Part shown: in pieces, positions 1-64,000 of the stretch
Numbering within the stretch: the first letter of the stretch is position 1
Layout of the letters: every line of letters starts with the position of its first letter
IMG/VR virus record: IMGVR_UViG_3300000304_000005
Location: 1-64,000 of that record
Length of the DNA stretch: 64,000 nucleotides
DNA from: a virus
Lineage: Duplodnaviria; Heunggongvirae; Uroviricota; Caudoviricetes
Reading direction: 5' to 3' (one strand)
Notes under the pieces: model-generated
Told to the model about the DNA's origin: nothing
Seen by the model: only the letters and a program-made list of their open reading frames with translations
Databases searched by the model: none
Program-made: the position numbers and the translations under genes

Positions 1-13
1 GGGGGGGGGTACT

Positions 14-229
14 ATGCGCGTTATTACTTGTGATAGATGCAAGAAGCAGTTATTTAAAGAGAAAAAGTTCGGGCGTTTGTCTGGGGAGTATTATGCTCCA
101 CGCGGTTTCCATGGTAATATGTGGTTTAATGGATTGTTTAACCACAGAAACATTGACGTAGACTTTGACCTTTGTGAGGATTGTGCAAAGGAACTTGCGA
201 CATGGCTTCATATCGATGATAATAAATAA
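14..229 (+). CDS. small Zn-ribbon protein (CxxC...CxxC); paralog of 1520..1732
   Basis: ORF with CDRC...CEDCA cysteine pairs. Same architecture and motifs as ORF 1520..1732. Confidence 0.4.
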   Translation: MRVITCDRCKKQLFKEKKFGRLSGEYYAPRGFHGNMWFNGLFNHRNIDVDFDLCEDCAKELATWLHIDDNK

Positions 230-239
230 TAAGAACTAT

Positions 240-276
240 GGAGGCGCAACGGTGCCTCCTTTTGCATTGATTTTTA
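240..276 (+). terminator. rho-independent terminator
   Basis: GGAGGCGCAACGGTGCCTCC hairpin followed by a T-rich run, immediately after stop at 229. Confidence 0.5.
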
Positions 277-297
277 GACGGAAAATTAGGAGGGGTA

Positions 298-1026
298 ATG
301 GCAACGCCGCAGGAGATTATCGACAAGGTTGTATTCGGTGGATTATATAAAGTAAAGTCTGGAACATGGAAGGGTGGATGTTTAAACGACCAATGCTATT
401 GCCTTGCTGTTCCGGTTATGGATTCAGACGGAAGTCTATGGATGCAAGACACATATCAACTTGATAGGCCGTTTAAAGATTGTGGAGAAAATATATCTGA
501 CGTTGCTATTCGAAAAATTTGTGGATTTGGCAAAGGGTACAATGGATATTGTTTAAAACGGGCTAGAGATTATTATTATAAGAACCAACGGAAAATTATC
601 ACGGAAAATGATTTGGATGGATTCGATTTAATTTGCGACCTACATGATTATCGTGCGCTTGAACCGTGGGAAGATTATCGTGAGTATAAAAGCAAAGACA
701 TTGTGCATCGCGCTATTTTATTTAATGAACATGGTTTCAACTGGGATTATGGAACGATGGGCGCTACATTGGTACGAAAAAATGCCGATAAAGATTCTGT
801 CTGCATGTTAAATAAAGCGATTCAAGATGCTTATTCTAATTTCAAATGGCCTGATGGATGGTATAATATTAAAGAAGTTGATAATGCCGTTAAACATTGT
901 GCAGAAGAAGGAGTATTAACAGATGAACTTAGCGTGAAAGCTTCTGCCGTTAAGATGCTAGACGGAAAATTAAAGGAGATGCGAGTAGAATTTGAAAGTT
1001 TTTATAAACTAATTAATGAATCATAA
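298..1026 (+). CDS. hypothetical protein
   Basis: 242-aa ORF preceded by GGAGG RBS. No recognisable motif. Confidence 0.4.
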   Translation: MATPQEIIDKVVFGGLYKVKSGTWKGGCLNDQCYCLAVPVMDSDGSLWMQDTYQLDRPFKDCGENISDVAIRKICGFGKGYNGYCLKRARDYYYKNQRKIITENDLDGFDLICDLHDYRALEPWEDYREYKSKDIVHRAILFNEHGFNWDYGTMGATLVRKNADKDSVCMLNKAIQDAYSNFKWPDGWYNIKEVDNAVKHCAEEGVLTDELSVKASAVKMLDGKLKEMRVEFESFYKLINES

Positions 1027-1273
1027 TATGTAGATTTCATGTGGAAAATTATATCATAATAATTTCTAAGTCAATGGGTATATAATTAATGCTCGTATAT
1101 ATGAGCACTATATAACTATTTGAAAGGATTTATTATGGTACACGAAATCAACGAAGACCAAGTAGCAGAATATATCACATATAATATTCAGCAGACAATG
1201 GAGCAATGTAATATTTCTATCGAAGAAGCTGCTGAAAGTGTAAGATATTATTTCGATATATTGTTTAATCAGG

Positions 1274-1513
1274 TTGTTTCGCAGATGGAAAATTAATTAT
1301 GAAAGGGAAAACATGAGAACTCATATTCTTACATATCGAAGTTCAAATTATAAAATTCTTGGTGAACGCATTCTATACGATATGACAAATGAACAAGCAC
1401 AAGAATTTGCTCGCAATATTAAGTCGTGGGCGCATGTAATGTTTCCCGATTGTGCTATTATCAAATTGGAAAATTTGCAGGGCGGAGATGTTATCGGTAC
1501 CTATAGTGTTTAG
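1274..1513 (+). CDS. hypothetical protein
   Basis: 79-aa ORF in a co-oriented gene string. Confidence 0.3.
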   Translation: MFRRWKINYERENMRTHILTYRSSNYKILGERILYDMTNEQAQEFARNIKSWAHVMFPDCAIIKLENLQGGDVIGTYSV

Positions 1514-1519
1514 AGATGG

Positions 1520-1732
1520 ATGGTTATGGTTACATATACCTGTGATAGATGTGGTGCAAAAATATATAGAGAAAATCCAAACTCACTAAAACGTGTAACT
1601 TATTTCCGTCCTATTGGAGCAAATGGAATATTTAAACGTGTTAGAACATTGCTTGGCGATACTCATGATGAAGAATTTTATTCAGAATTTATGCTGTGCG
1701 ATGATTGCGCGGAAAATTTGCTCAATGGATAG
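1520..1732 (+). CDS. small Zn-ribbon protein, paralog of 14..229
   Basis: CDRC...CDDCAENL motif pattern shared with ORF 14..229. Confidence 0.4.
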   Translation: MVMVTYTCDRCGAKIYRENPNSLKRVTYFRPIGANGIFKRVRTLLGDTHDEEFYSEFMLCDDCAENLLNG

Positions 1733-1750
1733 GAATCAAAGGAGAATCAA

Positions 1751-1990
1751 ATGTTTAAATGTATCCATAGTGATGTTTGCAATGAATATAATCGTAGGTA
1801 TCATAAGAAGCTAAATGGAAAATGCTCGCGTAAATGCAAGTTTTATATGAACGATAGCACGGCACAGCAATATCGAGACTCAAAAGATACCGTTCTTATC
1901 ACGGCAAAGCAAGTCGGAGATATTGTTTCCGATGCTATCATGGATGCTTTGAATGCAAGACGCACTGTTCATGAGGAGATGGAATATTGA
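1751..1990 (+). CDS. hypothetical protein
   Basis: 79-aa ORF. Stop overlaps the next start. Confidence 0.3.
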   Translation: MFKCIHSDVCNEYNRRYHKKLNGKCSRKCKFYMNDSTAQQYRDSKDTVLITAKQVGDIVSDAIMDALNARRTVHEEMEY

Positions 1991-2241
1991 TGAGTGATTT
2001 CAACTTGCCAGATGGATGCACAGTGAAACAGATTGATAGGGTTATGTTCGTTGATGATAGAGATTGTTTCGATTGCCTGTTCTGGAATCCTATCGAATAT
2101 ACAAATGGTAAAGTAGGAATCTGCGAGATGCTGTTCGATAGAATGGACATGGAAGATTTTGATATCGTTGAACATATAGCCAATTATGCTATTACAACGC
2201 ACAATGATTATTGTGGTTTATGGAAATATTTTGAAAATTAA
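1987..2241 (+). CDS. hypothetical protein
   Basis: 84-aa ORF. ATGA overlap with the upstream gene. Confidence 0.3.
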   Translation: MMSDFNLPDGCTVKQIDRVMFVDDRDCFDCLFWNPIEYTNGKVGICEMLFDRMDMEDFDIVEHIANYAITTHNDYCGLWKYFEN

Positions 2242-2253
2242 TAGGAGGTATAT

Positions 2254-3420
2254 ATGCCAAATGTTGAAGACGCTGTAAAATGGGCAGAAAATATTGCAAG
2301 AGATAATTCGCATGGGTATTCTCAAGGTGGCAGGGAGGGGAAGGATTTCGATTGTTCTTCTCTTGTTTGTCGTTCACTAAGAGCTGCTGGATTTAATGCG
2401 CCATATCCGTCTTTTTCTACACGTTCTATGGGTTCTTGGCTAGAATCTAACAATTGGGAATGGCATAATGGTACATCAGGTGTAAGACGTGGTGATATCA
2501 TGTGGAAAACCGGACATACTGCATGGGCTAGTTCCAGTACCACAATTACAGAAGCTTGTATCGATGAGAATGGTAACATTACCGGTGGTCAGGTTGGTGA
2601 CCAGACGGGGAATGAGATTCGCATTACTAGTATGAACCGATATAACTGGAAGGGATATTGGCGTTACAAGGGTGAGAAGCCTAAGAAGAACATGAACGAT
2701 GCCAAGATTGCGGATATTCCCAATCAGGTTTATACTGGCAAGGAAGTCAAGCCTGCTATCACAAGTAACGCAGGTGCTACTTTCGATGTGTCATATAAGG
2801 ATAATGTCAAAGTAGGATATGGCACTGTAACTGCAACTGGCAAGGGAGACTGGACTGGTTCTGTGTCTAAGACATTCAAGATTCTGCCTGAACAGCTTGT
2901 TAAGTTTACCGATGTTGACCCTACACAATGGTATGTAGATACTCTTGCAAAGGCTGTCGAGCTTGGTTATATCAACGGTTATTCCGGTACATCTCTTATC
3001 GACCCATATGGTAGTCTCACACGCGGTCAAGCTTGCTGCATGATTGCGAATGCTGAGGGAGCTAAACTTGAAAGTGCATTTTCTGATGTTGTAGCATCTC
3101 CATATTATTATGAAGCTGTAAATTGGGCTGAGGAAAATGAAATCGTAAATGGTGATGGAGGCGCATTTAGACCAGATGACCCCTGTACAAGGCAAGAATT
3201 CTGTTGTATGCTATATAATCTTGCTGGTAATCCTGACACTGCTGGCGAGCCAACTAGGTACAGTGATTGGAATAGCGTTGCAGACTGGGCTAGAAATGCT
3301 ATCGCATGGTGTATTGAAGTAGGTGTTCTATCTGGTAACTCCGGCATGATTCGTCCTAATGATAATTGCCAGCGTTGCGAAGCTGCCGCACTGCTGGTTA
3401 ATTATAAAAACCTAACCTAG
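2254..3420 (+). CDS. cell-wall hydrolase / endolysin: N-terminal Cys-peptidase (CHAP/NlpC-P60-like) plus three C-terminal SLH repeats
   Basis: N-terminal DFDCSSLVCR with a candidate catalytic Cys. Three C-terminal ~55-aa repeats (FTDVDPTQWYVDTLAKAVELGYINGY..., FSDVVASPYYYEAVNWAEENEIVNGD..., YSDWNSVADWARNAIAWCIEVGVLSGN...) match the S-layer-homology domain consensus. RBS AGGAGG upstream. Confidence 0.6.
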   Translation: MPNVEDAVKWAENIARDNSHGYSQGGREGKDFDCSSLVCRSLRAAGFNAPYPSFSTRSMGSWLESNNWEWHNGTSGVRRGDIMWKTGHTAWASSSTTITEACIDENGNITGGQVGDQTGNEIRITSMNRYNWKGYWRYKGEKPKKNMNDAKIADIPNQVYTGKEVKPAITSNAGATFDVSYKDNVKVGYGTVTATGKGDWTGSVSKTFKILPEQLVKFTDVDPTQWYVDTLAKAVELGYINGYSGTSLIDPYGSLTRGQACCMIANAEGAKLESAFSDVVASPYYYEAVNWAEENEIVNGDGGAFRPDDPCTRQEFCCMLYNLAGNPDTAGEPTRYSDWNSVADWARNAIAWCIEVGVLSGNSGMIRPNDNCQRCEAAALLVNYKNLT

Positions 3421-3446
3421 TCTTTTCATAATTTCCTTTCTGTTTT

Positions 3447-3480
3447 GGAGCGCTCTACCAAAAGGGTGCTCCTTTTTTTA
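3447..3480 (+). terminator. rho-independent terminator
   Basis: GGAGCGCTC...GGGTGCTCC hairpin followed by TTTTTTTATT after stop at 3420. Confidence 0.55.
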
Positions 3481-3578
3481 TTGTGAAGAAATTGTGAATA
3501 ACATTATGCCGAAATTGCGATTGGCTGAATTGATGTATACTACTTATCAATATAAAACCTAAAAAAAGAAAGGGTATT

Positions 3579-3935
3579 ATGAACGGCAAGCAATTGGCAA
3601 GGTGGTATATAGGCTTGGTAGTCTTATGGATTATCATTATCGCTACGTTGTTTGGAATGTCTGCTTTAATTCAGTACAGATTGGAAACTTCAAATACCAC
3701 GCAGACTGAAGCGCCAACAGAGATAAAACCAGATGAAACATATGATGTATATAACACTGGTATTCTTGAAGAGAAGAACATGTTCTGTCCGTATTGTGGT
3801 GTTGCTGTTATCGCTGTTAATGAGGAGGTTGTTTGCAGGAACGAGATGTGTGAGGTATATGGACTGCCTGTTCGTGTGATTAAATATGGTGGTTATATGA
3901 ATATAGATGCTGACAATAGTTCAAATGAGCAGTAA
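3579..3935 (+). CDS. membrane-anchored Zn-ribbon protein
   Basis: N-terminal hydrophobic helix and CPYCG...C..C..C pattern. Confidence 0.35.
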   Translation: MNGKQLARWYIGLVVLWIIIIATLFGMSALIQYRLETSNTTQTEAPTEIKPDETYDVYNTGILEEKNMFCPYCGVAVIAVNEEVVCRNEMCEVYGLPVRVIKYGGYMNIDADNSSNEQ

Positions 3936-3969
3936 TAGTATATTTATATCATCGTAGAAAGGAGAAGAT

Positions 3970-4446
3970 ATGAACACGGAAAATGACCATAAGTTATGTA
4001 ACGATATTTTATATGGGCATCTTAAAGCGATTGCGAAACGTTGTGATATCAATCCAGATGAATATATGGATACTGCAAGTTTAACATTTGATATTGTAGA
4101 AGTGTTGGATAAGTATTTGCCAATGGCAGGTATGCTGAGAGATAAAATGGAAACGTGGCAACACGACAAAGGACTTCAAGAATCTGCCGCAAATGATATC
4201 GCCGAATCAGTAAAGAAGATGCGAGAAGATATTGAAGCTGCCCAATGGGTACGAGAGCATGGCGGATTGGCAAATATTAAGTACAATGTAGATTCATTCA
4301 ATCTTCTAGATAGATATCAAATCGATGTGGCGCATGAACTTGGAATGAATGATATCGAAGGATATGACTTTGAAGATTTACAAGCGATGATATTAGGAGA
4401 GATTGAATATTTAAAGCAGAAGAATAAATATGGTATTAAATATTAA
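3970..4446 (+). CDS. hypothetical protein
   Basis: 158-aa ORF with RBS GGAGAAG. Confidence 0.35.
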   Translation: MNTENDHKLCNDILYGHLKAIAKRCDINPDEYMDTASLTFDIVEVLDKYLPMAGMLRDKMETWQHDKGLQESAANDIAESVKKMREDIEAAQWVREHGGLANIKYNVDSFNLLDRYQIDVAHELGMNDIEGYDFEDLQAMILGEIEYLKQKNKYGIKY

Positions 4447-4464
4447 CAGGAGTAAGGAGTAAGA

Positions 4465-5424
4465 ATGCTAGTATCTGTTATCGGTTGCGTCGCGGTTGTT
4501 GCCGGTCTTGGTGTTATGGGTTGGATGCACGATACAAACAAGAATATTGAGAAGCATAATGATAAGCATCATGATAATATGCGTAAACTTCCTGTTCTAT
4601 CCGGTCTTATTAGTGTTGCACTAGGAGCTGTGCTTATCGGTTCTCAGTGCGTGTATACTCAGGATGCAGGAGATGTGAAGGTTCTCATTGATTTCGGTGG
4701 TAACATTGCAGGCTCATCATCTGAAACCGGTTTCCATGTAAAGGCACCGTGGCAAAGTATCGTGACGTATGATATCCGCAATAATGTTATCTCTTTTGTA
4801 GCAGATGGCGCAGAGGATTATACTGGTGGCTCTGCCAATGGCCCACAGGTTACCGTCAATGATTCGTCTGGTACCAAGGCAAACATTGATATTCAAGTTA
4901 ACTATTCTCTTGACCCGTCAAAGGCTATCGAGCTTTATGAGAACTATGGTACGCAGGAGAATTTCGTTCGTGCTATCGCAGCAGTAGATGCGCGTTCTAT
5001 TCCTCGTGAAGTTTCAGGGCAGTTTGATACCATTACAATGCTAACTAATCGTGGAGAATTTACCAATGCTGTTGAGGAAGCACTAAAGGAGAAGTGGGAA
5101 CCTCTAGGTCTAAGTATTGAGCAGATTTCTGTTCAGGAAATCAGGTACGCTGACACCATTACAGATGCATATGCAAATGCGCAGCAGGCAGAAGTAGAAA
5201 AGCAAAAGGCTGAAAATGAAAAAGAAGTTGCCAAGGTAGAAGCGGAGAAAAAGGTAATTGAAAGTCAAGGAGAAGCGGATGCAAACCGCATTCTCAATGA
5301 GTCTCTTACCGATAATGTTATTGCAGAACACTATGTTGAGGCTCTAAAGCAGATTGGCAAAGATGGCAATCTCGTTGTAGTGCCTGAAGGTTCGCAGCCG
5401 ATTGTCAATAGCAATCAGAAATAA
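4465..5424 (+). CDS. SPFH/band-7 (HflC/prohibitin-like) membrane protein
   Basis: N-terminal TM helix. SPFH-like core (DVKVLIDFGGNIAG...FHVKAPWQSIVTYDIRNNVISF). Long Ala/Glu/Lys coiled-coil (AQQAEVEKQKAENEKEVAKVEAEKKVIE) typical of HflK/C. Confidence 0.55.
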   Translation: MLVSVIGCVAVVAGLGVMGWMHDTNKNIEKHNDKHHDNMRKLPVLSGLISVALGAVLIGSQCVYTQDAGDVKVLIDFGGNIAGSSSETGFHVKAPWQSIVTYDIRNNVISFVADGAEDYTGGSANGPQVTVNDSSGTKANIDIQVNYSLDPSKAIELYENYGTQENFVRAIAAVDARSIPREVSGQFDTITMLTNRGEFTNAVEEALKEKWEPLGLSIEQISVQEIRYADTITDAYANAQQAEVEKQKAENEKEVAKVEAEKKVIESQGEADANRILNESLTDNVIAEHYVEALKQIGKDGNLVVVPEGSQPIVNSNQK

Positions 5425-5433
5425 GGAATACAT

Positions 5434-5781
5434 ATGAACACAGTGGCAGTTAAAAGCCGTAATGGTACATATACCCTTTATGACAATGAAGGGGATATTG
5501 TCGGTCGTATTTGTGCTGATACAGGACGGGCAATGATTGGTAATGCATTTTATGAAAAGGTAGAAACTTGCCATGATATTTCTGAACAGTATGATTATGA
5601 CGGAATTGTTTTCCATTGTTCAGAATGCGGTTGTGAACTTTTTGTAGATACATATGTTCATCACGATAATGACATTGAATATATGTATGATAGTTATGAG
5701 CCTAACATGTGGGTAGATGGCAGAGCTGAATATCCTAAGTTCTGTCCCAATTGTGGTCGAGTTATCGTTGGCAAGGAGTAG
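5434..5781 (+). CDS. Zn-ribbon protein
   Basis: CSECGC...CPNCG motifs. Confidence 0.35.
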   Translation: MNTVAVKSRNGTYTLYDNEGDIVGRICADTGRAMIGNAFYEKVETCHDISEQYDYDGIVFHCSECGCELFVDTYVHHDNDIEYMYDSYEPNMWVDGRAEYPKFCPNCGRVIVGKE

Positions 5782-5969
5782 TTATGGAATATGTATATGA
5801 ACTAATTGATGATAACGAAGGAATCATTGGCATCTTTACCAGTGAGCAAAAAGCAATTGAAGCGGCAATTGATGATGGGTGGGTAGAGTCAGAATCAGAT
5901 TTTTATGAAGACTTGCATAATTCTCACATGTATATCGAGATAGTTCCTCTCAATGAGATTTGGTATTAA
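5751..5969 (+). CDS. hypothetical protein
   Basis: 72-aa acidic ORF overlapping the upstream stop. Confidence 0.3.
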   Translation: MWSSYRWQGVVMEYVYELIDDNEGIIGIFTSEQKAIEAAIDDGWVESESDFYEDLHNSHMYIEIVPLNEIWY

Positions 5970-5976
5970 GGTGTGA

Positions 5977-6168
5977 TTGTGCATGTCGAATGTAACAGAC
6001 GCAGAGCGTCGTAAGATTGCAAACTTTTGTCGAACACTTGGGAACAAAGAATTTAGTTTTTCATATGGTAATATTGCCAGCGCAATCAATGCGGATATTA
6101 ATCAAGATGATAAATGCTGGTTTAGGCTTGCTGATTTGATTGAGCCTTATGATGACAGATATCTATAA
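5977..6168 (+). CDS. hypothetical protein
   Basis: 63-aa ORF. Confidence 0.25.
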   Translation: MCMSNVTDAERRKIANFCRTLGNKEFSFSYGNIASAINADINQDDKCWFRLADLIEPYDDRYL

Positions 6169-6279
6169 ACTGGTTCATGATTATATCAAAGACGCAGATG
6201 AATCAAAGCGTTATGTATATGTCGATATCTGTAATCTTATCAATGCATATTTCGATGGATATCTTGAAAAGGAGCAATA

Positions 6280-6906
6280 ATGGGTATTTATATGGATGCG
6301 CTGCCCGGTAGCAGTTCATGCACAATGAATATTATCGACAATGATAAGAATATGTATAAGCTTATGACGGCAGTGGCCGGGGGTTTTGTAAAAGAAAATA
6401 ATAGTAAGATTTGGCTTAATCTCACCAACGGACTTGAACTTGCACCGCATCTTATTGCTAATGATATTCCATTTGATGTATGTCGTTTCCGTTCTTGTTC
6501 TTTCGAGCGTGCTGATTGGGGCGCGGCTATTGATTCTATGCCCGATGATATGTTGATGCGTCTTGCACAGGGTCAAAGGCAGATAATTATTGATTTCGGC
6601 GCAAATCGCCCATGTTCTCGTGCAATGCGTCAGGGTATTCCAATTGCTGTCCGCATGTTGTCTAATGCATGGGGGCTTGATATGGATGAACATATGTGGA
6701 TGTTTGACAGGAGCGGCATGGCTATGCAATGCGATGATGATTTTGCCCGTTGCGCTATGCGTCTCAATAAAAAACAGCGTCGCAGGCTTGAGTATTTCAG
6801 AAAGTATCTGAATACAAATTCTATCAATATCACTTTGCTATGTTCTTCTACGGTTCATGATGGCGATTACAATTATTACGTAGATGTGGCGATGAACAAT
6901 GTCTGA
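6280..6906 (+). CDS. hypothetical protein
   Basis: 208-aa ORF with RBS GGAGCAA. Confidence 0.35.
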   Translation: MGIYMDALPGSSSCTMNIIDNDKNMYKLMTAVAGGFVKENNSKIWLNLTNGLELAPHLIANDIPFDVCRFRSCSFERADWGAAIDSMPDDMLMRLAQGQRQIIIDFGANRPCSRAMRQGIPIAVRMLSNAWGLDMDEHMWMFDRSGMAMQCDDDFARCAMRLNKKQRRRLEYFRKYLNTNSINITLLCSSTVHDGDYNYYVDVAMNNV

Positions 6907-7090
6907 TGAATATAGGATGCTAATAGTCCAATATATATTTATTATGATATTGTGTTTTATGAATAGAATTAATTTTACATCATCATATTTACACAAGATT
7001 CGCAGTAAACAAATGTTGATTATTGTAGGATTGATTCTTATAATTAATGTTATATCGCTAACGTTGATTGCATTATTTTAATTACAAGGA

Positions 7091-7363
7091 TTGATTGAAA
7101 TGGCTACAAGAAAAAGACGAAAGAAAAAGAAAGAGCTTATTAAGGTCGATAAGTCAATCTTGAATACTACAATTCGTACAGATGTTCTTAATGAATTCAA
7201 AATTAAATGTAAAGATATCGGATGCCCTATGAATTTCGTTCTAGAAACATTCATGGAACAATTCGCGAAAGACTATTTTAAATTGCGTATCGGTGTAGGA
7301 CAATTAAAATATATCAATGAAGATATTGCAGATGAAGATAAGCCAAAGCTGGATTTGAAATAA
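7091..7363 (+). CDS. putative ribbon-helix-helix DNA-binding regulator
   Basis: Very basic N-terminus (RKRRKKKKE). Possible beta-strand then two helices. Sits directly upstream of the tyrosine recombinase. Confidence 0.3.
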   Translation: MIEMATRKRRKKKKELIKVDKSILNTTIRTDVLNEFKIKCKDIGCPMNFVLETFMEQFAKDYFKLRIGVGQLKYINEDIADEDKPKLDLK

Positions 7364-7375
7364 TAAAGATACTAT

Positions 7376-7410
7376 AGGAGGAATCTAAACGGTTCCTCCT
7401 ATTTTCTTTT
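7376..7410 (+). terminator. rho-independent terminator
   Basis: AGGAGGAATCTAAACGGTTCCTCCT hairpin followed by ATTTTCTTTT. Confidence 0.55.
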
Positions 7411-7469
7411 TATCTACTTGCCAACAACATGAACTCATGGTAGTATAAAGATGTTCGGAAGACAACTAC

Positions 7470-8270
7470 TTGGAGGGATTTGAAATGAGCAACGTGGCAT
7501 TTGATTATTACAAAAACAATTCTAATAATGCTGTTATTTATGATTTCGTTACACATCAGAAAATTGGTACAGCGACAGATAACAATAATACTTATGATGG
7601 TAATCGCGCAGGTATGAGTTGTGAGGTAGATGCTTTTCGTACAGATGAAGAGATTAAGGCTATGATTGATGTATATGATAAACATATTAATGAAGCATCG
7701 AATAACGAAAAGAAAAAATTAGCATGTCGTAACAAGATGCTGTTCATTATCGGTATCAACATCGGTTTGCGTGCCAGTGATTTGCGTACCCTTACGTGGG
7801 ATTTCTTCTTTGAGGATGTGGGTAACGGAGAACTGAAATTCAGAGATGGATATAATCTTCGTCCTAAGAAAACCCGCAAGACTGGTAAGTATGTGAAGCT
7901 GTATTTCAATGATAGTGTGAAGAAGATTATCAACTGGTATATTTCGATGTACCCGATTAATAACCTTGGCGATTTTATTTTTAAATCTCGCGTTGGTGAT
8001 GATGCGATTACTGTAAACGCTATGTGGCGCGTTATCAAGGATGCTGCGAAGGAAGCGGGTATCAAGCGAAACATTGGCACTCACAGTCTTCGTCGTACAT
8101 TCTGCCGTAGGGCATATGATAATGCCGTAGATAAAAGCAAGGCTCTACTTATCATTCAAAAAATTCTAAACCATTCAAGCCAAGCTGTTACCATGCAGTA
8201 CCTTGGATTGCTGAATGAAGAGATTGAGGATGTGTTCGATAGTATGAACATCGGCTTCGATATGATTTAA
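7470..8270 (+). CDS. int: tyrosine recombinase / integrase
   Basis: C-terminal catalytic signature GTHSLRRTF (HxLR) ... LNHSSQAVTMQY (LGH...Y nucleophile). Arg-containing LRASDLR box upstream. Confidence 0.6.
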   Translation: MEGFEMSNVAFDYYKNNSNNAVIYDFVTHQKIGTATDNNNTYDGNRAGMSCEVDAFRTDEEIKAMIDVYDKHINEASNNEKKKLACRNKMLFIIGINIGLRASDLRTLTWDFFFEDVGNGELKFRDGYNLRPKKTRKTGKYVKLYFNDSVKKIINWYISMYPINNLGDFIFKSRVGDDAITVNAMWRVIKDAAKEAGIKRNIGTHSLRRTFCRRAYDNAVDKSKALLIIQKILNHSSQAVTMQYLGLLNEEIEDVFDSMNIGFDMI

Positions 8271-8451
8271 GTAATATATTATGCTTTGAAATACTACATG
8301 AAGTATCGTATGTTCCTGTGTCAACATCCAACAAAAGAAACAATGTTTGTTTGGTAAAATGTGAAGAAAATATGCAGATGAAATCAAGTGATTATTATTT
8401 ACGAAACAAGGTATAATACGGATACGCAACAATCAGTAGATTGGAGTTCTA

Positions 8452-8868
8452 ATGGGAACCGATATTCATACTAATATCGAAGTCTTTAATAAAAAGACAG
8501 ATAAATGGGAAAGAAAAGCGTTATACTATAAAGATGATGATGGAAATTTCAAAGAAGCATGGACTGTATTAGACGATAGAAACTATGACTTATTCGGTAA
8601 GCTCGCAGGAGTTAGAACTATAGAAGAGCCGTTTGTATGTCCGCGTGGTCTGCCAGATAATTTAAGCAATGAAACGAAAGAGCTTTATGACGATGCTTCT
8701 TGGTGTCATGATGAAACATGGTATGATTACTGTGAATTGCGCTTGTATTCACAAACATGCAATGTTGTTAAGCCGTTTATTGATGCAGTTGATGTAGTTC
8801 TTGAAGCATATAGTATATATTATCCAGACCCCGGAGATGTACGCATCGTTATGTGGTTCGATTCTTAA
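8452..8868 (+). CDS. hypothetical protein
   Basis: 138-aa ORF. Confidence 0.35.
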   Translation: MGTDIHTNIEVFNKKTDKWERKALYYKDDDGNFKEAWTVLDDRNYDLFGKLAGVRTIEEPFVCPRGLPDNLSNETKELYDDASWCHDETWYDYCELRLYSQTCNVVKPFIDAVDVVLEAYSIYYPDPGDVRIVMWFDS

Positions 8869-9034
8869 AATTAGAATTCGATTTTTAAGATGTGTAAGAA
8901 TTGTGATGATAAAATTCTCAGTACAAACAAGGAGGGTTATATGTTATAATCAACTTGTTGATTGATGAAGCAGATTCATCGCATTGTGGCAATAATATAG
9001 GAGTCAAAGCTTAAAGTTTGAAAGGTATAAGAAT

Positions 9035-9685
9035 ATGATTCACGAAAAGATGACCGTACATAGGGCACTTGCAGAACTGAAGATTATCGATGACCGTATC
9101 AACACGGCTATTCACAATAGCATGTTCGTACATTCTTGTAAGAACGGAACCGATAAGGTTAATGGTGTGCCTGTATCTGATTTCAAGAAGGATATTAATT
9201 CAAATTACCAAAAGGTAACTGACCTTATCAATCGGCGTAATGCTATGAAGCGTGCAATCGTTCTATCAAATGCAACAACTAAGGTTACTGTTGGCGATAA
9301 GGAATATACTGTGGCAGAAGCTATCGATATGAAGAATCATGGTATGGATGGCCTTAAAACGCTTCTTTACGATATGACACGTCAGTATAATACTGCTGTT
9401 CGTGAGTTCAATAATAATAGCGGGGACGAACTTGAAGATAAGGCCAATCAGTATGTTATGAATATCCTGAAGTCTCAGGGAGATTCGACTGATAAGGCCG
9501 ATGCCAAGCAGGTTCAGGCACTTCATGATTCATATGTTTCCAATAATGAGTTCATTATGATTGACCCACTCGATATCGCTAAGAAGATTGAAGAGATTGA
9601 TAGTATGATTGACGAATTTAATACAGAAATTGATTCTGCGCTCTCGGTAAGTAATGCTCTTACAGTAATTGAATTCGAGTATTAA
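9035..9685 (+). CDS. hypothetical protein
   Basis: 216-aa ORF. Confidence 0.4.
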   Translation: MIHEKMTVHRALAELKIIDDRINTAIHNSMFVHSCKNGTDKVNGVPVSDFKKDINSNYQKVTDLINRRNAMKRAIVLSNATTKVTVGDKEYTVAEAIDMKNHGMDGLKTLLYDMTRQYNTAVREFNNNSGDELEDKANQYVMNILKSQGDSTDKADAKQVQALHDSYVSNNEFIMIDPLDIAKKIEEIDSMIDEFNTEIDSALSVSNALTVIEFEY

Positions 9686-10039
9686 TGGTTATCTATAGAA
9701 CAACGTTTTGTCGAGAATGCAGATATTCATTATAAGAATATCAATCGTTTATAATAGTTGTATAATTAGTTGGTCTAGCCACGCAGCCACCAATGGCAAA
9801 TAGTCTGGCAGAACAGAAATAAAGCCGTTCATGCAACCACCTCCTTGAACATAGTCAAAAAGGCAGAGGCCAAACTCCATCATGGAGCTAACAAACTATA
9901 AGACCAACACTAACAAGCAACTATTTATATATAACCTGTTGCAAGCCGAAAACCTTAAACGACTGTTCATCTTTCTTTAGCCGTTTAGAACGATGTGAAA
10001 CTGTAAACAAAATGGCTCGATATCTTGATACTTGAAATA

Positions 10040-10250
10040 GCAACGCAAATGATAATGCGTTATATGTTATGATTGAATGGTTGCTGTAAAGTTTAAAGAG
10101 TTAAAGTTCAAGGTTTAGAGTTCATAAGTTCAAAGTTTTATTTGTTATCTATTTATTCGACGTTTGATGATAGAAGTAAAGGATAAATAGATAGCTTTAA
10201 AGTTTAAACAATAAAGATTAAAGGTGTAAAGATTTATAAAATCCTTGGGT
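10040..10250. repeat. cluster of short AT-rich direct repeats (AAAGTT(T/C)AAAG / TAAAGATT variants)
   Basis: At least 6 imperfect copies of TAAAGTTTAAAG-like units in a 600-bp non-coding region between the integrase module and the tRNAs. Confidence 0.4.
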
Positions 10251-10344
10251 TACGGTTTTGCTTAGCAGTCTATGGCATTAGGTTGTCCGCAAGGCTGGCT
10301 TGCAACAGGTGTTTTGTTTTTGTTGATTGTTGTTTTGGCAACGT

Positions 10345-10416
10345 GCGCTTGTGGTGAAATGGTATCACAGCAGACTCATAATCTGTTAGTTCAGGGTCCG
10401 AATCCCTGCGGGCGCA
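10345..10416 (+). tRNA. tRNA-Met/Ile2 (anticodon CAT)
   Basis: Manual fold: acceptor GCGCTTG/CGGGCGC (two G-U pairs), D stem GTGA/TCAC, anticodon stem GCAGA/TCTGT with loop CTCATAA, T arm CAGGG-TCCGAAT-CCCTG. 72 nt. Flanks extend the acceptor helix. Confidence 0.6.
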
Positions 10417-10448
10417 CGTTGCCAAAATGATATTTGATTATGTTACGC

Positions 10449-10522
10449 GCTCCTATAGCTCAATCGGAAAGAGCCAGAGTTTTCTACACTTTAGGTTGCA
10501 GATTCAAGTTCTGCTAGGAGCG
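10449..10522 (+). tRNA. tRNA-Arg (anticodon TCT)
   Basis: Manual fold: acceptor GCTCCTA/TAGGAGC perfect 7 bp, D stem GCTC/GAGC, anticodon loop TTTCTAC, T arm GCAGA-TTCAAGT-TCTGC. 74 nt. Confidence 0.65.
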
Positions 10523-10554
10523 CGTAGTATAATTGCTACAATGTTTAAAGATGT

Positions 10555-10641
10555 GCCGGTGTGCTGGAACTGGAAGACGGAACGGATTCAAAATCCGCGG
10601 GTAGGAATACCGTGAGGGTTCGACTCCCTCCACCGGTACCA
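10555..10641 (+). tRNA. tRNA-Leu (anticodon CAA), type II with long variable arm, CCA encoded
   Basis: Acceptor GCCGGTG/CACCGGT, anticodon loop TTCAAAA, variable hairpin GGTA-GGAA-TACC, T arm GAGGG-TTCGACT-CCCTC, then ACCA. Confidence 0.55.
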
Positions 10642-10689
10642 TATCGCATTATTTTTATGTTGTTTTAACATATTGGATAGTGATATAAT

Positions 10690-11139
10690 ATGAGTAAAAA
10701 GATTATGGATAATGATGAAATAGCAGTTTATATTAATAAAAATGAACCAAGACTTATGTCGTATATCAAAGAAACACAAAATGTTGTTTCTTATCCAAGA
10801 TATATTATGGCAAAAGAATTAGGTAGAGAACTATTGCCAGACGAAGAAGTTCATCATATCGATGGTAATCCATTAAATAATGATATTAATAATCTACAAG
10901 TTCTTACAAAAGAAGAACACGATAAATTGCACGGAGAACGAAATAGAAAATATTATGATAAAACTATGATATGTCCTTGGTGTGGTAAAGAGTTTTTGTG
11001 GACAGCATATCAGCAACAAAAATTTCATAGTAATATGAGTCGTACAAAATCAAGAACCCATCATCCATTAGGCAAGCCATTTTGCTCTAAAAGTTGTGCT
11101 GGTAAATATGGCAAATTTGTGCAAATGAATTACAAGTAA
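10690..11139 (+). CDS. HNH homing endonuclease
   Basis: EVHHIDGNPLNNDINNLQVLTKEEHDKLH is a classic HNH motif. C-terminal CPWCG Zn finger. Confidence 0.6.
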   Translation: MSKKIMDNDEIAVYINKNEPRLMSYIKETQNVVSYPRYIMAKELGRELLPDEEVHHIDGNPLNNDINNLQVLTKEEHDKLHGERNRKYYDKTMICPWCGKEFLWTAYQQQKFHSNMSRTKSRTHHPLGKPFCSKSCAGKYGKFVQMNYK

Positions 11140-11149
11140 GGGAACAATT

Positions 11150-11539
11150 ATGAAGACAGACCTAAAACAGAATTACCTAAACAAGAAGTATGCGGAGCAT
11201 GACGATGAAGTTGATGTTCCGTATATTCATAAGCGTCCAAAGCGCAAGGTAAAGAAATCAAATCATAAACATGAATATAAAAACTGCGTCATTGTTGATT
11301 CTACGAATCCAAAAGTATTTCAACTTATCGGTCGTTGCAATGAATGCGGTAAGGTGATGAAGCCGGTACATGATAAGTGTATCGATAGGAAGTTTCCGAA
11401 TATCCAATATCAAACTTGGTTTATCAATTACCCCACAGAACATGAACAGGAATATGAAGATTTCAAGGAGTGGTGCAAGAAGCACTATAATACTTATGAC
11501 GTACCGGATTTCGATTTGTGGAAGACGAAGTTTATTTAG
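11150..11539 (+). CDS. hypothetical Zn-binding protein
   Basis: CNECGK...C pattern. 129 aa. Confidence 0.35.
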   Translation: MKTDLKQNYLNKKYAEHDDEVDVPYIHKRPKRKVKKSNHKHEYKNCVIVDSTNPKVFQLIGRCNECGKVMKPVHDKCIDRKFPNIQYQTWFINYPTEHEQEYEDFKEWCKKHYNTYDVPDFDLWKTKFI

Positions 11540-12003
11540 ATTGGATTAAGGATTTTATTATGTCCATAACTAGTTTCGACAGACGGATGTTTCATCAGGC
11601 ATATGTTGAGGCAACCAAGAGCACATTCGACAGATTTCACGTTGGCTGTGTTGTTGTTTACAAAGGACATGTTATTAGTCGTGGTCATAATAGCAAAAAA
11701 ACACATCCAGTCCAACAAAGGCAAAATCGTTTTAGGGTATTAAACAACTATGATAAGCCAAATAATTATTATCCACCAAGCATTCATGCAGAAGTATCTG
11801 CATTGTGCTCAATAAGTTATCCTGTAGGAATAAATATTAAGTGGGATAGGGTAAAAATATATGTAGTTAGAGTCCTTAAAAATGGGGATATGGCATGCTC
11901 TAAACCATGTGCTGCTTGTGAGAATTTGATACGTACACTTGGAATTAAAGGGTGTTATTACTCAGAAAATAATAATTGTTTGGCTTATATTGAGTATTGT
12001 TAA
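11518..12003 (+). CDS. dCMP (deoxycytidylate) deaminase
   Basis: CMP/dCMP deaminase zinc motifs HAEVSAL (HAE) and SKPCAACENLI (PCxxC). Confidence 0.6.
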   Translation: MEDEVYLDWIKDFIMSITSFDRRMFHQAYVEATKSTFDRFHVGCVVVYKGHVISRGHNSKKTHPVQQRQNRFRVLNNYDKPNNYYPPSIHAEVSALCSISYPVGINIKWDRVKIYVVRVLKNGDMACSKPCAACENLIRTLGIKGCYYSENNNCLAYIEYC

Positions 12004-12012
12004 GGAGGTGTT

Positions 12013-13446
12013 ATGTGTAAAAATATACATGAGCAATATGTTGAAAAACTTAAAAAGGTACATTCAAATATTATTGCTATTGATAAATATATTGATATGT
12101 ACACAAATATTGGGCATAAGTGTTTGAAGTGTGGCTACGAATGGAGCGTTAGACCATATAGTTTACTGCATGCAAAATACGGATGTCCAAAATGTTCATA
12201 TGTAGAAAGAGCGAAAGCAAGAAAGCTTACGCAAGAAGAATATAAAAAACGTGTATTAGAAAGTAATCCAAATGTTGAAGTAATCGGTGAATATATTAAT
12301 GCATCGACTCCAATAAAACATGTATGTAAAAAATGTGGATATGGATTAAACGGAGAATGGCTTACTATACCATCTCATATTATGAATGGGCACGGATGTC
12401 CGGTATGCTCTGGAAATATTATAGGCTCAGCCCCAGAATACAAGAATAGTATTTGGTCACAAGATGAATATCTTAATTTCTTTAAAAACTATATGTCAGA
12501 AGAACAAATGAAGATAAACATGCCAAATAGTCACGCAAAAATAGATGTTATTTGCCCTGTTTGTGGGAAACATAAGAACATATCTCCAAATACATTATGG
12601 AAACAGGGGCTTGGTTGTATTTGCAGTGATGGAGTAAGTTATCCAAATAAATTTATGTTCTCATTCTTAGAACAAATTGGGATTGATTTCAATAGAGAAC
12701 AATCATTTGAGTGGAGTAGCGGGAAAATATATGATTTTTATATTCCGTCTTTGAATTGCATTATAGAATGCAATGGAGAGCAGCATTATAAAGGATGGAA
12801 TAAAGTTAAAAATAGCGCTAAGTTTCAACGATTAAACGATGAAGAAAAATATAAGATGGCTATTGATAATGGAGTAAACAAAGATAAATATATTATTATT
12901 GATTGCAGTCGTTCAAATAAAGATTTTATTAAGCACAATATAGAGCAAAGTAATTTGTTAAATATATTGAATATTAATATATCTGACATTGATATTGAAC
13001 AATGTAATATTTTTGCTACAAGCAATTTAGTAAGACGTATTTGCGATATGTGGAACGATAAGCTTACTATCAAACAAATACAAGAAAAAACAAAAATCGT
13101 TACTGTTCGAGAATATTTAAAAAAGGGAAATGAGCTAGGATGGTGCAACGATTATACCGAAAATGAAGCTCGTAAAAGAGGCGCAAGATATAATAAAGGC
13201 AGATGGGTGAATGTTTATTGTTTGGAATTAAATAAAGTGTTTACATCTATATCAGAAGCGGCAAAACAAACCAAATTAAATTCAGAATCAATACGTATGT
13301 GCTGCTCTGGTAAATGGAATCAATATAATAATCAACATTGGTATTATCTTTATGATAAAGCTATGAAGGATGGAACTGAAATTAAGGGTGCTATTGCACT
13401 TGGTTTAATATCAGAAGAAGAGGCTATAAAACAACTTAACATTTGA
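12013..13446 (+). CDS. homing-endonuclease-like protein (tandem Zn-ribbons, endonuclease core, C-terminal NUMOD-like HTH)
   Basis: Repeated CxKCGY...CPxCS Zn-ribbon units. Core IIECNGEQHY (Vsr/PD-(D/E)xK-like). C-terminal VYCLELNKVFTSISEAAKQTKL resembles the DNA-binding modules of phage homing endonucleases. Confidence 0.4.
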   Translation: MCKNIHEQYVEKLKKVHSNIIAIDKYIDMYTNIGHKCLKCGYEWSVRPYSLLHAKYGCPKCSYVERAKARKLTQEEYKKRVLESNPNVEVIGEYINASTPIKHVCKKCGYGLNGEWLTIPSHIMNGHGCPVCSGNIIGSAPEYKNSIWSQDEYLNFFKNYMSEEQMKINMPNSHAKIDVICPVCGKHKNISPNTLWKQGLGCICSDGVSYPNKFMFSFLEQIGIDFNREQSFEWSSGKIYDFYIPSLNCIIECNGEQHYKGWNKVKNSAKFQRLNDEEKYKMAIDNGVNKDKYIIIDCSRSNKDFIKHNIEQSNLLNILNINISDIDIEQCNIFATSNLVRRICDMWNDKLTIKQIQEKTKIVTVREYLKKGNELGWCNDYTENEARKRGARYNKGRWVNVYCLELNKVFTSISEAAKQTKLNSESIRMCCSGKWNQYNNQHWYYLYDKAMKDGTEIKGAIALGLISEEEAIKQLNI

Positions 13447-13457
13447 AAGGAGGGTGA

Positions 13458-13709
13458 TTGATGGAGCAAGATGAAAATGCGCTTACAAATGATGAACAGA
13501 AATTAGTGGAAGATAATCATGAATTAATTTATCTTGTAGCAGATTGTATGGATTTAGATGTTGATGAATATTATGGTTTACTTGCAATTGCTCTATGTCA
13601 TGCTGCTCAAAAATATAAACTGAGAAAACGCGCATATGATTTTTCAGAGTTTGCTAAAATAACTATGATTCGTGAATATTTTATATATGAACGTGGTAAA
13701 TATATGTAA
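13458..13709 (+). CDS. hypothetical protein
   Basis: 83-aa ORF. Confidence 0.3.
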   Translation: MMEQDENALTNDEQKLVEDNHELIYLVADCMDLDVDEYYGLLAIALCHAAQKYKLRKRAYDFSEFAKITMIREYFIYERGKYM

Positions 13710-13744
13710 TTAATAATGTTATATGCTAAGGAGAATATATTCCT

Positions 13745-14923
13745 ATGTATCTTGATAATGCGGCTACGACAAAACCAAGGCAAGAAGTAATCGACACGAC
13801 GCTTGCATATCTTGCAGAATATTGGGAGAATCCATCTGCACTTTCATTCAATAGCCCAAAGATAAAAAAAGATATTGAAATCGCTAGAAATACCGTAGCT
13901 AAATCAATTAATGCTAAGGGCGGTCACAACATCTTCTTTACTTCTGGCGGTAGCGAGGCAAATTGTTGGGCTATTCAAGGATTCATTAACAATCGATTAA
14001 ACAATATGCATGTTCCATATATCATTACTACCAAGATTGAACATAAGTCGATTATGGAATGCGTAAAGAATCAAACGTTAGCAACGGTATATTATCTTGA
14101 TGTAAATACTGACGGATTTATTTCTATTGAAGAGCTTGATGATACAATTTCTTTAATGTTAAGCTGTGGAGTTGAACCAAAAGATATTCTCGTATCGATT
14201 CAATTTGCCAATAATGAAGTCGGTACGATTCAAGATGTTATTAATATCAGCAATGTGTGTCATATGTATGGTTGCGTTTTTCATACCGATGCTGTACAGG
14301 CTTTCGGGCATGTATATATTGACGTTGATGCTATGGGAATCGATATGTTGTCTGCTTCTGCTCATAAGATTGGTGGATGCAAAGGAACGGGCTTTCTATA
14401 CATTAAAGATGGTATTGAAATTAATCCGCTGATTTATGGTAGCCAAATGGATGGTATGCGAGGTGGAACAGAAAACGTTGCAGGAATCATGGGTATGGCT
14501 AAGGCAGTTGAGCTTATTGACCTGAATGACGCAAACAATGCCAAGTTCGCTAGGGATTATTTTATCGATAAGCTTGTTGATATCGGATGTAAACTTAATG
14601 GTCCATATGGAAGTGCTGTATCTCGTTATCGTCTGCCAAATAATATTAACGTGATTCTACCGGACAATATCAACGGAGAAAGTTTTGTTCTCGCCATTTC
14701 AATTGATGGTATTGATATTGGAACTGGTTCTGCTTGCAACTCACATTCTGTTGAACCATCGTATGTTCTTAAGGCAATGGGACTAACGGACGATGAAGCA
14801 AATTGTAGCATTCGTATATCCATTCCGAGTAATATGACGATGGATGATGTTGATAATGTTATGAATAGTATTAAACAAACTATTGATGTTATTTTATCTA
14901 TTCCAGAAAATGAAAATAATTAA
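13745..14923 (+). CDS. cysteine desulfurase (class V aminotransferase, NifS/IscS-like)
   Basis: PLP-lysine motif SASAHKIGGCKGTGFLYIK. C-terminal active-site GSACNSHSVEPSYVLKAMG (IscS SSGSAC...SHVL). Full-length 392 aa. Confidence 0.75.
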   Translation: MYLDNAATTKPRQEVIDTTLAYLAEYWENPSALSFNSPKIKKDIEIARNTVAKSINAKGGHNIFFTSGGSEANCWAIQGFINNRLNNMHVPYIITTKIEHKSIMECVKNQTLATVYYLDVNTDGFISIEELDDTISLMLSCGVEPKDILVSIQFANNEVGTIQDVINISNVCHMYGCVFHTDAVQAFGHVYIDVDAMGIDMLSASAHKIGGCKGTGFLYIKDGIEINPLIYGSQMDGMRGGTENVAGIMGMAKAVELIDLNDANNAKFARDYFIDKLVDIGCKLNGPYGSAVSRYRLPNNINVILPDNINGESFVLAISIDGIDIGTGSACNSHSVEPSYVLKAMGLTDDEANCSIRISIPSNMTMDDVDNVMNSIKQTIDVILSIPENENN

Positions 14924-14932
14924 GGTTATATA
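14923..14932 (+). promoter_or_regulatory. AAGGTTATAT promoter-like motif (copy 1)
   Basis: Exact 10-mer 20 nt upstream of the RNA ligase start. Confidence 0.4.
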
Positions 14933-14951
14933 CTAAGAGAAATGAGCTAAT

Positions 14952-17213
14952 ATGCTAGTAAATGGTGAGCGAGCGCTTGCATACATCGTAACTATCGATG
15001 ATATTACACCTATTGACGGAGCTGATAATATTGAACTTGCGCGTGTTAGTGGCTGGCGGGTAATTGTTAATAAAGAGCAATTTAAACCCGGCGATGCTGC
15101 CGTCTTCTTCGAAATTGATTCATTGGTTCCTGAAACTGAATGGTCTGAATTCTTGCGCCCAAAGAAATTTCGCGTGAAAACATATCGGCTAAATAAATTT
15201 AAAGTTGTATCGCAAGGGCTTCTTATGCCGATGGATATTCTTCCACAGAATAAAACGTTTAATGTTGGTGACGATGTTACCAACATTCTTGGTGTTACCT
15301 ATTACGTCAAGGAAGATAATTATCGTAAAGCAAAAGACGGCAATCCAAATGAGAAGTATAATCGTATGGCAGCAAAGCATCCGAAGCTTGCAAAGAAGAA
15401 GTGGTTCCGTTGGCTCATGAAGCGTATGTGGGGCAAGAAGCTGCTGTTTGTATTTTTGGGTAGACATATTGATGAGAAGAAGTATAAGTTCCCTGATTGG
15501 ATTAAACGCACGGACGAAGAAAGGTGTGAAAATACACCTTGGATTACACAGTCTAAAGAACCGTTTGTTTGCACGGAAAAAATTGACGGTTGTTTCGATT
15601 ATAATACTAAGATTAGAACCAATGAGGGCCATATTCCAATTGGTAGAATTGTTAATCAGAAATTACCGATTCTAGTTGCATCTTACAATGAAGACAAACA
15701 AATCGTAGAATATAAAAATATTGTTGATTATCATAAAATCAAAGTATCACATCCAGTTCTAAAAATTGGCGTTGGTTATCGTGGACATGGCAACAGAAAT
15801 AAATATATTACATGTACTGATAACCATGAATTTTATACACCGACCGGATGGAAACAAGCGAAGGATTTAAAGCAGGGAGATATCGTATATCATTTTACCG
15901 AGTCTTTCCCGTATGAAATTAAGCAACTTATTCTAGGAAGCTTGCTTGGAGATGCATCTATTAATGCAAACGATAAAGACGGTGGATATAGGTGTGTTCA
16001 TTTTACACAATCAGACAAGCAAATTGCTTATTTTAATTACAAGAAGAACCTTCTTGGGAAATATGCGTTGGGAGAAAGGACAAGGACAAGCGGATATGGA
16101 AGCTTGATGCATGATATGCATACTACTACAAATCTTGAGCTTAATAAATTCTTAAATGAACATTGCATGAAAAACGGGAAGAAGTTTGTTACCCAAGAAT
16201 GGTGCAACGAACTTGACCCTATGGGCCTAGCCTTCTGGTATATGGATGATGGAAGTATTGCTAACCGCGATAACGACAAGCTTGGATGTAGAATTCATAT
16301 TTCAACAAATGGGTTTTCTCTACAAGAGAATGAAACGTTGGCAAATATGCTAAGAGACAGGTTCGGCATCGAGGCTACGATTGGAGACAAAGAAACGTAT
16401 AAGGGATATACGCTTATTCTTGATGTGAAAAATACCGAAAGGTTCTGTTCGTTGATTGCTCCATATGTATGCAATAGTATGAAATACAAACTCCCCAAAA
16501 AGTATCAAGATATAAAGTGCTGCTATGATAACATTTGCTTTGATTCTGGTATGAACATTGTTGAAGTTGATATTAAGTCCATAGAGAATATTGATGAACA
16601 CAAAGAATATTTCTTTGACCTTACGATTGAAGATAATCATAATTATTTTGCACAGTCTATCCTTGTTCATAATTGTTCCACAACGGTGTTTCTAGACGCA
16701 ACAAAACGTAAGCACGATTTTGGAGTGTGCTCTAGAAATGTTAGGCAAATAACACCAGATATAGAGAATTACCATACTAAATCTTCTGGAACAAATGTGT
16801 ATTGGGAAATGGCATTGAAGTATGATATGCAAAATGCACTTGAAGATATCGCAAAGAAATATGATGTTCAACGTGTTGTGCTTCAGGGAGAGACATATGG
16901 AGAAGCCATTCAGGGAAATCCATTGCACCTAAAGTATCGTGATTTTGCCGCATTTAATCTTGTGTTTGATGGCGAGCGACTAGGTTCAATTCAGGCAAAG
17001 GAAATTCTTGATGATTACAAGATTCCCTTTGTTCCAATTATTGACGATGCATATTATATGCCAGACACATTTGAAGAGCTTAAGAAACAAGCAGACGGTA
17101 AGAGCACAATCAATCATAAATGTCTACGCGAAGGATTCGTTTATCGTAGCTATGATGGTAAGCAATCTGCTAAAAACGTTAGTGTAAAATATCTGCTTAA
17201 GCAAAAAGATTAA
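14952..17213 (+). CDS. RNA ligase (DRB0094/Rnl-like nucleotidyltransferase) interrupted by an in-frame intein
   Basis: N-terminal LAYIVTIDDITPIDGADNIELARVSGWRVIVNKEQFKPGDAAVFFEIDSLVP matches the RNA-ligase family N-domain. Ligase motif I CTEKIDG is followed immediately by the intein Cys1. Extein resumes at CSTTVFLDATKRK. Confidence 0.6.
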   Translation: MLVNGERALAYIVTIDDITPIDGADNIELARVSGWRVIVNKEQFKPGDAAVFFEIDSLVPETEWSEFLRPKKFRVKTYRLNKFKVVSQGLLMPMDILPQNKTFNVGDDVTNILGVTYYVKEDNYRKAKDGNPNEKYNRMAAKHPKLAKKKWFRWLMKRMWGKKLLFVFLGRHIDEKKYKFPDWIKRTDEERCENTPWITQSKEPFVCTEKIDGCFDYNTKIRTNEGHIPIGRIVNQKLPILVASYNEDKQIVEYKNIVDYHKIKVSHPVLKIGVGYRGHGNRNKYITCTDNHEFYTPTGWKQAKDLKQGDIVYHFTESFPYEIKQLILGSLLGDASINANDKDGGYRCVHFTQSDKQIAYFNYKKNLLGKYALGERTRTSGYGSLMHDMHTTTNLELNKFLNEHCMKNGKKFVTQEWCNELDPMGLAFWYMDDGSIANRDNDKLGCRIHISTNGFSLQENETLANMLRDRFGIEATIGDKETYKGYTLILDVKNTERFCSLIAPYVCNSMKYKLPKKYQDIKCCYDNICFDSGMNIVEVDIKSIENIDEHKEYFFDLTIEDNHNYFAQSILVHNCSTTVFLDATKRKHDFGVCSRNVRQITPDIENYHTKSSGTNVYWEMALKYDMQNALEDIAKKYDVQRVVLQGETYGEAIQGNPLHLKYRDFAAFNLVFDGERLGSIQAKEILDDYKIPFVPIIDDAYYMPDTFEELKKQADGKSTINHKCLREGFVYRSYDGKQSAKNVSVKYLLKQKD
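15591..16673 (+). mobile_element. intein (361 aa) with LAGLIDADG homing-endonuclease domain
   Basis: Starts CFDYNTKIRTNEGHIPIGRIV (A block). Ends ...SILVHN followed by extein +1 Cys. Two LAGLIDADG motifs LILGSLLGDASI and LAFWYMDDGSI. Confidence 0.6.
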
Positions 17214-17227
17214 AAGGATGTGGTTTT

Positions 17228-17596
17228 GTGTATCGTATTTATGATGCTGAAAATAATTGTTGGCGAAATGATATGATTGTATTTGATGATGGTGCATTAG
17301 GAGTGTTAAACAATTCATTATTTCACTCATATAATGTAGATGTTATTTATGATGAGTCTCCATATACTGTTCATTATCCCACTGGTATCATTGATAAAAA
17401 CGGCTTTGAGATTTTTGAAGGAGATATTTGTACATGTCCAAATGAAACCAGTGGCGTTGTGGCGTTTAGTTCTCAGATTGGCGCATATTGTATTTTTGAT
17501 GATGATAATCATCTATATTATGTTCTTGACGATGAAGGTGCTGGCTTTACTGAAATTGTTGGAAATGTGTTTGATGGTGTTAAAGTAGTTAGGTAA
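17228..17596 (+). CDS. YopX-family protein
   Basis: MYRIYDAENNCW ... IIDKNGFEIFEGDI matches the YopX signature (DKNGkeIyEGDI). Confidence 0.5.
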   Translation: MYRIYDAENNCWRNDMIVFDDGALGVLNNSLFHSYNVDVIYDESPYTVHYPTGIIDKNGFEIFEGDICTCPNETSGVVAFSSQIGAYCIFDDDNHLYYVLDDEGAGFTEIVGNVFDGVKVVR

Positions 17597-17600
17597 ATTT

Positions 17601-18473
17601 ATGGACATTCTAGACGGACGGATTGTTGCAAATCAAATTAAAGATAATGCAAGAATCTTAGTAAGTCGTATTGAAAACGAATATGATGATGTGGTTAAAT
17701 TAGTTGTTATTCAGGTCGGCAATGACCCGGCATCATGTACATATATACGCAATAAAGAAAAGGCATGCAGCTATGTTGGAATTGAAACTGAAACGCGCCG
17801 GTTTGACTCAAATATTTCAACAGATATGCTCGTTGATTTCATTGAAAATTTAAACGAAGATGATTCAGTCAATGGTATTTTAGTACAGCTGCCATTGCCA
17901 GTGCATCTCAATGAGCAAAAAATCATTAATGCTATCGACCACGATAAAGACGTTGATGGTTTTACGTTCATTAATGCCGGTAAGCTCGCTCGTAACTACA
18001 AGAAGAAAATGCAGCTTTTGCCATGTACGCCCATGGGAATCATGAATATTCTTTCATGGTATGATATCAATGTTGCCGGTAAGAATTGCGTGGTAGTCGG
18101 GAGAAGCAATATTGTTGGCAGGCCAATGGCTGAACTGCTATTAAATTCTAATGCAACGGTAACTATTTGTAATTCGTATACTTCAAACCTGAAGGATATT
18201 TGCAAGAGTGCCGATGTGCTGATTTGCGCAATCGGCAAGCCAAAGTTCTTTACCGAAGAACACATTAAAGATGGTGCTATTATTATCGATGTTGGAATGA
18301 ATAGAGATAACAACGGTAAGTTGTGTGGCGATGTAGATTTCAATAGCGTATCGAAGCTAAGCGGCGCTATCACGCCTGTTCCCGGAGGTGTCGGGCAGAT
18401 GACGGTTGCAATGCTTATGGACAATTGCATTACAGCTTATTGTTTACAGCACAACCTACTCTATATTATGTAG
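17601..18473 (+). CDS. folD: bifunctional methylenetetrahydrofolate dehydrogenase/cyclohydrolase
   Basis: Full-length similarity pattern: ILDGRIVANQIKDN..., VQLPLPVHL, DVDGFTFINAGKL, CTPMGIMNILSWY, VVVGRSNIVGRPMAELLL, PVPGGVGQMTVAML. Confidence 0.75.
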   Translation: MDILDGRIVANQIKDNARILVSRIENEYDDVVKLVVIQVGNDPASCTYIRNKEKACSYVGIETETRRFDSNISTDMLVDFIENLNEDDSVNGILVQLPLPVHLNEQKIINAIDHDKDVDGFTFINAGKLARNYKKKMQLLPCTPMGIMNILSWYDINVAGKNCVVVGRSNIVGRPMAELLLNSNATVTICNSYTSNLKDICKSADVLICAIGKPKFFTEEHIKDGAIIIDVGMNRDNNGKLCGDVDFNSVSKLSGAITPVPGGVGQMTVAMLMDNCITAYCLQHNLLYIM

Positions 18474-18544
18474 ATTTTATGAAGATATAAAAGCTAATTT
18501 GATTTTAAAACAATTATTGAGTACAATTATCTTGTAATACTAAT

Positions 18545-18554
18545 AAGGTTATAT
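18545..18554 (+). promoter_or_regulatory. AAGGTTATAT promoter-like motif (copy 2)
   Basis: Exact 10-mer 25 nt upstream of start 18579. Confidence 0.4.
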
Positions 18555-18578
18555 ATCTGTAGCTAGGAGGATATATTA

Positions 18579-19775
18579 ATGGCAAACGAAGTTAAGAAAA
18601 TTACTCGTAAGAATTGGACCTCACGATTTAATCTTGTTGGTCGGCCTAAGCTGGGAGATTATACTTTCAAGATGGACGAGCATAGCAATAAGTCTTCTTG
18701 GATTTATAACTCTATGAATCTATGTCTTGATTGCGGTGAAAAATTCGGCAATTGTTATAGTAGCATGATGGGTGGTTATTCTCCTGAGCGAGCAACTACG
18801 CTTTATGCGCATGGCAAAGATGAGAATGGTCGCGATGATTTCGGTATTCGTATGGAGATTGATTGGGATGACCGTTTTGATGAAGACCTGCTAGATAAAG
18901 TTGGCGATATGAATTTCATCAAGGTTGGCCTTGAGCGCGATGTACGCGGCCAGACTGTAATCAAGAAGTTCCTTAGTCCTTATGATGCTATTGAATATAT
19001 TCATGATAATCTTACCGAAGATATGGTAGTTAATGTTAGCGGCAATCTTCGTTACAATACATATAATGACCATGTAACCATCAATAAGGACATTACAAGT
19101 ATTTATCTATCTCGTGTTGAAGACCCAAAAGATTTCCATGCAAGCTTTACGCAATCTGTGATTATTGATAAGGAATCTTGTAATACAAAGGATATCGATA
19201 AAGACACCGGCATCATGCCAATTGATGTAATCGTTCTTGATTATATTAAAGAGTTTAATGGTCATGAAATTCGTGGACAGTGGCCTTATCATATTAATAT
19301 GGAATATCAATTCGACCTAAGTGACAAGGATAAGGTTAAGAAGATTTATGAGAGGCTGTTCAAGGTTAAGAAGGGCTATACTCAGATTACTTTTGATGGT
19401 GAATTTGTTTCCAATGGCGGCACTGTAACTCCAACCATTGATGATATTCCAGAGGATATTCGTTCTCTTATCGGAATCGTGTATACCGAAGAGGAAGCTC
19501 TTGAGCAGTGCGCTACCAACGCAAACCGTGAAAATCATATGTTCCTGAAGCGTCCTTCAATCTTTATGGTTACAGACCAGAACAATCCCGATAACAAGAA
19601 TGCTGTGCTGCAAATGTTCCCTGAGCATTATACCGAAGATGAGCTTGATATGAGTTGGGCTTACGCAGATGATGTTGATGACGAAGAGGATGACCTTCCT
19701 TTTGGGAACGACGAGAACGACGAGGATGGCAATACTGGTAATGATGATGATTGGTTGAGTATGCTAAGTGATTAA
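18579..19775 (+). CDS. putative ssDNA-binding protein (acidic C-terminal tail)
   Basis: Extremely acidic C-terminus DDVDDEEDDLPFGNDENDEDGNTGNDDDWLSML resembles SSB/gp32 tails. Cys cluster CLDCGEKFGNC. Lies upstream of the Sak4-like ATPase. Confidence 0.3.
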   Translation: MANEVKKITRKNWTSRFNLVGRPKLGDYTFKMDEHSNKSSWIYNSMNLCLDCGEKFGNCYSSMMGGYSPERATTLYAHGKDENGRDDFGIRMEIDWDDRFDEDLLDKVGDMNFIKVGLERDVRGQTVIKKFLSPYDAIEYIHDNLTEDMVVNVSGNLRYNTYNDHVTINKDITSIYLSRVEDPKDFHASFTQSVIIDKESCNTKDIDKDTGIMPIDVIVLDYIKEFNGHEIRGQWPYHINMEYQFDLSDKDKVKKIYERLFKVKKGYTQITFDGEFVSNGGTVTPTIDDIPEDIRSLIGIVYTEEEALEQCATNANRENHMFLKRPSIFMVTDQNNPDNKNAVLQMFPEHYTEDELDMSWAYADDVDDEEDDLPFGNDENDEDGNTGNDDDWLSMLSD

Positions 19776-19788
19776 TCGTTAAACAAAT

Positions 19789-19798
19789 AAGGTTATAT
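19789..19798 (+). promoter_or_regulatory. AAGGTTATAT promoter-like motif (copy 3)
   Basis: Exact 10-mer upstream of 19850. Followed by a GGTGGGGAACC/GGTTCTCCACC hairpin. Confidence 0.4.
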
Positions 19799-19849
19799 GT
19801 TGGTGGGGAACCATAGGGTTCTCCACCTAATAAAAGATTGGAGGTGTAG

Positions 19850-20611
19850 ATGAGATTTAAAAATCTTTTAGGTGAAAAATTTGGGAATGTAACGATAGTT
19901 GAGCAATTACCGGACCACTATACTTCTGGCGGTAAGAAGATTCATAAATGGCGCGGAGTATGTGATTGTGGAAGATGTGATTATGTTCGTGGTTCGACAA
20001 CTGATTTTACAAGTGGTAAAATTTGGAGATGTATGTATTGCGTTAGAGATGATGCTGCTAAGAGAATGAGTGAAAGAAATAAAAAATATAATACATATGA
20101 CTTATCTAGGGAATATGGAGTTGGCTACACCTCTAAAGGAGAAGAATTTTGGTTTGACCTAGAGGATTATGATAAAATAAAAGATTATTGTTGGTATAAG
20201 CATCATCAATATTTTGAAGCTAAGATTCCTAATAATAAAAATGATAAACATATAGCGTTACATAAATTAATTATGGACGATATTGATAATGAGTACGATA
20301 TTGACCATATTAAAACAGAATATAAACACGATAATAGAAAGTTAAATTTACGCAAAGTTAACAGACGGCAAAATAATCAAAATGCAAAATTAAAAAAGAG
20401 TAATACATCGAGCGTTACTGGTGTTTACTGGCATAAAAGAGATGAACATTGGGTTGCATCTATTAGAACCAAAGATAAATATTATCAAAAATATTTTGAT
20501 ACGTTTGATGCTGCTGTTGCTCAAAGAAAACAATGGGAAAATGATTTTTTCGGAGAGTATTGCTACGATAATTCTCAAAAGTTATATAAAGAGCTGTCAA
20601 AAACAAATTAA
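19850..20611 (+). CDS. HNH-AP2 type homing endonuclease
   Basis: HNH region IDHIKTEYKHDNRKLNLRKVNRRQN. C-terminal AP2-like TGVYWHKRDEHWVASIRTKDKYYQKYFDTFDAAVAQRKQWE. Paralog of 28204 and of pseudogene 35457. Confidence 0.55.
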   Translation: MRFKNLLGEKFGNVTIVEQLPDHYTSGGKKIHKWRGVCDCGRCDYVRGSTTDFTSGKIWRCMYCVRDDAAKRMSERNKKYNTYDLSREYGVGYTSKGEEFWFDLEDYDKIKDYCWYKHHQYFEAKIPNNKNDKHIALHKLIMDDIDNEYDIDHIKTEYKHDNRKLNLRKVNRRQNNQNAKLKKSNTSSVTGVYWHKRDEHWVASIRTKDKYYQKYFDTFDAAVAQRKQWENDFFGEYCYDNSQKLYKELSKTN

Positions 20612-20612
20612 T

Positions 20613-20622
20613 AAGGTTATAT
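20613..20622 (+). promoter_or_regulatory. AAGGTTATAT promoter-like motif (copy 4)
   Basis: Exact 10-mer 24 nt upstream of 20646. Confidence 0.4.
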
Positions 20623-20645
20623 GTTATTAAGAAAGGTGTAGGAGT

Positions 20646-21803
20646 ATGGCGTTTGGAAAGCGAAATTCAATTAATCTTGATATTTTAAGTTATAACATCA
20701 TGTTGCTTGGAGAAAGTGGTGCTGGAAAAACTTCTCTTATTAATGATGTATGCACTAAATATACCGGGAATCCCGAATCAGCTCTATTTCTTGAAATCGG
20801 ATTGGAAAGAGGGGCAGATTCTATTTCGGGAATTAATTATATTAACTGTCCTGAATGGGATATGGATTATGATGAATTCGATAATGCAGCAGGGTTTTAT
20901 ACTGTATGTGAAGATATTATCGAAAATAAAACAGCTGAATATCCAGACCTTAAAGTTGTTGTATGGGACACCCTCGACCAATTAATTAGCGTAACCGAAT
21001 CTGAGGTTATCCGCATGTGGAACCGCGAATGTCGTGCGGCGGGGCATCCCGAGAAGGCGGCAAAAACTATTAATGGTTGTTATTCCGGTTATGGTCGTGG
21101 CGAAAAGAAGGCAATTGAAATGATGCTTGATGTTATGAATCGTCTACGTCGCGTCGGTGTTGCAACCATTATTATCGGCCATGTTAAAACAAAATCTATC
21201 GAAGACCCATTAACAGGACAATCATATCAGATTCTTACTTCAGACCAACAGCAGAATTATTTTAATGCTATCAAGAAAAACCTTCATTTCCTTGGTCTTC
21301 TTTATATTGACCGCGAGCTTGCAGCAGAGAAGACTGGAAAGAAAGTGTTTGGCACCAATAAGGATGAAACGATAAATCGTATTGTTGGTGAAACACGCAA
21401 AGTTCGTTTCCGTGATGACGGAGCCGTAGTTGATTGTAAGTCTCGTTTTGCTGATATCGTTCCTGAAATTGATTGTGACGCAGAACAATTTATCAATGCT
21501 ATCGAAGACGCAATTAAATCAGAGCAGGCAAAATCAGGTGTATCTCTAGACGAAGCAAAGAAAAAGCAGGCAAAGCACGAAGCAGAACTCGAAGCTCGTG
21601 TAGCAAAAAATGAATCTGTAGCAAAATCTCAGAAGGAACTTGATAATATTATTGATGAGATTGTGTCTTATTTCACTGAGAACAAATCTGATATAGATAA
21701 GATTAAACCGGTTTTAAAGAAGATTAAGGATGAGGGTTATTCTAATCCAAAAGATATCGATGACATTGATTTCGCAAAGAAAATTCTTGACATGTGCAAG
21801 TAA
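20646..21803 (+). CDS. AAA_24 / Sak4-like recombination ATPase
   Basis: Walker A LLGESGAGKTSL. Walker B-like VVVWDTLD. C-terminal coiled-coil. Confidence 0.45.
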   Translation: MAFGKRNSINLDILSYNIMLLGESGAGKTSLINDVCTKYTGNPESALFLEIGLERGADSISGINYINCPEWDMDYDEFDNAAGFYTVCEDIIENKTAEYPDLKVVVWDTLDQLISVTESEVIRMWNRECRAAGHPEKAAKTINGCYSGYGRGEKKAIEMMLDVMNRLRRVGVATIIIGHVKTKSIEDPLTGQSYQILTSDQQQNYFNAIKKNLHFLGLLYIDRELAAEKTGKKVFGTNKDETINRIVGETRKVRFRDDGAVVDCKSRFADIVPEIDCDAEQFINAIEDAIKSEQAKSGVSLDEAKKKQAKHEAELEARVAKNESVAKSQKELDNIIDEIVSYFTENKSDIDKIKPVLKKIKDEGYSNPKDIDDIDFAKKILDMCK

Positions 21804-21858
21804 ATCGTTATGATTTAATGATGTGGCTTGAGGTACTATATGTATCTCAAGCCACTAA

Positions 21859-21919
21859 AAATTCACACGAACGTATAAATCAAGATAAATAACTGATATT
21901 TTTATGCGTTCATGTGAAT
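21859..21919. promoter_or_regulatory. 13-bp inverted repeat (AATTCACACGAACG ... CGTTCATGTGAATT), candidate operator
   Basis: Seen directly. Flanks an AT-rich spacer just upstream of the start at 21924. Confidence 0.3.
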
Positions 21920-21923
21920 TTTC

Positions 21924-22388
21924 ATGGAGGTTATTATGGCTCAAAAATATCCATCTATGACTAAAGAAGAAAAAGAAGATTGGTATGCTCTCGATGATTA
22001 TGTTCGCCATAATGTAATGGGATATACAGACCAAGGATTAAACAAGAGAATGGTATATCGCCTAAAAGGATTGCGATACGGACAATATATAGCAAACAAT
22101 AACGCTCGCAAATGCTCCAATTATTCATTCAAAACAATCTTAAATACATTTAAAGCATGTTCGTTAAAGATTAAAAATGGCTTACAAGGAAAACATTTTG
22201 CAGATGAGAATCAAAAATTTAATTATATCATGGCGATTATTGATAATAATATTGCCGATGTAAGAACACGCGAGATATATCTAGAAAAATCACAAGACGA
22301 AATGGAAAAGAAAGATATTGAAACTCCTATAACTAAGAGCAACTACAAACCAAAAGCTAAGGAATATAAGTTTTCTGATTTGTGGTAA
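21924..22388 (+). CDS. hypothetical protein
   Basis: 154-aa ORF. Confidence 0.35.
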   Translation: MEVIMAQKYPSMTKEEKEDWYALDDYVRHNVMGYTDQGLNKRMVYRLKGLRYGQYIANNNARKCSNYSFKTILNTFKACSLKIKNGLQGKHFADENQKFNYIMAIIDNNIADVRTREIYLEKSQDEMEKKDIETPITKSNYKPKAKEYKFSDLW

Positions 22389-22406
22389 GGAGGTTGCTGT
22401 AAATAA

Positions 22407-23891
22407 ATGGCAGAAATCAATAAGAAAAAAAAGACCGCTGTGCAAGAGCAAAAAGAAACCATTGCCAAAAAAGTATTGCAATACAAACTTGGCAGCGAGG
22501 CTTCCGTTGTTGCCATGATGTTTGAAGACCCAAACCTGCTTAAAGAATCAAATCTTACAGAAAATGATTTTCATACTGAATGGTGGAAGGTATACTTTAG
22601 AATTTTAACCGGCATCGTTATTACAGAAGAAAAAGAATATGCATCAGAAGTAGATATCGGATTATATCTAAATAAACATCCAGAGCAAAAGAAAAGATAT
22701 GATGAATATGGTGGCTATGAAACAATTAAACGAGCTAAAGAAACGGTAAACATTAAAAACTTTGATGGATATCTTAAAGATTTACGCAAATGGAATGTAG
22801 TACTTAAGATGATTGGGAGAGGTTTTCCGTGCGATGACGGAATGCTTTCTAAATTTTGCGATATGTCCGTAGAAGATATCTATGATGAATATACGGTGTA
22901 TCTTAACGATATCTTTTCAAACGTTGACAATAACATTCAAGCATATAACGGTTTTGATGAAATGCGAGAACTGATTGATGAGCTTGACAGCGGTGTTGGA
23001 CAGGGTATTCCGTTTGCAAATTGCGATATCCTTAATGCTGAAACTGGCGGTATGCTTGGTGGTAACATTATTGGTATCGGTGCAAGTTCTGGTGTTGGTA
23101 AATCAACTTTAAGCATTAACTATATTTTCCCGTCTATGGTGAAATATAATATGCGTGCAGTTTTTATTATCAATGAGGAAGACCAGACCAAGTTCAAAAA
23201 AGAAGCATTGATTTGGTGCTGTACGAATATATTGAAAAAGCCAATTCAGAAAAAGATTCTGCGCGATGGCGGATTCGATAACGAAACAAGAAATACTTTA
23301 TATGAAGCAGCAGAATGGTTTGAGAAACAAAAAGATAATCATAACATCACAATTATCCCCCTAGAACAATATACTGCTCGAACAGTCATTAAGCTTATTA
23401 AGAAATACAGCAAGATGAATTATGATGTAATTGTTCTTGATACATTAAAAGAAAGTTATGATTCGCGCAACAAAGAATCTTGGAAATCGTTGATGACAGA
23501 TTGCGTTGATTTTTACGACTGCATTAAGCATACGAATACATGTATGGTGATTACATATCAGCTTGTAAAAAACAAAAGCAGATATCTAAGCAACGCAGAC
23601 ATTGGTATTTCAAAGGGAATCCTAGATGTATTCAGTGTTAATATCTTTTTCCGTAGGCCATTCAAAACAGAGTTTAAGGGAGAAAGAGAATCTTTATATT
23701 GCTATAAATTTGAAGGCGATTCAAAAAAGTCTAAGGTTGCATTTACATTAGACAAGGAGAAGCACTATATGATTGGTTTTATCAGTAAAAACCGATTTGG
23801 TCAAAGTGATATTCAGATAGTAAGTGAAGCAGATTTTTCTATCAATAAATATCAAGATATAGGTTATTGTATGGTACCGCAGGATTTCTAG
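22407..23891 (+). CDS. DnaB-like replicative helicase
   Basis: RecA-fold C-domain with Walker A GIGASSGVGKSTL, Walker B VIVLDTL, and arginine finger region. Confidence 0.5.
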   Translation: MAEINKKKKTAVQEQKETIAKKVLQYKLGSEASVVAMMFEDPNLLKESNLTENDFHTEWWKVYFRILTGIVITEEKEYASEVDIGLYLNKHPEQKKRYDEYGGYETIKRAKETVNIKNFDGYLKDLRKWNVVLKMIGRGFPCDDGMLSKFCDMSVEDIYDEYTVYLNDIFSNVDNNIQAYNGFDEMRELIDELDSGVGQGIPFANCDILNAETGGMLGGNIIGIGASSGVGKSTLSINYIFPSMVKYNMRAVFIINEEDQTKFKKEALIWCCTNILKKPIQKKILRDGGFDNETRNTLYEAAEWFEKQKDNHNITIIPLEQYTARTVIKLIKKYSKMNYDVIVLDTLKESYDSRNKESWKSLMTDCVDFYDCIKHTNTCMVITYQLVKNKSRYLSNADIGISKGILDVFSVNIFFRRPFKTEFKGERESLYCYKFEGDSKKSKVAFTLDKEKHYMIGFISKNRFGQSDIQIVSEADFSINKYQDIGYCMVPQDF

Positions 23892-23910
23892 GTGTGGTAT
23901 AATAACAGCC

Positions 23911-23920
23911 AAGGTTATAT
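23911..23920 (+). promoter_or_regulatory. AAGGTTATAT promoter-like motif (copy 5)
   Basis: Exact 10-mer upstream of the primase gene. Confidence 0.4.
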
Positions 23921-23944
23921 GCGATGTGAGGTGATGAAAGCACA

Positions 23945-25024
23945 ATGGACATTCAATCGCTAAAAAAATATATTCATGATGAACATAAAATTGAATATGT
24001 GCTTTCATCACTTGGTTGTCACAATATTAAACATAATGAAAAAGGAATATGTTATTATGCGGCACATAAAGATGGCGATAACCCAAAAGGTATTGTTATT
24101 TATGACACTGATTATTTAAATTATATTAGTTATTCTCGAAATGTAGCGCCTAATGATAAACAAGATATCATTAGTTTGATTCAATATACAAATAAAATGG
24201 GTTTTGTTGATGCTTTAAAATGGCTGCATAAACTATTAAACATTAAATGGGGAGCATATACAAAGCCAACAAAAAAGCGAAATATGTCCGAGGAAATATT
24301 ATCTGTATTTGAAAATGCTGTTAAACCGAGAACGGTTATTGATGCTGAAGATATTCACGAAATTGACGAAGAAGCCATTAATGATTATGTTCCAATGCTA
24401 CATGTCGATTGGTTTAAAGAGGGCATCATGCCATGGACACGTAAAAAATTCGGACTATGTTATTCGTATAAATACAATCGAATGGTAGTTCCGCTTCGAT
24501 ATTGGGCAGATGGTTCTTTGCTTGGATTCAATCAGAGAACTATGATTTCCAACTGGAAAGAACTTGGTATATCTAAATATTTCACAACCCCCAGTTATCA
24601 AAAGAGATTGAATCTATATGGACTTTGGGAGAACAAAGAATATATAGAAAAGAAAAAGCGTTGCGTGATTGTTGAAGCAGAAAAAAGCGTACTCAAAAGA
24701 GATTCTATTGGTGATTGTACATTGATTGCATTACAGGGTAAGAATATCAGTGATGAACAAGTACGCATCATATCTTCATTGGATGTTAAAGAAATAATTG
24801 TTGCTCTTGATAATGATGTTGATATTAACGAGATACGATTTATATGTGAAAAGTTTTATAGGATAAGAAATGTTTCATATATTAAAGATAAATATAAATT
24901 ATTAGGAGACAAAGATAGTCCTTGCGACAAAGGAGACGATGTATATAATTATTTGTTTAAACACCGAATTAATTATGATTCTATAGAACATCAGAAACTT
25001 ATGCAATCAATGAATAACCGATAG
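23945..25024 (+). CDS. putative DNA primase (Toprim)
   Basis: Toprim-like VIVEAEKSV ... ALDNDVD acidic motifs. N-terminal Cys/His cluster. Positioned after the helicase. Confidence 0.4.
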   Translation: MDIQSLKKYIHDEHKIEYVLSSLGCHNIKHNEKGICYYAAHKDGDNPKGIVIYDTDYLNYISYSRNVAPNDKQDIISLIQYTNKMGFVDALKWLHKLLNIKWGAYTKPTKKRNMSEEILSVFENAVKPRTVIDAEDIHEIDEEAINDYVPMLHVDWFKEGIMPWTRKKFGLCYSYKYNRMVVPLRYWADGSLLGFNQRTMISNWKELGISKYFTTPSYQKRLNLYGLWENKEYIEKKKRCVIVEAEKSVLKRDSIGDCTLIALQGKNISDEQVRIISSLDVKEIIVALDNDVDINEIRFICEKFYRIRNVSYIKDKYKLLGDKDSPCDKGDDVYNYLFKHRINYDSIEHQKLMQSMNNR

Positions 25025-25033
25025 GAGAGCAAA

Positions 25034-25246
25034 ATGAAAGTTTATTTTAGAAATAGCAATGGTAAAAAAATTTTAATCGGCAACGCGAAAGATAATGACG
25101 AAGCTATGAAAGTCATTAATGAATTCTGTGATGAACGCGGATTCAAAATTTATTATACTCGTATGTGGATTGATGGCGATAATCAAAACAGAACATGGAT
25201 TGACGTAGGTGACCACCTGTGTTTCTTTCTTATTGAAAAAGATTGA
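25034..25246 (+). CDS. hypothetical protein
   Basis: 70-aa ORF with RBS GGAGAG. Confidence 0.3.
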   Translation: MKVYFRNSNGKKILIGNAKDNDEAMKVINEFCDERGFKIYYTRMWIDGDNQNRTWIDVGDHLCFFLIEKD

Positions 25247-25376
25247 TGTGGGAAGACGATTAAAAGAAGAATGCATCGGAGAAGAACATATTAATGTTCA
25301 AGGATGTTTAATGAAAATAATGCTATAATGCAATGATGTCATACAGTATTGATATGATTGATTAAAAGAGAAAGGA

Positions 25377-25814
25377 TTGATAATGAGTTATATGTGTGCA
25401 GCTTGTTCAGAAGTATATGACCAGTATTTTAGCCAGTGTCCAAAAGTAGGATGCAATGGCAGTGCAGAAGATGGTGAAATTATTTATGTAGACGAGATGT
25501 TTGCGCCAGTTATCTCTATGTTGAATAAGAAGGGATATGAGGTTAAGTCATCTTATTTTGGTAATCCAAATAATAATATGACGGGCAATCCATATATTGT
25601 TCTACATGAATTTTTATACGAAGAGTGCGGAGCAGATGAATTAAAGGATATATTTGATAAGTTGCCATCTCCTTGGAAGTTAGTGGATAAAAATGAATGT
25701 CCGACCATTGAAGCTTATGTTGGTGACCATAATAAAGTTAAACGTTTTAAGAACCTTCTCAATGCTCATATCACACTTGCTGATTTTGTAGATATGTTAC
25801 CAAAGCTTTGGTGA
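25377..25814 (+). CDS. hypothetical Zn-ribbon protein
   Basis: N-terminal CAAC...C..GC motif. Confidence 0.35.
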   Translation: MIMSYMCAACSEVYDQYFSQCPKVGCNGSAEDGEIIYVDEMFAPVISMLNKKGYEVKSSYFGNPNNNMTGNPYIVLHEFLYEECGADELKDIFDKLPSPWKLVDKNECPTIEAYVGDHNKVKRFKNLLNAHITLADFVDMLPKLW

Positions 25815-25823
25815 GGTATTTAA

Positions 25824-26984
25824 ATGTCTAGATTAAGCTTTGATGAACTTGATAAAATTAAAAAGAAATATGGAGTGTCAATCCTTTGGAGTTGGAGTCG
25901 AATAGATTCATATATAACTTCACCATACGAATATTATTTAAAGTATATTCTGCATAAAAAAGAAGATGTTCAAAACTGTGCTTATGCTCCATGTGGTTCT
26001 CTTGTTCACGATTGTCTAGAGCGGTATTATAATGGCAGCATTACTAGCGAACAGATGTTGGAAGAGTTCGAAGATGGATGGCTGACAAATATTGATATTG
26101 CAGATTTAAAGTTCGACCGTAATGATAATGCCAAGAATGAATCTATTAAAAAGAAATACAAATACGATATTGAGCATTTTTTTAAGAACCATAAACCAAT
26201 GGCAAATAAAGTTGCTACTGAGAAATTTGTAACAGCTAAGATTGGCCCTCATGTTCTTCAAGGATATATCGATGCTACATATAAAGATAATGATAAGAAT
26301 TTCTGCATTATCGACTTTAAAACCTCTACGAAATTTAGTGGTAAGAACCTTGAAGAAAAGTCTGGGCAGCTTACTGTTTATGCAATTGCTTTAACTCAAA
26401 TGGGTGTTCCTCTTGATAAGATTCGTATCGGTTTCAATATGCTTAAATATTGTACGGTTGAATATCAGCAGAAGAATGGAACGATAAAGACAAGAGATAT
26501 CGAGCGTTGTAAAATCGGTGAATCATTGCAAGCAAATGCAAAGATGTGGCTGAAAGATGTAGGATATTCTACTGATGAAATTGACGAGTATTTAAAAGGG
26601 CTTGTTGATACAAATAGCATCGATTCATTACCAAACGATGTTCGTTGTCGATATAAAATGCTTGACTGTTTTGTATGGGTTCCGTTAACGCAAAATCTTG
26701 TAGATAAATGGACAGAGGACATCGTATCAACCATCAATAAAATCCTATCTGTAGAAAAGCAATATAATCAAACTCATGATGAGATGCTATGGTGGGATGA
26801 TGATGAGCATGTAAAAACCGAGTCGTTCTATTTTGCAACTCTTTGTGGTTATTCTGCATCGATGCACAAACCATATGCTAAATATCTTGACGACATTAAC
26901 ATGGAGAGCAATAATGTTGGATTATTTAATAATAATATGGTGAATGATGATTCTGATTTATCTTGGCTAGACACCTTGTTATAA
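25824..26984 (+). CDS. PD-(D/E)xK family exonuclease (RecB/Cas4-like)
   Basis: Core motif YIDATYKDNDKNFCIIDFKTS (D...D/ExK). Confidence 0.5.
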   Translation: MSRLSFDELDKIKKKYGVSILWSWSRIDSYITSPYEYYLKYILHKKEDVQNCAYAPCGSLVHDCLERYYNGSITSEQMLEEFEDGWLTNIDIADLKFDRNDNAKNESIKKKYKYDIEHFFKNHKPMANKVATEKFVTAKIGPHVLQGYIDATYKDNDKNFCIIDFKTSTKFSGKNLEEKSGQLTVYAIALTQMGVPLDKIRIGFNMLKYCTVEYQQKNGTIKTRDIERCKIGESLQANAKMWLKDVGYSTDEIDEYLKGLVDTNSIDSLPNDVRCRYKMLDCFVWVPLTQNLVDKWTEDIVSTINKILSVEKQYNQTHDEMLWWDDDEHVKTESFYFATLCGYSASMHKPYAKYLDDINMESNNVGLFNNNMVNDDSDLSWLDTLL

Positions 26985-27020
26985 CAGAAACATTCGTTTA
27001 TTTTATGAGGGATAACAGAA

Positions 27021-27299
27021 ATGTTTATTGACTTTGACGAACAGTTTGAAATCAAAGAGTGTTCATTTGATGTTGAAAGCAATGGTCATACAGACCACCA
27101 AGTAATGCAAGCTCCAAAAATGGTCATTATCCAACAATTTCTTTCATTGATTCAACAAGCTATTAGCACAGATAGTCCTGCTAGAATCACAATGGCTACA
27201 ATGGTTCCAGTGTGGAGTGATAAAATTACAGGATATCGTAATATGAAGTCAACGCTTGAATTCAAGAACAATGCCTATCTTCATAAAGAAAATATGTAG
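27021..27299 (+). CDS. hypothetical protein
   Basis: 92-aa ORF. Confidence 0.25.
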   Translation: MFIDFDEQFEIKECSFDVESNGHTDHQVMQAPKMVIIQQFLSLIQQAISTDSPARITMATMVPVWSDKITGYRNMKSTLEFKNNAYLHKENM

Positions 27300-27342
27300 A
27301 TATTATGTAGCGACACAACAAATAAATATATATGCTATAATG

Positions 27343-27373
27343 CTGGGGAGGTTGGGAAATCAGCCTCCCCTTA
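27343..27373 (+). terminator. hairpin terminator-like element
   Basis: GGGGAGG...CCTCCCC hairpin then TTATT. TATAAT box just upstream (27336). Confidence 0.35.
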
Positions 27374-27397
27374 TTAGAATAGAGAGATGGGATATAT

Positions 27398-28201
27398 ATG
27401 GTTAATAATGATGTGCTATATAATCGACTTCAACAGCAACTTAATGAAGCACTAAATTCTAATCATAGCATCTATGATTGGTTCATAATTGCATCTAATG
27501 GCAGCATGAACTACGGTCTTGACAACGAAGATTCGGATATCGATTCAAAGCTTCTGGTGATTCCAAGCCTTCATGATTTAGTATTTAACAATCGACAGAA
27601 CTATCTGCACGAGATGTCTGATAACGACGAACATGTAGAAATTAAAGATATCGCACTATATATGAAAACAATTTTAAAGCAGAATATCAATTTTGTTGAA
27701 ACGCTATTTGCAAAATGTACAATCGTAAACCAGAAATATAAGAAGTATTGGCATGTTCTTCAAGAGCGCCGTGAAGAAATAGCGCGATATGACGAAAAAC
27801 GAGCTTGTCAATGTATGTTGGGAATGATGAAGCAGAAGCGAAAGCAAATGATAAAGCCTACTCCGGGTAGACAGAAAAGCATTGACATGATTGGATATGA
27901 CGCAAAGAGTTATCATCATCTATTGAGACTGTATTATTTTTTGAATCATTATCTTAATGGCATGAATTATGAAGATTGTCTGATTATGAGAAGTATGGAT
28001 GAACAAACAATTCTTATGGCTGCTAAAAAGGGAATATATGGTTTAAAACTAGCTATATATGACGCTGATTTAAAGATAAAAATGGCAGAAAATATTATTG
28101 CTAATTATATGTTTAATATTGATGAAAGTGAGCAAAAGCATATCGAAGGTTTAATTGATGGTGTTGTATACGGCGTTATCGAAAGAACTGTAAAGGAATA
28201 A
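27398..28201 (+). CDS. Pol-beta superfamily nucleotidyltransferase
   Basis: Motif NGS-x10-DID (IIASNGSMNYGLDNEDSDIDSKLLVIP) fits hG[GS]x9-13 Dh[DE]h. Confidence 0.45.
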   Translation: MVNNDVLYNRLQQQLNEALNSNHSIYDWFIIASNGSMNYGLDNEDSDIDSKLLVIPSLHDLVFNNRQNYLHEMSDNDEHVEIKDIALYMKTILKQNINFVETLFAKCTIVNQKYKKYWHVLQERREEIARYDEKRACQCMLGMMKQKRKQMIKPTPGRQKSIDMIGYDAKSYHHLLRLYYFLNHYLNGMNYEDCLIMRSMDEQTILMAAKKGIYGLKLAIYDADLKIKMAENIIANYMFNIDESEQKHIEGLIDGVVYGVIERTVKE

Positions 28202-28203
28202 AT

Positions 28204-28992
28204 ATGAAAGATAAATATTCCGATAGACTCGGTGAAATACAGTTGATGCATTGTGGCGATTACGCAAAGATAATTGAATATAATAGTTCTCTTGACGTGG
28301 TTGTTCAATTTCAGGATGAACATGGTTATATATGCCATGTAGAATATTGGAACTTCAAGAAAGGTCATGTAAAGAACCCCTATCATAAAAATAAATATGG
28401 TGGCTATGTTGGAGAGGGAAAATATAAATCCACAGAAAATAGAAAAGGTACTTATATATATAATGCTTGGATAAGAATGCTAGAAAGAAGTAAAAACAAG
28501 AAGTTTAAAGAGAAATTTCCTGCATATAAAGACGTAGATTGCTGTGATGAATGGCTGTGCTTTCAAAACTTCGCTGAATGGTATGAAGAAAATTATTACG
28601 AAGTTAATGGTCAATCAATGGAGGTAGATAAAGACTGGTTGCATCAAGGCAACAAAATATATTGTCCTGAATTTTGTTCTGTTGTTCCAAGTATAATTAA
28701 CTCATGTTTGCTGACACATGAGAAAACCAAAGGTAATCTTCCGATTGGCATTTCTAAAACTACAGGCAATAAATATAAGGCAAGAATAAGTATCGAAGGA
28801 AAAAGAAAAGATTTAGGAGTTTATGTTGATTTGATTGATGCATTAAATGCGTATAAGAAAGCAAAAATAGATTATGTAAAATATTTGGCAAATAAATATA
28901 GGGACGTACTTCCAAAAAAAGTATATAACCAAATGATACATTTTGATAAAAGATTCGAGGTGGAATTTCCTGAGTATGCAGCGATACATTAA
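28204..28992 (+). CDS. HNH-AP2 type homing endonuclease
   Basis: C-terminal AP2-like NKYKARISIEGKRKDLGVYVDLIDALNAYKKAK. N-terminal region paralogous to 19850. Confidence 0.45.
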   Translation: MKDKYSDRLGEIQLMHCGDYAKIIEYNSSLDVVVQFQDEHGYICHVEYWNFKKGHVKNPYHKNKYGGYVGEGKYKSTENRKGTYIYNAWIRMLERSKNKKFKEKFPAYKDVDCCDEWLCFQNFAEWYEENYYEVNGQSMEVDKDWLHQGNKIYCPEFCSVVPSIINSCLLTHEKTKGNLPIGISKTTGNKYKARISIEGKRKDLGVYVDLIDALNAYKKAKIDYVKYLANKYRDVLPKKVYNQMIHFDKRFEVEFPEYAAIH

Positions 28993-31900
28993 TTTTCATA
29001 AGCACACACATTACTCGAATTTGCGAAGTCTTGATTGTATCTCGAAACCAGAAGATTATATGAAACGTGCGGTAGAATTAGGGCATAAAGAATATGTAAC
29101 TACTGAACATGGATTTCAATCAAACATTTATGAGGCATATACACTTTGCCAGAAGTACGGACTTAAATGCGTATACGGAGTCGAAGCGTATTATGTAGAT
29201 GATATATACGATAAAACTTCTCGTGCTAACTACCATATTGTTTTGATTGCTTTAACTGAAAAGGCACGCAAAGAAATCAATAAAATTATGTCCATTGCAA
29301 ATACAGATGGATTTTATTATAAGCCGCGTATTGACCTTAAATGCCTATTATCGCTTACACCTACAGATACAATTGTAACTACCGCATGTGTTGCATCTCG
29401 TATGTTTAAAGATGGCTGGGAAAAGAAATTTCTTATTCCCGTCTATAATCATTTTAAAGATAATTTTTATCTCGAAGTGCAAAATCATAACGAATCTATT
29501 CAGATTGAACACAATAAAAAGCTATTACAAGTTAAAGACAAATATGGTATCAAGCTAATTCATGCAAACGATAGTCATTATATTTATCCTAAAGATGCAA
29601 AATATCGTGATTTGTTTTTAAAAGCCAAAGGAATCGTGTACGAAGATGAAAGTAACTTTATACTTGATTATCCTGATTATGACACTGTTGTTCAACGATA
29701 CAAAGAGCAAGGCGTGCTTAATGACGAACAGATTCAAGAAGCATTAGATAATACGTTAATTATCGACAAGGCAGAAGGAATTACTATCAATAAAGAATTT
29801 AAAATTCCAAAAATATCAGATGGAGATAGTAATAAAGCTTTACGTAAAATTTTACGGAATGCGTGGAAAGAAGAAAAGAAAAAGATTTCTACTGATAGAA
29901 TTAAAGAATATGAAAACGCTATTTATTATGAAACGAAAATCGTAAAAAATTGTGGAATGGCGGACTACTTTATTCTCGACCATGAAATTGTAAAAAAGGC
30001 TGTGAATGAATATGGTGCGGTTCTAACAAGAAGCGGTCGTGGCTCTGCTGTATCATTTTATATCAACCATCTTCTTGGTCTTACCGAAGTTGACCGTCTG
30101 AACTCGCCAATCACCCTATATCCAACTAGGTTTATGAGCGCAGAACGAATTCTTTCATCCCGTTCATTACCGGATATTGACCTTAATTTTGCAGATGTAA
30201 AACCCGTTATTAAAGCGTCGAAAGATATTTTAGGCGATGATGGCATTTATTATATGATTGCTTATAAGCCATTACAGGAAGCGTCGGCATTTAGACTTTG
30301 GTGTAAAGCTATCGGAATGCATATTGATGAATATAACGATGTAGCTAAGAATATGGATTCATATATAGAAGATAGAAAATGGGGAAAAATAATTGAAGAT
30401 AGCAAGGTATTCAGAAAAGTTATTGAAAGTGTAGCTCCATCTCCATGTTCCTTTTTGCTTCTAGATAAACCCATATCTGAAGAAGTTGGCCTTATCAAAG
30501 TAGGAGATGAAATTTGCTGTGCTATCGATGGTTACAACTGTGATGTATATAAGTTTCTTAAGAACGATTATCTAACGGTTTCTGTATATCGTATTATTTC
30601 TATGGTGTATGAATTAATTGGTAGACCAATCGATGATATTGAAACACTTCTATCAAATTGCGATGATAAAGTATGGGATATCTATGCAAAAGGCTTAACC
30701 ACTACGGTTAACCAGTGTGATTCTGATATCGGCAAGAATATGTTGAAGCAATATCAGCCTAAAACACTAGCAGAAATTTCAGCATGGGTAGCTGCGATTC
30801 GTCCGGGGTTTGCTTCTTTGCTTAATAATTTTCTTGAACGCAAGCCATATTCTACAGGTGTAGATTCTCTTGATGAAATTCTTGAAGATTCATTCCATTA
30901 TTTGTTATACCAAGAGTCTATCATGAAATATCTTGTTTGGTTAGGTATCGAGGAAAAGGGAACATATGATATCATCAAGAAGATTGCCAAAAAGAAATTC
31001 ACGCCACAAGAGCAAGAAGAATTACATAAGAAACTCGAAGAAGGTTGGGTAAAAAAATTAGGAACAAATGAAGGGTTTGCACAAACATGGCAGGTCGTTC
31101 AGGATGCTGCAAGGTATTCTTTTAATGCATCACATTCTCTCAGTGTAGCAATCGATAGTCTTTATGGAGCTTATTTAAAATCTCATTATCCGCTTGAATA
31201 TTTTACAGTTGTGCTATCCCTATATGCAGACGATAACGATAGAACTCCAAAATTGATTTCAGAATTACCGTATTTTGGAGTATCTTTGAAGCCTATTAAG
31301 TTTGGTAAATCAAGCGCTGATTACACGATGGATAAGAATACCAACTCAATCTATCGTGGTATCGCGTCTGTTAAATATTGCAACGCTCAAATTGCAGATG
31401 AACTTATGCAGCTATCGAAAACCCACTATGATTCATTCATCGATTTGCTTTACGATATCGACAACAAAACCTCGGTCAATTCCCGACAATTAGAAATTTT
31501 AACGAAGTTGAATTTCTTTTCTGATTTTGGTAAGAACAAACGCCTTCTTCGAATCATAGATATCTATGATAAATTTGCAAATGCAAAAATCATTTCGAAG
31601 AAGAAGCTTGATGGCCTTGATATTTCAGAGTTTCTAATTAAAAAATATGCCGGTAAAGAAACTAAATCTCAATATCGAGAGCTTGACAATGCCGGACTGA
31701 TGAAGGAACTGTGCAATCGAATCGATGATGATTCTATGAATATCGTAGACCAAGTGAAGGCTGAGAACGAATATCTTGGAAGCGTAAGCTATACTAATCC
31801 AAAAGTAAAAGGCTATTACTGGATTGTGACAATGTTTAATGATTCTCGTAACTCAACTAGACCATATGTAACTATTCGTCGTATATGTAATGGCGAAGAA

Positions 31901-32083
31901 ATTCAAACTAGAATCAAGCGGGCTTCTGTATTTAAAGAACAACCGTTCGGTTTATATTCTATTTTGCGAATGGACAAGATTGTATATGAGCCGAAGAAAA
32001 AGAAAATGCCTGATGGAACTTGGGTTGATAGCGATGTAACAGAGCCTATCTTGTGCGGATATGAAACAATCAAGAAGGAGTAA
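28943..32083 (+). CDS. dnaE: DNA polymerase III alpha subunit (PHP + polymerase core)
   Basis: PHP domain HKHTHYSNLRSLD...TTEHG...GVEAYYVDD. 1046 aa. Confidence 0.7.
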   Translation: MIKDSRWNFLSMQRYINFHKHTHYSNLRSLDCISKPEDYMKRAVELGHKEYVTTEHGFQSNIYEAYTLCQKYGLKCVYGVEAYYVDDIYDKTSRANYHIVLIALTEKARKEINKIMSIANTDGFYYKPRIDLKCLLSLTPTDTIVTTACVASRMFKDGWEKKFLIPVYNHFKDNFYLEVQNHNESIQIEHNKKLLQVKDKYGIKLIHANDSHYIYPKDAKYRDLFLKAKGIVYEDESNFILDYPDYDTVVQRYKEQGVLNDEQIQEALDNTLIIDKAEGITINKEFKIPKISDGDSNKALRKILRNAWKEEKKKISTDRIKEYENAIYYETKIVKNCGMADYFILDHEIVKKAVNEYGAVLTRSGRGSAVSFYINHLLGLTEVDRLNSPITLYPTRFMSAERILSSRSLPDIDLNFADVKPVIKASKDILGDDGIYYMIAYKPLQEASAFRLWCKAIGMHIDEYNDVAKNMDSYIEDRKWGKIIEDSKVFRKVIESVAPSPCSFLLLDKPISEEVGLIKVGDEICCAIDGYNCDVYKFLKNDYLTVSVYRIISMVYELIGRPIDDIETLLSNCDDKVWDIYAKGLTTTVNQCDSDIGKNMLKQYQPKTLAEISAWVAAIRPGFASLLNNFLERKPYSTGVDSLDEILEDSFHYLLYQESIMKYLVWLGIEEKGTYDIIKKIAKKKFTPQEQEELHKKLEEGWVKKLGTNEGFAQTWQVVQDAARYSFNASHSLSVAIDSLYGAYLKSHYPLEYFTVVLSLYADDNDRTPKLISELPYFGVSLKPIKFGKSSADYTMDKNTNSIYRGIASVKYCNAQIADELMQLSKTHYDSFIDLLYDIDNKTSVNSRQLEILTKLNFFSDFGKNKRLLRIIDIYDKFANAKIISKKKLDGLDISEFLIKKYAGKETKSQYRELDNAGLMKELCNRIDDDSMNIVDQVKAENEYLGSVSYTNPKVKGYYWIVTMFNDSRNSTRPYVTIRRICNGEEIQTRIKRASVFKEQPFGLYSILRMDKIVYEPKKKKMPDGTWVDSDVTEPILCGYETIKKE

Positions 32084-32092
32084 CGCAAGAAG

Positions 32093-34417
32093 ATGTATAA
32101 GAATAAGAATCAAAATCCATCGGTTAAATTCAAGGCAACTGTTATCAGAGCTATTTATGAAAAAGATGGATTCGGTATCTATGCTACGCAGGTAAGCACA
32201 CGTGCATATCCATTTCTTAAGTTGAACCAGTATGGCAATGTAAGCATCATGGGAGATATTGCGCCATTAACCATCGGTGTTGAATATGAAATCACGGCAT
32301 CAGAAGAAGAAGCGAAATATGGATATCAGTATAGAGTATCCAATATTTGTCGCGATGTACCAGTAGGACAAGAAGCTGTACGTGCATTTCTAAATGAAAT
32401 TCTTACTGTGAATCAGGCTGATGAATTGTATAGTAAATATCCCGATATCATCGAACGTGTTCGTAAAGATAAACTTGATGATATTGATTTATCTCAATTG
32501 CATGGTATCGGTGAATATACATTTAATAAAATCGTTGAAAAGATTACAAAGAATTTTCATTTAGCGGATATTGTCGCAGAATTTAAAGGTGTATTGACTT
32601 TAAACATGATGAATAAACTATATGATAGATATGGTTCTATTCAAAATATCAAAAAACAATTGAAGAAAGCTCCGTATAGTGCGTTGACAAATATTGATGG
32701 AGTCGGATTTAAAATTGCAAATTCAATTATCCTTACATTGCAAGACGAAGGAATATTTGATTTTGGATTTGATATCAAAACAAGTGTCGATAGATGTTCC
32801 GCATGCATTATTTACCTTCTCAGAGAAAACGAGAAGGAGGGGCATACAAAGATGAATCTTTGGGATGTAAAAAAACAATGTGAAGACCTTGTTCCGATGT
32901 GTGCAGATAAGTTCTATCAGGCACTGGATAACAACGATATCTATTACAATATTGATAGTGCAGAGGTTGCAATTCAAAGCACGCATATAAAGGAAGCTTA
33001 TATCGCTCAAATTATCATTGATAATATAAACAACATTAATCTGTGGAAATGTGATATAAAGAAATATAAAAATATTAACGAGATAGAACTTACAGATGAA
33101 CAATTAAAAGTTGTACAAAACGTATGCATGTATCCAATTAGTATCCTGAATGGCCCTGCCGGTTCGGGAAAGACAGCTAGTACGCAGGCAATTATCGCAA
33201 TGCTTGATGACTTGGGAAAGACATACAAAATCATGTCACCAACCGGTAAAGCTGCTAAGGTTATCAGCGAATATACTGGACGTGAAGCAACAACTATTCA
33301 TCGCGGCTTGGGCTATGGTCCTCCAACGAAATTAAATCCTGCCGGTGTATGGTATTATAATGACCAGCATAAAGTGCAAGAAGACGTTATGATTATCGAT
33401 GAGGTTTCAATGGTGGATGTCAATTTATTCTATCGTCTTATATCGGCAATTGACTTTACACATACAAAACTTCTTATGATTGGAGACAATGCGCAGCTGC
33501 CATCTGTCGGCTGCGGAAACATACTTCATGACTTTATGCAAAGCAATTTGATTCCAACGGTAACGCTAGCAAAAATTTTCCGATATGGAGAAGGCGGCTT
33601 AATGAAAGTTGCTACAGATATCCGTATGGGGAAACGATATCTTGATTCATCAATGAAAGACAAGAAAACGTTGTTTGGCAAGAACGGCGATTATGTATTC
33701 TTAGATGTTGCGCCTGAGAAATCAGTTAGAATCGCTGTAGAAATTTATAAGAAACTGATAGAATCAGGATGCAAAATTGAAGATGTACAAGTTATTACAC
33801 CTAAAAATGTGGGTAAATATGGAACTGTCGAGCTTAATAAGCTTCTTCAACTTGTTGCAAATCCGAATGCAAAAGATAAAGATGCAATATGTATGACGTT
33901 CGATAATGTTGTATATTATGAGGGCGATTTAATTATCGAAACAAAAAACAATTATGATGCTCCATTATCTCCTGATTATCCTATTCCTAGCTATATTTTC
34001 GTACCAGACGATGAAGAAATTGTACCTACGGCATTTATCGCAAATGGTGAAAACGGTATAGTTAAGAAAGTTGGTAAAAATTTCATCGATATTGCATTCG
34101 GCGATGTCGTTGTTCGATATGATAGGGCTATGGCACAAATGATTAATCTTGGATATGCAATCACTTGTCATAAATCGCAGGGTTCATCTATTAATAACGT
34201 TATTTTAATCACCACTCAATCCGATATCTTCACTCTTAATTCAAATCTTGTATATGTTGGCTGCACACGAGCGAGAAATCGTTGTTTCCATATTGGTTCG
34301 GTAGATACAATGAATAAAGTTATTAAAAAGAAAATTAATCTTACTCGTCATACATTTATGCAGCAATTACTTAGAGAATATGTAAAAAATATGAAGGCAC
34401 AAAATACAAATAATTAA
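32093..34417 (+). CDS. RecD/Dda-like SF1 helicase
   Basis: Walker A ILNGPAGSGKT, Walker B MIIDEVSMVD, motif V/VI ITCHKSQGSSINNVILI. Confidence 0.65.
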   Translation: MYKNKNQNPSVKFKATVIRAIYEKDGFGIYATQVSTRAYPFLKLNQYGNVSIMGDIAPLTIGVEYEITASEEEAKYGYQYRVSNICRDVPVGQEAVRAFLNEILTVNQADELYSKYPDIIERVRKDKLDDIDLSQLHGIGEYTFNKIVEKITKNFHLADIVAEFKGVLTLNMMNKLYDRYGSIQNIKKQLKKAPYSALTNIDGVGFKIANSIILTLQDEGIFDFGFDIKTSVDRCSACIIYLLRENEKEGHTKMNLWDVKKQCEDLVPMCADKFYQALDNNDIYYNIDSAEVAIQSTHIKEAYIAQIIIDNINNINLWKCDIKKYKNINEIELTDEQLKVVQNVCMYPISILNGPAGSGKTASTQAIIAMLDDLGKTYKIMSPTGKAAKVISEYTGREATTIHRGLGYGPPTKLNPAGVWYYNDQHKVQEDVMIIDEVSMVDVNLFYRLISAIDFTHTKLLMIGDNAQLPSVGCGNILHDFMQSNLIPTVTLAKIFRYGEGGLMKVATDIRMGKRYLDSSMKDKKTLFGKNGDYVFLDVAPEKSVRIAVEIYKKLIESGCKIEDVQVITPKNVGKYGTVELNKLLQLVANPNAKDKDAICMTFDNVVYYEGDLIIETKNNYDAPLSPDYPIPSYIFVPDDEEIVPTAFIANGENGIVKKVGKNFIDIAFGDVVVRYDRAMAQMINLGYAITCHKSQGSSINNVILITTQSDIFTLNSNLVYVGCTRARNRCFHIGSVDTMNKVIKKKINLTRHTFMQQLLREYVKNMKAQNTNN

Positions 34418-34418
34418 A

Positions 34419-34461
34419 CAATGACGGTTGGTGTACAATACAAGTATGCCAACTGTCATTG
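34419..34461 (+). terminator. hairpin terminator-like element
   Basis: 13-bp stem CAATGACGGTTGG/CCAACTGTCATTG after the helicase stop. Confidence 0.4.
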
Positions 34462-34492
34462 TTATATGCTATAAAAATAAAAAAGGAGTAGT

Positions 34493-35440
34493 GTGAAAAG
34501 TTCAACTATAACTATGCTTTGTGGCTTACCGGCTTCAGGCAAATCAACATATGCAAAGAAACTTGCAAAAGATATGAATGCAATAATCATTAGTTCCGAT
34601 GCATTGCGATTAGAGATGTTTGGTGACGAGACGGACCAAAACTATAATCAGCAGGTATTTCAAGAGCTTCATAAAAGAGCAAAAAAACATCTGCGTGCTG
34701 GTAGAAACATAATTTATGATTCTACGAATATATCATCTAAACGCAGGCGAGGATTTCTCAATGAGCTTAAGAATATCGATTGCCGTAAGGAATGCATTAT
34801 TATAGCAACTCCATATGAACAATGCCTTGAGAACAATAGGAACAGAGAGCGCAAAGTTCCAGAATGGGTAATCGAGAAAATGTATCGCAAGTGGCAAACC
34901 CCACATACATTTGAGGGTTTTGATAAGGTTGATATTAAATATTGGGACAATGAACATTTTGTAGAAGAAACAGATATTGTGAATTCTCTTCTTGATTTTG
35001 ACCAGCAAAATCCTCATCATTCACTTACTCTTGGTGAACATTTACTGAAGACATGGCAAACATGTCACCTTAATGATTTTAATCTTATTGATTCTTTGGA
35101 TATTTTAAGCGCATGTCTCGTGCATGATTGTGGCAAACCATTTGTTAAGACGTTTACCAATGTAAAAGGAGAGGCCACAAATATCGCACATTATTATGAC
35201 CATGAACATGTATCAGCATATGAATCATTGTTTATACAGCAAGGTGTTCTAAAAGAAGGCTGGGATTATATTGCTCCAAATATCGTGAATGTTTCTGCTC
35301 TTGTTACATGGCATATGCAACCCTACTATTGGGAGAAAGACAACAACGAAAAGCTCCGAAATAAATACAAAAAGATTTGGGGAGAAGAACTTTATCGTTC
35401 TATTATGGCGTTACACGAAGCAGATAAAGCTGCGCATTAA
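34493..35440 (+). CDS. polynucleotide kinase (P-loop) fused to HD-domain phosphohydrolase
   Basis: N-terminal MLCGLPASGKSTYAKKLA ... RNRERKVPEWVIEKMYRKWQTP (T4 Pnk-like kinase). C-terminal HD motifs HHSLTLGEH ... LVHDCGKP ... D. Confidence 0.6.
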   Translation: MKSSTITMLCGLPASGKSTYAKKLAKDMNAIIISSDALRLEMFGDETDQNYNQQVFQELHKRAKKHLRAGRNIIYDSTNISSKRRRGFLNELKNIDCRKECIIIATPYEQCLENNRNRERKVPEWVIEKMYRKWQTPHTFEGFDKVDIKYWDNEHFVEETDIVNSLLDFDQQNPHHSLTLGEHLLKTWQTCHLNDFNLIDSLDILSACLVHDCGKPFVKTFTNVKGEATNIAHYYDHEHVSAYESLFIQQGVLKEGWDYIAPNIVNVSALVTWHMQPYYWEKDNNEKLRNKYKKIWGEELYRSIMALHEADKAAH

Positions 35441-35456
35441 ATATGGAGTATAATAT

Positions 35457-36170
35457 ATGAATTTAACAGGTCGTGTTTTTGATAGATTAACCGTAGTAAA
35501 AAGAGCCGAAGATATTGTATATCCTAATGGTAGAAAAGTGCCACAATGGTTATGTGAATGTAACTGTGACGAAAAAACAAATATAATTGTACGTCAAGAC
35601 TCATTATTGAATAAAAGATGTAGGTCTTGTGGTTGTCTAAAAAGAGAAACAACTAGTAAACGATTTAAGAAGTATAATACATATGATTTGTCTGGTGAAT
35701 ATGGTATTGGCTACACGTAAAAAGAAGAAGAGTTTTATTTTGACTTAGAAGATTACGATAAAATAAAAGATTATTGTTGGTGTATAAATCAAGATGGGTA
35801 TGTGTTCAATAGTAGTTCTAGAATACTCATGCATAGATTAGTAACCGATTGTCCGCAAAATATGTTTGTAGACCATCAGCATGGAGAAGAAAGCAGAAAC
35901 GATAATAGGAAGACAAATTTAAGAATATGTACTGTACAAGAAAACAATAGGAACCATAAAATATGCGAAAGAAACACGTCTGGTGTAACTGGTGTTAGCT
36001 TTGATAAAACAAGAAACAAATGGGAGGCCAGTATAAAGTTCAATAATAAGAATTATAAAAAGCGCTTTGATTCTTTTGATGATGCCGTAACACAACGTAA
36101 AAAATGGGAAGATGACTTTTTTGGAGAATATAGTTATTATAATAGCCAAAAAACCAACAGAAAGGAATGA
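35457..36170 (+). pseudogene. HNH-AP2 homing endonuclease paralog with in-frame TAA stop at 35718-35720
   Basis: ORFs 35457..35720 and 35802..36170 share one frame. The translation across the stop aligns with the intact paralog 19850..20611 (YDLSGEYGIGYT*KEEEFYFDLEDYDKIKDYCW vs YDLSREYGVGYTSKGEEFWFDLEDYDKIKDYCW). Confidence 0.55.
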
Positions 36171-36745
36171 CAATGATTCAAATCAGACAGAGTGTGTTCG
36201 AAACAAACTCATCATCGACTCACAGCATTTGCATTCAGAAGAATCCTGTAGATGCAGACTATAGAGAAATCACATTTAGTTTAGGTGAGTTTGGATGGAA
36301 CGAGGGCATTGCAAATTTTGGTGATTACCTATATACCGCTATCATGTGTAATAATACCTCTGATTCAAAAGACAACAAGCTTCTTAAGAAACTTAAAGAC
36401 ATTCTTGATAAACATCATATTCGATATTGTTTTGAAAAGCCTATCTATGATGATAAATATGGTTGGTTATCTAATGGGTATATCGACCATTCATATAATC
36501 TTGGTGACTTTGTAGATATTGTACTTAATGATGAAGACCTTCTTCTTCGTGGCCTATTTGGCGAAGATAGCGTGGTATATACGGGCAACGACAATACCGA
36601 TTATGAAGATAATCTGTGCGGTATAGCATGCGACTATATTTGGGTAAAAGATAAAGACGAAAATTGGGTTAAAAAGAAAGTAGGAAATTGGGATAATCCG
36701 TATTATGACCCAGATAACTTTGATTATTTTTATAAGGATAATTGA
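36167..36745 (+). CDS. hypothetical protein, family with N-terminal VFETNSSSTHSI motif (copy 1)
   Basis: 192-aa ORF. N-terminus IRQSVFETNSSSTHSICI. Confidence 0.45.
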   Translation: MTMIQIRQSVFETNSSSTHSICIQKNPVDADYREITFSLGEFGWNEGIANFGDYLYTAIMCNNTSDSKDNKLLKKLKDILDKHHIRYCFEKPIYDDKYGWLSNGYIDHSYNLGDFVDIVLNDEDLLLRGLFGEDSVVYTGNDNTDYEDNLCGIACDYIWVKDKDENWVKKKVGNWDNPYYDPDNFDYFYKDN

Positions 36746-37185
36746 TATTACATATAGGTAAGAATCTACAGAAAGGAATCAAAATGCTACAAATGCGCAA
36801 GAATGTATTCGAGACGAATTCGTCATCCACTCATTCAATTACTATGTGTACTCAAGATGAATATGATGCATGGGCAAATGGCAAGGTTCTTCTGAATGAT
36901 GGTTGGTGGAGCGGGGACAACGAGTCAGAATTCAAGGATAAGAAATTTGTAACTCGCGAAGAGGCGGAAGATATTATCAAGCACGATAAATATCATGAAC
37001 CGACAGATGAACTATCTAATCTTAGCGATGAGGAATTTGACGAATATTGTCACGATATGGATTATGGGCTATATTCAATGGATAGATATTTTGAGAACGA
37101 ATATCTTGAATGGTTTAACGAAAAGTATACGACTCCATCTGGCGAGACGGTTGTCGCATTTGGATTATACGGGCAGAATTACTAG
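36742..37185 (+). CDS. hypothetical protein, family with N-terminal VFETNSSSTHSI motif (copy 2)
   Basis: 147-aa ORF. N-terminus MRKNVFETNSSSTHSITM. Tandem paralog of 36167. Confidence 0.45.
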   Translation: MILHIGKNLQKGIKMLQMRKNVFETNSSSTHSITMCTQDEYDAWANGKVLLNDGWWSGDNESEFKDKKFVTREEAEDIIKHDKYHEPTDELSNLSDEEFDEYCHDMDYGLYSMDRYFENEYLEWFNEKYTTPSGETVVAFGLYGQNY

Positions 37186-37195
37186 GAGATAATCA

Positions 37196-37573
37196 ATGGA
37201 AGTAATTCAGGAACTTGCTAATCGGCTTGGTGTTGCTGTAGAGAATCTTTTATCTGCGTATGCTCCGTTTTGTCTCGGTACCAATATCGGCAATGTAACA
37301 TGTTCATTTATTATTTTGGTTGGCAGCATCATTGTGATGATTTTATCATTAAGAGCCATGATGCGTAATTATCGTGCGTTATGTGCCACATATGATAAGC
37401 ATATCAGTGAAAGGCCACAGGTTTGGGTATATGGCGCAATTGCAGCAATTATGATGTTTGTAATATCAATTTCCATTGCAGTTTTTGTACGCAGCCTACC
37501 ATATCTTATTGGCTGCATTATGTCTCCACAAGGAGCGGCAATTCATGAACTAATTAAGATGGTGACGAGGTAA
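37196..37573 (+). CDS. small membrane protein
   Basis: Three predicted hydrophobic helices. Confidence 0.35.
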   Translation: MEVIQELANRLGVAVENLLSAYAPFCLGTNIGNVTCSFIILVGSIIVMILSLRAMMRNYRALCATYDKHISERPQVWVYGAIAAIMMFVISISIAVFVRSLPYLIGCIMSPQGAAIHELIKMVTR

Positions 37574-37578
37574 TTAAT

Positions 37579-38484
37579 ATGGCTAATATCGTACACTATA
37601 AAAACGGAAACTATACTGTTATGCTCGACCTTGATACGGGCACAAAAATTCGTTATAACAATAAGGATAATCTTACGCCAGAGTTCCCAGAGTCGATGGA
37701 TGTTCTTATCTCAAAGCGCTGCAATAAACAATGTCCGATGTGCCATGAGCGTTGTTCGCCAGAAGGTAAGCATGCAGACATCATGCATTCTAAATTTATT
37801 GAAAATCTTCATCCGTATACAGAAATTGCGCTTAATGGCAATGAGCCACTTCATCCAGATTTGATTCCATTTCTTGATAAATGCAAATCTCTCAAACTCG
37901 TTCCATCTCTTACTGTCCATCAAGATACATTTATGAACAATTCCGATTTACTTAAAAAACTTTGCGACGAAAAACTGATTTACGGCTTAGGTGTGTCTCT
38001 TGATGATGTTTCCGATATTGATGCGTGTAATGATTTTGTTTGGAAACTAAAGGAATTTCCTAATGCTGTCATCCATGTTATTAATGGTATGGTGAAGGTT
38101 GATGACTTATGGTTCCTCGCATCGATGGGATTTAAGATTCTTATTCTTGGGTATAAGAAATTTGGACGTGGTATCGGATTCTATGGAAACTGCAATCATG
38201 AGATTGAATATTATAAGAAAAAGCTATATGATGCTCTCCCTGAAATAATTGATGAGAAGTGGTTTGAAGTTGTCAGTTTCGACAACCTAGCTATCGAGCA
38301 ACTTGATGTGAAGCGACTGATGACAGAAGATGAATGGAACAAATTCTATATGGGAGATGACGGGACGCATACGTTTTATGTAGATTTGGTGAATAATAAA
38401 TTTGCTAAGAGCAGCACATCCACTAAGCGGTATGATTTGATAGATGATGTCAAGACTATGTTCAATGTAATTAGGAACGAATGA
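37579..38484 (+). CDS. radical SAM domain protein
   Basis: CNKQCPMC (Cx3Cx2C) cluster motif near the N-terminus. 301 aa. Distinct from NrdG at 42705. Confidence 0.45.
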   Translation: MANIVHYKNGNYTVMLDLDTGTKIRYNNKDNLTPEFPESMDVLISKRCNKQCPMCHERCSPEGKHADIMHSKFIENLHPYTEIALNGNEPLHPDLIPFLDKCKSLKLVPSLTVHQDTFMNNSDLLKKLCDEKLIYGLGVSLDDVSDIDACNDFVWKLKEFPNAVIHVINGMVKVDDLWFLASMGFKILILGYKKFGRGIGFYGNCNHEIEYYKKKLYDALPEIIDEKWFEVVSFDNLAIEQLDVKRLMTEDEWNKFYMGDDGTHTFYVDLVNNKFAKSSTSTKRYDLIDDVKTMFNVIRNE

Positions 38485-38799
38485 TAAAGAAGAAGAAAAT
38501 ATGATTACTGATGATGGCCGTATTTATGGATGATTTTTTGAAGCAATCGAACTTCCAAAAGAACAATATAATTGGTGTGAATATCTTGCAAAACTTATCA
38601 TGCCAGATTCAACTTAATAGTTGAAAATCTAATGTAGATTTTGTATGATTTTTATGTAGTGTATAGAGTGGTATATTTAAGGGTACAATAGTAAACCACA
38701 AGATATGCCACTCTTAAGGCATTGAATGTACTAAATATTGTAGGTTGGCATTTTTAACAATAAAAGCCATATGTCAAAAATGAAAGGCGCGGTGATGTT

Positions 38800-39465
38800 A
38801 TGGTTGATTTCCAAATCATTAAAAAAGATGGAACACTAGAACCATACAACGAACAAAAGATTATCAATGCCTGTAAGAAAGCAGCAGCAAGAGCGCTTGA
38901 TGATTTGTCTGATGATGACTATCAGAATGTGTGCGATGCAGTAATGAGCTATATTACAGAGCATTACGATAATGGTTCTGATATTCCTGTCAAAACGATT
39001 CATTCAATCGTTGAACAAACACTAGTTGACCTATATCCTAAGACTGGCGAAGCATACCGTGAATACCGTAATTACAAAGTTGACTTTGTAGCCATGCTTG
39101 ACGATGTATATCAGAAGAGCCAGTCAATTCGATACCTCGGAGACGTAAGCAACGCAAACACAGATTCATCTATGATTTCTACGCAGCGCTCGCTTATCTA
39201 TGGACAGCTAAATAAGAATCTATATCGTAAGTTCTTTTTGAATAAAGATGAGCTTCAAGCATCAAATGATGGATACATTTATATCCATGACATGAAAGAC
39301 CGTCTCGACGGATTTAACTGTTGTTTGTTTGATATGGGGAACGTTGTTAAAAGCGGATTTGAGATGGGCAACGTCTGGTATAACGAGCCTAAGACTCTTG
39401 ATGTTGCATTCGATGTCATATCAGATGTGACTATGAGCGCGGCAAGCCAACAGTACGGTAAGTAA
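38800..39465 (+). CDS. nrdD: anaerobic ribonucleoside-triphosphate reductase, exon 1 (ATP-cone plus start of catalytic domain)
   Basis: ATP-cone MVDFQIIKKDGTLEPYNEQKIINACKKA. ORF ends at a stop right after ...QQYGK, at an intron-like boundary GGTAAG|TAAAAATTGCC. Confidence 0.6.
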   Translation: MVDFQIIKKDGTLEPYNEQKIINACKKAAARALDDLSDDDYQNVCDAVMSYITEHYDNGSDIPVKTIHSIVEQTLVDLYPKTGEAYREYRNYKVDFVAMLDDVYQKSQSIRYLGDVSNANTDSSMISTQRSLIYGQLNKNLYRKFFLNKDELQASNDGYIYIHDMKDRLDGFNCCLFDMGNVVKSGFEMGNVWYNEPKTLDVAFDVISDVTMSAASQQYGK

Positions 39466-39770
39466 AAATTGCCGTAGTAAAACCTGCTTAACCCTGCCAA
39501 GGGGTGTGTAATTATGTATATTATGCTAACGGTGAAACCTAAGTCGATAGATATGGTAATACCGTGTTATCTTTAACCAACTCCTATATAGATAAGGAGC
39601 GAAAATGATTTATGGGTTAAAGAGAATGTAGAGGACATCGAAAGGGTATCTTAATTTTAAAGCTAGAATTAAGAGAGTAACCGAGTAGAGTAAATTGCGA
39701 GATAGGCACGCAATTGAAACAGCAGGAAACGTTTAGCAAACGTTTAAGATATGTTGCAACCAAGTAACCA
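39466..39770 (+). mobile_element. group-I-like intron 1 in nrdD (ORF-less, ~305 nt)
   Basis: Non-coding insert between two nrdD-like ORF segments. Shares motifs GTAAAACCT, GGGTGTGT, ATGCTAACGG with inserts 2 and 3. Boundaries approximate. Confidence 0.45.
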
Positions 39771-40271
39771 GTATGGAAACATATGTCTTGGTTGGGTTTT
39801 ACAATTCCACGAGTCGAGACTATTCTTGCTCCTTATGCAGAGAAGTCATATAAGAAGTATTATGATGAATATTTCGATATCGTGAATGAAGATAGCGACG
39901 AAGCAAAAGAGAACGCAGAGAAGTATGCTGATAAAAAGGTATATCGAGATATGGAACAGGGCTTCCAGTCTTGGGAGTATCGATTCAATACTGTTGGTTC
40001 TTCTCGTGGCGATTATCCATTCATTGCCATCTCGTTTGGCATTGGTACAAGCAAGTTCGAGAGAATGGCAAGTGAGGCAGCGCTACGTGTTCGTATGGGC
40101 GGGCAGGGTAAGCCGGGATTTAAGCGTCCAGTCCTATTCCCTAAGCTAACATTCCTTTACGATGAGAATCTTCATGGCGAAGGAAAAGAGCTGGAATATC
40201 TTTTCGATATCGCTATTGAGTGCAGCAGCAAGACAATGTACCCTAAACAAAATTGGGGCTTGGCAGCGTAA
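39771..40271 (+). CDS. nrdD: nrdD exon 2
   Basis: ORF NTVGSSRGDYPFIAISFGIGTS...KRPVLFPKLTFLYDENLHG, class III RNR-like. Frame opens after TAA at 39765. Confidence 0.5.
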   Translation, partial: VWKHMSWLGFTIPRVETILAPYAEKSYKKYYDEYFDIVNEDSDEAKENAEKYADKKVYRDMEQGFQSWEYRFNTVGSSRGDYPFIAISFGIGTSKFERMASEAALRVRMGGQGKPGFKRPVLFPKLTFLYDENLHGEGKELEYLFDIAIECSSKTMYPKQNWGLAA

Positions 40272-41351
40272 GCTACCAAGAAAACTTCGTGAACCTGTAA
40301 TTTCAGGGTGTGTAACTCACGTTAGTAACCGTAGGAAATGACGGCTAAGAGTTATGCTAACAGGGGAATGTTCATTTTATATGAACGCTATCCTGTGGAG
40401 TTTAATCATTATAATCTTGTTTCGATTTACTTGGAGGCAAGATGGATGATAGAAAAATATACTATGTTTATAAATGGATAAGATTAGACATGAATCAAGT
40501 GTTTTATATTGGAAAAGGACACGGTAATAGATATAAAGATAGAAGTATGAGAAATAGGTATTTCAACAATGTTGTCAATAAAGTTGGAATGGATAATATA
40601 GTAATCAAATTTATAGAAACCGATTTAGACGAAGAAACTGCGTTTGAAAAAGAAAGATATTATATTAAATATTATAAAGAGCTTGGACATAGACTAACAA
40701 ATTTAACTAGCGGAGGTGATGGCAGTTCAGACTGGTACTCTTTTCTATCAGACGAAGAAAAAGAGCGGCATAGAGAGATATCTAAAAGTTTCTTGGGCAG
40801 ACACCATACAGAAGAAACGAAAAAGAAAATGAGTAAGTCTATGACTGGTCTTAAACACCGTTTCACAGATGAATCTCGTCAAAGACTGATAGATAGCGTA
40901 AAATCTAGGCCAGCTCCGTTTAAAGGTAAACATCTTTCTGAAGAAACAAAAGAAAAAATAAGACAAACTCGCTTGGGAACACAAAGCAAAAATGCTAAAG
41001 AAGTTTTGGTACTGAATACAGATTACGATATTATTGACAACATTCGTTCAAGAGCAGATACATTTAAGAAATATCAATATGTAAAACAACATGAAATTAG
41101 AAAATGTCTTGAAGGTAACTCAAAGCTTTTCGATACTAAAAATTGTTTGTTTTATCAAAATATATGTTTCATTTATAAACAAGATTATGATAGATTAAAT
41201 TCTCAATCGACTATCGAAACGGTAGCATAAGACGTAGCTTATGTGAGAACGGAGTAGAGTACACATAATGTGAAATTCATTGTGTGGAAGTGCGAAGAAT
41301 CCAATGACAGTTCATTGGATTATGATATAGTCAAAGCCCAACACGTATTGT
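40272..41351 (+). mobile_element. group-I-like intron 2 in nrdD carrying a GIY-YIG homing endonuclease ORF
   Basis: 1.08-kb insert. 5' region shares GGGTGTGTAA...ATGCTAACAGG motifs with introns 1 and 3. Contains a free-standing HEG. Boundaries approximate. Confidence 0.45.
40442..41230 (+). CDS. GIY-YIG homing endonuclease (intron-encoded) with NUMOD3 repeats
   Basis: IYYVYKWIRLDMNQVFYIGKGHGNRY matches the GIY-YIG signature. Repeated HTEETKKKMSKSMTGLKH / LSEETKEKIRQTRLG NUMOD3-like motifs. Confidence 0.65.
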   Translation: MDDRKIYYVYKWIRLDMNQVFYIGKGHGNRYKDRSMRNRYFNNVVNKVGMDNIVIKFIETDLDEETAFEKERYYIKYYKELGHRLTNLTSGGDGSSDWYSFLSDEEKERHREISKSFLGRHHTEETKKKMSKSMTGLKHRFTDESRQRLIDSVKSRPAPFKGKHLSEETKEKIRQTRLGTQSKNAKEVLVLNTDYDIIDNIRSRADTFKKYQYVKQHEIRKCLEGNSKLFDTKNCLFYQNICFIYKQDYDRLNSQSTIETVA

Positions 41352-41462
41352 GAGAGCGTGGTATGGTAACATACATGGGCTTGGATTTTTTAAGTCTCAC
41401 AGGAGAGGGATATATCCCATCTATGTATAAGAAATATGGTAAAGTAGTATCGCTTATGGGTA
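41352..41462 (+). CDS. nrdD: nrdD mini-exon 3 (~37 codons)
   Basis: Open frame ERGMVTYMGLDFLSLTGEGYIPSMYKKYGKVVSLMGK. Ends at GGTAAG|TGAAAATGCAGCC, nearly identical to the exon 1/intron 1 junction. Below the ORF-track size cutoff. Confidence 0.4.
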
Positions 41463-41465
41463 AGT

Positions 41466-41705
41466 GAAAATGCAGCCCATGTAAAACCTATTGAACCTTG
41501 CTTAAAGGGTGTGTGAGAAATCATGCTAACGGATAGGTCTTATGGAGACGAGGGTTTATGATATAAGATGAGTCCGTGCCAAGCCTATAGATAGTCTATA
41601 GGAAGGTGTATCGACCAACTGTGATGAGTGTAGCAGTGTAGGACGGGAGATAAGCACCCGTTCCAAGCAATAGGCTCGATGAAGAATTAGCAATTCTGAG
41701 AGAAC
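41466..41705 (+). mobile_element. group-I-like intron 3 in nrdD (ORF-less)
   Basis: Starts TGAAAATGCAGCCCATGTAAAACCT...GGGTGTGTGA...ATGCTAACGG, which parallels the intron 1 5' region. Boundaries approximate. Confidence 0.4.
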
Positions 41706-41714
41706 ATATGGTCA

Positions 41715-42701
41715 GTGCGAATAGCGATATTCGATAAAACGTGCAGAGCTTCGCTTTCTCCTTGGTACGTCCGTGGTGGAATGGAACCGGCAGACGATGA
41801 TGATTATCCTGTGTTTGAAGGGCGCTGTAATTTGGGAGCGATTTCTCTACATCTGCCAATGATTCTTGCTAAGGCTCTCCAAGAGAATATGGATTTTTAT
41901 GAGGTTCTTGACTATTATCTTGAGATGATTCGTAACCTTCACAAGAGAACTTATGCGTTCCTTGCAGAGAAACCTGCATCTACGAATCCGCTTGCCTTTA
42001 TGCAAGGTGGCCTACTAGGCGGTACGCTTAAAGCAGATGAGAAGATTGGCAAGCTGCTTCCTCCGATGACGATGAGTTTTGGCATCACGGCATTGAACGA
42101 ACTACAAGAGCTATATAACGGCAAGTCACTTGTTGAAGATGGTGAATTCGCTCTTGAAGTGATGCAGTATATCAACGACTATGTAAACCGCATCAAGAAG
42201 GAAGACAATATCCTGTGGGCTGTTTACGGAACTCCTGCCGAGTCGCTATGTGGATTACAGGTAGAACAATTCCGTAAGAAGTATGGCATTGTCAGGGGAG
42301 TATCAGACCGAGAGTATGTTTCTAACTCGTTCCACTGTGGAGTTTGGGAGGACATTACTCCAATTCAGAAGCAAGACTTAGAGGGTAGATTCTGGAATAT
42401 GTTCAATGGTGGTAAGATTCAATATTGTCGCTATCCTGTTTCATACAACCATGAAGCACAGAAGACCCTTGTTCGTCGTGGTATGCAGAAGGGATTCTAT
42501 GAGGGGTGCAACCTAGCGCTTTCATATTGCGAAGATTGTGGTTATGAGCAGCTTGAAATGGATGTATGTCCTAAGTGTGGTAGTGAAAACATCACGCAGA
42601 TTGACCGCATGAACGGGTATATTGGATATACTAAGATTCATGGTAAGAGTCGTTATAACCATGCTAAGGTTGTAGAAATCAAAGAACGCAAAAGCATGTA
42701 G
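41715..42701 (+). CDS. nrdD: nrdD final exon (C-terminal half with Zn-ribbon and glycyl-radical motif)
   Basis: CEDCGYE...CPKCGSE Zn ribbon. Glycyl radical motif DRMNGYIGYT (RxxGY). The listed start is a GTG. The true exon begins around 41700-41715. Confidence 0.6.
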   Translation: MRIAIFDKTCRASLSPWYVRGGMEPADDDDYPVFEGRCNLGAISLHLPMILAKALQENMDFYEVLDYYLEMIRNLHKRTYAFLAEKPASTNPLAFMQGGLLGGTLKADEKIGKLLPPMTMSFGITALNELQELYNGKSLVEDGEFALEVMQYINDYVNRIKKEDNILWAVYGTPAESLCGLQVEQFRKKYGIVRGVSDREYVSNSFHCGVWEDITPIQKQDLEGRFWNMFNGGKIQYCRYPVSYNHEAQKTLVRRGMQKGFYEGCNLALSYCEDCGYEQLEMDVCPKCGSENITQIDRMNGYIGYTKIHGKSRYNHAKVVEIKERKSM

Positions 42702-42704
42702 TCT

Positions 42705-43226
42705 GTGAGGTGTTGTACAATGAACTATCATATGATTAGAACAGACGATATGCTTAACGGCGATGGACTAAGAGTAGTTGTCTTCCTTGCAATGTGCGAC
42801 CATCATTGTCCCGGATGTCATAACCCAGAGACATGGAACGGATATGGCAGCAAACCATTTGACGAAGAAGCCAAAAATATGGTATATGCAGAGCTTGACA
42901 AGGATTATATTTCTGGCATTACTTTGTCTGGCGGTGACCCATTGAACGAAGCTAATATCGATGATGTCCTTGAGTTAATCAAAGATATTAGAATTAAATA
43001 TCCCAACAAGACCATATGGCTCTATACGGGATTTTCGTGGGAGAAAATTGTTTCTAATGTAAAACTGTATAATATTGCAAGATTGTGTGACGTTGTTGTT
43101 GACGGTAGATTTGTTCAAGAGCTTGCAGATGTCAATTATCCTTGGGCTGGTTCAACGAATCAAAGAGTAATTGATATTAATAAAACAATGGCTAATCAGA
43201 AGCTTACATTGCTTAATAATAGTTAG
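42705..43226 (+). CDS. nrdG: anaerobic RNR activating enzyme (radical SAM)
   Basis: MCDHHCPGCHNPETW (Cx3Cx2C). 173 aa. Immediately downstream of nrdD. Confidence 0.7.
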   Translation: MRCCTMNYHMIRTDDMLNGDGLRVVVFLAMCDHHCPGCHNPETWNGYGSKPFDEEAKNMVYAELDKDYISGITLSGGDPLNEANIDDVLELIKDIRIKYPNKTIWLYTGFSWEKIVSNVKLYNIARLCDVVVDGRFVQELADVNYPWAGSTNQRVIDINKTMANQKLTLLNNS

Positions 43227-43234
43227 GCTTTACA

Positions 43235-44356
43235 ATGATTGGCATATATAAGATTACAAATCTTCTTAATGGTAAATGTTATATCGGTCAAAGCGTAGAT
43301 ATTGAGAGGCGTGTTCGGGACCATATAAAAGCATCTAAAAGTGAGTATTCGACAGAATACGATTCCCCTATTCACAAATCTATACGAATTCATGGCGTTA
43401 AAAACTTTTCCTTTGAGACTATAGAAGAGTGTAAAGCGGAACAGCTTAATGATAAAGAGATATATTGGATACAATATTATGACACGTATTTACACGGATA
43501 CAACCAAACAATTGGAGGCAATATTGGAGACAGCGTAAAACGAGCTGTGTGCGGATATGATTTTAAGGGGAATAAACTTTACGAATATAATACAATACGT
43601 GAGGCTGAAAAAGTTCACGCTCGTGGTATTTGTGAAAGCTGTATAAACAGAACACAAGATAGAACAGCAAATGGATACTATTGGTTCTATAAAGATGATG
43701 TGAATGGTTTATCAGAAGAAGAAGTTTTCCAAATGATTTTCGAGCGTTCTCCTACTGTTTGTTGTCAGCTAGATAAAGATACTGGCGAATTGATTGATGA
43801 ATATTTTACTGCCAAAGAAGCAGCGGAAGCGCTTGGATATAATTCAATAGGAAACATAACTTCTTGTTGTCTCGGAAATAGAAGAATTGCTGTTGATTTT
43901 CAATGGTGTTATAGAAGGGATTTAAAAAACAGAATAAATAAGCAACCCCCTCCTGTAAACACTTACAGCAAACCTGTTACTCAATATAGGTTATCTGGCA
44001 TGAAACTAAAAGAATGGGAAAGCGGTAGGGTGGCAGCAATAGCAACTGGATGTTCTGATGCTCATCTATCACAAGTGTGCAATGGCAAGAGACAACAGTG
44101 TGGGGGATATCAATGGAGATACACATCTGATAATATAGAACAGCTTGAAGATATAAGAACCGAGACAGTTATTGATTTAGATACAAACTATATTTTCCCA
44201 ACAATTAATCATGCAGCGAAACATTTTAATATTGCACATCAAACAATGAAGAAGATATGTTTGGGAGAAACAGATAGATATCCAGATATTCATGCTGTTT
44301 TTATACTATTAGATTCACCAGAAATGCAAAACACGACAGAAGCGGATGACAACTAA
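43235..44356 (+). CDS. GIY-YIG homing endonuclease
   Basis: MIGIYKITNLLNGKCYIGQSVDIERRVRDH matches the GIY-YIG signature. C-terminal repeated HTH-like modules. Confidence 0.55.
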   Translation: MIGIYKITNLLNGKCYIGQSVDIERRVRDHIKASKSEYSTEYDSPIHKSIRIHGVKNFSFETIEECKAEQLNDKEIYWIQYYDTYLHGYNQTIGGNIGDSVKRAVCGYDFKGNKLYEYNTIREAEKVHARGICESCINRTQDRTANGYYWFYKDDVNGLSEEEVFQMIFERSPTVCCQLDKDTGELIDEYFTAKEAAEALGYNSIGNITSCCLGNRRIAVDFQWCYRRDLKNRINKQPPPVNTYSKPVTQYRLSGMKLKEWESGRVAAIATGCSDAHLSQVCNGKRQQCGGYQWRYTSDNIEQLEDIRTETVIDLDTNYIFPTINHAAKHFNIAHQTMKKICLGETDRYPDIHAVFILLDSPEMQNTTEADDN

Positions 44357-44697
44357 CGTCATATGCAACAATGCAATATTCTGCAATTCGCAATATATGA
44401 CAACGACGGCGCAGACAAAAAACAAACAAGCCAATCAGGTGTGTAGAACATATGAATACAAAACATCTCACAACAACATGTTCTGCGCCGTCGTATAATT
44501 ATCTCGTCAGCAAAAGAACATAACAAAAGGAGAACAATGAGCACATATGAGGTGACGAGAACAAGCTCGTATAAAATACACTTATGAAATCTATGATGAT
44601 TGGCATGAATAATGAAGTTATATATTTATCGAACAACAAAATTTAATAAACTTCCATATGATGTAAATTAGTATATTGAAATTTACAACTAACGTCT

Positions 44698-44707
44698 AAG
44701 GTTATAT
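44698..44707 (+). promoter_or_regulatory. AAGGTTATAT promoter-like motif (copy 6)
   Basis: Same 10-mer as at 14923, 18545, 19789, 20613 and 23911. Confidence 0.35.
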
Positions 44708-44846
44708 ACAAGCGGCACATTCTGATTATATCTAAGAAATATATGTAAGAATTATGAACACGTTAATTGTTAAATAAATACAGAGTGTGCCGCTGTATTA
44801 TTAAACAGCCATCATAAACAACAAAACTATAGAAAGGTGTAAAAGT

Positions 44847-45515
44847 ATGAAGACAACTGGTGTTACCGAGATGAAGCACATTGCCAACGATTATCCAGTA
44901 GAATGCGTTCCAAGCAACTACCCAGAAAATATCGACACGCCATCAAGTGATAACGACTTTGCATATTTAAAGGCGCTATATGAGAAGCAAAATAATCCTC
45001 GGTTTGAGATTGTATCATTTGAGCAATTCAAGAATGATTGGCTTGATGCTTTCAAGGGGCTATGGGATGAAGATAATGAGAACGATATGAATGATATCAA
45101 GTACATCTATAACTGCCTAACCATCCCAAGTCGTTCAACTAAGCACAGTGCAGGATATGATTTCAAGTCTCCAATCAATTTCAAGCTTCAGCCCGGTGAA
45201 TCAATCATGATTCCAACTGGTATCCGCTCTTATATGCCAAAGAATATGGTACTGATGATTTTCCCTCGTAGCGGACTAGGCACAAAGTATCGGCTAGGAC
45301 TTTGTAACACTGCGAGCGTAATCGACAGTGATTATTTTTATTCTAATAATGAAGGACATATTTACATTAAAATGATTAATGAAGGAGACAAGGTGGTCAC
45401 AGTTGACCAAGGTCAGGCATTCGTACAGGGAATCTTTATTGAATACTTCACTACCTATGATGATAATGCAGATGGTGTCCGTACTGGCGGCATGGGAAGC
45501 ACCGATAAGAAGTAG
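44847..45515 (+). CDS. dut: dUTPase / dCTP deaminase family protein
   Basis: Motifs IMIPTGIRSY, PRSGLGTKYRL, TASVIDSDY (dUTPase motif III-like), GDKVVTVDQGQAFVQ. Confidence 0.55.
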   Translation: MKTTGVTEMKHIANDYPVECVPSNYPENIDTPSSDNDFAYLKALYEKQNNPRFEIVSFEQFKNDWLDAFKGLWDEDNENDMNDIKYIYNCLTIPSRSTKHSAGYDFKSPINFKLQPGESIMIPTGIRSYMPKNMVLMIFPRSGLGTKYRLGLCNTASVIDSDYFYSNNEGHIYIKMINEGDKVVTVDQGQAFVQGIFIEYFTTYDDNADGVRTGGMGSTDKK

Positions 45516-45524
45516 GTATAATTA

Positions 45525-45827
45525 ATGAAAATCTTAAATATGCCACGCGGAGCTGGGAAAACCACAAAGCTTATTCATGCAAGTGAAGTTGCCGGCTATC
45601 CAATTCTATGCTCAAATCTTTTCATGGTTGACAACGTAAAGAAGATGGCAGAAGAGATGAGATGCGATATTCCCAAACCAATGACTGTTGCTGATTTTAG
45701 GCATAAATTTTATCAAGATGAGAATGTGCTTGTCGATGAAATCCTTGCCAACAATCTATTGGCAACTGCATTGAATCAATATATCGGTGCAAATGTAGTT
45801 GCTTGCACGATGACTCTAGAAAGTTAA
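45525..45827 (+). CDS. hypothetical P-loop protein
   Basis: MPRGAGKTTKLIH Walker-A-like. 100 aa. Confidence 0.3.
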   Translation: MKILNMPRGAGKTTKLIHASEVAGYPILCSNLFMVDNVKKMAEEMRCDIPKPMTVADFRHKFYQDENVLVDEILANNLLATALNQYIGANVVACTMTLES

Positions 45828-45834
45828 GGACAAT

Positions 45835-46194
45835 ATGTTTGAAACGACTGATTGGGGAGCAACATATATGAAGTTTGGCTATGGGGATATCACCGTAGGC
45901 CCATCATTTGACGATAATGTATGTTCTCTACTTTTTATCGATAATGGTAAAGAACCCGATGAGAACTTTGTATTAAGTGGATACGAAAATGTTTATCAGC
46001 CTAATACTCCTGAGTGGTATGAATATGAACATGATTGGTATGACAACGAAAGATGGAAAAACATCAGAGTTGCCATGAAATATCGTTGTGATACCGAACA
46101 GCATACAGCACAATCAATTAAAGTTCTCGATAGACAAATAGAATATCTAAATATGATTAAGAATCATCTTATTGAAAAATTAAATATGAATTAA
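45835..46194 (+). CDS. hypothetical protein
   Basis: 119-aa ORF. Confidence 0.35.
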   Translation: MFETTDWGATYMKFGYGDITVGPSFDDNVCSLLFIDNGKEPDENFVLSGYENVYQPNTPEWYEYEHDWYDNERWKNIRVAMKYRCDTEQHTAQSIKVLDRQIEYLNMIKNHLIEKLNMN

Positions 46195-46202
46195 ATGTGG
46201 AG

Positions 46203-46240
46203 ATAGGGGCGGTGCAAAACTATCGCCCCTACTTGTTATA
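46203..46240 (+). terminator. rho-independent terminator
   Basis: TAGGGGCG...CGCCCCTA hairpin followed by CTTGTTATAT. Confidence 0.45.
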
Positions 46241-46274
46241 TAATGCTTCTAGTCATAATTATGATTGGAGGTAT

Positions 46275-46574
46275 ATGAAAGAAACGAAATTTATCCAAGC
46301 AACAGATGATTGGTATCCGTGTTATGAAGGAAACAAAGTTAGGTTAACCATTGTGCTTTTGTACAATTCAGATAAACAATATAGCAAATATAACTGCATA
46401 AAGATTATTGCTGCTGGCGCTGATGATTATTATCTTGAAGCAGAGTATCATAGCAAATCTAAAACAACATTAGAATTGATGTATCTCACATGGGCAAAAC
46501 AAATATTTAATGAAGCTCATGACGGAATCAATAAACAATGGTTTTTAAGCAGAGGGTTAGAAAGAGGTATTTAA
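46275..46574 (+). CDS. hypothetical protein (start moved to internal Met after the terminator hairpin)
   Basis: RBS GGAGG 7 nt upstream of ATG at 46275. The upstream part of the listed ORF overlaps a terminator hairpin. Confidence 0.35.
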   Translation: MKETKFIQATDDWYPCYEGNKVRLTIVLLYNSDKQYSKYNCIKIIAAGADDYYLEAEYHSKSKTTLELMYLTWAKQIFNEAHDGINKQWFLSRGLERGI

Positions 46575-47024
46575 ATGACTTGGTATGTTAATCCTATGCC
46601 GAATATTGGTGATACTTGGGATATCACGGAAAAATTCGATACAAAAAAAGAAGCTATCGAATACGGCATTCAAGAATATAAAGACCATCTTGCAGGAATC
46701 TCAACAGAACTATTTGATAACGACTACAATTATCCAGACTCTCCGTCCAGCTGGTTTGAAATAGGTGAGAGGATGGATTTCATACCAGAAGTTTATGCCG
46801 ATTTAATAATTGAGCAAGTTGTAGAACAAGCATATTGTCAATGTGGCGAAGTTTCAGAAGATTGGCTTCGTTGGGATACCATTACAAAAGAACAGCTAAA
46901 AGAACTACAAGATAATATGCAAAAGGTGTTTGATGAATGGCTAAAAAAGCATGACCTTGAACCCACATTCTATAACATTATTAACATTGAAGAGATTGAT
47001 GCGAAGAATTATGTACGGGAGTGA
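46575..47024 (+). CDS. hypothetical protein
   Basis: 149-aa acidic ORF. Confidence 0.35.
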   Translation: MTWYVNPMPNIGDTWDITEKFDTKKEAIEYGIQEYKDHLAGISTELFDNDYNYPDSPSSWFEIGERMDFIPEVYADLIIEQVVEQAYCQCGEVSEDWLRWDTITKEQLKELQDNMQKVFDEWLKKHDLEPTFYNIINIEEIDAKNYVRE

Positions 47025-47391
47025 TATATTGCAGAAAGTAAAATTAAATTCGCATAATACGAATGCAGCAATCAAAGCGCATATTCTTGATGACAAACAT
47101 ATGCGAGAAATTGGATTCACGGACCATAATCCTGATGTGTGGTATTATTGGCGTTTTATGCCTAAGCCATATGACATAAGTTTTAACGTAACGATTCCCA
47201 AAGATGGTTCCGATATCAAAATCGATGTTCTTGATGAAAGTTTCTTGCAGATATATGATTTTCAATATTATCTATCTAAGAATCCTGCAAACAAGTTTGC
47301 GCTTGATGTTCAAAAATTTGTATATGAGCAAATGGAGTATCTTATGAAGCACAGTATCCTTAGCAATTGGAAACCCGGAGACTACATCTAA
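46951..47391 (+). CDS. hypothetical protein
   Basis: 146-aa ORF overlapping the previous 3' end. Alternative downstream start possible. Confidence 0.3.
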   Translation: MTLNPHSITLLTLKRLMRRIMYGSDILQKVKLNSHNTNAAIKAHILDDKHMREIGFTDHNPDVWYYWRFMPKPYDISFNVTIPKDGSDIKIDVLDESFLQIYDFQYYLSKNPANKFALDVQKFVYEQMEYLMKHSILSNWKPGDYI

Positions 47392-47409
47392 GAATAATAT
47401 GGTGATTAT

Positions 47410-48090
47410 ATGGCAAATTATATGATGCGATATAAAGGTAAATATCGCGTGTTATGTGAACTCGACATGGACACGAATGATTTTCCTCGTAATTCTGATG
47501 GCAAGATAGATGATGACGTTGGTTTGTATATTCCATGTAAGTATAACGGTAAAATCTATGCTTACGGACGTGAAGGCAAGTATATGCAGCTATGTGCTTA
47601 TATCCCATCTCGTACACGCGGGCGCAATATCAAGAAGCAAATGAACAAAGACAAGGTACCTTATCATCATTATGATGAGACAGATGAGGAAGTATCCTTC
47701 CTATTTCCATCGACAGAAATTGACATTGTAGCTAAACTTGTAGGCGCAAAAGTGTCGGGGGCTAATATCAGTCCGTTCTCGTCAAAAAACTTACCTCGTA
47801 CCAAAGTTGAAATACCAACTGATAAAATGCAAGTATATAAAAATATTACGTCTCGTTTAAATCGTAATGATATGTTGGTCATCAAAGCAATCAACAAGTC
47901 ATTTATGGATGAAATCCTTGCAAAAAAACTGCGTCCCAAGGGGCAACGCAAACCATATGATTATCGTGAAGAACAGAAAAAACTAGGACTTGCAAGAGAT
48001 GTAAAAGGGTATATTTATGAAAAAGGAATGATAGATGAATATCTATCTTACCTAGATGAAAAAGTAACCGAACATCTGAACAAGCAGTAG
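47410..48090 (+). CDS. hypothetical protein
   Basis: 226-aa ORF. Confidence 0.4.
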   Translation: MANYMMRYKGKYRVLCELDMDTNDFPRNSDGKIDDDVGLYIPCKYNGKIYAYGREGKYMQLCAYIPSRTRGRNIKKQMNKDKVPYHHYDETDEEVSFLFPSTEIDIVAKLVGAKVSGANISPFSSKNLPRTKVEIPTDKMQVYKNITSRLNRNDMLVIKAINKSFMDEILAKKLRPKGQRKPYDYREEQKKLGLARDVKGYIYEKGMIDEYLSYLDEKVTEHLNKQ

Positions 48091-48243
48091 AAAGGAAATA
48101 CTATGAACACTATCGCAATGCTAGAAGCCCGCAAGAATCGTCTGATGCGTAATGGTAAGAATTCTGAGGGGCAAGGCGTACTCCGCAAGATTGAGCGCGA
48201 AATCAGGAAGCTGAAGACTTCTTCTCAAATGTAAGGAATTGTT

Positions 48244-48531
48244 ATGCGTGAACAGACTAAAATTCCACGCTGTTGTGCTAACTGCCAGTGTTGGGATGTA
48301 TTAAATGAAAACGAAATTTATGAGTATTATGATTGCGCAGAAGGAACTTGCCATCGATACCCGGTAAATATTAAATGCATTATTGGGCATGATATGAATA
48401 AAAATGAAATTTATGATGTACACTCTTCATATAAAGATACGCCTCTTATGACACACCCAGTAACATTTGCAGGTGATTGGTGTTTTGAATATATCCCAAG
48501 CGATACTCCGCGCTTTATCGGTGATATTTAA
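48244..48531 (+). CDS. hypothetical Cys-rich protein
   Basis: 95-aa ORF with CCANCQC...C...C pattern. Confidence 0.3.
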   Translation: MREQTKIPRCCANCQCWDVLNENEIYEYYDCAEGTCHRYPVNIKCIIGHDMNKNEIYDVHSSYKDTPLMTHPVTFAGDWCFEYIPSDTPRFIGDI

Positions 48532-48544
48532 CAAATAAATATAT

Positions 48545-49243
48545 ATGCTAAAAGGAGATGATATGGATAATGATAATGATATATATAAAATAAATTATTA
48601 TATATATATGACACAAAATATTATTACTAATAAAAAATATATTGGTAAAAGAATGTGCAGATGCAACATTGAAGATGATAAATATTTAGGAAGCGGTAAG
48701 ATATTAAAGCAAGCAATTAAAAAATATGGCAAAGAAAACTTTAAAAAAACTATACTAGAAATCTGTAGCACAGAAGAACAATTAAATCGCAGAGAAAAAT
48801 ATTGGATAAAACATTTTAACGCCTGTGCCAGTGATTCATTTTATAATATAGCAAAAGGCGGCGATGGCGGAGATACGTTTACACACTTGCCTATAGAAGA
48901 ACAAAACAGAATAAAAGAAATACAAAGTCAATGTAGTTCAGGGCATAATAATCCTATGTATGGCAAACACCATACACAAAGCACCAAAGAAAAAATACGT
49001 CTTGGACAGCAAAAATATTTAAATTCTAATAAAAAATGGGGTAAATCAGGAATGACAGGAGAATTAAATTCTTTGTCGCAAGATATTAAATGCCTCGAAA
49101 CAAATAAAAGTTTTCATGGTATAAGAGAAGCTTCTCGAATAACAGGAATACCAGCTCCTAATATTATCAGGTCATTAAAAAGCAATGGATACTATTCAGC
49201 TGGTAAATTAAACGGAAACAAATTACATTGGGTGTATTGTTAA
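48545..49243 (+). CDS. GIY-YIG homing endonuclease with NUMOD3
   Basis: YYIYMTQNIITNKKYIGKRM...YLGSGKIL matches GIY-YIG. NPMYGKHHTQSTKEKIR is a NUMOD3-like motif. Confidence 0.55.
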   Translation: MLKGDDMDNDNDIYKINYYIYMTQNIITNKKYIGKRMCRCNIEDDKYLGSGKILKQAIKKYGKENFKKTILEICSTEEQLNRREKYWIKHFNACASDSFYNIAKGGDGGDTFTHLPIEEQNRIKEIQSQCSSGHNNPMYGKHHTQSTKEKIRLGQQKYLNSNKKWGKSGMTGELNSLSQDIKCLETNKSFHGIREASRITGIPAPNIIRSLKSNGYYSAGKLNGNKLHWVYC

Positions 49244-49256
49244 AGGAGATAGATGC

Positions 49257-49958
49257 ATGATTAAATTTGAGAATGCTGAGACTATGGGTTGGGAACACGT
49301 TATCAGAGGAATGCGAAATCCTTTAAACTCATGGAGTAAATCAGATAGTGAATGGCAAACTGATTATTTTGGAACTGACATCTTCTCTGAAACTTCGTAT
49401 TACAAAACTAATAGCAAATTTGAAGTTGGCTCCAATGACTTGAATCTTATGAAGCGTCTTCATAATGCCGGTACCGACCATCGTAAATTCATGCGTATGA
49501 TTGCAGTATATGTCGATATCACAGCGCCTTTATATTGGTGGAAAGAGTTTGACACATACAAGGTTGGAACGGTTGCAAACTCGTGTAGCACGATGCATAC
49601 AATTCATAAAAAGGCATTCACGCAAAATGATTTTTCTTGTGAACATCTCGACCCGGCAAATCTTCTGGTACTTGATGAAATTATCTTTAATCTGAACACG
49701 TCACGAGACCGATATTTGAAAAGCAAGGATAAGAACGACTGGTGGCAAATGATTCAACTTCTGCCGAGTTCGTACAACCAGAAACGAACGGTTATGCTAA
49801 ACTATGAAGTTCTTGCAAATATGTATAAGTCTCGTAAGAATCATAAACTTGATGAGTGGAGAGAGCTGTGCAAGTGGATTGAATCATTGCCTTATTTTGA
49901 GCTTATCACGGGTATTAAGAATACAAATGAACAGGTGACGGCAAATGACAAAGATTGA
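49257..49958 (+). CDS. ThyX-like (flavin-dependent thymidylate synthase family) protein with divergent active-site motif
   Basis: Pattern HRKFMRMIAVYVDITAPLYWWKEFDTYKVGTVANSCS parallels the ThyX core H..F.h.F.h.AP.F..RQ.FRHR....N..S, but RHR is replaced by DTYK. Downstream LANMYKSRKNHKLDEWREL resembles the ThyX C-terminal helix. Confidence 0.4.
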   Translation: MIKFENAETMGWEHVIRGMRNPLNSWSKSDSEWQTDYFGTDIFSETSYYKTNSKFEVGSNDLNLMKRLHNAGTDHRKFMRMIAVYVDITAPLYWWKEFDTYKVGTVANSCSTMHTIHKKAFTQNDFSCEHLDPANLLVLDEIIFNLNTSRDRYLKSKDKNDWWQMIQLLPSSYNQKRTVMLNYEVLANMYKSRKNHKLDEWRELCKWIESLPYFELITGIKNTNEQVTANDKD

Positions 49959-50436
49959 AGTCCTGCAAAGCAAGAATTCACAACAAGCAAAGATAGATGT
50001 TATCATTGACAAACTCGTCTCATACATTAAAGACTATACTAAACACGAACTCGAAGATGTATTAAATAATGAAGAACAATCTAGCGGCAATGAACCTGAT
50101 TATATTGCTTCTTATACCGATATCTGTAACAGTATTAAGCATCAAATGAATTATAACGAAGACGATTCTTGCCAAGATGAACAAGATGTACAACATGACT
50201 CGGTAAATCATCCAAATCACTATAACGATGGAAACATTGAGGTTATTGATTTTATTGAAGATAAAAATCTTGGCTTTCATCTTGGCAATGCAATCAAATA
50301 TATTTCTCGTGCCGGTAAAAAACATGAACAAGGTATGAGTAATAAGCAAAAGGAAATTAATGATTTACGTAAAGCCATGTGGTATATCAATTGTAAGATT
50401 GACCAGTTAAAGAACGAGGGAAAAGATGAAAATTAA
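49945..50436 (+). CDS. DUF3310-like phage protein
   Basis: HPNHYNDGNIEVIDFIEDKNLGFHLGNAIKYISRAGKK matches the conserved DUF3310 core seen in many phages. Confidence 0.4.
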   Translation: MTKIEVLQSKNSQQAKIDVIIDKLVSYIKDYTKHELEDVLNNEEQSSGNEPDYIASYTDICNSIKHQMNYNEDDSCQDEQDVQHDSVNHPNHYNDGNIEVIDFIEDKNLGFHLGNAIKYISRAGKKHEQGMSNKQKEINDLRKAMWYINCKIDQLKNEGKDEN

Positions 50437-50732
50437 AGCCAAGCAAATTATAGCAACAATAATCTTAATGATTTTTGCTATAATCTTAATTGCAAGCTTT
50501 CCAATTGTATTGGTTGTCGCATCATTCTTTGCTATAGCTAATTTATTTATGTGGGCTTTAGATAATTGCGGAATTGATTTTTAATTGTTAAATCTACAAT
50601 AATAACAAATATGATTACTAATAAAGATAAAACAACACTAAAATCTGAGATTGAGCGGATATTAAACGAAATCTTAAACGATAAACATGATGCTAAAATT
50701 CAAGTACAATTCATAAGACAAACGTAAAAATA

Positions 50733-50772
50733 AGGGATATAGCCAACATAGGCTATATCCCAATTCTTTTTT
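50733..50772 (+). terminator. rho-independent terminator ending the plus-strand block
   Basis: GGGATATAGCC-AACAT-AGGCTATATCCC hairpin followed by AATTCTTTTTT. Confidence 0.6.
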
Positions 50773-50928
50773 ATCAAAAACTTGCTATCATCTTTTATGT
50801 TGATTTCAAATTATATATTTGTATTATATTTAAAACGTTAAGCTGATAATGTTATATATACGTTTTGTCTTAAACGTTATGGTTAATGTTATAATATAAT
50901 ACAATACGCAATATATTTCATTGGCGTA

Positions 50929-50966
50929 AAAAAATGGGCAGCACGATTTAACGCACAGCCCATCTG
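50929..50966 (-). terminator. rho-independent terminator ending the minus-strand block
   Basis: Minus-strand reading: AGATGGGCTGTGCGTTAAATCGTGCTGCCCATTTTTTT. Confidence 0.55.
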
Positions 50967-51097
50967 TTAAAAGAATAATAAATTATTACTCTTTAATATC
51001 TTGGTCAGCATCCAAAAGAGATTGCACCTCGTCTCGCCAAATACTTGGTACTCGCTCGATTGTATATAAACCTTTTTTAATTAAATTATAATAAATT

Positions 51098-51370
51098 TTA
51101 GCCATTTACATCACCAGCAATCATAGTACCCAATTCCGCTATTGCTAACATTATTTCCGCATTCTGCGAATCGCTTTGCTCTTTTGCCATTTGAAGATAT
51201 TCATCGATAGAATACTGAAACTCATGATACTCATAAACAACAGCATCTTTCATTTCTTCATCGGTAATTTCCAATTTTTTAATGTCAGTATGAACATAGA
51301 CAACATTTTTATTGATAACAAAAGGAAGCGCTTGCTCCGCTGAGCCTTGAACTATACCGATATCTTTCAT
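51098..51370 (-). CDS. hypothetical acidic protein downstream of DGR RT
   Basis: 90-aa ORF abutting the RT stop. Strongly acidic, so unlikely to be Avd. Confidence 0.35.
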   Translation of the reverse strand: MKDIGIVQGSAEQALPFVINKNVVYVHTDIKKLEITDEEMKDAVVYEYHEFQYSIDEYLQMAKEQSDSQNAEIMLAIAELGTMIAGDVNG

Positions 51371-51372
51371 GA

Positions 51373-52419
51373 TTACCTTCCCTTCTTAATGTTTTCACGA
51401 TAGTATTTATTAATATATGGTACCAATGGAGCAGAATATTTTTCATATAATCTTCTGCTATTGCACCATTTTAACCAACCTGCATAGCTGTTGAATGTAC
51501 AGTAATCAGAGAACGTCAATTCATCTCGATGTTTGTACATATTCAGCATCTTTCGTTTATATCTCTGGCATGTTCCTTTTCTTAATAAAATAAAATTATT
51601 AAATGTTCTATATCCAACAAAATCAACACCTCTAATATTTGTCGGGAAGACCTGCCAGTTAGGTTTCATTTCAAGTTTTAACTCGTTGTGTAGATATTCT
51701 TGCATCTTGACAAGTTGTTTGTGAAGAATATCTTTTGATGCATTGAACACAACCATATCATCCATATATCTAATAACATATTTACATTTAAGCTCTTCTT
51801 TAAGCCAATGGTCGAAATATGCTAGATAAAAATTGGCAAGATATTGTGATATATAAGAACCGATTGGAACCCCAACATCACCATGGCTATCTATAATCAA
51901 ATCAAGCAACCATAATAACTCAGGGTCTTTAAATTTCTTCCTAAGCAATTGCTTCAAGATATCATGGTCTATGTTTTGATAAAAATGCCTAATATCTATT
52001 TTCAAACAATACATAGAATTCTCTTCATCTTTAATGCTCTTCTTCGTTTTCTTCAGAGCATAATGAATCCCTCTATCTTTCAATGACGCACATGTAAAAT
52101 CAGTAAATACCTTATTAAACACATGTTCGATTTGCAACAGAATAGCCCATTGAATTATTCTGTGTGGATAATATGGAAGTTTCCATAACTCTCTTTCCTT
52201 GCCCTTATCATTAATTACCGATACAGTATAATCCTGCATTGAAATATGATATGTATGCTCTTTGAGCATCTTTTGAATCTTTTTCATATAGGGCATAGGA
52301 TTCTTATCAATTTTTTTAACAGCTCTATAAAACTGTTTATCTTTGCGTGCATTTTGATGTGCCGCATATAAATTTTCTATAGAATAGATTTTCGAATACA
52401 CATTTCCTAGTCTTTTCAT
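51373..52419 (-). CDS. diversity-generating retroelement reverse transcriptase
   Basis: RT motifs including YMDDMVVF (YxDD) and the DGR-specific motif 4 variant PIGSYISQ (IGxxxSQ instead of group II QGxxxSP). 348 aa with no maturase/X domain. Adjacent TR/VR pair. Confidence 0.7.
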   Translation of the reverse strand: MKRLGNVYSKIYSIENLYAAHQNARKDKQFYRAVKKIDKNPMPYMKKIQKMLKEHTYHISMQDYTVSVINDKGKERELWKLPYYPHRIIQWAILLQIEHVFNKVFTDFTCASLKDRGIHYALKKTKKSIKDEENSMYCLKIDIRHFYQNIDHDILKQLLRKKFKDPELLWLLDLIIDSHGDVGVPIGSYISQYLANFYLAYFDHWLKEELKCKYVIRYMDDMVVFNASKDILHKQLVKMQEYLHNELKLEMKPNWQVFPTNIRGVDFVGYRTFNNFILLRKGTCQRYKRKMLNMYKHRDELTFSDYCTFNSYAGWLKWCNSRRLYEKYSAPLVPYINKYYRENIKKGR

Positions 52420-52792
52420 ATATTTCCTTAATATTTATTACGTTTTCTTCTCGAACTTTCGAATCCCAATAATGAGATTATATATATGGCATACATGTTT
52501 AAATCAAACACGCTACAACAACTTATACTCATTGATTTAAGATGTATAGCAATCTATATCATCATCATTTTTTTTCGTCGTGTTGATATGTTATATTCTA
52601 CTCCCCTTCTTTACAGACAACATTAAAAGAACAAATCAACACAATATATATTGAAACCTACTAATACAATTTTATTGAAAAATATGTTTTGCCAAGAGGC
52701 ATGGCATAAATACTCGTACTGATTATCTATCATCGGGATTTAAGGAATAAAGTCCCGACAATAAGCAAAATAAAAATAAATAAATTAACGTA

Positions 52793-52921
52793 ATGAAGTA
52801 GGTGAGTGGTGATATTCGAATTCACACCTGAAGGTGAATTGTTCACATTCAACTGGAAAGTGCCTGCATTAGTACCATTATTCCAATAGCTGCCGAAATT
52901 AGGAACGTGACCAGTGTACAA
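52793..52921 (-). repeat. DGR template repeat (TR)
   Basis: 129-nt repeat aligning with the 3' end of gene 53175..54500. All of >20 mismatches are TR-T (sense-strand A) versus VR C/A/G on the given strand. Confidence 0.7.
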
Positions 52922-53174
52922 ATTAGCCCAATAAAAAAATACTAATCAATACAACTCCGTTGGAATTAATAATTTTATTGTTACTAAAACAATTATTATT
53001 ACTATCAACAGCGTCTAAAGAAATAACTCACGGAGATATATCTCAGACAGAAACCACCGTTTTCATATTTATGCCTATATAAAACCATAATTTATTGCAT
53101 GGCATTACCATGCCATATAGCTTTAATTAAAATAAAATAAAATTTAAATTAAATTACTGCTTTGAAGTTATTCT

Positions 53175-54500
53175 TTATGCGGGGTTAGAAGAAAACTTCT
53201 TATAAAGCAGGCGAGCGGTGATATCCGAATACACACCTGAAGGCGAACTGTTCACACTCAACAGGAAAGCGCCCGCACCAGCACCAAGATGCCAACAGCC
53301 GCCGAAACCAGGAACGCGACCAGCGTCCAAACGAGCCCAATCTGTATAGTATGTGGAAGCCGAGCCACCTACAGCTTTCGCTACAAAGCCACCATGAGTA
53401 GTGCCGACAATCTCGCTCATATAATTACCAATATCCGAAGTAACACCGCTAGGAACGCTATATTGATAATTTGTTCCATTAGCAACACCATCAAAATTCT
53501 TATAATAAGTTAAGATATTACGAGACGCATCAGAATAGCAACCATCTACCCAAGCTAGGCAATTACCCCAGAAATCCTCAATACCAAGCCATTTGATATG
53601 TGCAGTGTTACTAGCAGTACCATACATAAATCCAAGTGAATCTGTAGCACCGGTATTCGTCTTAGCGCTTGCGCCAACGTAGCCCTGACCAAGAGCGGCT
53701 TGACCGTCACGGGTCTTATAAATCAACAAGAACAGACATTGCAAAAGCGTCATAGGATAGAATGAGAAAAGTTCATATCCATCACCACGAGCATTCGCAT
53801 ATGCACGAGAATTGATAAGACTGATATCAGTTGTCGGCTCTGCACCGGAAATGGAATAAAGCTTATTGCTGTCTACATGACCAAGATAAGCGCCGATATA
53901 AATCTTATCGCAATCACCCAAAGTCTCTTTACTATGGGCAGCATAACAATATGTATCAGCATCGGGGTCATTTGTAACCCAAATATAATGATAATCATCA
54001 TCCATAGTCATCTTATAACCCATCTTGGGAATTTCAACCATAACATCACCAGCGGTGGTAGAGTTAATTGTAGATTCCGTACCATCTTCCTTTTGAGCAT
54101 AGTTATTAGGATTCAGATAATACTCAACCTGACCATCTTTAAGCAGACATGGCTTGATATCTCTAAATAACGGCGTATCCTTCCACTTATCCCAACCCGG
54201 ACTCATACCTTCTGCATCGCCAATATATTCAACAGCAGTAGCAGGGTCGCTTGTATCTCGCCTAATACGCACGCCATAATATTTCTTGCCAGTACCGGCA
54301 ATCATATCAACTTCGGTCTTGCTGTAAACCTCTAGGTTTTCCCTAGCATCATCAGCATTAGAAGCACCGGTTCCACCCTTGCTAACAGGTAGAACACCGG
54401 ACACATCATTCATTGTATGGGTATGGCCTTTAGGAGAACCCCAGTTCTTAATAAGCTCTGATAGCAAGGTAACACCCTTTTGTCCCATATACTTACCCAT
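53175..54500 (-). CDS. DGR target: tail-fibre-like receptor-binding protein with C-terminal variable (C-type-lectin-like) region
   Basis: N-terminus has tail-fibre-type HTHT/NxxGxLP motifs. The C-terminal ~45 aa (GRVPGFGGCWHLGAGAGAFLLSVNSSPSGVYSDITARLLY) is the diversified copy of the TR translation (GHVPNFGSYWNNGTNAGTFQLNVNNSPSGVNSNITTHLLHY). Confidence 0.65.
   Translation of the reverse strand: MGKYMGQKGVTLLSELIKNWGSPKGHTHTMNDVSGVLPVSKGGTGASNADDARENLEVYSKTEVDMIAGTGKKYYGVRIRRDTSDPATAVEYIGDAEGMSPGWDKWKDTPLFRDIKPCLLKDGQVEYYLNPNNYAQKEDGTESTINSTTAGDVMVEIPKMGYKMTMDDDYHYIWVTNDPDADTYCYAAHSKETLGDCDKIYIGAYLGHVDSNKLYSISGAEPTTDISLINSRAYANARGDGYELFSFYPMTLLQCLFLLIYKTRDGQAALGQGYVGASAKTNTGATDSLGFMYGTASNTAHIKWLGIEDFWGNCLAWVDGCYSDASRNILTYYKNFDGVANGTNYQYSVPSGVTSDIGNYMSEIVGTTHGGFVAKAVGGSASTYYTDWARLDAGRVPGFGGCWHLGAGAGAFLLSVNSSPSGVYSDITARLLYKKFSSNPA
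53203..53331 (-). repeat. DGR variable repeat (VR)
   Basis: Direct alignment to the TR. Substitutions are confined to positions that are adenine in the TR sense strand (Asn AAY codons become Gly/His/Leu/Ser/Tyr/Asp/Ala). Confidence 0.7.
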
Positions 54501-54746
54501 AAAATCACCTCCAAAATATAAGGCCCCGTCAAATCAACAGGGCCTTAACTTATATGTTCATATTACTTAAAATAACCCTTCAATACGTGTAAATATCAGA
54601 GGGTAATTTGCCTTTGTTATAGAAGAACATGCAATAACCCGTTGCCTTGGGAAAATGCATTTTAATGTCGTACCATGAAGCACCGTTTGAATACCTGATT
54701 ACATCTTGATATAGAAACACTTCTTCTTCAAGTAAATCTCTAACTT

Positions 54747-55187
54747 TTAAACCGAACGACTCTTGACCTGTAGGAGAGCTGATGATAGTTCATCCAATTT
54801 ATCTTGCAATCCTGCAACCTGCGAGATGGAATGTGTATGAATCTCATCAGCCTTAGCGTTTAACTCGCCTTGCAGACCGGTGATATTTGCAATGGTATGT
54901 GTATGGTTTTTATCTGCTTTGCCATCCAAAGACACTTGCCAGCCCTCAATATCGGATGCAGTGTGCTTATGACCCACAGAAGACTTATCGTTTAAAGCGT
55001 TATATAGGCCGTTGACATCTGCCATCTCATGTTCGTGAAGCAATTGCGCAGCACCTAAAGATTGTGGAGAGTGCGTGTGTTCTTTAAGCGAATATGCCAA
55101 TGCGTTATACTGGTCTTGTAGTTCCTTAAAATAGTCTAAACTATTTGGTGTGATAACCTTAATCGCCATACTCATCACTACAATCAA
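54747..55187 (-). CDS. tail-fibre-like protein with HTH(T/S) repeat motifs
   Basis: Repeats KNHTHTIANITGLQGELNAKADEIHTHSISQVAGLQDKL typical of phage fibre shafts. Confidence 0.4.
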   Translation of the reverse strand: MIVVMSMAIKVITPNSLDYFKELQDQYNALAYSLKEHTHSPQSLGAAQLLHEHEMADVNGLYNALNDKSSVGHKHTASDIEGWQVSLDGKADKNHTHTIANITGLQGELNAKADEIHTHSISQVAGLQDKLDELSSALLQVKSRSV

Positions 55188-55780
55188 TCAAACATAGCGC
55201 TGGCATTGGCATTGATTGCCGCAATGATATCACCGGTAGCACCATTCCAGATTGCCATAATCTCAGCATTAGACAACTCATCTGTAGCACAGCTTTCATA
55301 TAGGTCATTCTTAATCTCTTGTTTAATTTGCTCAGCCGTGATACGCTCGATATTCTCTACATATTGATAATCGCTTGGTTTCGCTCTTTGATAAACAGGA
55401 ATCTCAATCTTCAAAATAGTCTTCTGTGAAGACACGTCGGTTTTATCCGTGATATAAACATACACAAGCAATGGGTATCTATCTTGAAGAAGAATATTAG
55501 GTACAGCGACGCTGATTGTGGTTGCATTTTCAACGGTAGACCTTACGATAAGTGCCTCCTTGCTCAAAGCATTCGCGAAATGAACTTCTGGTGCAATTGT
55601 GAATATGCCGTCATCGCCATTATGAACGACGATTTTCATAGTTTGGTCAACGTCCCATTGCGTATAATGGTCAACATAATTACCATAAACATCTAAACAA
55701 TCTACATCCAACATGTCAACACCTCCATTCATTATCAATATCCTCGTATATCTTCTATAAACGTGTTGCTCTTCAGGCAT
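55184..55780 (-). CDS. hypothetical structural protein
   Basis: 198-aa ORF in the tail gene string. Confidence 0.35.
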   Translation of the reverse strand: MPEEQHVYRRYTRILIMNGGVDMLDVDCLDVYGNYVDHYTQWDVDQTMKIVVHNGDDGIFTIAPEVHFANALSKEALIVRSTVENATTISVAVPNILLQDRYPLLVYVYITDKTDVSSQKTILKIEIPVYQRAKPSDYQYVENIERITAEQIKQEIKNDLYESCATDELSNAEIMAIWNGATGDIIAAINANASAMFD

Positions 55781-56343
55781 TCCTCGTAAGCCTCGGTTAT
55801 GATACGATATGCGATATCAACCTCACCATTGGTCATTCCGTTCTTAGTGATGATATCCTCATAATCGTTATATATTTTCATAACCCTGTTGAATTGCTCT
55901 CGTGTGAAAAGGTTGTCCGTATTGGATACACGGGCTGCAAAATCGATAATCGTGTTGCGCTTGTTCTCGATGATAAGCTCCAATATATCTTTGCTCTGTG
56001 CATCTAGTTTATCGCTTACCATATTGATGAGTTGTCTATTCTCGATACCTCTATCCGTAACCTCATTCATCCAAGCGTTTCTCTTCACTATGTTATCATC
56101 ACTGTAATGCTTGTTCACATCATTAAGCAACGTCTTTACCTCATCAACGATTTCAGGCATATGAGCCAATGCGTTTCTTGCTTCCTTTCTTTTCTTGAGC
56201 CAATGTTTAACTCTCATAAATTCAGGAACCACCTTGCCTTTAAAAGTTAAAAAATCTCCGATTAACTGCATCACACAATATATCAAGATGATGCCCACCA
56301 CAATAAAAGCGGGGAGTTCTAACACCTCTAGATAATCAAGCAT
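55735..56343 (-). CDS. hypothetical protein with N-terminal TM helix
   Basis: 202-aa ORF with one N-terminal hydrophobic helix. Adjacent to the lysis genes. Confidence 0.3.
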   Translation of the reverse strand: MLDYLEVLELPAFIVVGIILIYCVMQLIGDFLTFKGKVVPEFMRVKHWLKKRKEARNALAHMPEIVDEVKTLLNDVNKHYSDDNIVKRNAWMNEVTDRGIENRQLINMVSDKLDAQSKDILELIIENKRNTIIDFAARVSNTDNLFTREQFNRVMKIYNDYEDIITKNGMTNGEVDIAYRIITEAYEECLKSNTFIEDIRGY

Positions 56344-56494
56344 ATATCATACACGTCCTTTCGTTAAGGAATCATAGAAACAAAAGGACATCGATAAAAT
56401 GCCCTCGATAAATTCCAACTTACATTATTTAAAAAAGAAGAGATTAATATTAATGTCGTTTGCTATTTTTATCATTTAAAACCGTTCTTAGGAC

Positions 56495-56745
56495 CTATAA
56501 ATATCTGCAATCTATCCATTCCCTCGCCGAATATACCAGCATATCGCCATCGTCTATAAAGTAATGTGCAGATGCTTTTCTGTTCACGCTCTTGAAGTAT
56601 ACAGTATTGTTATACGCAGAACCCTCTTTGGTAGAAGTTGTGCCGACATTGTGAATCACAATCCATTTCTTCTGATTACTACCGACATATCTGTTGATTG
56701 TTGTAATATTGTTTTTAATGATTGGCACAACAGTCAATCTCTCCT
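56495..56745 (-). pseudogene. N-acetylmuramoyl-L-alanine amidase (amidase_2) N-terminal fragment
   Basis: KWIVIHNVGTTS...NRKASAHYFIDDGDM matches the first ~80 residues of amidase_2/PGRP lysins, but the ORF stops before the remaining catalytic residues. Preceded by a terminator. Likely start is a TTG after AAAGGAGAG. Confidence 0.3.
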
Positions 56746-56777
56746 TTGTTATTTGATAATAGAATAAAGCAATAATC

Positions 56778-56812
56778 AAAAAAGAGGGAGGCTCAATTAA
56801 GAACCTCCCCAA
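56778..56812 (-). terminator. rho-independent terminator after holin gene
   Basis: Minus-strand reading: GGGGAGGTTCTTAATTGAGCCTCCC followed by TCTTTTTTG. Confidence 0.5.
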
Positions 56813-56844
56813 AATTTAAAACATATATATTTAGTTGTTACAAA

Positions 56845-57129
56845 CTATTTAGACTTAGGCTTATCATAAGTCATAGCCTGAGCGGAGTCACCAATGCCCT
56901 CGGTAGTAGGGTCAGTAACGGTGTTCCATAGGGAAACAAGCATGGATACTACGACAACGGGATTGCCCATTGCGGTGAGAAGGGTGGAGCCTAGAGTAGT
57001 CCAAGAGGTCATATCCTCCCAAGACATACCGACACCGACGATAAGAGGAAGCGCGATAGATGCAATAACTTGTGCCCACCACATAGGATTATTTACACGT
57101 ACAGTCCAGTTAATGTTCATAAACATCAC
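56845..57129 (-). CDS. holin
   Basis: 94 aa. N-terminal NPMWWAQVIASIALPLIVGVG TM helix, second TM, and charged C-terminus. Resembles Gram-positive phage holins. Confidence 0.5.
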   Translation of the reverse strand: MMFMNINWTVRVNNPMWWAQVIASIALPLIVGVGMSWEDMTSWTTLGSTLLTAMGNPVVVVSMLVSLWNTVTDPTTEGIGDSAQAMTYDKPKSK

Positions 57130-57162
57130 TCCTTAATTAGTTTTTTTGTTTAAGCAACGCTT

Positions 57163-57480
57163 TTATTCAGCATCGTTTGATTCAGCATATTGACTCAGAA
57201 GATTATTGTATTCCTCGTTTTCCTTTTCATATTGCTGCGTTGCAGACTTACGAACCTCGTCATAGAAATCACGTACAACATATTCCATGATTACGAATGG
57301 AAGACCCGAATCATTTGCTGCTTGAATAAGTTTTTGTAAAAACTCATTACGAACAAGAACAAGAGGTTTGCGTAGCTTGATGTCTTCTTCTGTCGGGGTG
57401 TTTTGAGCTTGAGTAGCTGTATCTGCATGAGCAGCAGTATTATTATCAATAGGCTCTGCGTTCACTTTCTTTGTTGTCAT
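57163..57480 (-). CDS. hypothetical protein
   Basis: 105-aa ORF. Confidence 0.35.
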   Translation of the reverse strand: MTTKKVNAEPIDNNTAAHADTATQAQNTPTEEDIKLRKPLVLVRNEFLQKLIQAANDSGLPFVIMEYVVRDFYDEVRKSATQQYEKENEEYNNLLSQYAESNDAE

Positions 57481-57530
57481 ATTCTTATCCTTTCTTATTA
57501 TTGATTATAATTATTGCAAGTTATTATCAG

Positions 57531-57890
57531 CTATGATTCGCTAAGACTTAGAGGTTGTCCTTCTTCAAAAACATCTGTTGCGCCTTCGAATTTTGATAGC
57601 TGTTTAAGTGCATGATATGCACCTGTAATAGACATAGTTTCATCATAAGGAACAATATATGATGATATATCCATATATGGCATAGAAACACTATTATCGT
57701 TTCCACTTTCAAAAATTTTTTGTTTATTGCGAGAATCGCTATTAAGATAACTTGCTACTTCTATAATATTTTCTTGATTTACTAATATATTGAGCATTGT
57801 AATACGATGATAGCTTGTTTCAATACCATTTGGCTGTACAATTAATTTGTTAAGCGCCATAAAACTGAACCTCCACTTAAAAATTACCAT
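57531..57890 (-). CDS. hypothetical protein
   Basis: 119-aa ORF overlapping the giant tail gene stop. Confidence 0.35.
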   Translation of the reverse strand: MVIFKWRFSFMALNKLIVQPNGIETSYHRITMLNILVNQENIIEVASYLNSDSRNKQKIFESGNDNSVSMPYMDISSYIVPYDETMSITGAYHALKQLSKFEGATDVFEEGQPLSLSES

Positions 57891-60800
57891 CCAAATACAT
57901 GAATAGCAACACGATAACCTCTACTTGCTTGCATATCTTCTTGCCAAGATGCTATTGTAAAACCAGATGCAGACATTTGTCGTGAGATAATATGAATTTT
58001 GTTGAAGTCTGGGTTTGTAGAGCCACTATTACTCATTAATGTTAATTGTACGGTATAATCTTCATAAGAAGAAAACCCCGTAATGGACGTTGGAAAAGTA
58101 ACTGTTTGAGTATTTTCACCATATGTTTTAAATGTCATAGATACAGTAGCAAATAATTCTACTTTGCCGGATTTATATTTACGATAACGCCATATACCAC
58201 TAGTGCCTTGTGATGTAACCCAATCAGCCAGCGTATTTCCAAAAATTTTTATCTGTTGATTTAATCCATATAAATAAAACATTTCTCCGCCAGTTGATTC
58301 ATAAACTCTAAATTCTCTACCGGATATACGAACACTTGTTTGTCCACTCGTAAGATAAAAATATCCGCCACATACATTATCTATTGTTAGCGAAGGTACA
58401 TCTCCGCCACTAGCTGATATAGACAGTGCATGTAAAGAACCATTATTATACTGTTGATAAAAATCTAATCCAGAAGAACCAAGTATCATTCTACTTTTAC
58501 TGTTAGCACCAAGTGTTATTGAGTTACCAGTAAATGTAGATAAAACAGTATTACCTGATTTAATATCAACGCTATTACTATCAATATAAGTGTTAAAACT
58601 ATTACTTTTGCCAATTCGTGCATAACTTGACCCAAACTCTGACAGGGCAGTTGTCCCGTATCTTATTTTTACACTGTTAGTATCAATATAAGTATTATAT
58701 CCGCTAGTAGTTCCTATTCTTGCCGTACTGCCAAAATATGCAACTTCTGTATTTCCATTATAAACTTCGAGCTGTCCAGTAGAAGCCAATTTAACCTTGG
58801 ATACGGTATCGTTAGTACCTGTATTATATCTGCCGATTGTTAATCCAGATGCATCATATTCCATAAAGCCACGAACATAGCTAGCATTTTCATTAGCACC
58901 ATTAATCGCCTGTGCGAGAACAGGCTCGGTATATTCTGTGACTGCTATGGGGTCACCTTCTCTACTATACTTTATCCAATGAATTTCAGAACGAGTCCAA
59001 ATATAATGACCGCTTGACCACGCAGGTTGCGTAGTAGACCATGAACCACCTTCTTGTTTTGTGGCAGATGTAGATAGATAATACTGTTCAAATATATCGC
59101 TGATATAATCACCATTTTTACCATTTGTGCCATTTATACCGTCTTGACCCTTAGCGCCTTGAATACATACGGCTTTAGAATAAGAAGATACGCCTTCTGG
59201 CGTAGTTGTCTTCGTCCTTTGCCAGATATATTTTCCAGCCTGCCATTGTGGTGAATTGGTAGACCACGATGTAGGCGCTACTGTAGGACTATTACTGATG
59301 CCATATTCAACATCAACGGTTTTGATAGAACCGTTTGCGATATCAATGGCATTACCAGCGGCATCTACAGCACTAGTGATTTCGACCCTAAGCTGTCCAG
59401 CGGTTGCTTCTATTTTTGTCGATAAATCACTTATATTACCATTAACAGTGCTTATGCTACTCGAAAGTTCCGCCCTAATCGCCGATGCGGTTTGAGTTAA
59501 GCTACTAGATAGATTTTGTGTTTCAATACCAAGCTGACTTACAGTTTGCTTCGTCTGGCTATATTCAGAACTAAGACCACTAAGGTCCGCTTTGATACTT
59601 GCAATCTCAGTATTCGTTTCAACAAGAATTCTATCAGGGTCACCTAAGTCATTAATTGTGTGAACCTCAGAATATGAATTCACAATATTAACGCCGCCAT
59701 TAATAGTTAGATTTCCGTCTTTATCGACATATAAAAGCTTATTTAAAGACGGATTACCCTGAGAATCCTTAACCTCTTTTTGAATTGTGAAAATATTATC
59801 CGATTGTGTACCATCGGCATTTGTTGTCAATGTGAAGCCATTGCCATCCATAGTGATGCTGTTGTTCTTATTATAGATTCCGACCTCTTCAGAAAGAATG
59901 ATATTACCGACAATAGTATCGGCGATAACGCCATATGCTTCTTCATTCTTCTTGGTCTTTGGATTCCAGAACATGAAGTTGCCAATACCAGCACGAGCAG
60001 TTTCCCAACCATCGCTTGTGACATATAGACCTCGGTTGATGAGCTTCAATTGTCTATCGTCATATGTATCTGTAATAGGCAGGTATTCACGTGCAAGAAG
60101 ACCACGTTCTCCCCATTCGATATTCTGATTTTCAGCGTTACCGACAATGGTCATGTTGGTCAAATCTAGACCATCAGCAACCCAACCGCTAACCATATTG
60201 CTTGTATTCTTTCCATCAGCAGCTTGACGCTTTACAGAATCATATGAAGTAGCCATAGAAGAAGCTTGGTCTAGTACGCTTTGGATATCGCTCACAGAAT
60301 CTTTAGATTTAATTACATCTGAAAATTCAACGTCGATATCCTCTATGTCATCATAATCAATTGAATAACCAATGAGCCTGAGCTTATATATAGTATCATC
60401 AACCATAATCCTTAGCCAATTACCGACACTGAAACTATCGATGATAGGAGTGAATTTATCAATAAGCAATAGATTTTTCAAGCTACTCGATATAGAGTGT
60501 TGCTGCTCGGCTGATTTATGAATTTCCTGTGTGGCAATCTCTATGAATTCCTGCGCTCTATCAAATAATTCCTTATTATCTAGAGCATCAGAAATAAAGT
60601 TGTCATTTGAATATTTATCTTCACGACGATATGCGCAAAAATCAAGCCATAAATCTTCACCGATATATTTCTCGAAATCAAGAGCATCATGGATTTCATT
60701 ACGATATTCATCTAAATAATTCTGCAAACCATATTTTACAATATCACCATCTGCATTTTTCGTTCCCACGATAACACTGATTTCATGCTCTCGCAAAGAA

Positions 60801-62572
60801 ATCTCTGAATTGATAGCATTAAGCTTGCGAAGATACGGATAATATAAATCATCATATAGATTTGGGTCGCCGCTGCTCCATGTTTCTTTATCCGCAATAC
60901 CTTGCTCGATAAGGATATCAAGAACGGCTTGACACGCACCTTGAAAAGACTTCAACCTGTTGAGACTATATTTACGAAGCTCGTTAACAAAACTGGAATA
61001 TTCCATTTCGAACAAACCTATAATATCAACATCTTCAATCTTATCACGCGAAAGCTGCTTTTCAACCTTCTGCTTCACGAATTCAACATAATTCTCATTA
61101 ATTGAAACCACAACATTTCCACCGGTTGCGGTATCTTCTTCATCATAATAATTCGTAACAGTAAAGCTACCCGTCCAAGTGCAAGTGCTGCTTCCTTTTA
61201 TAAGAGAAGAAGAGTTGATTTTAATTTTGAATCTCGTATCAACAACCAATCTTGCCATAGACAAGATAGCGTTGTCTGCCGTGGCATTCGATATAACATC
61301 TACGTTTTGAACCGCAACAGGGGAGAGATTGGCTGTGTTAAGTTTCGCCAACTCCTTATTCGCATCGGTTTCCATAGTCTCGACGCTAGGCATCATAGAG
61401 CTTGTCAAATATAAATTGAAGTCAATCGTATTATAATAAGCATTCATCAAAGCAGGATAACCAACAATGGGAACATTTATTTTTTCCAAATGCTCATTAA
61501 ACACCTTATATTTATCTACAAGTTGGTTATATAAATTGAGAGCGCCGGTTACACTCTGCATAACAACGTGCTCTTTTTGATAATATTCATATAGCTTATC
61601 ATATGAATCAATTTTATCGACCAACTCTTTCGGCATATCATGCTTCATATCATCAGAGAAATACCATAGATAATCAGTGCCATTAGGATTACAGTTGCGG
61701 ATAGTTGCCGTCATCAAATCGTCTCCACCTTCAAGTTTAAAACAATTCTTTACAGCGTCCGTATCCGTTTCGAATCCTATATTATCCGCAAGCTCATCTG
61801 ATGTAATAAAAATCGTTGTATCATCGCCATATCCCGGCTCAACATTTTCGCTACCACATTTAGGGCATATATCATCCTGTTCCACAGAATCCCATCTATG
61901 ACCGCAATCATCACAATGATTCTGTAAATCATAGACTTCTATACTACGATTCAACTCTCCCGTATGACCATCCGTTTCAGCCTTCAAGATAAAAATGCAT
62001 TTAATCTCATCTGCGATATCTTGAAACGCATCTACGATAGATGTATTGTCAAAAGAAAATGTACGCTGTATTTTTGCGATACTACCATCAACATGAGTAA
62101 TCTTATAATGAGGTGCTTTCTCCGTAATCCTATTAAGAAGCGATATCTCCGGATTTGTCGCATCAAATAAAACAGTTGGTTCTTTATAATCATCGCGCGC
62201 GATATCGTCTTCCGTATTAATTTCAATATTATACAGATTAATCTGTCCAAGCTCTGCCCATCCAAGACCCGTAGCAAATATAGTCTTTACGGTTTCAGCA
62301 GTTTCATCAAGCTCAACAGTTATCTCAAACCACTCGTTCCATTCGACGCAATAGATTAATTTGAAATTCGTTATCTCATCCCATAGCGTACATTCTTTGC
62401 CATCTAGCTCTTTATATACTTTAAATGACATCTCAGAAGCATCATTAAAACTATCTGAAATACTGATACTTTGAGCATCTATCTGCCCAAGTTTATCACC
62501 ATTACGCTGTGCTAATACAACGGTCGGTGCCTCTGGGTTATTAGCAGCATCAAACATGATTCTAATAGCCAT
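57884..62572 (-). CDS. large tail-associated lysin/host-specificity protein (Tal-like) with internal Zn-ribbon
   Basis: 1562-aa ORF directly downstream of a Dit-like gene. CDDCGHRWDSVEQDDICPKCGSEN Zn ribbon. C-terminal Gly/Ser/Thr/Asn-rich fibre-like region. Confidence 0.55.
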   Translation of the reverse strand: MAIRIMFDAANNPEAPTVVLAQRNGDKLGQIDAQSISISDSFNDASEMSFKVYKELDGKECTLWDEITNFKLIYCVEWNEWFEITVELDETAETVKTIFATGLGWAELGQINLYNIEINTEDDIARDDYKEPTVLFDATNPEISLLNRITEKAPHYKITHVDGSIAKIQRTFSFDNTSIVDAFQDIADEIKCIFILKAETDGHTGELNRSIEVYDLQNHCDDCGHRWDSVEQDDICPKCGSENVEPGYGDDTTIFITSDELADNIGFETDTDAVKNCFKLEGGDDLMTATIRNCNPNGTDYLWYFSDDMKHDMPKELVDKIDSYDKLYEYYQKEHVVMQSVTGALNLYNQLVDKYKVFNEHLEKINVPIVGYPALMNAYYNTIDFNLYLTSSMMPSVETMETDANKELAKLNTANLSPVAVQNVDVISNATADNAILSMARLVVDTRFKIKINSSSLIKGSSTCTWTGSFTVTNYYDEEDTATGGNVVVSINENYVEFVKQKVEKQLSRDKIEDVDIIGLFEMEYSSFVNELRKYSLNRLKSFQGACQAVLDILIEQGIADKETWSSGDPNLYDDLYYPYLRKLNAINSEISLREHEISVIVGTKNADGDIVKYGLQNYLDEYRNEIHDALDFEKYIGEDLWLDFCAYRREDKYSNDNFISDALDNKELFDRAQEFIEIATQEIHKSAEQQHSISSSLKNLLLIDKFTPIIDSFSVGNWLRIMVDDTIYKLRLIGYSIDYDDIEDIDVEFSDVIKSKDSVSDIQSVLDQASSMATSYDSVKRQAADGKNTSNMVSGWVADGLDLTNMTIVGNAENQNIEWGERGLLAREYLPITDTYDDRQLKLINRGLYVTSDGWETARAGIGNFMFWNPKTKKNEEAYGVIADTIVGNIILSEEVGIYNKNNSITMDGNGFTLTTNADGTQSDNIFTIQKEVKDSQGNPSLNKLLYVDKDGNLTINGGVNIVNSYSEVHTINDLGDPDRILVETNTEIASIKADLSGLSSEYSQTKQTVSQLGIETQNLSSSLTQTASAIRAELSSSISTVNGNISDLSTKIEATAGQLRVEITSAVDAAGNAIDIANGSIKTVDVEYGISNSPTVAPTSWSTNSPQWQAGKYIWQRTKTTTPEGVSSYSKAVCIQGAKGQDGINGTNGKNGDYISDIFEQYYLSTSATKQEGGSWSTTQPAWSSGHYIWTRSEIHWIKYSREGDPIAVTEYTEPVLAQAINGANENASYVRGFMEYDASGLTIGRYNTGTNDTVSKVKLASTGQLEVYNGNTEVAYFGSTARIGTTSGYNTYIDTNSVKIRYGTTALSEFGSSYARIGKSNSFNTYIDSNSVDIKSGNTVLSTFTGNSITLGANSKSRMILGSSGLDFYQQYNNGSLHALSISASGGDVPSLTIDNVCGGYFYLTSGQTSVRISGREFRVYESTGGEMFYLYGLNQQIKIFGNTLADWVTSQGTSGIWRYRKYKSGKVELFATVSMTFKTYGENTQTVTFPTSITGFSSYEDYTVQLTLMSNSGSTNPDFNKIHIISRQMSASGFTIASWQEDMQASRGYRVAIHVFGW

Positions 62573-62587
62573 ATCGAAACACCTCCT

Positions 62588-63397
62588 TTAAAGTCCGATT
62601 TTTATCCTTGGTGTATAAACCAATTCAATAGTACATGGCAATGATATGGTAAGATGATTTGCATTATCTCTATATGTTTTGGCAATACGTAAAAATCGCC
62701 AATTGAAATCATTTTGAATCTTGTGAGATGCGAGGGAAGTTTCTATAACCGGATAATTCAACTTAATTACTTCGCCCTTCTCACAATTCTTGATGAACAT
62801 CGTCCTATCTTCAATATCGTTATGAATCTCCAAATCACCAGAAGCATCCATAGTAATCTGCATTTCAGGATAGATATACCCCTCTTCATCAGACTGACTC
62901 ATAATGGTTTTCGTTCCATTGGCAATTAAATTCTTAATAGCTACTTTAACAGGCTTATAATATGCAAACGGGCTATTGGTAACCATCTGCAATTCAAACC
63001 CACATAGGATACCGCCAACTTCAATGCGGCTAACATTGAAACTGGCCTCAAAATATATATTCACATATTCATAATTCGTAAAAGAAAACTTGTGAAATTC
63101 TTTGCGATTAAGCCAACGCATAACATCGCGCATCTCTTCTACTGTAATCTCTTCAATCGAACTGATACATGTGTTCTTGCATATCTGAAATGTTGCCGTA
63201 AGATAATCAGAATACTCAACACTGGTTAATTCATATTTAGCTCCGCGTTGAGTGGGGATGGTATTAAATGTGAGTTCAGAACCATTTGTTATCGTATCGG
63301 TGCCACTTGAATCAAACTTACAGATAAGATAACCTTTATCGCTAAGTCTTTCACCATCATATATGAAGTCGTATACTCTCACACAACGCACCTCCAA
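62588..63397 (-). CDS. distal tail protein (Dit-like)
   Basis: 269-aa ORF between TMP-like and Tal-like genes, the typical siphovirus order. Confidence 0.4.
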   Translation of the reverse strand: MEVRCVRVYDFIYDGERLSDKGYLICKFDSSGTDTITNGSELTFNTIPTQRGAKYELTSVEYSDYLTATFQICKNTCISSIEEITVEEMRDVMRWLNRKEFHKFSFTNYEYVNIYFEASFNVSRIEVGGILCGFELQMVTNSPFAYYKPVKVAIKNLIANGTKTIMSQSDEEGYIYPEMQITMDASGDLEIHNDIEDRTMFIKNCEKGEVIKLNYPVIETSLASHKIQNDFNWRFLRIAKTYRDNANHLTISLPCTIELVYTPRIKIGL

Positions 63398-63406
63398 TCG
63401 AAAATA

Positions 63407-63766
63407 CTATTTAATCAGAAGTTTAACAAGCCACCAGCGTCCCTTGAAAACCTCTTCATTTAATGCCTTACGCATCAATTTTACATCCGAAATAAGTCTA
63501 TCGTATTCTTTTGATTTTTCTCTTACACTAGAAATGATTTCTTTCAATTCATCTCTCATAGGTTCAACAGAAGCAATAATCTCATCCTTTTGTCTACATT
63601 TTTCATCAAGTTCAGAAATTTGTTTTTTCAACAATTTTATTTCCTCTGTTTGGCGTTTGATGATTTCACCGCTTCTATTCTTACTTTTCTTTTTGCCATT
63701 CATATTCTTAACCTTTCTTATCAAAAATAGGGGAGACGTGTGTAAATACGTCTCCCCATAACGCAA
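63407..63766 (-). CDS. coiled-coil protein
   Basis: 119-aa ORF rich in Lys/Glu heptads. Confidence 0.3.
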   Translation of the reverse strand: MRYGETYLHTSPLFLIRKVKNMNGKKKSKNRSGEIIKRQTEEIKLLKKQISELDEKCRQKDEIIASVEPMRDELKEIISSVREKSKEYDRLISDVKLMRKALNEEVFKGRWWLVKLLIK

Positions 63767-63837
63767 TATTTAATTGTATAAAATTTGTAAGATTATACAC
63801 ATATACATACAATCTTATTTAACCATCTTATAATTAC

Positions 63838-64000
63838 CGAATCGCCTTGCTCTTAGTCAAGGAGCTTTTACCGGCAATCTTATCAATAGTCATAGAAGAA
63901 ATAAGGCGTTCGAAATTCTTATCTTTTTGCATAGATGCAAGAAGCTGTTCGTAATTCTGTACGTTAGGTAGATTAAACACGACATTCTCAAGATTTTGTG
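63838..64000 (-). CDS. 3' end of an upstream minus-strand gene (possibly tape-measure protein), partial
   Basis: Open frame running off the window end and terminating ...SLTKSKAIR*. Located upstream of the Dit/Tal module. Confidence 0.25.

What the first reader, a model, noticed from the sequence alone, without database searches (positions are those of the whole stretch)
10345..35440. Candidate tRNA-repair toolkit: kinase-HD end-healing enzyme, RNA ligase and own tRNAs
The window encodes an RNA ligase (14952), a polynucleotide 5'-kinase fused to an HD phosphohydrolase (34493..35440), three tRNAs (Met/Ile2-CAT, Arg-TCT, Leu-CAA) and a cysteine desulfurase. T4 Pnkp (kinase+HAD phosphatase) plus Rnl1 repair anticodon-nuclease damage. 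Here the HAD phosphatase is replaced by an HD domain, which in CCA-adding enzymes has 2',3'-cyclic phosphodiesterase/phosphatase activity. The fusion could therefore be a noncanonical end-healing enzyme countering host tRNA-targeting defence.
Basis: inference. Interest (0 to 1): 0.6.

Follow-up and report, generated by a model that had tools for sequence, protein, structure and literature searches.

The report
Phage RNA-repair kit with kinase-HD healer
This phage of gut Clostridia carries the three enzymes needed to mend cut RNA: an end-healing kinase fused to an HD phosphoesterase, a gap-filling nucleotidyltransferase and an intein-interrupted RNA ligase, which is an uncharacterised domain arrangement of a known kind of system, not a new kind.

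Summary

The ligase (14952-17213) is Rnl5-type (NgrRnl/DraRnl), not T4 Rnl1-type.

Across 100 related loci (47 lineages), 42 lineages have an RNA ligase and/or RlaP within 10 kb of Pnk-HD. These often form an overlapping ligase-(RlaP)-PnkHD operon, with Rnl5- or Rnl1-type ligases interchangeable. In this window the cassette is dispersed.

RNA end-healing and repair is therefore well supported by inference; the tRNA target and counter-defence role are plausible but untested. The tRNAs and the cysteine desulfurase are not shown to belong. HD+Pnk healing enzymes are already characterised in the reverse domain order, so this is a new variant of a known kind, of moderate interest.

The parts
34493..35440 (+). 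Pnk-HD: bifunctional end-healing enzyme candidate (315 aa). The kinase domain is about aa 1-150 (DNA 34493-34942). The HD phosphoesterase domain is about aa 152-315 (DNA 34946-35437).
14952..17213 (+). Rnl5-family ATP-dependent RNA ligase precursor (753 aa). N-extein is 14952-15590, intein 15591-16673, C-extein 16674-17213.
   Evidence: Pfam finds PHA02142 OB, RNA_ligase, Intein_splicing and LAGLIDADG_2. The spliced 392-aa extein matches NgrRnl over both domains at 3e-42, with K210-I-D-G aligned to NgrRnl motif I 170-KLDG.
15591..16673 (+). Intein (361 aa) with a LAGLIDADG homing endonuclease, inserted immediately after ligase motif I (EKIDG|C...HN|CS).
   Evidence: Cys1, block B TDNH, terminal HN and +1 Cys are read from the translation. 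TIGR01445/01443 intein N- and C-terminal models and LAGLIDADG_2 (1e-31) match. The same architecture occurs in at least 120 metagenomic protein clusters.
27398..28201 (+). RlaP-family Pol-beta nucleotidyltransferase (267 aa), a candidate 3'-end gap filler.
   Evidence: PF10127 scores 29.9 bits against a cut-off of 23, and phrog_388 nucleotidyltransferase also matches. The GS...DID signature is at aa 34-49. In many relatives it lies directly upstream of Pnk-HD. Its biochemistry is described in PMC12776372.
13745..14923 (+). NifS/IscS-type cysteine desulfurase, 28 bp upstream of the ligase. Its membership in the repair set is not shown.
   Evidence: Searches give the annotation. It lies within 10 kb of Pnk-HD in 13 of 47 lineages and adjacent to the ligase in 5. 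It is absent from the Bacillus-phage and Konateibacter loci.
10345..10417 (+). tRNA with anticodon CAT (elongator Met or Ile2, not an initiator). Its membership in the repair set is not shown.
   Evidence: The G1-C72 pair and the lack of three G-C pairs in the anticodon stem are read from the sequence. The Ile2-versus-Met question was not resolved.
10449..10523 (+). tRNA-Arg (TCT). Its membership in the repair set is not shown.
   Evidence: AGA makes up 30% of Arg codons in 31 window ORFs. Arg-TCT recurs in 7 of 30 related loci.
10555..10641 (+). tRNA-Leu (CAA). Its membership in the repair set is not shown.
   Evidence: TTG makes up 15% of Leu codons. Leu-CAA recurs in 9 of 30 related loci.

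Best explanation
The window encodes a dispersed three-enzyme RNA-repair set of a temperate or large phage of Clostridia (probably Lachnospiraceae).

Step 2: Pnk-HD (34493-35440) heals both ends. The N-terminal P-loop kinase transfers the NTP gamma-phosphate to the 5'-OH, with D36 as general base, R39 positioning the acceptor, and K17/S18/Mg2+ and lid R118/R120 on the donor. The C-terminal binuclear HD domain opens the cyclic phosphate and removes the 2'/3'-phosphate to give a 2',3'-diol.

Step 3: if a nucleotide was excised, RlaP (27398-28201) adds one or two NMPs to the 3'-OH.

Step 4: the Rnl5 ligase (14952-17213) excises its intein to restore motif I (K210). It is then adenylylated and seals the 3'-OH/5'-PO4 break.

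What is shown here: domain identities, conservation of catalytic residues, fold, and conserved gene linkage. What is inferred: every enzymatic activity, intein splicing, the RNA (tRNA) substrate and the counter-defence purpose.
For: Kinase:
- The residues essential in CthPnk (K21, S22, D38, R41, R120/R123; PMC3902929) are invariant here.

HD:
- The H..HD..H..H..D set is invariant across 32 homologs down to 35% identity.
- All 22 family members tested hit Pfam HD.

Characterised precedent:
- Runella and Deinococcus HD-Pnk are end-healers.
- The Deinococcus kinase domain is 32% identical to this one (2e-18).

Gene linkage:
- In Bacillus phage Skywalker the homolog overlaps a 'tRNA ligase' gene by 4 bp.
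- In L004 the ligase and Pnk-HD genes overlap by 8 bp. In L005 they are separated only by a GIY-YIG homing endonuclease.
- Of 47 lineages (100 loci), 38 have an RNA ligase within 10 kb, 31 have one within 1.5 kb, and 42 have a ligase or RlaP. All such genes are on the same strand as Pnk-HD.
- Rnl5-type, T4-Rnl1-type (PF09511) and a third ligase type occupy the same slot.

Other support:
- RlaP adds NMPs to damaged RNA 3' ends and restores tRNA function in vitro (PMC12776372).
- In the Konateibacter prophage the cassette lies 7 kb from a Gad1 anti-defence gene.
Against: - No enzymatic or genetic data exist for any Pnk-HD member.
- In this window the three genes are not adjacent. The ligase is 17 kb from Pnk-HD, and RlaP is separated from it by an HNH gene, PolIII-alpha and RecD2. 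Co-regulation is therefore assumed, not shown.
- Characterised Rnl5 ligases prefer nicked duplexes to single-stranded loops. DraRnl and Deinococcus HD-Pnk act in recovery from DNA damage.
- The window protein alone scores below Pfam's HD threshold (17 vs 22 bits).
- The host and its nucleases are unknown.
- The loci compared are related phages, so part of the linkage is inherited synteny. The swapping of ligase families and the Bacillus-phage case argue that it is more than that.
Confidence: 0.65

Rival explanations
1. The set is a DNA or RNA-DNA junction repair and replication accessory. Pnk-HD heals 5'-OH/3'-phosphate ends in phage DNA or at ribonucleotide-terminated nicks. The Rnl5 ligase then seals nicks whose 3'-OH strand is RNA. 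This would mirror Deinococcus, where DraRnl and HD-Pnk promote recovery from ionising radiation.
For: - Rnl5 enzymes seal duplex nicks with a 3'-OH RNA strand and accept DNA on the 5'-PO4 and template strands.
- Both the DraRnl and Deinococcus HD-Pnk knockouts are radiation-sensitive.
- Runella HD-Pnk is described as a DNA/RNA end-healing enzyme.
- In the window, Pnk-HD sits directly after PolIII-alpha and RecD2 in the replication module.
- No DNA ligase was seen among the window ORFs that were scanned.
Against: - The cassette's constant partners are RNA-specific. RlaP acts on RNA, not DNA, among cellular macromolecules.
- In several lineages the ligase slot is filled by T4-Rnl1-type ligases, the tRNA anticodon-loop repair type.
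- The ancestral position in relatives is next to the ligase, in an early or auxiliary region with tRNA arrays, not next to the polymerase.
Confidence: 0.2
2. The co-occurrence is not a system. The ligase, RlaP, Pnk-HD, tRNAs and desulfurase are independent auxiliary genes that share a large phage genome.
For: - The genes are dispersed over 25 kb in the window and interleaved with replication genes and at least six homing endonucleases.
- Promoter and terminator scans give no operon signal above shuffled controls.
- The tRNAs and the desulfurase show only loose association.
Against: For ligase, RlaP and Pnk-HD, adjacency with overlapping reading frames recurs in most lineages, with different ligase families. 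It also recurs in distant Bacillus phages at 33% identity.
Confidence: 0.07
3. The kinase-HD protein acts on small molecules or on tRNA-bound groups, not on polynucleotide ends. It could be a (d)NMP or nucleoside kinase with an HD nucleotidase/dNTPase for pool control, or a PSTK/KTI12-like tRNA-dependent kinase.
For: - The kinase also matches KTI12 (1.5e-18) and PSTK (TIGR03574 1e-23, far below its cut-off).
- NrdD/NrdG, dUTPase, dCMP deaminase and FolD show that the phage invests in nucleotide metabolism.
- HD domains include dNTPases and nucleotidases.
Against: - The best sequence and fold matches are polynucleotide kinases.
- The acceptor-site Asp-Arg pair and Gln49/Thr78, which contact the polynucleotide in CthPnk, are conserved.
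- The closest HD is the tRNA-nucleotidyltransferase type, not SAMHD1 or YfbR types.
- Linkage is to RNA ligases, not to nucleotide-metabolism genes.
Confidence: 0.05

Closest known systems
HD-Pnk of Runella slithyformis and Deinococcus radiodurans (DR_B0098), bifunctional end-healing enzymes
   Same: It has the same two catalytic modules, a 5'-OH polynucleotide kinase and an HD 2',3'-phosphoesterase. The kinase domains are homologous (32% identity over 136 aa, E 2e-18, with DR_B0098). The genes are operonic with, and overlapped by, an ATP-dependent ligase gene in Runella, as in relatives of this phage.
   Different: The domain order is reversed: kinase N-terminal and HD C-terminal here, HD N-terminal there. 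The HD domains are only distantly alike (hhalign probability 54%, 27 columns around HDxGK). All of the best 150 of 625 representative HD relatives that are near full length (about 300 aa) carry the HD at the C-terminus. This is a phage family rather than a cellular one, and its partner ligase is Rnl5- or Rnl1-type.
T4 Pnkp plus Rnl1 (anticodon-nuclease PrrC counter-defence)
   Different: The phosphatase is an HD metal-dependent hydrolase, not a DxDxT HAD acylphosphatase. The ligase in this window is Rnl5 (N-terminal OB, nick-sealing), not Rnl1. No cognate host nuclease is known.
Clostridium thermocellum Pnkp (Pnkp-Hen1 bacterial RNA repair)
   Different: CthPnkp carries a calcineurin-type binuclear metallophosphoesterase and a fused ligase domain, and it works with the Hen1 methyltransferase. 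None of these is present here.
Rnl5 family RNA ligases (DraRnl, NgrRnl)
   Same: The spliced extein matches NgrRnl end to end (3e-42). It has the signature N-terminal OB domain, motif I KxDG, and no C-terminal appendage.
   Different: A 361-aa LAGLIDADG intein interrupts it after motif I. It scores below the TIGR02306 equivalog cut-off (122 vs 151 bits). It is phage-encoded and linked to Pnk-HD and RlaP.
HD domain of class-II tRNA nucleotidyltransferases (E. coli CCA-adding enzyme; Aquifex A-adding enzyme 3wfo-3wfs)
   Different: Here the HD is fused to a kinase, not to a Pol-beta CCA-adding head.

Membership tests
Polynucleotide 5'-kinase (P-loop; T4 Pnk / CthPnk clade) | Walker A P-loop GxxxxGK[ST] with catalytic Lys and Mg-binding Ser | tested here: met
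   The motif 11-GLPASGKS-18 is present. G11, S15, G16, K17 and S18 are invariant in 32 homologs and align with CthPnk K21/S22.
Polynucleotide 5'-kinase (P-loop; T4 Pnk / CthPnk clade) | General-base Asp and its orienting Arg in the 5'-OH acceptor site (CthPnk D38/R41; T4 D35/R38) | tested here: met
   D36 and R39 in SSDALR are invariant and align with CthPnk SSDFCR. Their roles are taken from PMC3902929.
Polynucleotide 5'-kinase (P-loop; T4 Pnk / CthPnk clade) | Lid arginines contacting the NTP gamma-phosphate (CthPnk R120/R123) | tested here: met
   R118 and R120 are invariant and align with the CthPnk 120-RTDRQVE lid.
Polynucleotide 5'-kinase (P-loop; T4 Pnk / CthPnk clade) | Closest neighbours are polynucleotide kinases, not nucleoside or antibiotic kinases | tested here: met
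Polynucleotide 5'-kinase (P-loop; T4 Pnk / CthPnk clade) | 5'-OH RNA/DNA kinase activity | not testable with these tools
   Requires a biochemical assay.
HD metal-dependent phosphohydrolase superfamily | H...HD...D metal-ligand motif (plus two further His in binuclear members) | tested here: met
   H176, H211-D212, H237, H274 and D311 are invariant across 32 sequences down to 35% identity. K215 of HDxGK is also invariant.
HD metal-dependent phosphohydrolase superfamily | Significant match to the Pfam HD model (PF01966, gathering score 22 bits) | tested here: inconclusive
HD metal-dependent phosphohydrolase superfamily | 2',3'-cyclic phosphodiesterase and 2'/3'-phosphatase activity on RNA ends | not testable with these tools
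   Inferred from the nearest characterised HD domains.
HD-Pnk (Runella / Deinococcus type) | Homologous 5'-OH kinase domain | tested here: met
   BLASTP against D. radiodurans DR_B0098 (L102 22659-23897, minus strand) gives 32% identity, E 2e-18, query aa 6-141 against aa 266-398.
HD-Pnk (Runella / Deinococcus type) | HD domain N-terminal to the kinase | tested here: not met
   Here the kinase is aa 1-150 and the HD aa 152-315. In DR_B0098 the HDxGK motif is at aa 64-90 and the kinase at 266-398. Among 150 representative relatives, every near-full-length one has the HD at the C-terminus.
HD-Pnk (Runella / Deinococcus type) | Same HD subfamily | tested here: inconclusive
   hhalign gives probability 54%, E 1e-4, over only 27 columns around HDxGK.
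T4-type Pnkp | C-terminal DxDxT (HAD) 3'-phosphatase domain | tested here: not met
   No HAD match appears in Pfam, NCBIfam or the PDB. The C-terminal half is an HD domain.
Rnl5 RNA ligase (DraRnl/NgrRnl) | N-terminal OB domain plus a nucleotidyltransferase domain with motif I KxDG, and no C-terminal appendage | tested here: met
   PF21189 hits aa 9-94 at 2e-21. The spliced extein aligns with NgrRnl residues 3-123 and 138-339 of 339 (3e-42). K210-IDG aligns with 170-KLDG.
Rnl5 RNA ligase (DraRnl/NgrRnl) | NCBIfam equivalog TIGR02306 above its cut-off (151 bits) | tested here: not met
   The spliced extein scores 122.2 bits and the precursor 105.1 bits. It is therefore a divergent member.
Rnl5 RNA ligase (DraRnl/NgrRnl) | ATP/Mn-dependent sealing of nicks with an RNA 3'-OH strand | not testable with these tools
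   This is the known activity of DraRnl and NgrRnl.
Class-1 intein with LAGLIDADG homing endonuclease | Cys/Ser1, block B TxxH, C-terminal HN, +1 Cys/Ser/Thr, and two LAGLIDADG motifs | tested here: met
   C214, T-D-N-H, H573-N574 and C575 are present, along with LILGSLLGDAS and LAFWYMDDGS. TIGR01445, TIGR01443 and PF03161 match.
RlaP (PF10127) RNA-repair nucleotidyltransferase | Pfam match above the gathering score and the Pol-beta GS...DxD signature | tested here: met
   The score is 29.9 bits against a cut-off of 23. G34-S35...D47-I-D49 are present.
RlaP (PF10127) RNA-repair nucleotidyltransferase | Genomic association with an RNA ligase | tested here: inconclusive
   In the window it lies 10 kb from the ligase and 6 kb from Pnk-HD. 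In 16 of 47 related lineages it lies between or beside the ligase and Pnk-HD, for example L015, L095 and L096.
Phage counter-defence against anticodon nucleases (T4 PrrC paradigm) | A cognate host tRNA-cleaving nuclease, and a repair-dependent phage phenotype | not testable with these tools
   The host genome is not available. The host is only inferred to be Lachnospiraceae/Clostridia.

The most novel reading that the evidence does not exclude
The cysteine desulfurase is a working part of the repair pathway. Suppose a wobble-excising nuclease (RloC-like) removes a thiolated U34 and RlaP refills the gap with plain UMP. The phage NifS/IscS enzyme would then feed sulfur to the host thiouridylase, so that the resealed tRNA regains s2U34 and its decoding function. 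That would make CysDes-Rnl-RlaP-PnkHD a four-step 'repair and re-modify' module. A second untested idea is that the Cys1/Cys+1 intein in ligase motif I acts as a conditional (redox-sensitive) switch on ligase activity.
Probability: 0.06. Interest if true: 0.75.

Novelty: new variant of a known kind. Interest (0 to 1): 0.38.

Why it matters
If the biochemistry holds, Pnk-HD would be a fourth architecture of RNA end-healing enzyme. The three known ones are T4 kinase-HAD, bacterial kinase-metallophosphoesterase-ligase and HD-Pnk.

The family is large. At least 1,366 protein clusters at 90% identity match the whole protein, and 625 clusters at 50% identity match the HD half at E<=1e-10. It is concentrated in phages and prophages of gut and rumen Clostridia and in Bacillus phages.

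The near-universal pairing with RNA ligases and RlaP implies that RNA-cleaving defences are a common selective pressure on these phages, and it points to hosts where such nucleases should be sought. A single small polypeptide with 5'-kinase and 2',3'-cyclic-phosphate esterase activity would also be a practical reagent for RNA-end repair.

The intein lodged in motif I of an RNA ligase is a clean example of a mobile element targeting a repair enzyme's active site.

Tried and rejected
- Megablast of 27000-36000 against 50,697 phage records gave no match, so the phage has no close sequenced relative.
- An exact-sequence contig look-up of the window's own Pnk-HD found nothing on record.
- I first read phrog_6931 (kinase matched at profile positions 185-341 of 343) as a reversed HD-Pnk family. 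I rejected this because the HD half alone hits no PHROG at E<=0.001.
I repeated it without that row.
- The original HD-Pnk paper (PMC5237116) and Burroughs & Aravind 2016 are not held. HD-Pnk facts are therefore taken from papers that cite them.
- RlaP has no sequence match among solved structures.
- Aligning the window's CAT tRNA with CAT and TAT tRNAs of relatives, to decide between Met and Ile2, was uninformative.
- Promoter and terminator scans over 10000-29900 did not exceed shuffled controls: 105 vs 98 promoter-like sites and 14 vs 9 terminator-like sites.
- Rfam found no group I intron in the gaps of the split nrdD, at gathering score or at E<=1.
- The first tblastn pass missed divergent ligases. 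A Pfam scan of the ORF just upstream of Pnk-HD in ten 'empty' loci found a ligase in eight.
- I considered that the desulfurase is specifically linked to the cassette. I rejected this as unproven, because its frequency (13 of 47 lineages) is close to that of the dCMP deaminase control (9 of 47).
- Full-text searches for a described Pnk-HD or kinase-HD architecture found only HD-Pnk.

Full report
**1. What is there**

ARAGORN and Rfam agree on three + strand tRNAs at 10345-10417 (CAT), 10449-10523 (Arg-TCT) and 10555-10641 (Leu-CAA).
- a NifS/IscS-type cysteine desulfurase (13745-14923), with the PLP lysine and catalytic cysteine intact;
- an RNA ligase (14952-17213);
- a 315-aa kinase-HD protein (34493-35440).

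The kinase-HD gene has a GTG start preceded by AGGAG, and its N-terminus matches homologs that begin with ATG.

The surrounding 25 kb is a replication and nucleotide-metabolism module:
- dCMP deaminase, FolD, an AAA_24 ATPase, a DnaB-like helicase, a primase and a PD-(D/E)XK nuclease;
- PolIII-alpha, RecD2, a split NrdD with NrdG, and dUTPase.

It is heavily colonised by homing endonucleases.

**2. The kinase-HD protein**

Kinase half:
- Its best match among solved structures is the kinase domain of C. thermocellum Pnkp (5e-17). PSTK, Pnkp1 and T4 Pnk follow.
- An AlphaFold model built on 31 homologs is confident (pLDDT 90.6).
- The residues that PMC3902929 shows to be essential in CthPnk (K21, S22, D38, R41, lid R120/R123) correspond to K17, S18, D36, R39, R118 and R120 here. 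All are invariant in 32 homologs spanning 35-86% identity.

HD half:
- On its own it scores below Pfam's HD threshold.
- The family alignment shows an invariant H176...H211-D212...H237...H274...D311 set plus K215 of HDxGK.
- All 22 family members tested match Pfam HD.
- A profile of the HD half hits only one group of solved proteins strongly: the HD region of the Aquifex class-II tRNA nucleotidyltransferase (5e-8).
- The HD of the E. coli enzyme of that class removes 2',3'-cyclic phosphate from tRNA ends (Yakunin 2004, as cited in PMC6961547).

**3. The ligase**

The 753-aa product contains a 361-aa intein (aa 214-574, DNA 15591-16673). It has Cys1, block B TDNH, terminal HN, a +1 Cys and two LAGLIDADG motifs. 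It is inserted directly after motif I: EKIDG|C...HN|CS.

The spliced 392-aa extein aligns end to end with Naegleria NgrRnl (3e-42). This covers both the signature N-terminal OB domain and the nucleotidyltransferase domain, and K210 aligns with the NgrRnl nucleophile K170.

It is thus an Rnl5-family ligase, though a divergent one (122 bits against the TIGR02306 cut-off of 151). Characterised Rnl5 enzymes seal nicked duplexes whose 3'-OH strand is RNA, and their physiology is largely uncharted.

Intein-bearing ligases of this architecture are common in metagenomes: at least 120 clusters at 38-100% identity, some about 1,115 aa long.

**4. A missed component**

ORF 27398-28201 is an RlaP nucleotidyltransferase (PF10127 above threshold; GS...DID signature). 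RlaP was named for its association with RNA ligases. A 2025 preprint shows that it adds one or two NMPs to the 3'-OH of damaged RNA and helps restore aminoacylation of over-trimmed tRNA.

**5. Comparative genomics**

The fusion is a large family. At least 1,366 clusters at 90% identity match the whole protein, nearly all 295-335 aa long. In addition, 625 clusters at 50% identity match the HD half at E<=1e-10. Among the 150 best of these, every near-full-length protein has the HD at the C-terminus.

Examples of linkage:
- In Tsamsa-like Bacillus phages (33% identity) the gene is annotated 'polynucleotide kinase'. In Skywalker it overlaps the upstream 'tRNA ligase' gene by 4 bp.
- In metagenomic relative L004 the ligase and Pnk-HD genes overlap by 8 bp. 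They sit inside the same dCMP deaminase - desulfurase - ligase - FolD - AAA_24 neighbourhood as in the window.
- In L005 only a GIY-YIG endonuclease separates the two genes.

I fetched 80 viral and 15 bacterial-genome loci and searched them with the window's proteins and with additional ligases. I then collapsed them to 47 lineages at 70% Pnk-HD identity:
- 38 lineages have an RNA ligase within 10 kb.
- 31 have one within 1.5 kb.
- 16 have RlaP.
- 42 have a ligase or RlaP, always on the same strand as Pnk-HD.

Typical orders are Rnl5-PnkHD and Rnl5-RlaP-PnkHD. Examples are L015, and L095/L096 in Konateibacter and Lacrimispora genomes.

The ligase slot is filled by Rnl5-type, T4-Rnl1-type (PF09511) or a third ligase type. 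That swapping argues for functional coupling rather than mere inherited synteny.

The window's own lineage (L002, L003, L007) is an exception. There Pnk-HD has moved behind PolIII-alpha and RecD2, and RlaP sits before them.

Bacterial hits are in Lachnospiraceae and other Clostridia. This fits the SLH-domain endolysin and the integrase in the window. In the Konateibacter prophage a Gad1 anti-Gabija gene lies 7 kb upstream of the cassette.

**6. The tRNAs and the desulfurase**

- The CAT tRNA has a G1-C72 pair and lacks the initiator's three G-C pairs in the anticodon stem, so it is an elongator Met or an Ile2 tRNA. The comparison with relatives did not decide which.
- AGA is 30% of Arg codons, ATA 16% of Ile codons and TTG 15% of Leu codons in 31 window ORFs.
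- Related loci carry from 0 to 12 tRNAs upstream of the cassette. Arg-TCT and Leu-CAA recur in the nearest clades.
- Codon supplementation explains this as well as decoy or replacement tRNAs do. Nothing ties the tRNAs to the repair genes.
- The desulfurase lies within 10 kb in 13 of 47 lineages and next to the ligase in 5. The unrelated dCMP deaminase is within 10 kb in 9 of 47. The desulfurase is absent from the Bacillus-phage and Konateibacter loci.
- A mundane client exists in the window: the radical-SAM, 4Fe-4S activase NrdG at 42705-43226.

**7. Mechanism**

The best-supported account has four steps.
1. [quoted passage not shown]
2. Pnk-HD phosphorylates the 5' end and strips the 3' end.
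3. RlaP refills an excised nucleotide when needed.
4. The spliced Rnl5 ligase seals the break.

Shown here: domain identity, catalytic-residue conservation, fold and gene linkage. Inferred: all activities, splicing, the substrate and the purpose. I put 0.65 on RNA repair by this trio, and about 0.45 on the narrower claim that the substrate is tRNA cut by a host defence nuclease.

**8. Rivals**

The serious rival (0.2) is DNA or hybrid-nick repair. Rnl5 enzymes accept DNA on two of the three strands. DraRnl and Deinococcus HD-Pnk both protect against ionising radiation. In this genome Pnk-HD also sits in the replication module. Against it stand the RNA-specific partner RlaP and the Rnl1-type ligases found in the same slot.

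The other rivals are weak. Chance co-occurrence is largely excluded for the three enzymes. A small-molecule or PSTK-like role is contradicted by the acceptor-site residues, the structural neighbours and the linkage.

**9. Relation to known systems and novelty**

The closest known enzymes are the HD-Pnk end-healers of Runella and Deinococcus.
- The kinase domains are homologous (32% identity, 2e-18).
- The domain order is reversed.
- The HD halves are barely alignable.
- For these reasons I do not file this protein as a member of that family.

Relative to T4 Pnkp it keeps the order kinase-then-phosphatase but uses a non-homologous phosphatase.

A comparative survey of jumbo phages already remarks that HD-like domains occasionally supply the phosphatase in phage RNA repair (PMC7824862). 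GenBank records already call the Bacillus-phage homologs polynucleotide kinase. Full-text searches found no description or assay of the kinase-HD order.

The verdict is a new variant of a known kind. It is solid and widespread, but would not surprise a specialist. Interest is 0.38.

Noticed in passing
window 51373-54500 (- strand): A complete diversity-generating retroelement. It has a reverse transcriptase ORF (51373-52419), a template repeat (52793-52932) and a variable repeat (53202-53341) at the 3' end of a 441-aa ORF (53175-54500). Of the 27 TR-to-VR differences, 25 fall at template adenines.
   Followed up: partly
window 38800-42701 (+): The anaerobic ribonucleotide reductase gene nrdD is split into three ORFs (38800-39465, 39783-40271, 41715-42701). 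A NUMOD3 endonuclease ORF (40442-41230) lies in the second gap. The same three-part split occurs in relative L002. Rfam finds no group I intron in the gaps, so their nature (divergent introns or otherwise) is unexplained.
   Followed up: partly
window 15591-16673; proteins P0121-P0240: The intein after motif I of the Rnl5 ligase is not a one-off. At least 120 metagenomic protein clusters (38-100% identity) share the OB-intein-LAGLIDADG-ligase architecture. Several are 1,108-1,120 aa long, suggesting a second intein. L030 has a 35%-identical intein abutting the C-terminal part of its ligase. I found no paper describing an intein in an ATP-dependent RNA ligase.
   Followed up: partly
window 10690-11139, 12013-13446, 28204-28992, 35457-36170, 40442-41230, 43235-44356, 48545-49243: The density of free-standing homing endonuclease genes (HNH, HNH-AP2, GIY-YIG, NUMOD3) is unusually high, in addition to the intein endonuclease. 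Several sit exactly where relatives have adjacent repair or replication genes. For example, an HNH gene lies between RlaP and PolIII-alpha, and a GIY-YIG gene lies between the ligase and Pnk-HD in L005.
   Followed up: no
L095 829-1710 (Konateibacter massiliensis NZ_LT860099.1): A Gad1 (Gabija anti-defence 1) homolog (PF25705, 3e-62) lies about 7 kb upstream of the Rnl5-RlaP-PnkHD cassette, in what looks like a prophage of an isolate genome. This suggests the cassette sits in an anti-defence region.
   Followed up: no
window 28943-32083 versus L002 4408-7596: The PolIII-alpha of the closest relative is only 43% identical to the window's. The flanking RlaP and RecD2 are 92% identical. This points to a mosaic replacement of the polymerase gene.
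   Followed up: no
window 2254-3420 and 7470-8270: The window holds an endolysin with an Amidase_5 domain and three SLH (S-layer homology) domains, and a tyrosine integrase. Together with Pnk-HD hits in Roseburia, Konateibacter, Lacrimispora and Agathobacter genomes, this suggests a temperate phage of S-layer-bearing Clostridia.
   Followed up: partly
L004 7910-8353: In one relative a YqeY/GatB-like domain protein (PF09424) lies between the cysteine desulfurase and the RNA ligase. No equivalent was identified in the window.
   Followed up: no
window 34422-34460: A 12-bp imperfect inverted repeat (AATGACGGTTGG...CCAACTGTCATT) lies between the RecD2 stop codon and the Pnk-HD ribosome-binding site. 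No T-run follows it, and its role is unknown.
   Followed up: no

Follow-up and report, generated by a model that had tools for sequence, protein, structure and literature searches.

A large family of ThyX-fold phage proteins with a replaced RHR motif among nucleotide-metabolism genes

The 64-kb window (the whole stretch of viral DNA that was analysed, part of a genome of ~129 kb) contains, at 49257-49958 on the + strand, an open reading frame of 233 aa whose product is best explained as a member of a very large clade of the ThyX (Thy1) superfamily that has no name as yet. As the protein has the ThyX fold and the family is found among DNA-precursor genes, it probably represents a new form of pyrimidine-nucleotide enzyme. 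That it is a remodelled ThyX-derived enzyme consuming dUMP in the place of thymidylate synthase is proposed tentatively, with a confidence a little short of even.

Fold and spread of the family

The string FDTYKVGTVANSCS, quoted in an earlier sequence-only reading of this DNA, is found within the open reading frame, which that reading had assigned to the ThyX fold. The Pfam search of the protein returned no match even at E<10, the NCBIfam search returned none, with the Thy1 cut-offs (PF02511, TIGR02170) not reached, and phmmer against the PDB was equally empty. Although invisible to these ordinary sequence searches, the Thy1 fold is confirmed by the predicted structure. The AF2 monomer model has a pLDDT of 87.6 and a pTM of 0.79, and Foldseek searches of the PDB and BFVD matched it to ThyX only, members of its own family aside. 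Alignment of the family with a ThyX alignment by hhalign gave an E-value of 4.5e-4 over 150 columns, with a probability of 33%. Pfam Thy1 was reached at E<=0.01 by 9 of 150 relatives, and P0330, which has the same altered motif, is the sole relative above the Pfam gathering score (29.3 bits against 24.8). The fold assignment is thus borne out by model, structure search, profile alignment and the P0330 score.

The protein corresponds to PHROG 6721, labelled "unknown function", with an E-value of 2.4e-79 (residues 1-219 on profile positions 7-216/218). Matches to the family number 4,878 clusters at 50% identity; its carriers are phages and prophages whose hosts are gut anaerobes. With ThyX/FDTS (PF02511 Thy1; T. 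maritima TM0449, H. pylori 3AH5) it has in common the blocks H-x(13)-A-P-[ILF]-[FY], L-P, N and R-x(2-3)-H-x(3)-E, as well as a phage-borne location amid nucleotide-metabolism genes. In contrast, the identity of the window protein to ThyX is about 10-16%, with no detectable Pfam or NCBIfam match, and an extra insertion of ~30 residues follows its first helix (residues about 28-57). PolB (PDB 4P5A), which methylates UMP/dUMP at C5 in polyoxin biosynthesis, is a neofunctionalised ThyX paralogue. A sequence search identifies it as ThyX (E 3.7e-34 to TmThyX) and its reaction has stayed the same, whereas the window protein goes unrecognised and has lost the motif.

Residues of the active site

Residues were mapped on the 33%-probability hhalign alignment and the monomer model. 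In the profile alignment, R78-H79-R80 of ThyX fall on T100-Y101-K102, and no RHR string occurs anywhere in the protein, so that the replacement of the motif reported from sequence stands and the motif has not merely shifted. The third basic residue is kept as a lysine (K102). Among 191 diverse members, drawn mainly from representatives of the 50%-identity clusters, the site reads TYK in 132, RYH in 37, TYR in 7 and RHR in none; R-Y-H is the version of a sister subfamily, and a basic residue stays at position 100 or 102 in either form (TYK or RYH). The RHR motif is not absolutely invariant in phage ThyX homologues, as ThyX of Chaseviridae (Pel53, 4HA13) has KHQ and that of Bacillus phage BSP7 has K-Y...R at this site. 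Unlike the window protein, these combine the retention of S-x-R-Y, R174 and E182 with a match to TmThyX at E 1e-23 to 1e-32.

Outside the motif, several ThyX residues are retained, and R90, Y91, R147 and R165 have also changed. On the retained side, H53, S88 and N163 of ThyX correspond to H75, S111 and N182, and R174, H178 and E182 to R193, H196 and E200 in the block R193-x-x-H196-K197-x-x-E200-W201. On the altered side, E-x-S-x-R-Y has become S109-x-S111-x-M113-H114, which replaces R90 by M113 and Y91 by H114, and R147 and R165 align, with moderate confidence, to I166 and E184, contacts to the dUMP and FAD phosphates that are not conserved. In ThyX, the phosphates of FAD and dUMP are bound by R78, R80, R90, R147 and R165 (PMC6514825), dUMP is activated by R174 (PMC8316439), and mutation of Y91 or R90 cripples the enzyme (PMC8316439, PMC11940539). 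None of the five phosphate-binding arginines is conserved at the aligned positions, and since Y91 and R90 are replaced by invariant His and Met, canonical binding of FAD and dUMP cannot be assumed. Judged by sequence, the residues for activation of the uracil ring and for the flavin/folate face appear to be retained (R193, S111, H75, N182, H196, E200), while the phosphate-clamping arginines and the Tyr91/Arg90 acid pair appear to have given way to a new near-invariant set (Y101, S109, M113, H114, K197).

Both motifs, S-x-S-x-M-H and R-x-x-H-K-x-x-E-W, are ~99% conserved across the family. In the 191 members, Y101, S109, S111, M113, H114, R193 and H196 are conserved at 99-100%; M113 and H114, in place of the ThyX Arg and Tyr, hold in 190 of 191 with the Ser kept, and the C-terminal block has R193 in 190, H196 in 191 and E200 in 182. 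The wider polar set (H75, D87, Y101, S109, S111, H114, N182, R193, H196, K197, E200) is 85-100% conserved. The pattern at the 99-100% positions fits a ligand site better than decay.

The same residues bear on two other readings. In one, which is unlikely, the protein is a ThyX derivative without catalysis and would act solely by binding, as a sponge or sensor for a nucleotide or flavin, as a regulator of NrdD or of the host thymidylate synthase, or in counter-defence. The loss of most phosphate-binding arginines and of the Tyr91/Arg90 pair speaks for it, as do the failure of Pfam and NCBIfam to recognise the protein and the frequent occurrence of the gene alone among early or replication genes. 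The polar constellation, however, looks catalytic, even if binding sites can be conserved too, and a sponge would leave the link to dUMP-producing enzymes and FolD unexplained. ThyX use, moreover, is not known to be common to all of the hosts. Less probable still is a nucleotide-metabolism enzyme without one-carbon transfer, for example a metal-dependent nucleotide hydrolase or isomerase that would use the conserved His and Asp on a ThyX scaffold. New invariant His, Asp and Ser residues (H75, D87, D99, H114, H196) seem to replace arginines in a pattern reminiscent of metal sites, and many NTP pyrophosphatases, nucleotidases and kinases are encoded near the gene; but such chemistry has no precedent in the ThyX fold, and the kept uracil-activating arginine, H53 and S88 point to the ancestral reaction.

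Nucleotide and folate genes of the window and of related loci

The genes that the sequence-only reading had grouped with the ThyX-like protein are all present by Pfam or ORF evidence, each on the + strand. A zinc deaminase of the dCMP deaminase type (11518-12003, 161 aa; PF00383 55 bits, PHROG 174) has the zinc motifs HAE and PCAAC. FolD, a methylene-THF dehydrogenase/methenyl-THF cyclohydrolase (17601-18473; PHROG 7320), has both its catalytic and its NAD(P)-binding domain (PF00763 126 bits, PF02882 221 bits) and scores ~350 bits with NCBIfam FolD models. The anaerobic ribonucleotide reductase NrdD (38800-42701), whose DNA matches ICP1, is split by insertions into pieces at 38800-39465, 39783-40271 and 41715-42701, and one insertion holds a GIY-YIG endonuclease gene (40442-41230); in relatives, the NrdD pieces (PF03477/PF13597/PF01228) come with LAGLIDADG or HNH inserts. 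The radical SAM activase NrdG (42705-43226) matches NrdG of ProddE, and its orthologue in the relatives L013-L015 matches PF13353/PF04055. A trimeric-type dUTPase of 222 aa (44847-45515) matches PF00692 over residues 92-203 with 64 bits (cut-off 22), after an N-terminal extension of ~90 aa; NF010561 gives 121 bits, below its equivalog cut-off, and no NCBIfam equivalog cut-off is reached. The five conserved dUTPase motifs were found, with AGYDF, PRSGLG, VIDSDY and RTGGMGST readable in the translation. The module is no operon: its genes are spread over 39 kb, with replication and homing endonuclease genes between them, and 32 kb separate FolD from the ThyX-like gene.

No canonical ThyA or ThyX was detected in the 64-kb window (Pfam scan, for ThyA also tblastn), in ProddE and FNU3, whose genomes are complete, or closer than 10 kb to the family gene in 167 related loci, an absence that comes without a calibrated background rate. 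Within the same distance, these 167 loci contain MazG-like proteins (44), NrdD/G (~36), DUF3310 (21), dUTPase (14), DUF1599, the 'nucleotide modification associated domain 1' (9), GK-like kinase (8), dCMP deaminase (6), NT5C (4) and FolD (3), co-oriented with the family gene where positions are listed (IMG/VR set). A recognised nucleotide-metabolism neighbour is missing in about half of the loci, and FolD and dCMP deaminase are nearby in a minority only. The dUTPase gene directly abuts the family gene in one locus (L063), and ProddE has the order ThyX-like, exonuclease, DUF3310, DR2231-type NTP-PPase, kinase, NrdD, NrdG. Few phages have FolD (60 of 50,697 records; Fusobacterium phages account for five of these), and FolD and the ThyX-like family recur together in several lineages. 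Five Fusobacterium records carry the family, with FolD co-carriage confirmed directly in FNU3, which also has a dUTPase. In relatives, C5-cytosine and N6-adenine DNA methyltransferases adjoin the family gene.

In the proposed function, dUMP would be made from NrdDG products by the dUTPase, MazG or dCMP deaminase of the phage, and FolD would supply the folate pool. The ThyX-like enzyme would then move a folate-derived one-carbon unit to C5 of dUMP, possibly with a differently bound redox cofactor or a different one, and would take over the role of thymidylate synthase in these phages. The product, either dTMP or a 5-substituted dUMP, may be passed on for phosphorylation to the protein encoded by the overlapping, translationally coupled downstream gene.

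The sequence-only reading had suggested a folate-dependent modification of dUMP or dCMP, for example towards a hypermodified pyrimidine. The ThyX fold without RHR or S-x-R-Y, the dUMP and folate genes and the missing canonical synthase agree with its first part; a hypermodified base in virion DNA is not supported. The chemical outcome could differ from that of ThyX because R90 and Y91, proposed to handle the carbinolamine and the leaving water (PMC8316439), are replaced by Met and His. The enzyme could make a non-canonical pyrimidine nucleotide, such as 5-hydroxymethyl-dUMP, if the exocyclic-methylene intermediate were hydrated and not reduced, though this is rather improbable; equally so is the sequel, in which the DUF3310 protein would phosphorylate such a product for incorporation, leaving modified thymine in virion DNA. 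The DUF1599 neighbours, and an NT5C deoxynucleotidase and a kinase that adjoin the gene in one widespread group, would suit such a route. Bacillus phage SP-15 offers a precedent as a hypothesis: its thymine is hypermodified, and it encodes gp130, a second and divergent Thy1 protein proposed to be an hmdUMP synthase (PMC5977210), which like the window protein is a phage ThyX-like protein without the RHR motif. However, gp130 (413 aa) gives no match to the family HMM and thus lies outside the family, and SP-15 is a myovirus of aerobic Bacillus whose hypermodification cluster is known. The experimentally known phage dUMP/dCMP hydroxymethylases are all of the ThyA type (PMC8989533). Also against this route, a Pfam scan of 56 ORFs of the window, which covers 64 kb of the ~129-kb genome, revealed no ThyA-type hydroxymethylase, glycosyl- or aminoacyl-transferase or DNA hmU kinase, and most carriers of the family are small temperate phages or prophages without a dedicated kinase or a dTTP-excluding enzyme.

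The overlapping DUF3310 gene and the neighbouring endonucleases

The strongest local clue was overlooked in the sequence-only reading. The end of the ThyX-like gene is overlapped by 14 nt (ATGACAAAGATTGA) by the start of a gene for a DUF3310 protein (49945-50436, + strand, 163 aa; PF11753 61 bits on residues 87-149), and elsewhere the two are fused, in two independent cases (P0330 and P0343). The DUF3310 protein matches PHROG 236 and others labelled 'nucleotide kinase'. The T7 nucleotide kinase gp1.7 has PF11753 at residues 122-184 (81.5 bits), and BLASTP aligned the two proteins with 36% identity over 69 aa (E 1e-6, gp1.7 residues 120-183). In BLASTP the two are alike over the C-terminal 69 residues only and not over the full length, the N-terminal 120 residues of gp1.7 being absent from the window protein. 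The 60-residue domain is common to the window gene, gp1.7 and lactococcal SaV, whose early, toxic product sets off AbiV (PMC8306868), a link that also lends weight to a ThyX derivative acting by binding only. The DUF3310 protein is a putative kinase: its domain may be the kinase module of gp1.7, and is also the one tied to SaV/AbiV sensitivity.

Directly upstream of the ThyX-like gene is a GIY-YIG/NUMOD3 homing endonuclease gene (48545-49243, + strand; PF19835, PF07460, PHROG 314). It is missing at the same site in the 92%-identical relatives L013-L015, and is a mobile element outside the pathway. HNH insertions occur in 7 of 150 family representatives. The ThyX-like gene is a target of homing endonucleases, as are td, thyX and nrdD, which speaks for the proposed function.

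Fold and putative active site of the ThyX-like protein

The ORF at 49257-49958 (+ strand) encodes a protein of 233 residues that contains FDTYKVGTVANSCS. No match was found in Pfam (even at E<10), in NCBIfam, or with phmmer against all PDB chains, and the sole profile matched was PHROG 6721 ('unknown function', E 2e-79). A structure was predicted from an alignment of 84 sequences collected in two homologue searches. With Foldseek, this model (pLDDT 87.6, pTM 0.79) pointed to ThyX both in the PDB and among predicted viral structures. The family was also compared, using hhalign, with an alignment of nine ThyX sequences, that of T. maritima (verified against 1KQ4) and eight from phages, yielding an E of 4.5e-4 over 150 columns; the nine-sequence alignment was required, the probability against one single ThyX sequence being only 2.3%. 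Pfam Thy1 was reached at E≤0.01 by nine of 150 family representatives, and the family protein P0330 scores above the Thy1 gathering threshold although it has the same altered motif. As Foldseek, the profile-profile comparison and the Pfam matches of the relatives concur, the predicted ThyX fold is considered secure.

In ThyX, the phosphates and ribityl of FAD are held by the RHR motif and the R165 equivalent, dUMP is held by the first arginine of RHR, the S88/R90 pair and R174, and Y91 forms a cap over the atoms that react (PMC6514825). Activation of dUMP is due to R174, and carbon transfer needs S88, R90 and Y91 (PMC8316439, PMC11940539). The residues of the T. maritima enzyme were mapped in the hhalign register, a moderate-confidence profile alignment, and on the monomer model. 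The motif R78-H79-R80 is lost and corresponds to T100-Y101-K102, the third position still being basic. Also lost are R90 (M113), R147 (I166) and R165 (E184), while E86 and Y91 are changed to S109 and H114. The residues H53 (H75), N85 (N108), S88 (S111), P151 (P170), N163 (N182), R174 (R193), H178 (H196) and E182 (E200) are kept, and R74 is replaced by another basic residue (K96). Thus, at the aligned positions, the arginine that activates uracil and Ser88 are still present, as is the pocket on the side of His53. The sequence-only reading had noted the replacement of RHR, which was right but understated, since the loss extends to most of the arginines that clamp phosphates and to the Tyr/Arg pair. 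A mere shift of the motif is ruled out: RHR occurs nowhere in the protein, and the aligned triplet is TYK.

A widespread family with a rebuilt active site

A profile search among 1.84 billion representatives returned 4,878 clusters (50% identity) at E≤1e-3, the best 150 of which were all family members, and words of the query recur in more than 8,000 clusters at 90% identity. At least 594 stretches in IMG/VR and at least 595 in species-representative bacterial genomes encode the protein. Among 191 diverse members, Y101, S109, S111, M113, H114, R193 and H196 are conserved at 99–100%, and K197, E200, W201, P170, D61, D87 and D99 at more than 90%. The triplet equivalent to RHR is TYK in 132 of them, RYH in 37 and TYR in seven, but never RHR; a basic residue is nearly always retained at its first or third position. 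Across these aligned members, the altered active site is a trait of the whole family and not that of a decayed copy. Literature searches returned no account of a phage ThyX clade lacking RHR. Within the ThyX superfamily, PHROG 6721 is a new and abundant variant whose active site is rebuilt.

Where an isolate or genome bin has a named host, this is nearly always a strict anaerobe from the gut or rumen (Clostridium, Clostridioides, Enterocloster, Lachnospiraceae, Oscillospiraceae, Ruminococcus, Fusobacterium, Desulfovibrio). Cultured carriers include Fnu1/FNU3, phiCTP1, ProddE, PMBT24 and phiCD211. About one third of the family representatives have C-terminal extensions, which are mutually non-homologous, contain no Pfam domain except in two DUF3310 fusions (P0330 and P0343, two of 390 family proteins), and offered no hint of function.

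Other relatives of ThyX deviate from RHR. In proteins deposited as ThyX from Staphylococcus phage Pel53 (record L007, 283-942), Escherichia phage 4HA13 (L008, 319-936) and Bacillus phage BSP7 (L009, 292-1092), RHR is replaced by KHQ or K-Y...R while S-x-R-Y is kept, and that of BSP7 has a 15-residue insertion within the motif. Because of these three deviating sequences, RHR is not strictly invariant in phage ThyX. The product of gene 130 of SP-15 (L193, 1-1242), the second Thy1-family protein of this hypermodified-thymine Bacillus phage, has no RHR motif and, by eye, apparently a lysine at the position of R174. It matches the ThyX profile over residues 100-165 only and lies outside the PHROG 6721 family.

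The family is a target of homing endonucleases: a GIY-YIG gene adjoins the ThyX-like gene in the window, and HNH insertions are found in seven of 150 family representatives. Such targeting is typical of conserved nucleotide-metabolism genes. The endonuclease gene at 48545-49243 is missing at that spot in relatives of 92% identity.

Genomic setting and candidate function

The window comes from a large phage genome, its 92%-identical relatives lying on contigs of about 129 kb; a DNA-level search found no close relative among deposited or annotated phages. All the nucleotide and folate genes proposed from the sequence alone are present besides the ThyX-like ORF: a dCMP-deaminase-type zinc deaminase (11518-12003; PF00383, with HAE and PCAAC motifs), FolD (17601-18473, both Pfam domains matched), NrdD (38800-42701), NrdG (42705-43226) and a trimeric-type dUTPase with an N-terminal extension (44847-45515). 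NrdD is in three ORF pieces split by insertions, one of which carries a GIY-YIG endonuclease gene (40442-41230). These genes form no operon; they are spread across 39 kb amid replication genes (PolIII alpha, helicases, primase) and interspersed homing endonucleases, of which the window has at least six.

The ThyX-like gene, which has an AGGAG site of its own, overlaps by its final 14 nt with the beginning of a gene for a DUF3310 protein. In T7 gp1.7, annotated as a nucleotide kinase, DUF3310 is the C-terminal domain and the only part that resembles this downstream gene's product; in lactococcal phages it is the domain of SaV (PMC8306868). Neighbours within 10 kb were counted at 167 related, non-independent loci (87 metagenomic/IMG-VR and 80 from bacterial genomes), on partial contigs. 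A MazG-like NTP pyrophosphatase occurs at 44 loci, NrdD or NrdG at about 36, DUF3310 at 21, dUTPase at 14, DUF1599 at nine, a guanylate-kinase-like kinase at eight, dCMP deaminase at six, NT5C nucleotidase at four and FolD at three; at least one such nucleotide-metabolism neighbour was found at 85 of the 167 loci. In the IMG/VR set, the neighbours with listed positions are all co-oriented with the ThyX-like gene.

Some gene orders are telling: dUTPase, ThyX-like, DUF3310 at locus L063; SSB, DUF1599 or DUF3310, ThyX-like, MazG around the family protein P0174; and PolIII alpha, DNA methylases, ThyX-like, kinase, NT5C, NrdDG, dUTPase in the very widespread group around P0065. ProddE, a T7-like Desulfovibrio phage, has ThyX-like, exonuclease, DUF3310, DR2231-type NTP-PPase, kinase, NrdD and NrdG. 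Few phages have FolD (60 of 50,697 records, five being Fusobacterium phages), and five Fusobacterium records carry the ThyX-like family; the joint presence of FolD, dUTPase and the ThyX-like gene was checked directly in FNU3. Canonical ThyA and ThyX were searched for and, as a raw, uncalibrated count, were absent from the window, the 167 loci (within 10 kb) and the complete ProddE and FNU3 genomes.

The most likely function, proposed tentatively and at somewhat less than an even chance, is that of a C5 transferase that consumes dUMP, depends on folate and takes the place of a thymidylate synthase. The phage dUTPase, MazG and dCMP deaminase would make dUMP, FolD would supply methylene-THF in some of these phages, and the ThyX-like protein would consume dUMP and transfer a folate-derived unit to C5. 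This proposal stems from the thymidylate-synthase-like neighbours, the retained uracil-activating residue, and the fact that no other recognised consumer of dUMP or methylene-THF was found in these phages. To judge from the residues, cofactor binding would clearly differ from that of ThyX, and canonical binding of FAD and dUMP is doubtful since the residues are replaced; three other possibilities therefore remain. That the protein is a non-catalytic binder or regulator is unlikely, and an unrelated nucleotide chemistry on the ThyX scaffold is rather improbable. The sequence-only reading, which is supported in part (a ThyX-fold protein lacking RHR in a phage with dUMP-producing and folate genes), had suggested a modified-base pathway as an example. 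For a modified-base synthase, the SP-15 gene 130 product, a different RHR-less Thy1 protein, is a published hypothetical precedent (PMC5977210). However, no hypermodification genes were recognised among the window ORFs scanned against Pfam, and the idea sits poorly with the number of small temperate prophages in which the gene stands alone; we give this function a decidedly low probability.

There is a small chance that the family is a mechanistically new pyrimidine C5 one-carbon transferase on the ThyX scaffold, either a thymidylate synthase dispensing with tightly bound FAD or the first ThyX-type dUMP hydroxymethylase. The former would draw on another reductant, or on one that is loosely bound, as would suit strict anaerobes. 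The latter would mean that a non-canonical thymine derivative, hidden from sequencing, is present in many phages of gut Clostridia, Fusobacterium and Desulfovibrio.

To our knowledge, ThyA and ThyX are the only two thymidylate-synthase solutions. The unique flavin chemistry of ThyX has made this enzyme a drug target. As the flavin and dUMP phosphate clamps and the catalytic Tyr/Arg are replaced while the fold and the uracil-activating arginine are kept, the clade would represent either a third route for thymidylate chemistry or a novel activity that modifies nucleotides. Its members abound in the gut viromes of humans and animals, at present under the annotation 'hypothetical', and their function is directly testable since several cultured phages carry the gene. 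Knowing this function would improve the annotation of thousands of gut-phage genomes and tell whether their DNA is chemically canonical, which bears on restriction evasion and phage engineering.

Other features of the window and related phages

Free-standing homing endonuclease genes (HNH and GIY-YIG) are unusually dense (10690-11139, 12013-13446, 40442-41230, 43235-44356 and 48545-49243), in addition to an intein LAGLIDADG. In the 92%-identical relatives (L013-L015), LAGLIDADG or HNH genes are inserted at other positions of nrdD, which suggests several independent intron or endonuclease invasions of this gene.

An RNA ligase (14952-17213; PHA02142 OB-fold and RNA_ligase), interrupted by the LAGLIDADG-carrying intein, a PNK-like kinase (34493-35440) and an RlaP-type nucleotidyltransferase (27398-28201) suggest an RNA-repair set. 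Directly 5' of nrdD, a 301-residue protein (37579-38484) has a CX3CX2C radical-SAM-type motif (CNKQCPMC), with no match in Pfam and only faint radical-SAM matches in NCBIfam. The phage also encodes a NifS/IscS-type cysteine desulfurase (13745-14923; TIGR03402, 335 bits, below the cut-off), which may serve the Fe-S cluster in NrdG or in this radical-SAM-like protein.

A tyrosine integrase (7470-8270) suggests a temperate lifestyle, and the three SLH domains of an endolysin (2254-3420) point to an S-layer-bearing host (Bacillota). A gene for an SPFH/prohibitin (Band_7) protein lies at 4465-5424, and such genes are also present in the unrelated ThyX-like carriers ProddE (L002, 5898-6788) and FNU3 (L104, 5741-6550). 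In four records of the P0065 group (L016-L019, around 8700-9440), the ThyX-like gene is immediately preceded by an AcrVA2-like gene (PF26125) of opposite orientation, which is flanked by MT-A70 and C5 DNA methyltransferase genes.

The minus strand of the window contains a complete diversity-generating retroelement (51098-54500). The ORF at 53175-54500 carries the variable repeat (53202-53341) at its 3' end; the template repeat is at 52793-52932 and the reverse transcriptase gene at 51373-52419 (PF00078). The two repeats are 81% identical, and 25 of the 27 mismatches fall at template adenines.

Follow-up and report, generated by a model that had tools for sequence, protein, structure and literature searches.

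The RNA ligase locus

The window, by which we mean the entire 64,000-nt stretch of tailed-phage DNA that was analyzed, encodes a protein in which the two halves of an RNA ligase flank an intein with an embedded homing endonuclease domain (Table 1). An identical protein is encoded on a 126-kb JGI contig. The initial annotation had recognized an RNA ligase split by a LAGLIDADG intein at this position, and all of its statements about the sequence were reproduced: the N-extein ends in ...VCTEKIDG at aa 213; the insert begins with CFDYNTKIRTNEGHIPIG, whose Cys1 is aa 214 (nt 15591), and ends in SILVHN at aa 574 (nt 16673), directly followed by CSTTVF; the two LAGLIDADG motifs are LILGSLLGDASI (aa 326-337) and LAFWYMDDGSI (aa 426-436); and the insert and the joined extein product measure 361 and 392 aa, respectively. 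The predicted spliced junction thus reads ...TEKIDG-CSTTVF... (junction peptide TEKIDGCSTTVF).

Table 1. Coordinates in the window of the ligase gene, its exteins, its intein and their key motifs
Feature	Coordinates	Strand	Observation
Intein-containing RNA ligase precursor	14952..17213	+	single uninterrupted ORF, 753 aa plus stop
N-extein, aa 1-213: OB domain, linker, NTase start to motif I	14952..15590	+	aligns with NgrRnl 3-123 and 138-174
N-terminal OB-fold domain typical of Rnl5, aa 9-94	14976..15233	+	Pfam PF21189 (PHA02142 OB), 76.8 bits
TDEER motif (T187..R191), then Cys192; unoccupied site a	15510..15527	+	corresponds to NgrRnl Thr145..Arg149, ATP contacts
Motif I, K210-I-D212-G213; adenylylated Lys, metal-binding Asp	15579..15590	+	alignment to NgrRnl
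Class-1 intein, 361 aa (aa 214-574), site b	15591..16673	+	Intein_splicing, TIGR01445 and TIGR01443 above cut-off
Intein Cys1 codon TGT, N-S acyl shift nucleophile	15591..15593	+	C214 invariant
Intein block B, T289-D-N-H292 (TxxH)	15816..15827	+	T289, H292 invariant
I-SceI-like LAGLIDADG domain, aa 325-498	15924..16445	+	Pfam PF03161 (LAGLIDADG_2), 110 bits, E 1e-31
LAGLIDADG motif 1, LILGSLLGDASI, catalytic D334	15927..15962	+	G333, D334 invariant; aligns with the I-SceI Asp taken as D44
LAGLIDADG motif 2, LAFWYMDDGSI, D432/D433	16227..16259	+	M431, D432, D433, G434 invariant
Intein blocks F and G, YFFDLTIEDNHNYFA..SILVHN; penultimate His573, terminal Asn574	16608..16673	+	TIGR01443; D556, H573, N574 invariant
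C-extein, aa 575-753, beginning with the Cys+1 nucleophile	16674..17213	+	aligns with NgrRnl 174-339

The extein is an Rnl5-type RNA ligase

The spliced extein retrieves the Naegleria gruberi RNA ligase (NgrRnl) with an E-value of 2.7e-42 and without a gap at the junction, where CTEKIDG/CSTTVF of the query pairs with VTVKLDG/SSMTVY of NgrRnl, and the two extein halves align contiguously both to solved and to intein-free Rnl5 ligases. The full catalytic set is retained: R191, K210, D212, E647, F668, E727 and K741 correspond to Arg149, Lys170, Asp172, Glu227, Phe248, Glu312 and Lys326 of NgrRnl, respectively, with T187 in the place of Thr145 (residue roles in NgrRnl, including those of Arg149, Thr145, Lys170 and Asp172, are from PMC7261155). 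R7 and D56 of the OB domain match NgrRnl Arg4 and Asp53. Across 45 homologous precursors of 39-96% identity, from which all our invariance counts are drawn, K210 and G213 are invariant, D212 is conserved in at least 90%, and the C-extein residues marking motifs III (E647), IIIa (F668), IV (E727) and V (K741) are invariant or nearly so. The Pfam RNA_ligase score rises from 54 bits for the precursor to 71 bits for the spliced form; like the matches to PF21189 and PF03161, it passes the curated cut-off and lies far outside the range of chance. Superposition of the exteins from an AlphaFold model (pLDDT 80.6) on NgrRnl gives a TM-score of 0.77-0.79 normalized to the target.

The domain architecture is that of the Rnl5 type, with PF21189 at aa 9-94 and PF09414 at aa 203-386 of the spliced protein, and the C-terminal appended domain is absent, as in other members of this type. 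The same OB plus NTase architecture and all the catalytic residues are found in NgrRnl (Rnl5; PDB 5COT) and Deinococcus DraRnl (DRB0094), which lack an intein and are about 30% identical to the window ligase. The extein had initially been described as DRB0094/Rnl-type. Its placement among the Rnl ligases stands; the spliced protein, however, scores 122.2 bits against the TIGR02306 (RNA_lig_DRB0094) equivalog, for which the cut-off is 151.15, and hence belongs to the broader Rnl5/PF09414 family rather than to the curated DRB0094 equivalog.

The intein and its splicing domain

The insert matches Pfam Intein_splicing at 59.8 bits (cut-off 35.8), the intein N-terminal region TIGR01445 at 26.4 bits (cut-off 24.5) and the intein C-terminal region TIGR01443 at 28.4 bits (cut-off 15.6). 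The Hint splicing blocks can all be recognized and do not vary among the 45 homologues, and the model of this part matches the RecA, DnaB and DnaE mini-inteins with a TM-score normalized to the target of 0.5-0.6 and an rmsd of 2.1-3 A. The residue at the +1 position of the extein, Cys575 in the window, is Cys, Thr or Ser in relatives. Exact removal of aa 214-574 restores a contiguous ligase, and an intein-free orthologue (P0121, at locus L003) is present in the same synteny.

In NgrRnl numbering, the insert lies between Gly173 and Ser174, three residues past the adenylylated Lys170 and one past the metal-binding Asp172. The earlier placement at the KxDG lysine is therefore right as to motif I, whereas the insertion point itself follows the Gly of KxDG and not the Lys. 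With 361 residues lodged beside Lys170 and Asp172, it is a reasonable inference that ligase activity depends on splicing. On this basis, we advance the following mechanism. Translation of the whole ORF would yield the 753-aa precursor, in which motif I (KIDG) and the remainder of the NTase fold lie on opposite sides of the intein, so that adenylylation of Lys210 would be expected to fail. The intein would then excise itself by the canonical four-step route, namely an N-S acyl shift at Cys214, trans-thioesterification to Cys575, cyclization of Asn574 and an S-N shift. The invariance of the catalytic residues suggests that the products are the 392-aa ligase and the free intein.

A probably mobile element with an I-SceI-like endonuclease domain

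The endonuclease domain resembles I-SceI (PDB 1R7M/3OOR), the homing enzyme of a mitochondrial group I intron, both in its fold and in the catalytic Asp of each LAGLIDADG motif, the two motifs lying in a monomeric, pseudo-dimeric fold; unlike I-SceI, it sits inside a Hint splicing domain. The match to I-SceI (3oor) has an E-value of 8e-15 by sequence and a TM-score of 0.76 (rmsd 2.7 A) by fold in the AlphaFold model. The counterpart of D334 in the alignment is the Asp of the I-SceI segment LILGDAYI; by our own residue count we take this Asp to be Asp44. The usual endonuclease domain of inteins is PF14528 (LAGLIDADG_3), which is matched only weakly here (20.5 bits, below its cut-off).

Comparison with related phages points to mobility of the element. 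Intein proteins are 94-96% identical where the exteins are only 64-78% identical. At the DNA level, the window intein is 92-97% identical to copies in phages whose flanking genes reach only 50-70%, with shoulders of 80-89% identity, suggestive of co-conversion, that stretch some 300 nt beyond it on the upstream side and some 130 nt on the downstream side. Against the L005 and L006 copies, the intein as a whole has a dN/dS of about 0.1, and its endonuclease domain one of 0.06-0.08. The high identity of the intein as against its flanks, together with the low dN/dS, suggests a functional element that has recently homed. We propose that the LAGLIDADG domain of the free intein cuts intein-less ligase alleles of co-infecting phages at the sequence coding for motif I, and that the cut allele, upon repair, acquires the intein along with part of the adjoining extein DNA; the comparative evidence lends this indirect support. 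The intein would thus be a selfish element, which may persist because its target is an active-site sequence that cannot be changed. Taken together, these observations make it very probable that the gene is an Rnl5-type ATP-dependent RNA ligase of an SPbeta-like phage invaded by a mobile class-1 intein.

An alternative is that the element is a decaying relic late in its homing cycle, perhaps still splicing but with a dead endonuclease and inherited only vertically. The existence of mini-intein derivatives in the family (P0130, P0137, P0139, P0165 and P0230) is in keeping with this, as is a syntenic locus (L001), 94% identical to the window in its exteins, which bears an intein only at another site, upstream of motif I, and whose unoccupied site at motif I (ACAGAAAAAATTGACGGTTGTTCCACAACG) equals the joined flanks of the window over 27 nt, leaving an identical, uncut target. 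The endonuclease might accordingly not be sweeping the population, which could reflect scarce co-infection, lost activity or a recent precise loss. However, the catalytic Asp of both LAGLIDADG motifs is invariant, and the low dN/dS of the endonuclease domain, the excess identity of the intein DNA and its shoulders likewise speak against decay, rendering this alternative improbable.

Three insertion sites in one active site

In the ligase clade to which the window protein belongs, homologous inteins occupy three sites within 25 residues, namely after the ATP-binding Arg (Arg149; site a), after the catalytic Lys (Lys170) and after KxDG (Gly173; site b), in NgrRnl numbering. The clade includes double-intein, mini-intein and empty alleles, with the mini-inteins found at sites a and b. 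Among the syntenic loci, L001 is occupied at site a only, L006 carries inteins at both sites and L003 has none, its empty b site reading ACCGAGAAGATTGATGGTACTTCTACTACG. As hmmalign misplaced the inteins, junctions were assigned by parsing the conserved extein motifs and checked by eye.

At site a, which in relatives holds a second intein at an R/C junction, every occupied allele parsed has Cys as its +1 residue, whereas most intein-free alleles have Ile or Val there (Ile 53, Val 29, Cys 12). Cys192 at the empty site a of the window is probably the footprint of a past intein. More generally, a Cys at an empty site could be either the scar left by a lost intein or a pre-adaptation that favors insertion, and both fit the counts. 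In a neighbor-joining tree, the inteins of the Lys site branch from within those of the KxDG site (bootstrap 97%). The monophyly of the Lys-site group is weak (55% bootstrap), thereby allowing for one or several shifts to the Lys site.

These patterns lead us to a tentative proposal, which we consider a live possibility without yet preferring it: that the inteins have hopped between sites in a single active site, each site lying directly behind a residue that contacts ATP, with the Lys-site form arising from the KxDG-site form by a three-codon shift and the Cys residues at empty sites being scars. If so, the clade would offer a natural system for studying how endonuclease and splicing domains are retargeted by a few base pairs, and the scars would allow cycles of gain and loss to be dated. 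A more speculative addition to this proposal is that conditional splicing gates the RNA-repair activity.

Taken as an explanation in its own right, such co-option would make the intein a post-translational switch holding an RNA-repair ligase inactive until it is needed. Redox control is conceivable via the Cys-rich junction (C207/C214/C575), the location in the active site would make activity contingent on splicing, the intein has been kept across wide divergence, and conditional splicing is documented for other inteins, such as that of P. horikoshii RadA (PMC4513877). Nevertheless, nothing in the data requires conditional splicing: intein presence varies among near-identical exteins, closely related phages such as that with the L003 locus manage without it, the +1 residue varies among Cys, Thr and Ser, and selfish homing accounts for all of the observations; hence, we regard the switch as very improbable. 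Finally, the chance that the insert is no intein at all is negligible, since the membership of its endonuclease in the I-SceI-like PF03161 family typical of organellar group I introns, and a weak match to the bacterial intein-like pretoxin-HINT (PT-HINT) domain, are outweighed by a frame continuous with the exteins, canonical blocks A, B, F and G exactly at the junctions, the precise restoration of the ligase alignment upon deletion, the lack of any Rfam match at E up to 0.1 in 14000..18500 that a group I intron with an in-frame LAGLIDADG ORF would call for, and a PT-HINT score of 21 bits against a cut-off of 27.7.

Phage context and wider significance

The putatively selfish intein resides in a gene whose neighborhood is suggestive of RNA repair. 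The window contains a tRNA cluster and an RlaP RNA-repair nucleotidyltransferase, and a Pnk-like kinase gene adjoins the intein-free orthologue at the L003 locus; beside the window ligase itself, no Pnk gene was found. A joint role in RNA repair has been proposed for phage Rnl, Pnk and tRNAs (PMC3706429). Family knowledge and these gene neighbors together suggest that the ligase probably serves the repair of phage RNA, namely tRNA. We infer an SPbeta-like phage of roughly 126 kb with a Gram-positive host, the host type being drawn only from an endolysin with an SLH domain and the YopX/YorH genes. A close prophage was not found in representative genomes, where the best match was a 1.8-kb contig of a Lactobacillales MAG at 42% identity. 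A megablast search with the gene drew no match from 50,697 phage records, indicating that close relatives of the phage have not been cultured.

The allelic series of inteins, with its three sites, full-length and mini forms and Cys, Ser or Thr at +1, may be mined for protein-engineering tools and possibly for new I-SceI-like meganuclease specificities. For population genetics, it clearly illustrates the homing cycle among SPbeta-like phages derived from the gut or the environment. On the side of annotation, it cautions that ORFs of roughly 750-1120 aa in this family are ordinary ligases after splicing.

Relationship to known inteins

The element adds another example to an already known type, and its mechanism is not new. 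In nucleic-acid enzymes, inteins as a rule insert at the nucleotide-binding residues that are conserved most; the element fits this pattern and extends it, via a large metagenomic family of roughly 7,000 members, to phage RNA ligases that are covalent nucleotidyltransferases (Rnl5). Our literature searches on inteins with I-SceI-type domains and on KxDG/Rnl inteins returned nothing specific.

Nor is the insertion unique. The clade has two further allelic sites, and ligases of Mycobacterium cluster J phages (for example Dallas gp153, MN062701; also KashFlow, Phoebus, Beem and Bobby) carry an intein at the same position. These too combine PF09414 with an N-terminal PHA02142-like OB domain, and their junctions (QKLHG/C...VLVHN/SSIRVG) fall directly after motif I. 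Their intein is full-length and has the I-SceI-like endonuclease and the block G of the window intein; it differs in being only about 24% identical, in very distant exteins with KxHG as motif I and Ser at +1, and in residing in actinobacterial phages. RNA-ligase exteins (IPR021122) figure in sections of the 2025 actinobacteriophage intein survey (bioRxiv 10.1101/2025.01.02.630785), in which the cluster J ligase is not seen with several insertion sites. A second counterpart is gp164 of Pseudaeromonas phage vB_PpeM_KLEP7 (OM654377), annotated as an "intein-containing RNA ligase" and likewise of PF09414. Its full-length intein is homologous, with 31.5% identity over all 361 aa and a very similar N-terminal block (CFSYGTPILLEDGSTLPIGKIVNQKLNVNVMSYN), but it is located at a different motif (GEWAG/SNIQ) and not at motif I. 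Its ligase gives no OB domain match and, with KIHGTN as motif I, in our reading resembles Rnl2.

The closest parallel for the clustering of sites is that of the DnaB helicase inteins, which occupy sites a, b and c in or beside nucleotide-binding motifs (Novikova et al. 2016, PMC4760082). There, as in the ligase clade, two sites are 2-3 residues apart and some alleles have two inteins. However, the DnaB extein is a P-loop helicase as against the covalent nucleotidyltransferase of the window, and the ligase clade differs further in that its three sites hold homologous inteins, with those of the Lys site nested within those of the KxDG site.

An Rnl5 RNA ligase interrupted at motif I

The initial annotation had proposed an RNA ligase split by a LAGLIDADG intein at its catalytic lysine motif. 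Our analysis confirms the observation and supports its interpretation: the gene is a single uninterrupted reading frame, its translation recovers every string that had been quoted, and the insert and joined exteins have the claimed lengths of 361 and 392 aa. Profile searches with the precursor placed the Pfam PHA02142 OB domain, RNA_ligase, Intein_splicing and LAGLIDADG_2 (E 1e-31) above their curated cut-offs, and in an intein block scan the TIGRFAM N- and C-terminal intein regions both passed theirs. Without aa 214-574, the spliced protein covers positions 1-170 of the 171-position RNA_ligase profile and aligns end-to-end with the Naegleria gruberi RNA ligase NgrRnl (PDB 5COT; E 2.7e-42), gap-free across the junction (CTEKIDG/CSTTVF against VTVKLDG/SSMTVY; a slash marks an intein boundary). 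Every ligase catalytic residue is kept in the spliced extein; T187, R191, K210, D212, E647, F668, E727 and K741 align with NgrRnl Thr145, Arg149, Lys170, Asp172, Glu227, Phe248, Glu312 and Lys326, respectively, and the roles of the NgrRnl residues comprise the adenylylated lysine, the catalytic-metal carboxylates and the ATP phosphate contacts (PMC7261155). The suggested "DRB0094/Rnl-type" affiliation holds for the broader family but not for the equivalog: the NCBIfam DRB0094 model scores 122 bits, below its 151-bit cut-off, and hence we place the ligase in the broader Rnl5/PF09414 family. In an AlphaFold model of the precursor (mean pLDDT 80.6), compared with the PDB by Foldseek, both extein parts together superpose on NgrRnl with a target-normalised TM of 0.77-0.79.

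Coordinates of the ligase precursor, its parts and associated features (nucleotides of the window unless a locus of a relative is named)
Feature	Nucleotides	Residues	Remarks
Ligase precursor	14952..17213 (+)	753 aa	
PHA02142 OB domain		9-94	
N-extein		up to 213	ends VCTEKIDG
Intein	15591 to 16673	214 to 574	CFDYNTKIRTNEGHIPIG to SILVHN
LAGLIDADG_2 match		325-498	
C-extein			begins CSTTVF
Empty site a	within 15510-15527	Cys192	TDEER-C-ENTPW, codon TGT
Endolysin	2254-3420		three SLH domains
Tyrosine integrase	7470-8270		
tRNA-Met/Arg/Leu cluster	10345-10641		
HNH/homing-endonuclease PHROG matches	12013-13446	477 aa	two genes upstream of ligase
Cysteine desulfurase (Aminotran_5)	13745-14923		auxiliary metabolic gene
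FolD (methylene-THF dehydrogenase/cyclohydrolase)	17601-18473		auxiliary metabolic gene, beyond YopX
RlaP-family (PF10127) RNA-repair nucleotidyltransferase	27398-28201		
GC skew sign change	50000-51000		near 50-51 kb
Double-intein precursor	L006:1520-4882		
Solirubrobacterales glycosylase intein locus	L020:2551-4638		
Chthonomonadaceae ligase intein locus	L008:2980-5106		

Anatomy of the intein

In the same model, the two ends of the insert superpose on mini-inteins (RecA, DnaB, DnaE; TM 0.5-0.6) and its middle on I-SceI (TM 0.76, rmsd 2.7 A), which is also the closest sequence to the endonuclease domain (E 8e-15); the match to the intein-type LAGLIDADG_3 is weak. Across 45 precursors sharing the window's insertion site (39-96% identical), Cys214, Thr289 and His292 of block B (TxxH), Asp556 of block F, His573 and Asn574 of block G, and Gly333-Asp334 and Asp432-Asp433-Gly434 of the LAGLIDADG motifs are invariant. 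The window's intein holds the full set of residues for both the four-step splicing pathway and LAGLIDADG catalysis. We class the insert as a canonical class-1 intein that bears an I-SceI-like endonuclease domain, with both activities predicted. A group I intron was ruled out, an Rfam search of the region returning no family match.

Three insertion sites in one active site

At least 120 cluster-level relatives share the precursor's architecture, at identities down to 38%; they lie on metagenomic contigs, often about 125-135 kb long. Searching exhaustively with the spliced extein recovered 7,360 family members, and junction parsing finds inteins in 23 of the 150 best representatives. Parsing the junctions of 262 sequences mapped three intein sites inside 25 residues of the ligase: site a follows the Arg of TDEER (NgrRnl Arg149), and the first extein residue after the intein (+1) is always Cys there; site c comes immediately after the catalytic Lys (K/CDG); and site b, that of the window, comes after KxDG, with Cys, Thr or Ser at +1. 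Full-length inteins lie at b in 65 cases, at a in 50 and at c in 9, with six a + b doubles; mini-inteins occur at a (4) and b (1), and 114 sequences have no intein. The double-intein precursors (related proteins P0016, P0017, P0045-P0047 and P0054; about 1110-1120 aa) hold homologous inteins separated by just 22 codons. In the site-c carriers (P0051, P0068, P0070, P0071, P0077, P0107 and P0112-P0114) the junction reads TEK/C...HN/CDG, such that the x of KxDG is the +1 Cys. Neighbor-joining separates the site-a inteins, about 32% identical to those of sites b and c, as a clade of their own (100% bootstrap), and nests the site-c inteins within the site-b radiation (97%), their monophyly being weak (55%).

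Probable recent homing and loss

In protein sequence, the site-b inteins of P0016, P0017 and P0024-P0027 share 94-96% identity with the window's intein, but their exteins share just 64-78% with the window's exteins. P0028 presents the opposite case, with exteins 76-79% and an intein only 45% identical; its intein is from another lineage. At the DNA level, the inteins of loci L005 and L006 are 92-97% identical to the window's, as against 50-70% for flanking genes and distal exteins, with shoulders of 80-89% that reach roughly 300 nt upstream and 130 nt downstream. Such a profile is expected for homing with co-conversion. Against these copies, dN/dS comes to about 0.1 for the whole intein and to 0.06-0.08 for its endonuclease domain, a sign of selection for a working endonuclease.

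In the relatives examined, gene order is fixed: the ligase is preceded directly by a cysteine desulfurase gene and followed by YopX, either directly or one gene on. Within this order L003 and L004 have no intein, L005 has one at site b only and L006 at both a and b, while L001 and L002, with exteins 94% identical to the window's, have a site-a intein only. The window's empty site a keeps the Cys that in relatives is the +1 nucleophile of the second intein. L001, the closest extein relative, is the reverse: a is occupied and b is empty, and the Cys at b lies within 27 nt that match the window's joined flanks exactly. The a(+1) residue of intein-free alleles is mostly Ile (53) or Val (29), with Cys in 12, and hence the cysteines are best read as probable scars of past occupancy followed by precise loss; less probably, they might be pre-adaptations for intein gain.

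Proposed mechanism and genomic context

We propose that the precursor would be inactive, because 361 residues part motif I from the remainder of the nucleotidyltransferase fold. Splicing would then yield the 392-aa ligase, whose residue at NgrRnl position 174 is Cys, and the freed intein could cut intein-less alleles during co-infection. From its gene context, a role for the ligase in RNA (tRNA) repair is probable: together with the tRNA cluster and the RlaP-family protein, it suggests an RNA-repair module. In L003 the intein-free ligase orthologue is followed by a Pnk-like kinase (AAA_33/KTI12), with none at the corresponding position in the window; for cluster J mycobacteriophages, Rnl, Pnk and tRNAs have been proposed to work in combination (PMC3706429).

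The 477-aa ORF resembles a free-standing homing endonuclease; L001 has a counterpart, which matches DUF723/DUF4379, and L003 has none at the corresponding position. The order desulfurase-ligase-YopX is kept in relatives. YopX, along with YorH in relatives, suggests that the phage is SPbeta-like and about 126-135 kb in size; the SLH endolysin implies that its host is Gram-positive and has an S-layer, and the tyrosine integrase implies a temperate lifestyle. The GC skew change coincides with a plus- to minus-strand gene switch (replication/early versus structural module).

Comparison with known systems

The pairing of intein and I-SceI-like endonuclease is not limited to ligases. Related copies at 25-30% identity interrupt a family-4 uracil-DNA glycosylase in a Solirubrobacterales MAG (NVLKC/...VVHN/CRPPGNR), which is among many actinobacterial genome loci that match the whole intein; others lie in T5-like phage DNA polymerases. 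A Chthonomonadaceae MAG encodes on its chromosome an Rnl5-like ligase with a site-b intein and a motif I that reads KIHG.

An intein in a phage RNA ligase is already known. Mycobacterium phage Dallas gp153 and its relatives have a homologous intein at the window's position (QKLHG/C...VLVHN/SS) in a ligase made up of an OB domain and PF09414; that of Pseudaeromonas phage KLEP7 gp164 (deposited as "intein-containing RNA ligase"; 31.5% identity) lies at another motif of a ligase resembling Rnl2. A 2025 survey of actinobacteriophage inteins lists RNA ligases among the exteins (bioRxiv 10.1101/2025.01.02.630785). In DnaB, insertion sites are known to cluster in nucleotide-binding motifs, to lie as little as two residues apart and to be doubly occupied (PMC4760082). 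Our analysis adds a series of three sites within a single active site, site-c inteins nested among those of site b, and comparative evidence for ongoing homing. That a phage nucleic-acid enzyme has an intein in its active site would not surprise a specialist, but this ligase family is a natural record, unusually complete, of how inteins are gained, lost, miniaturised and shifted between sites.
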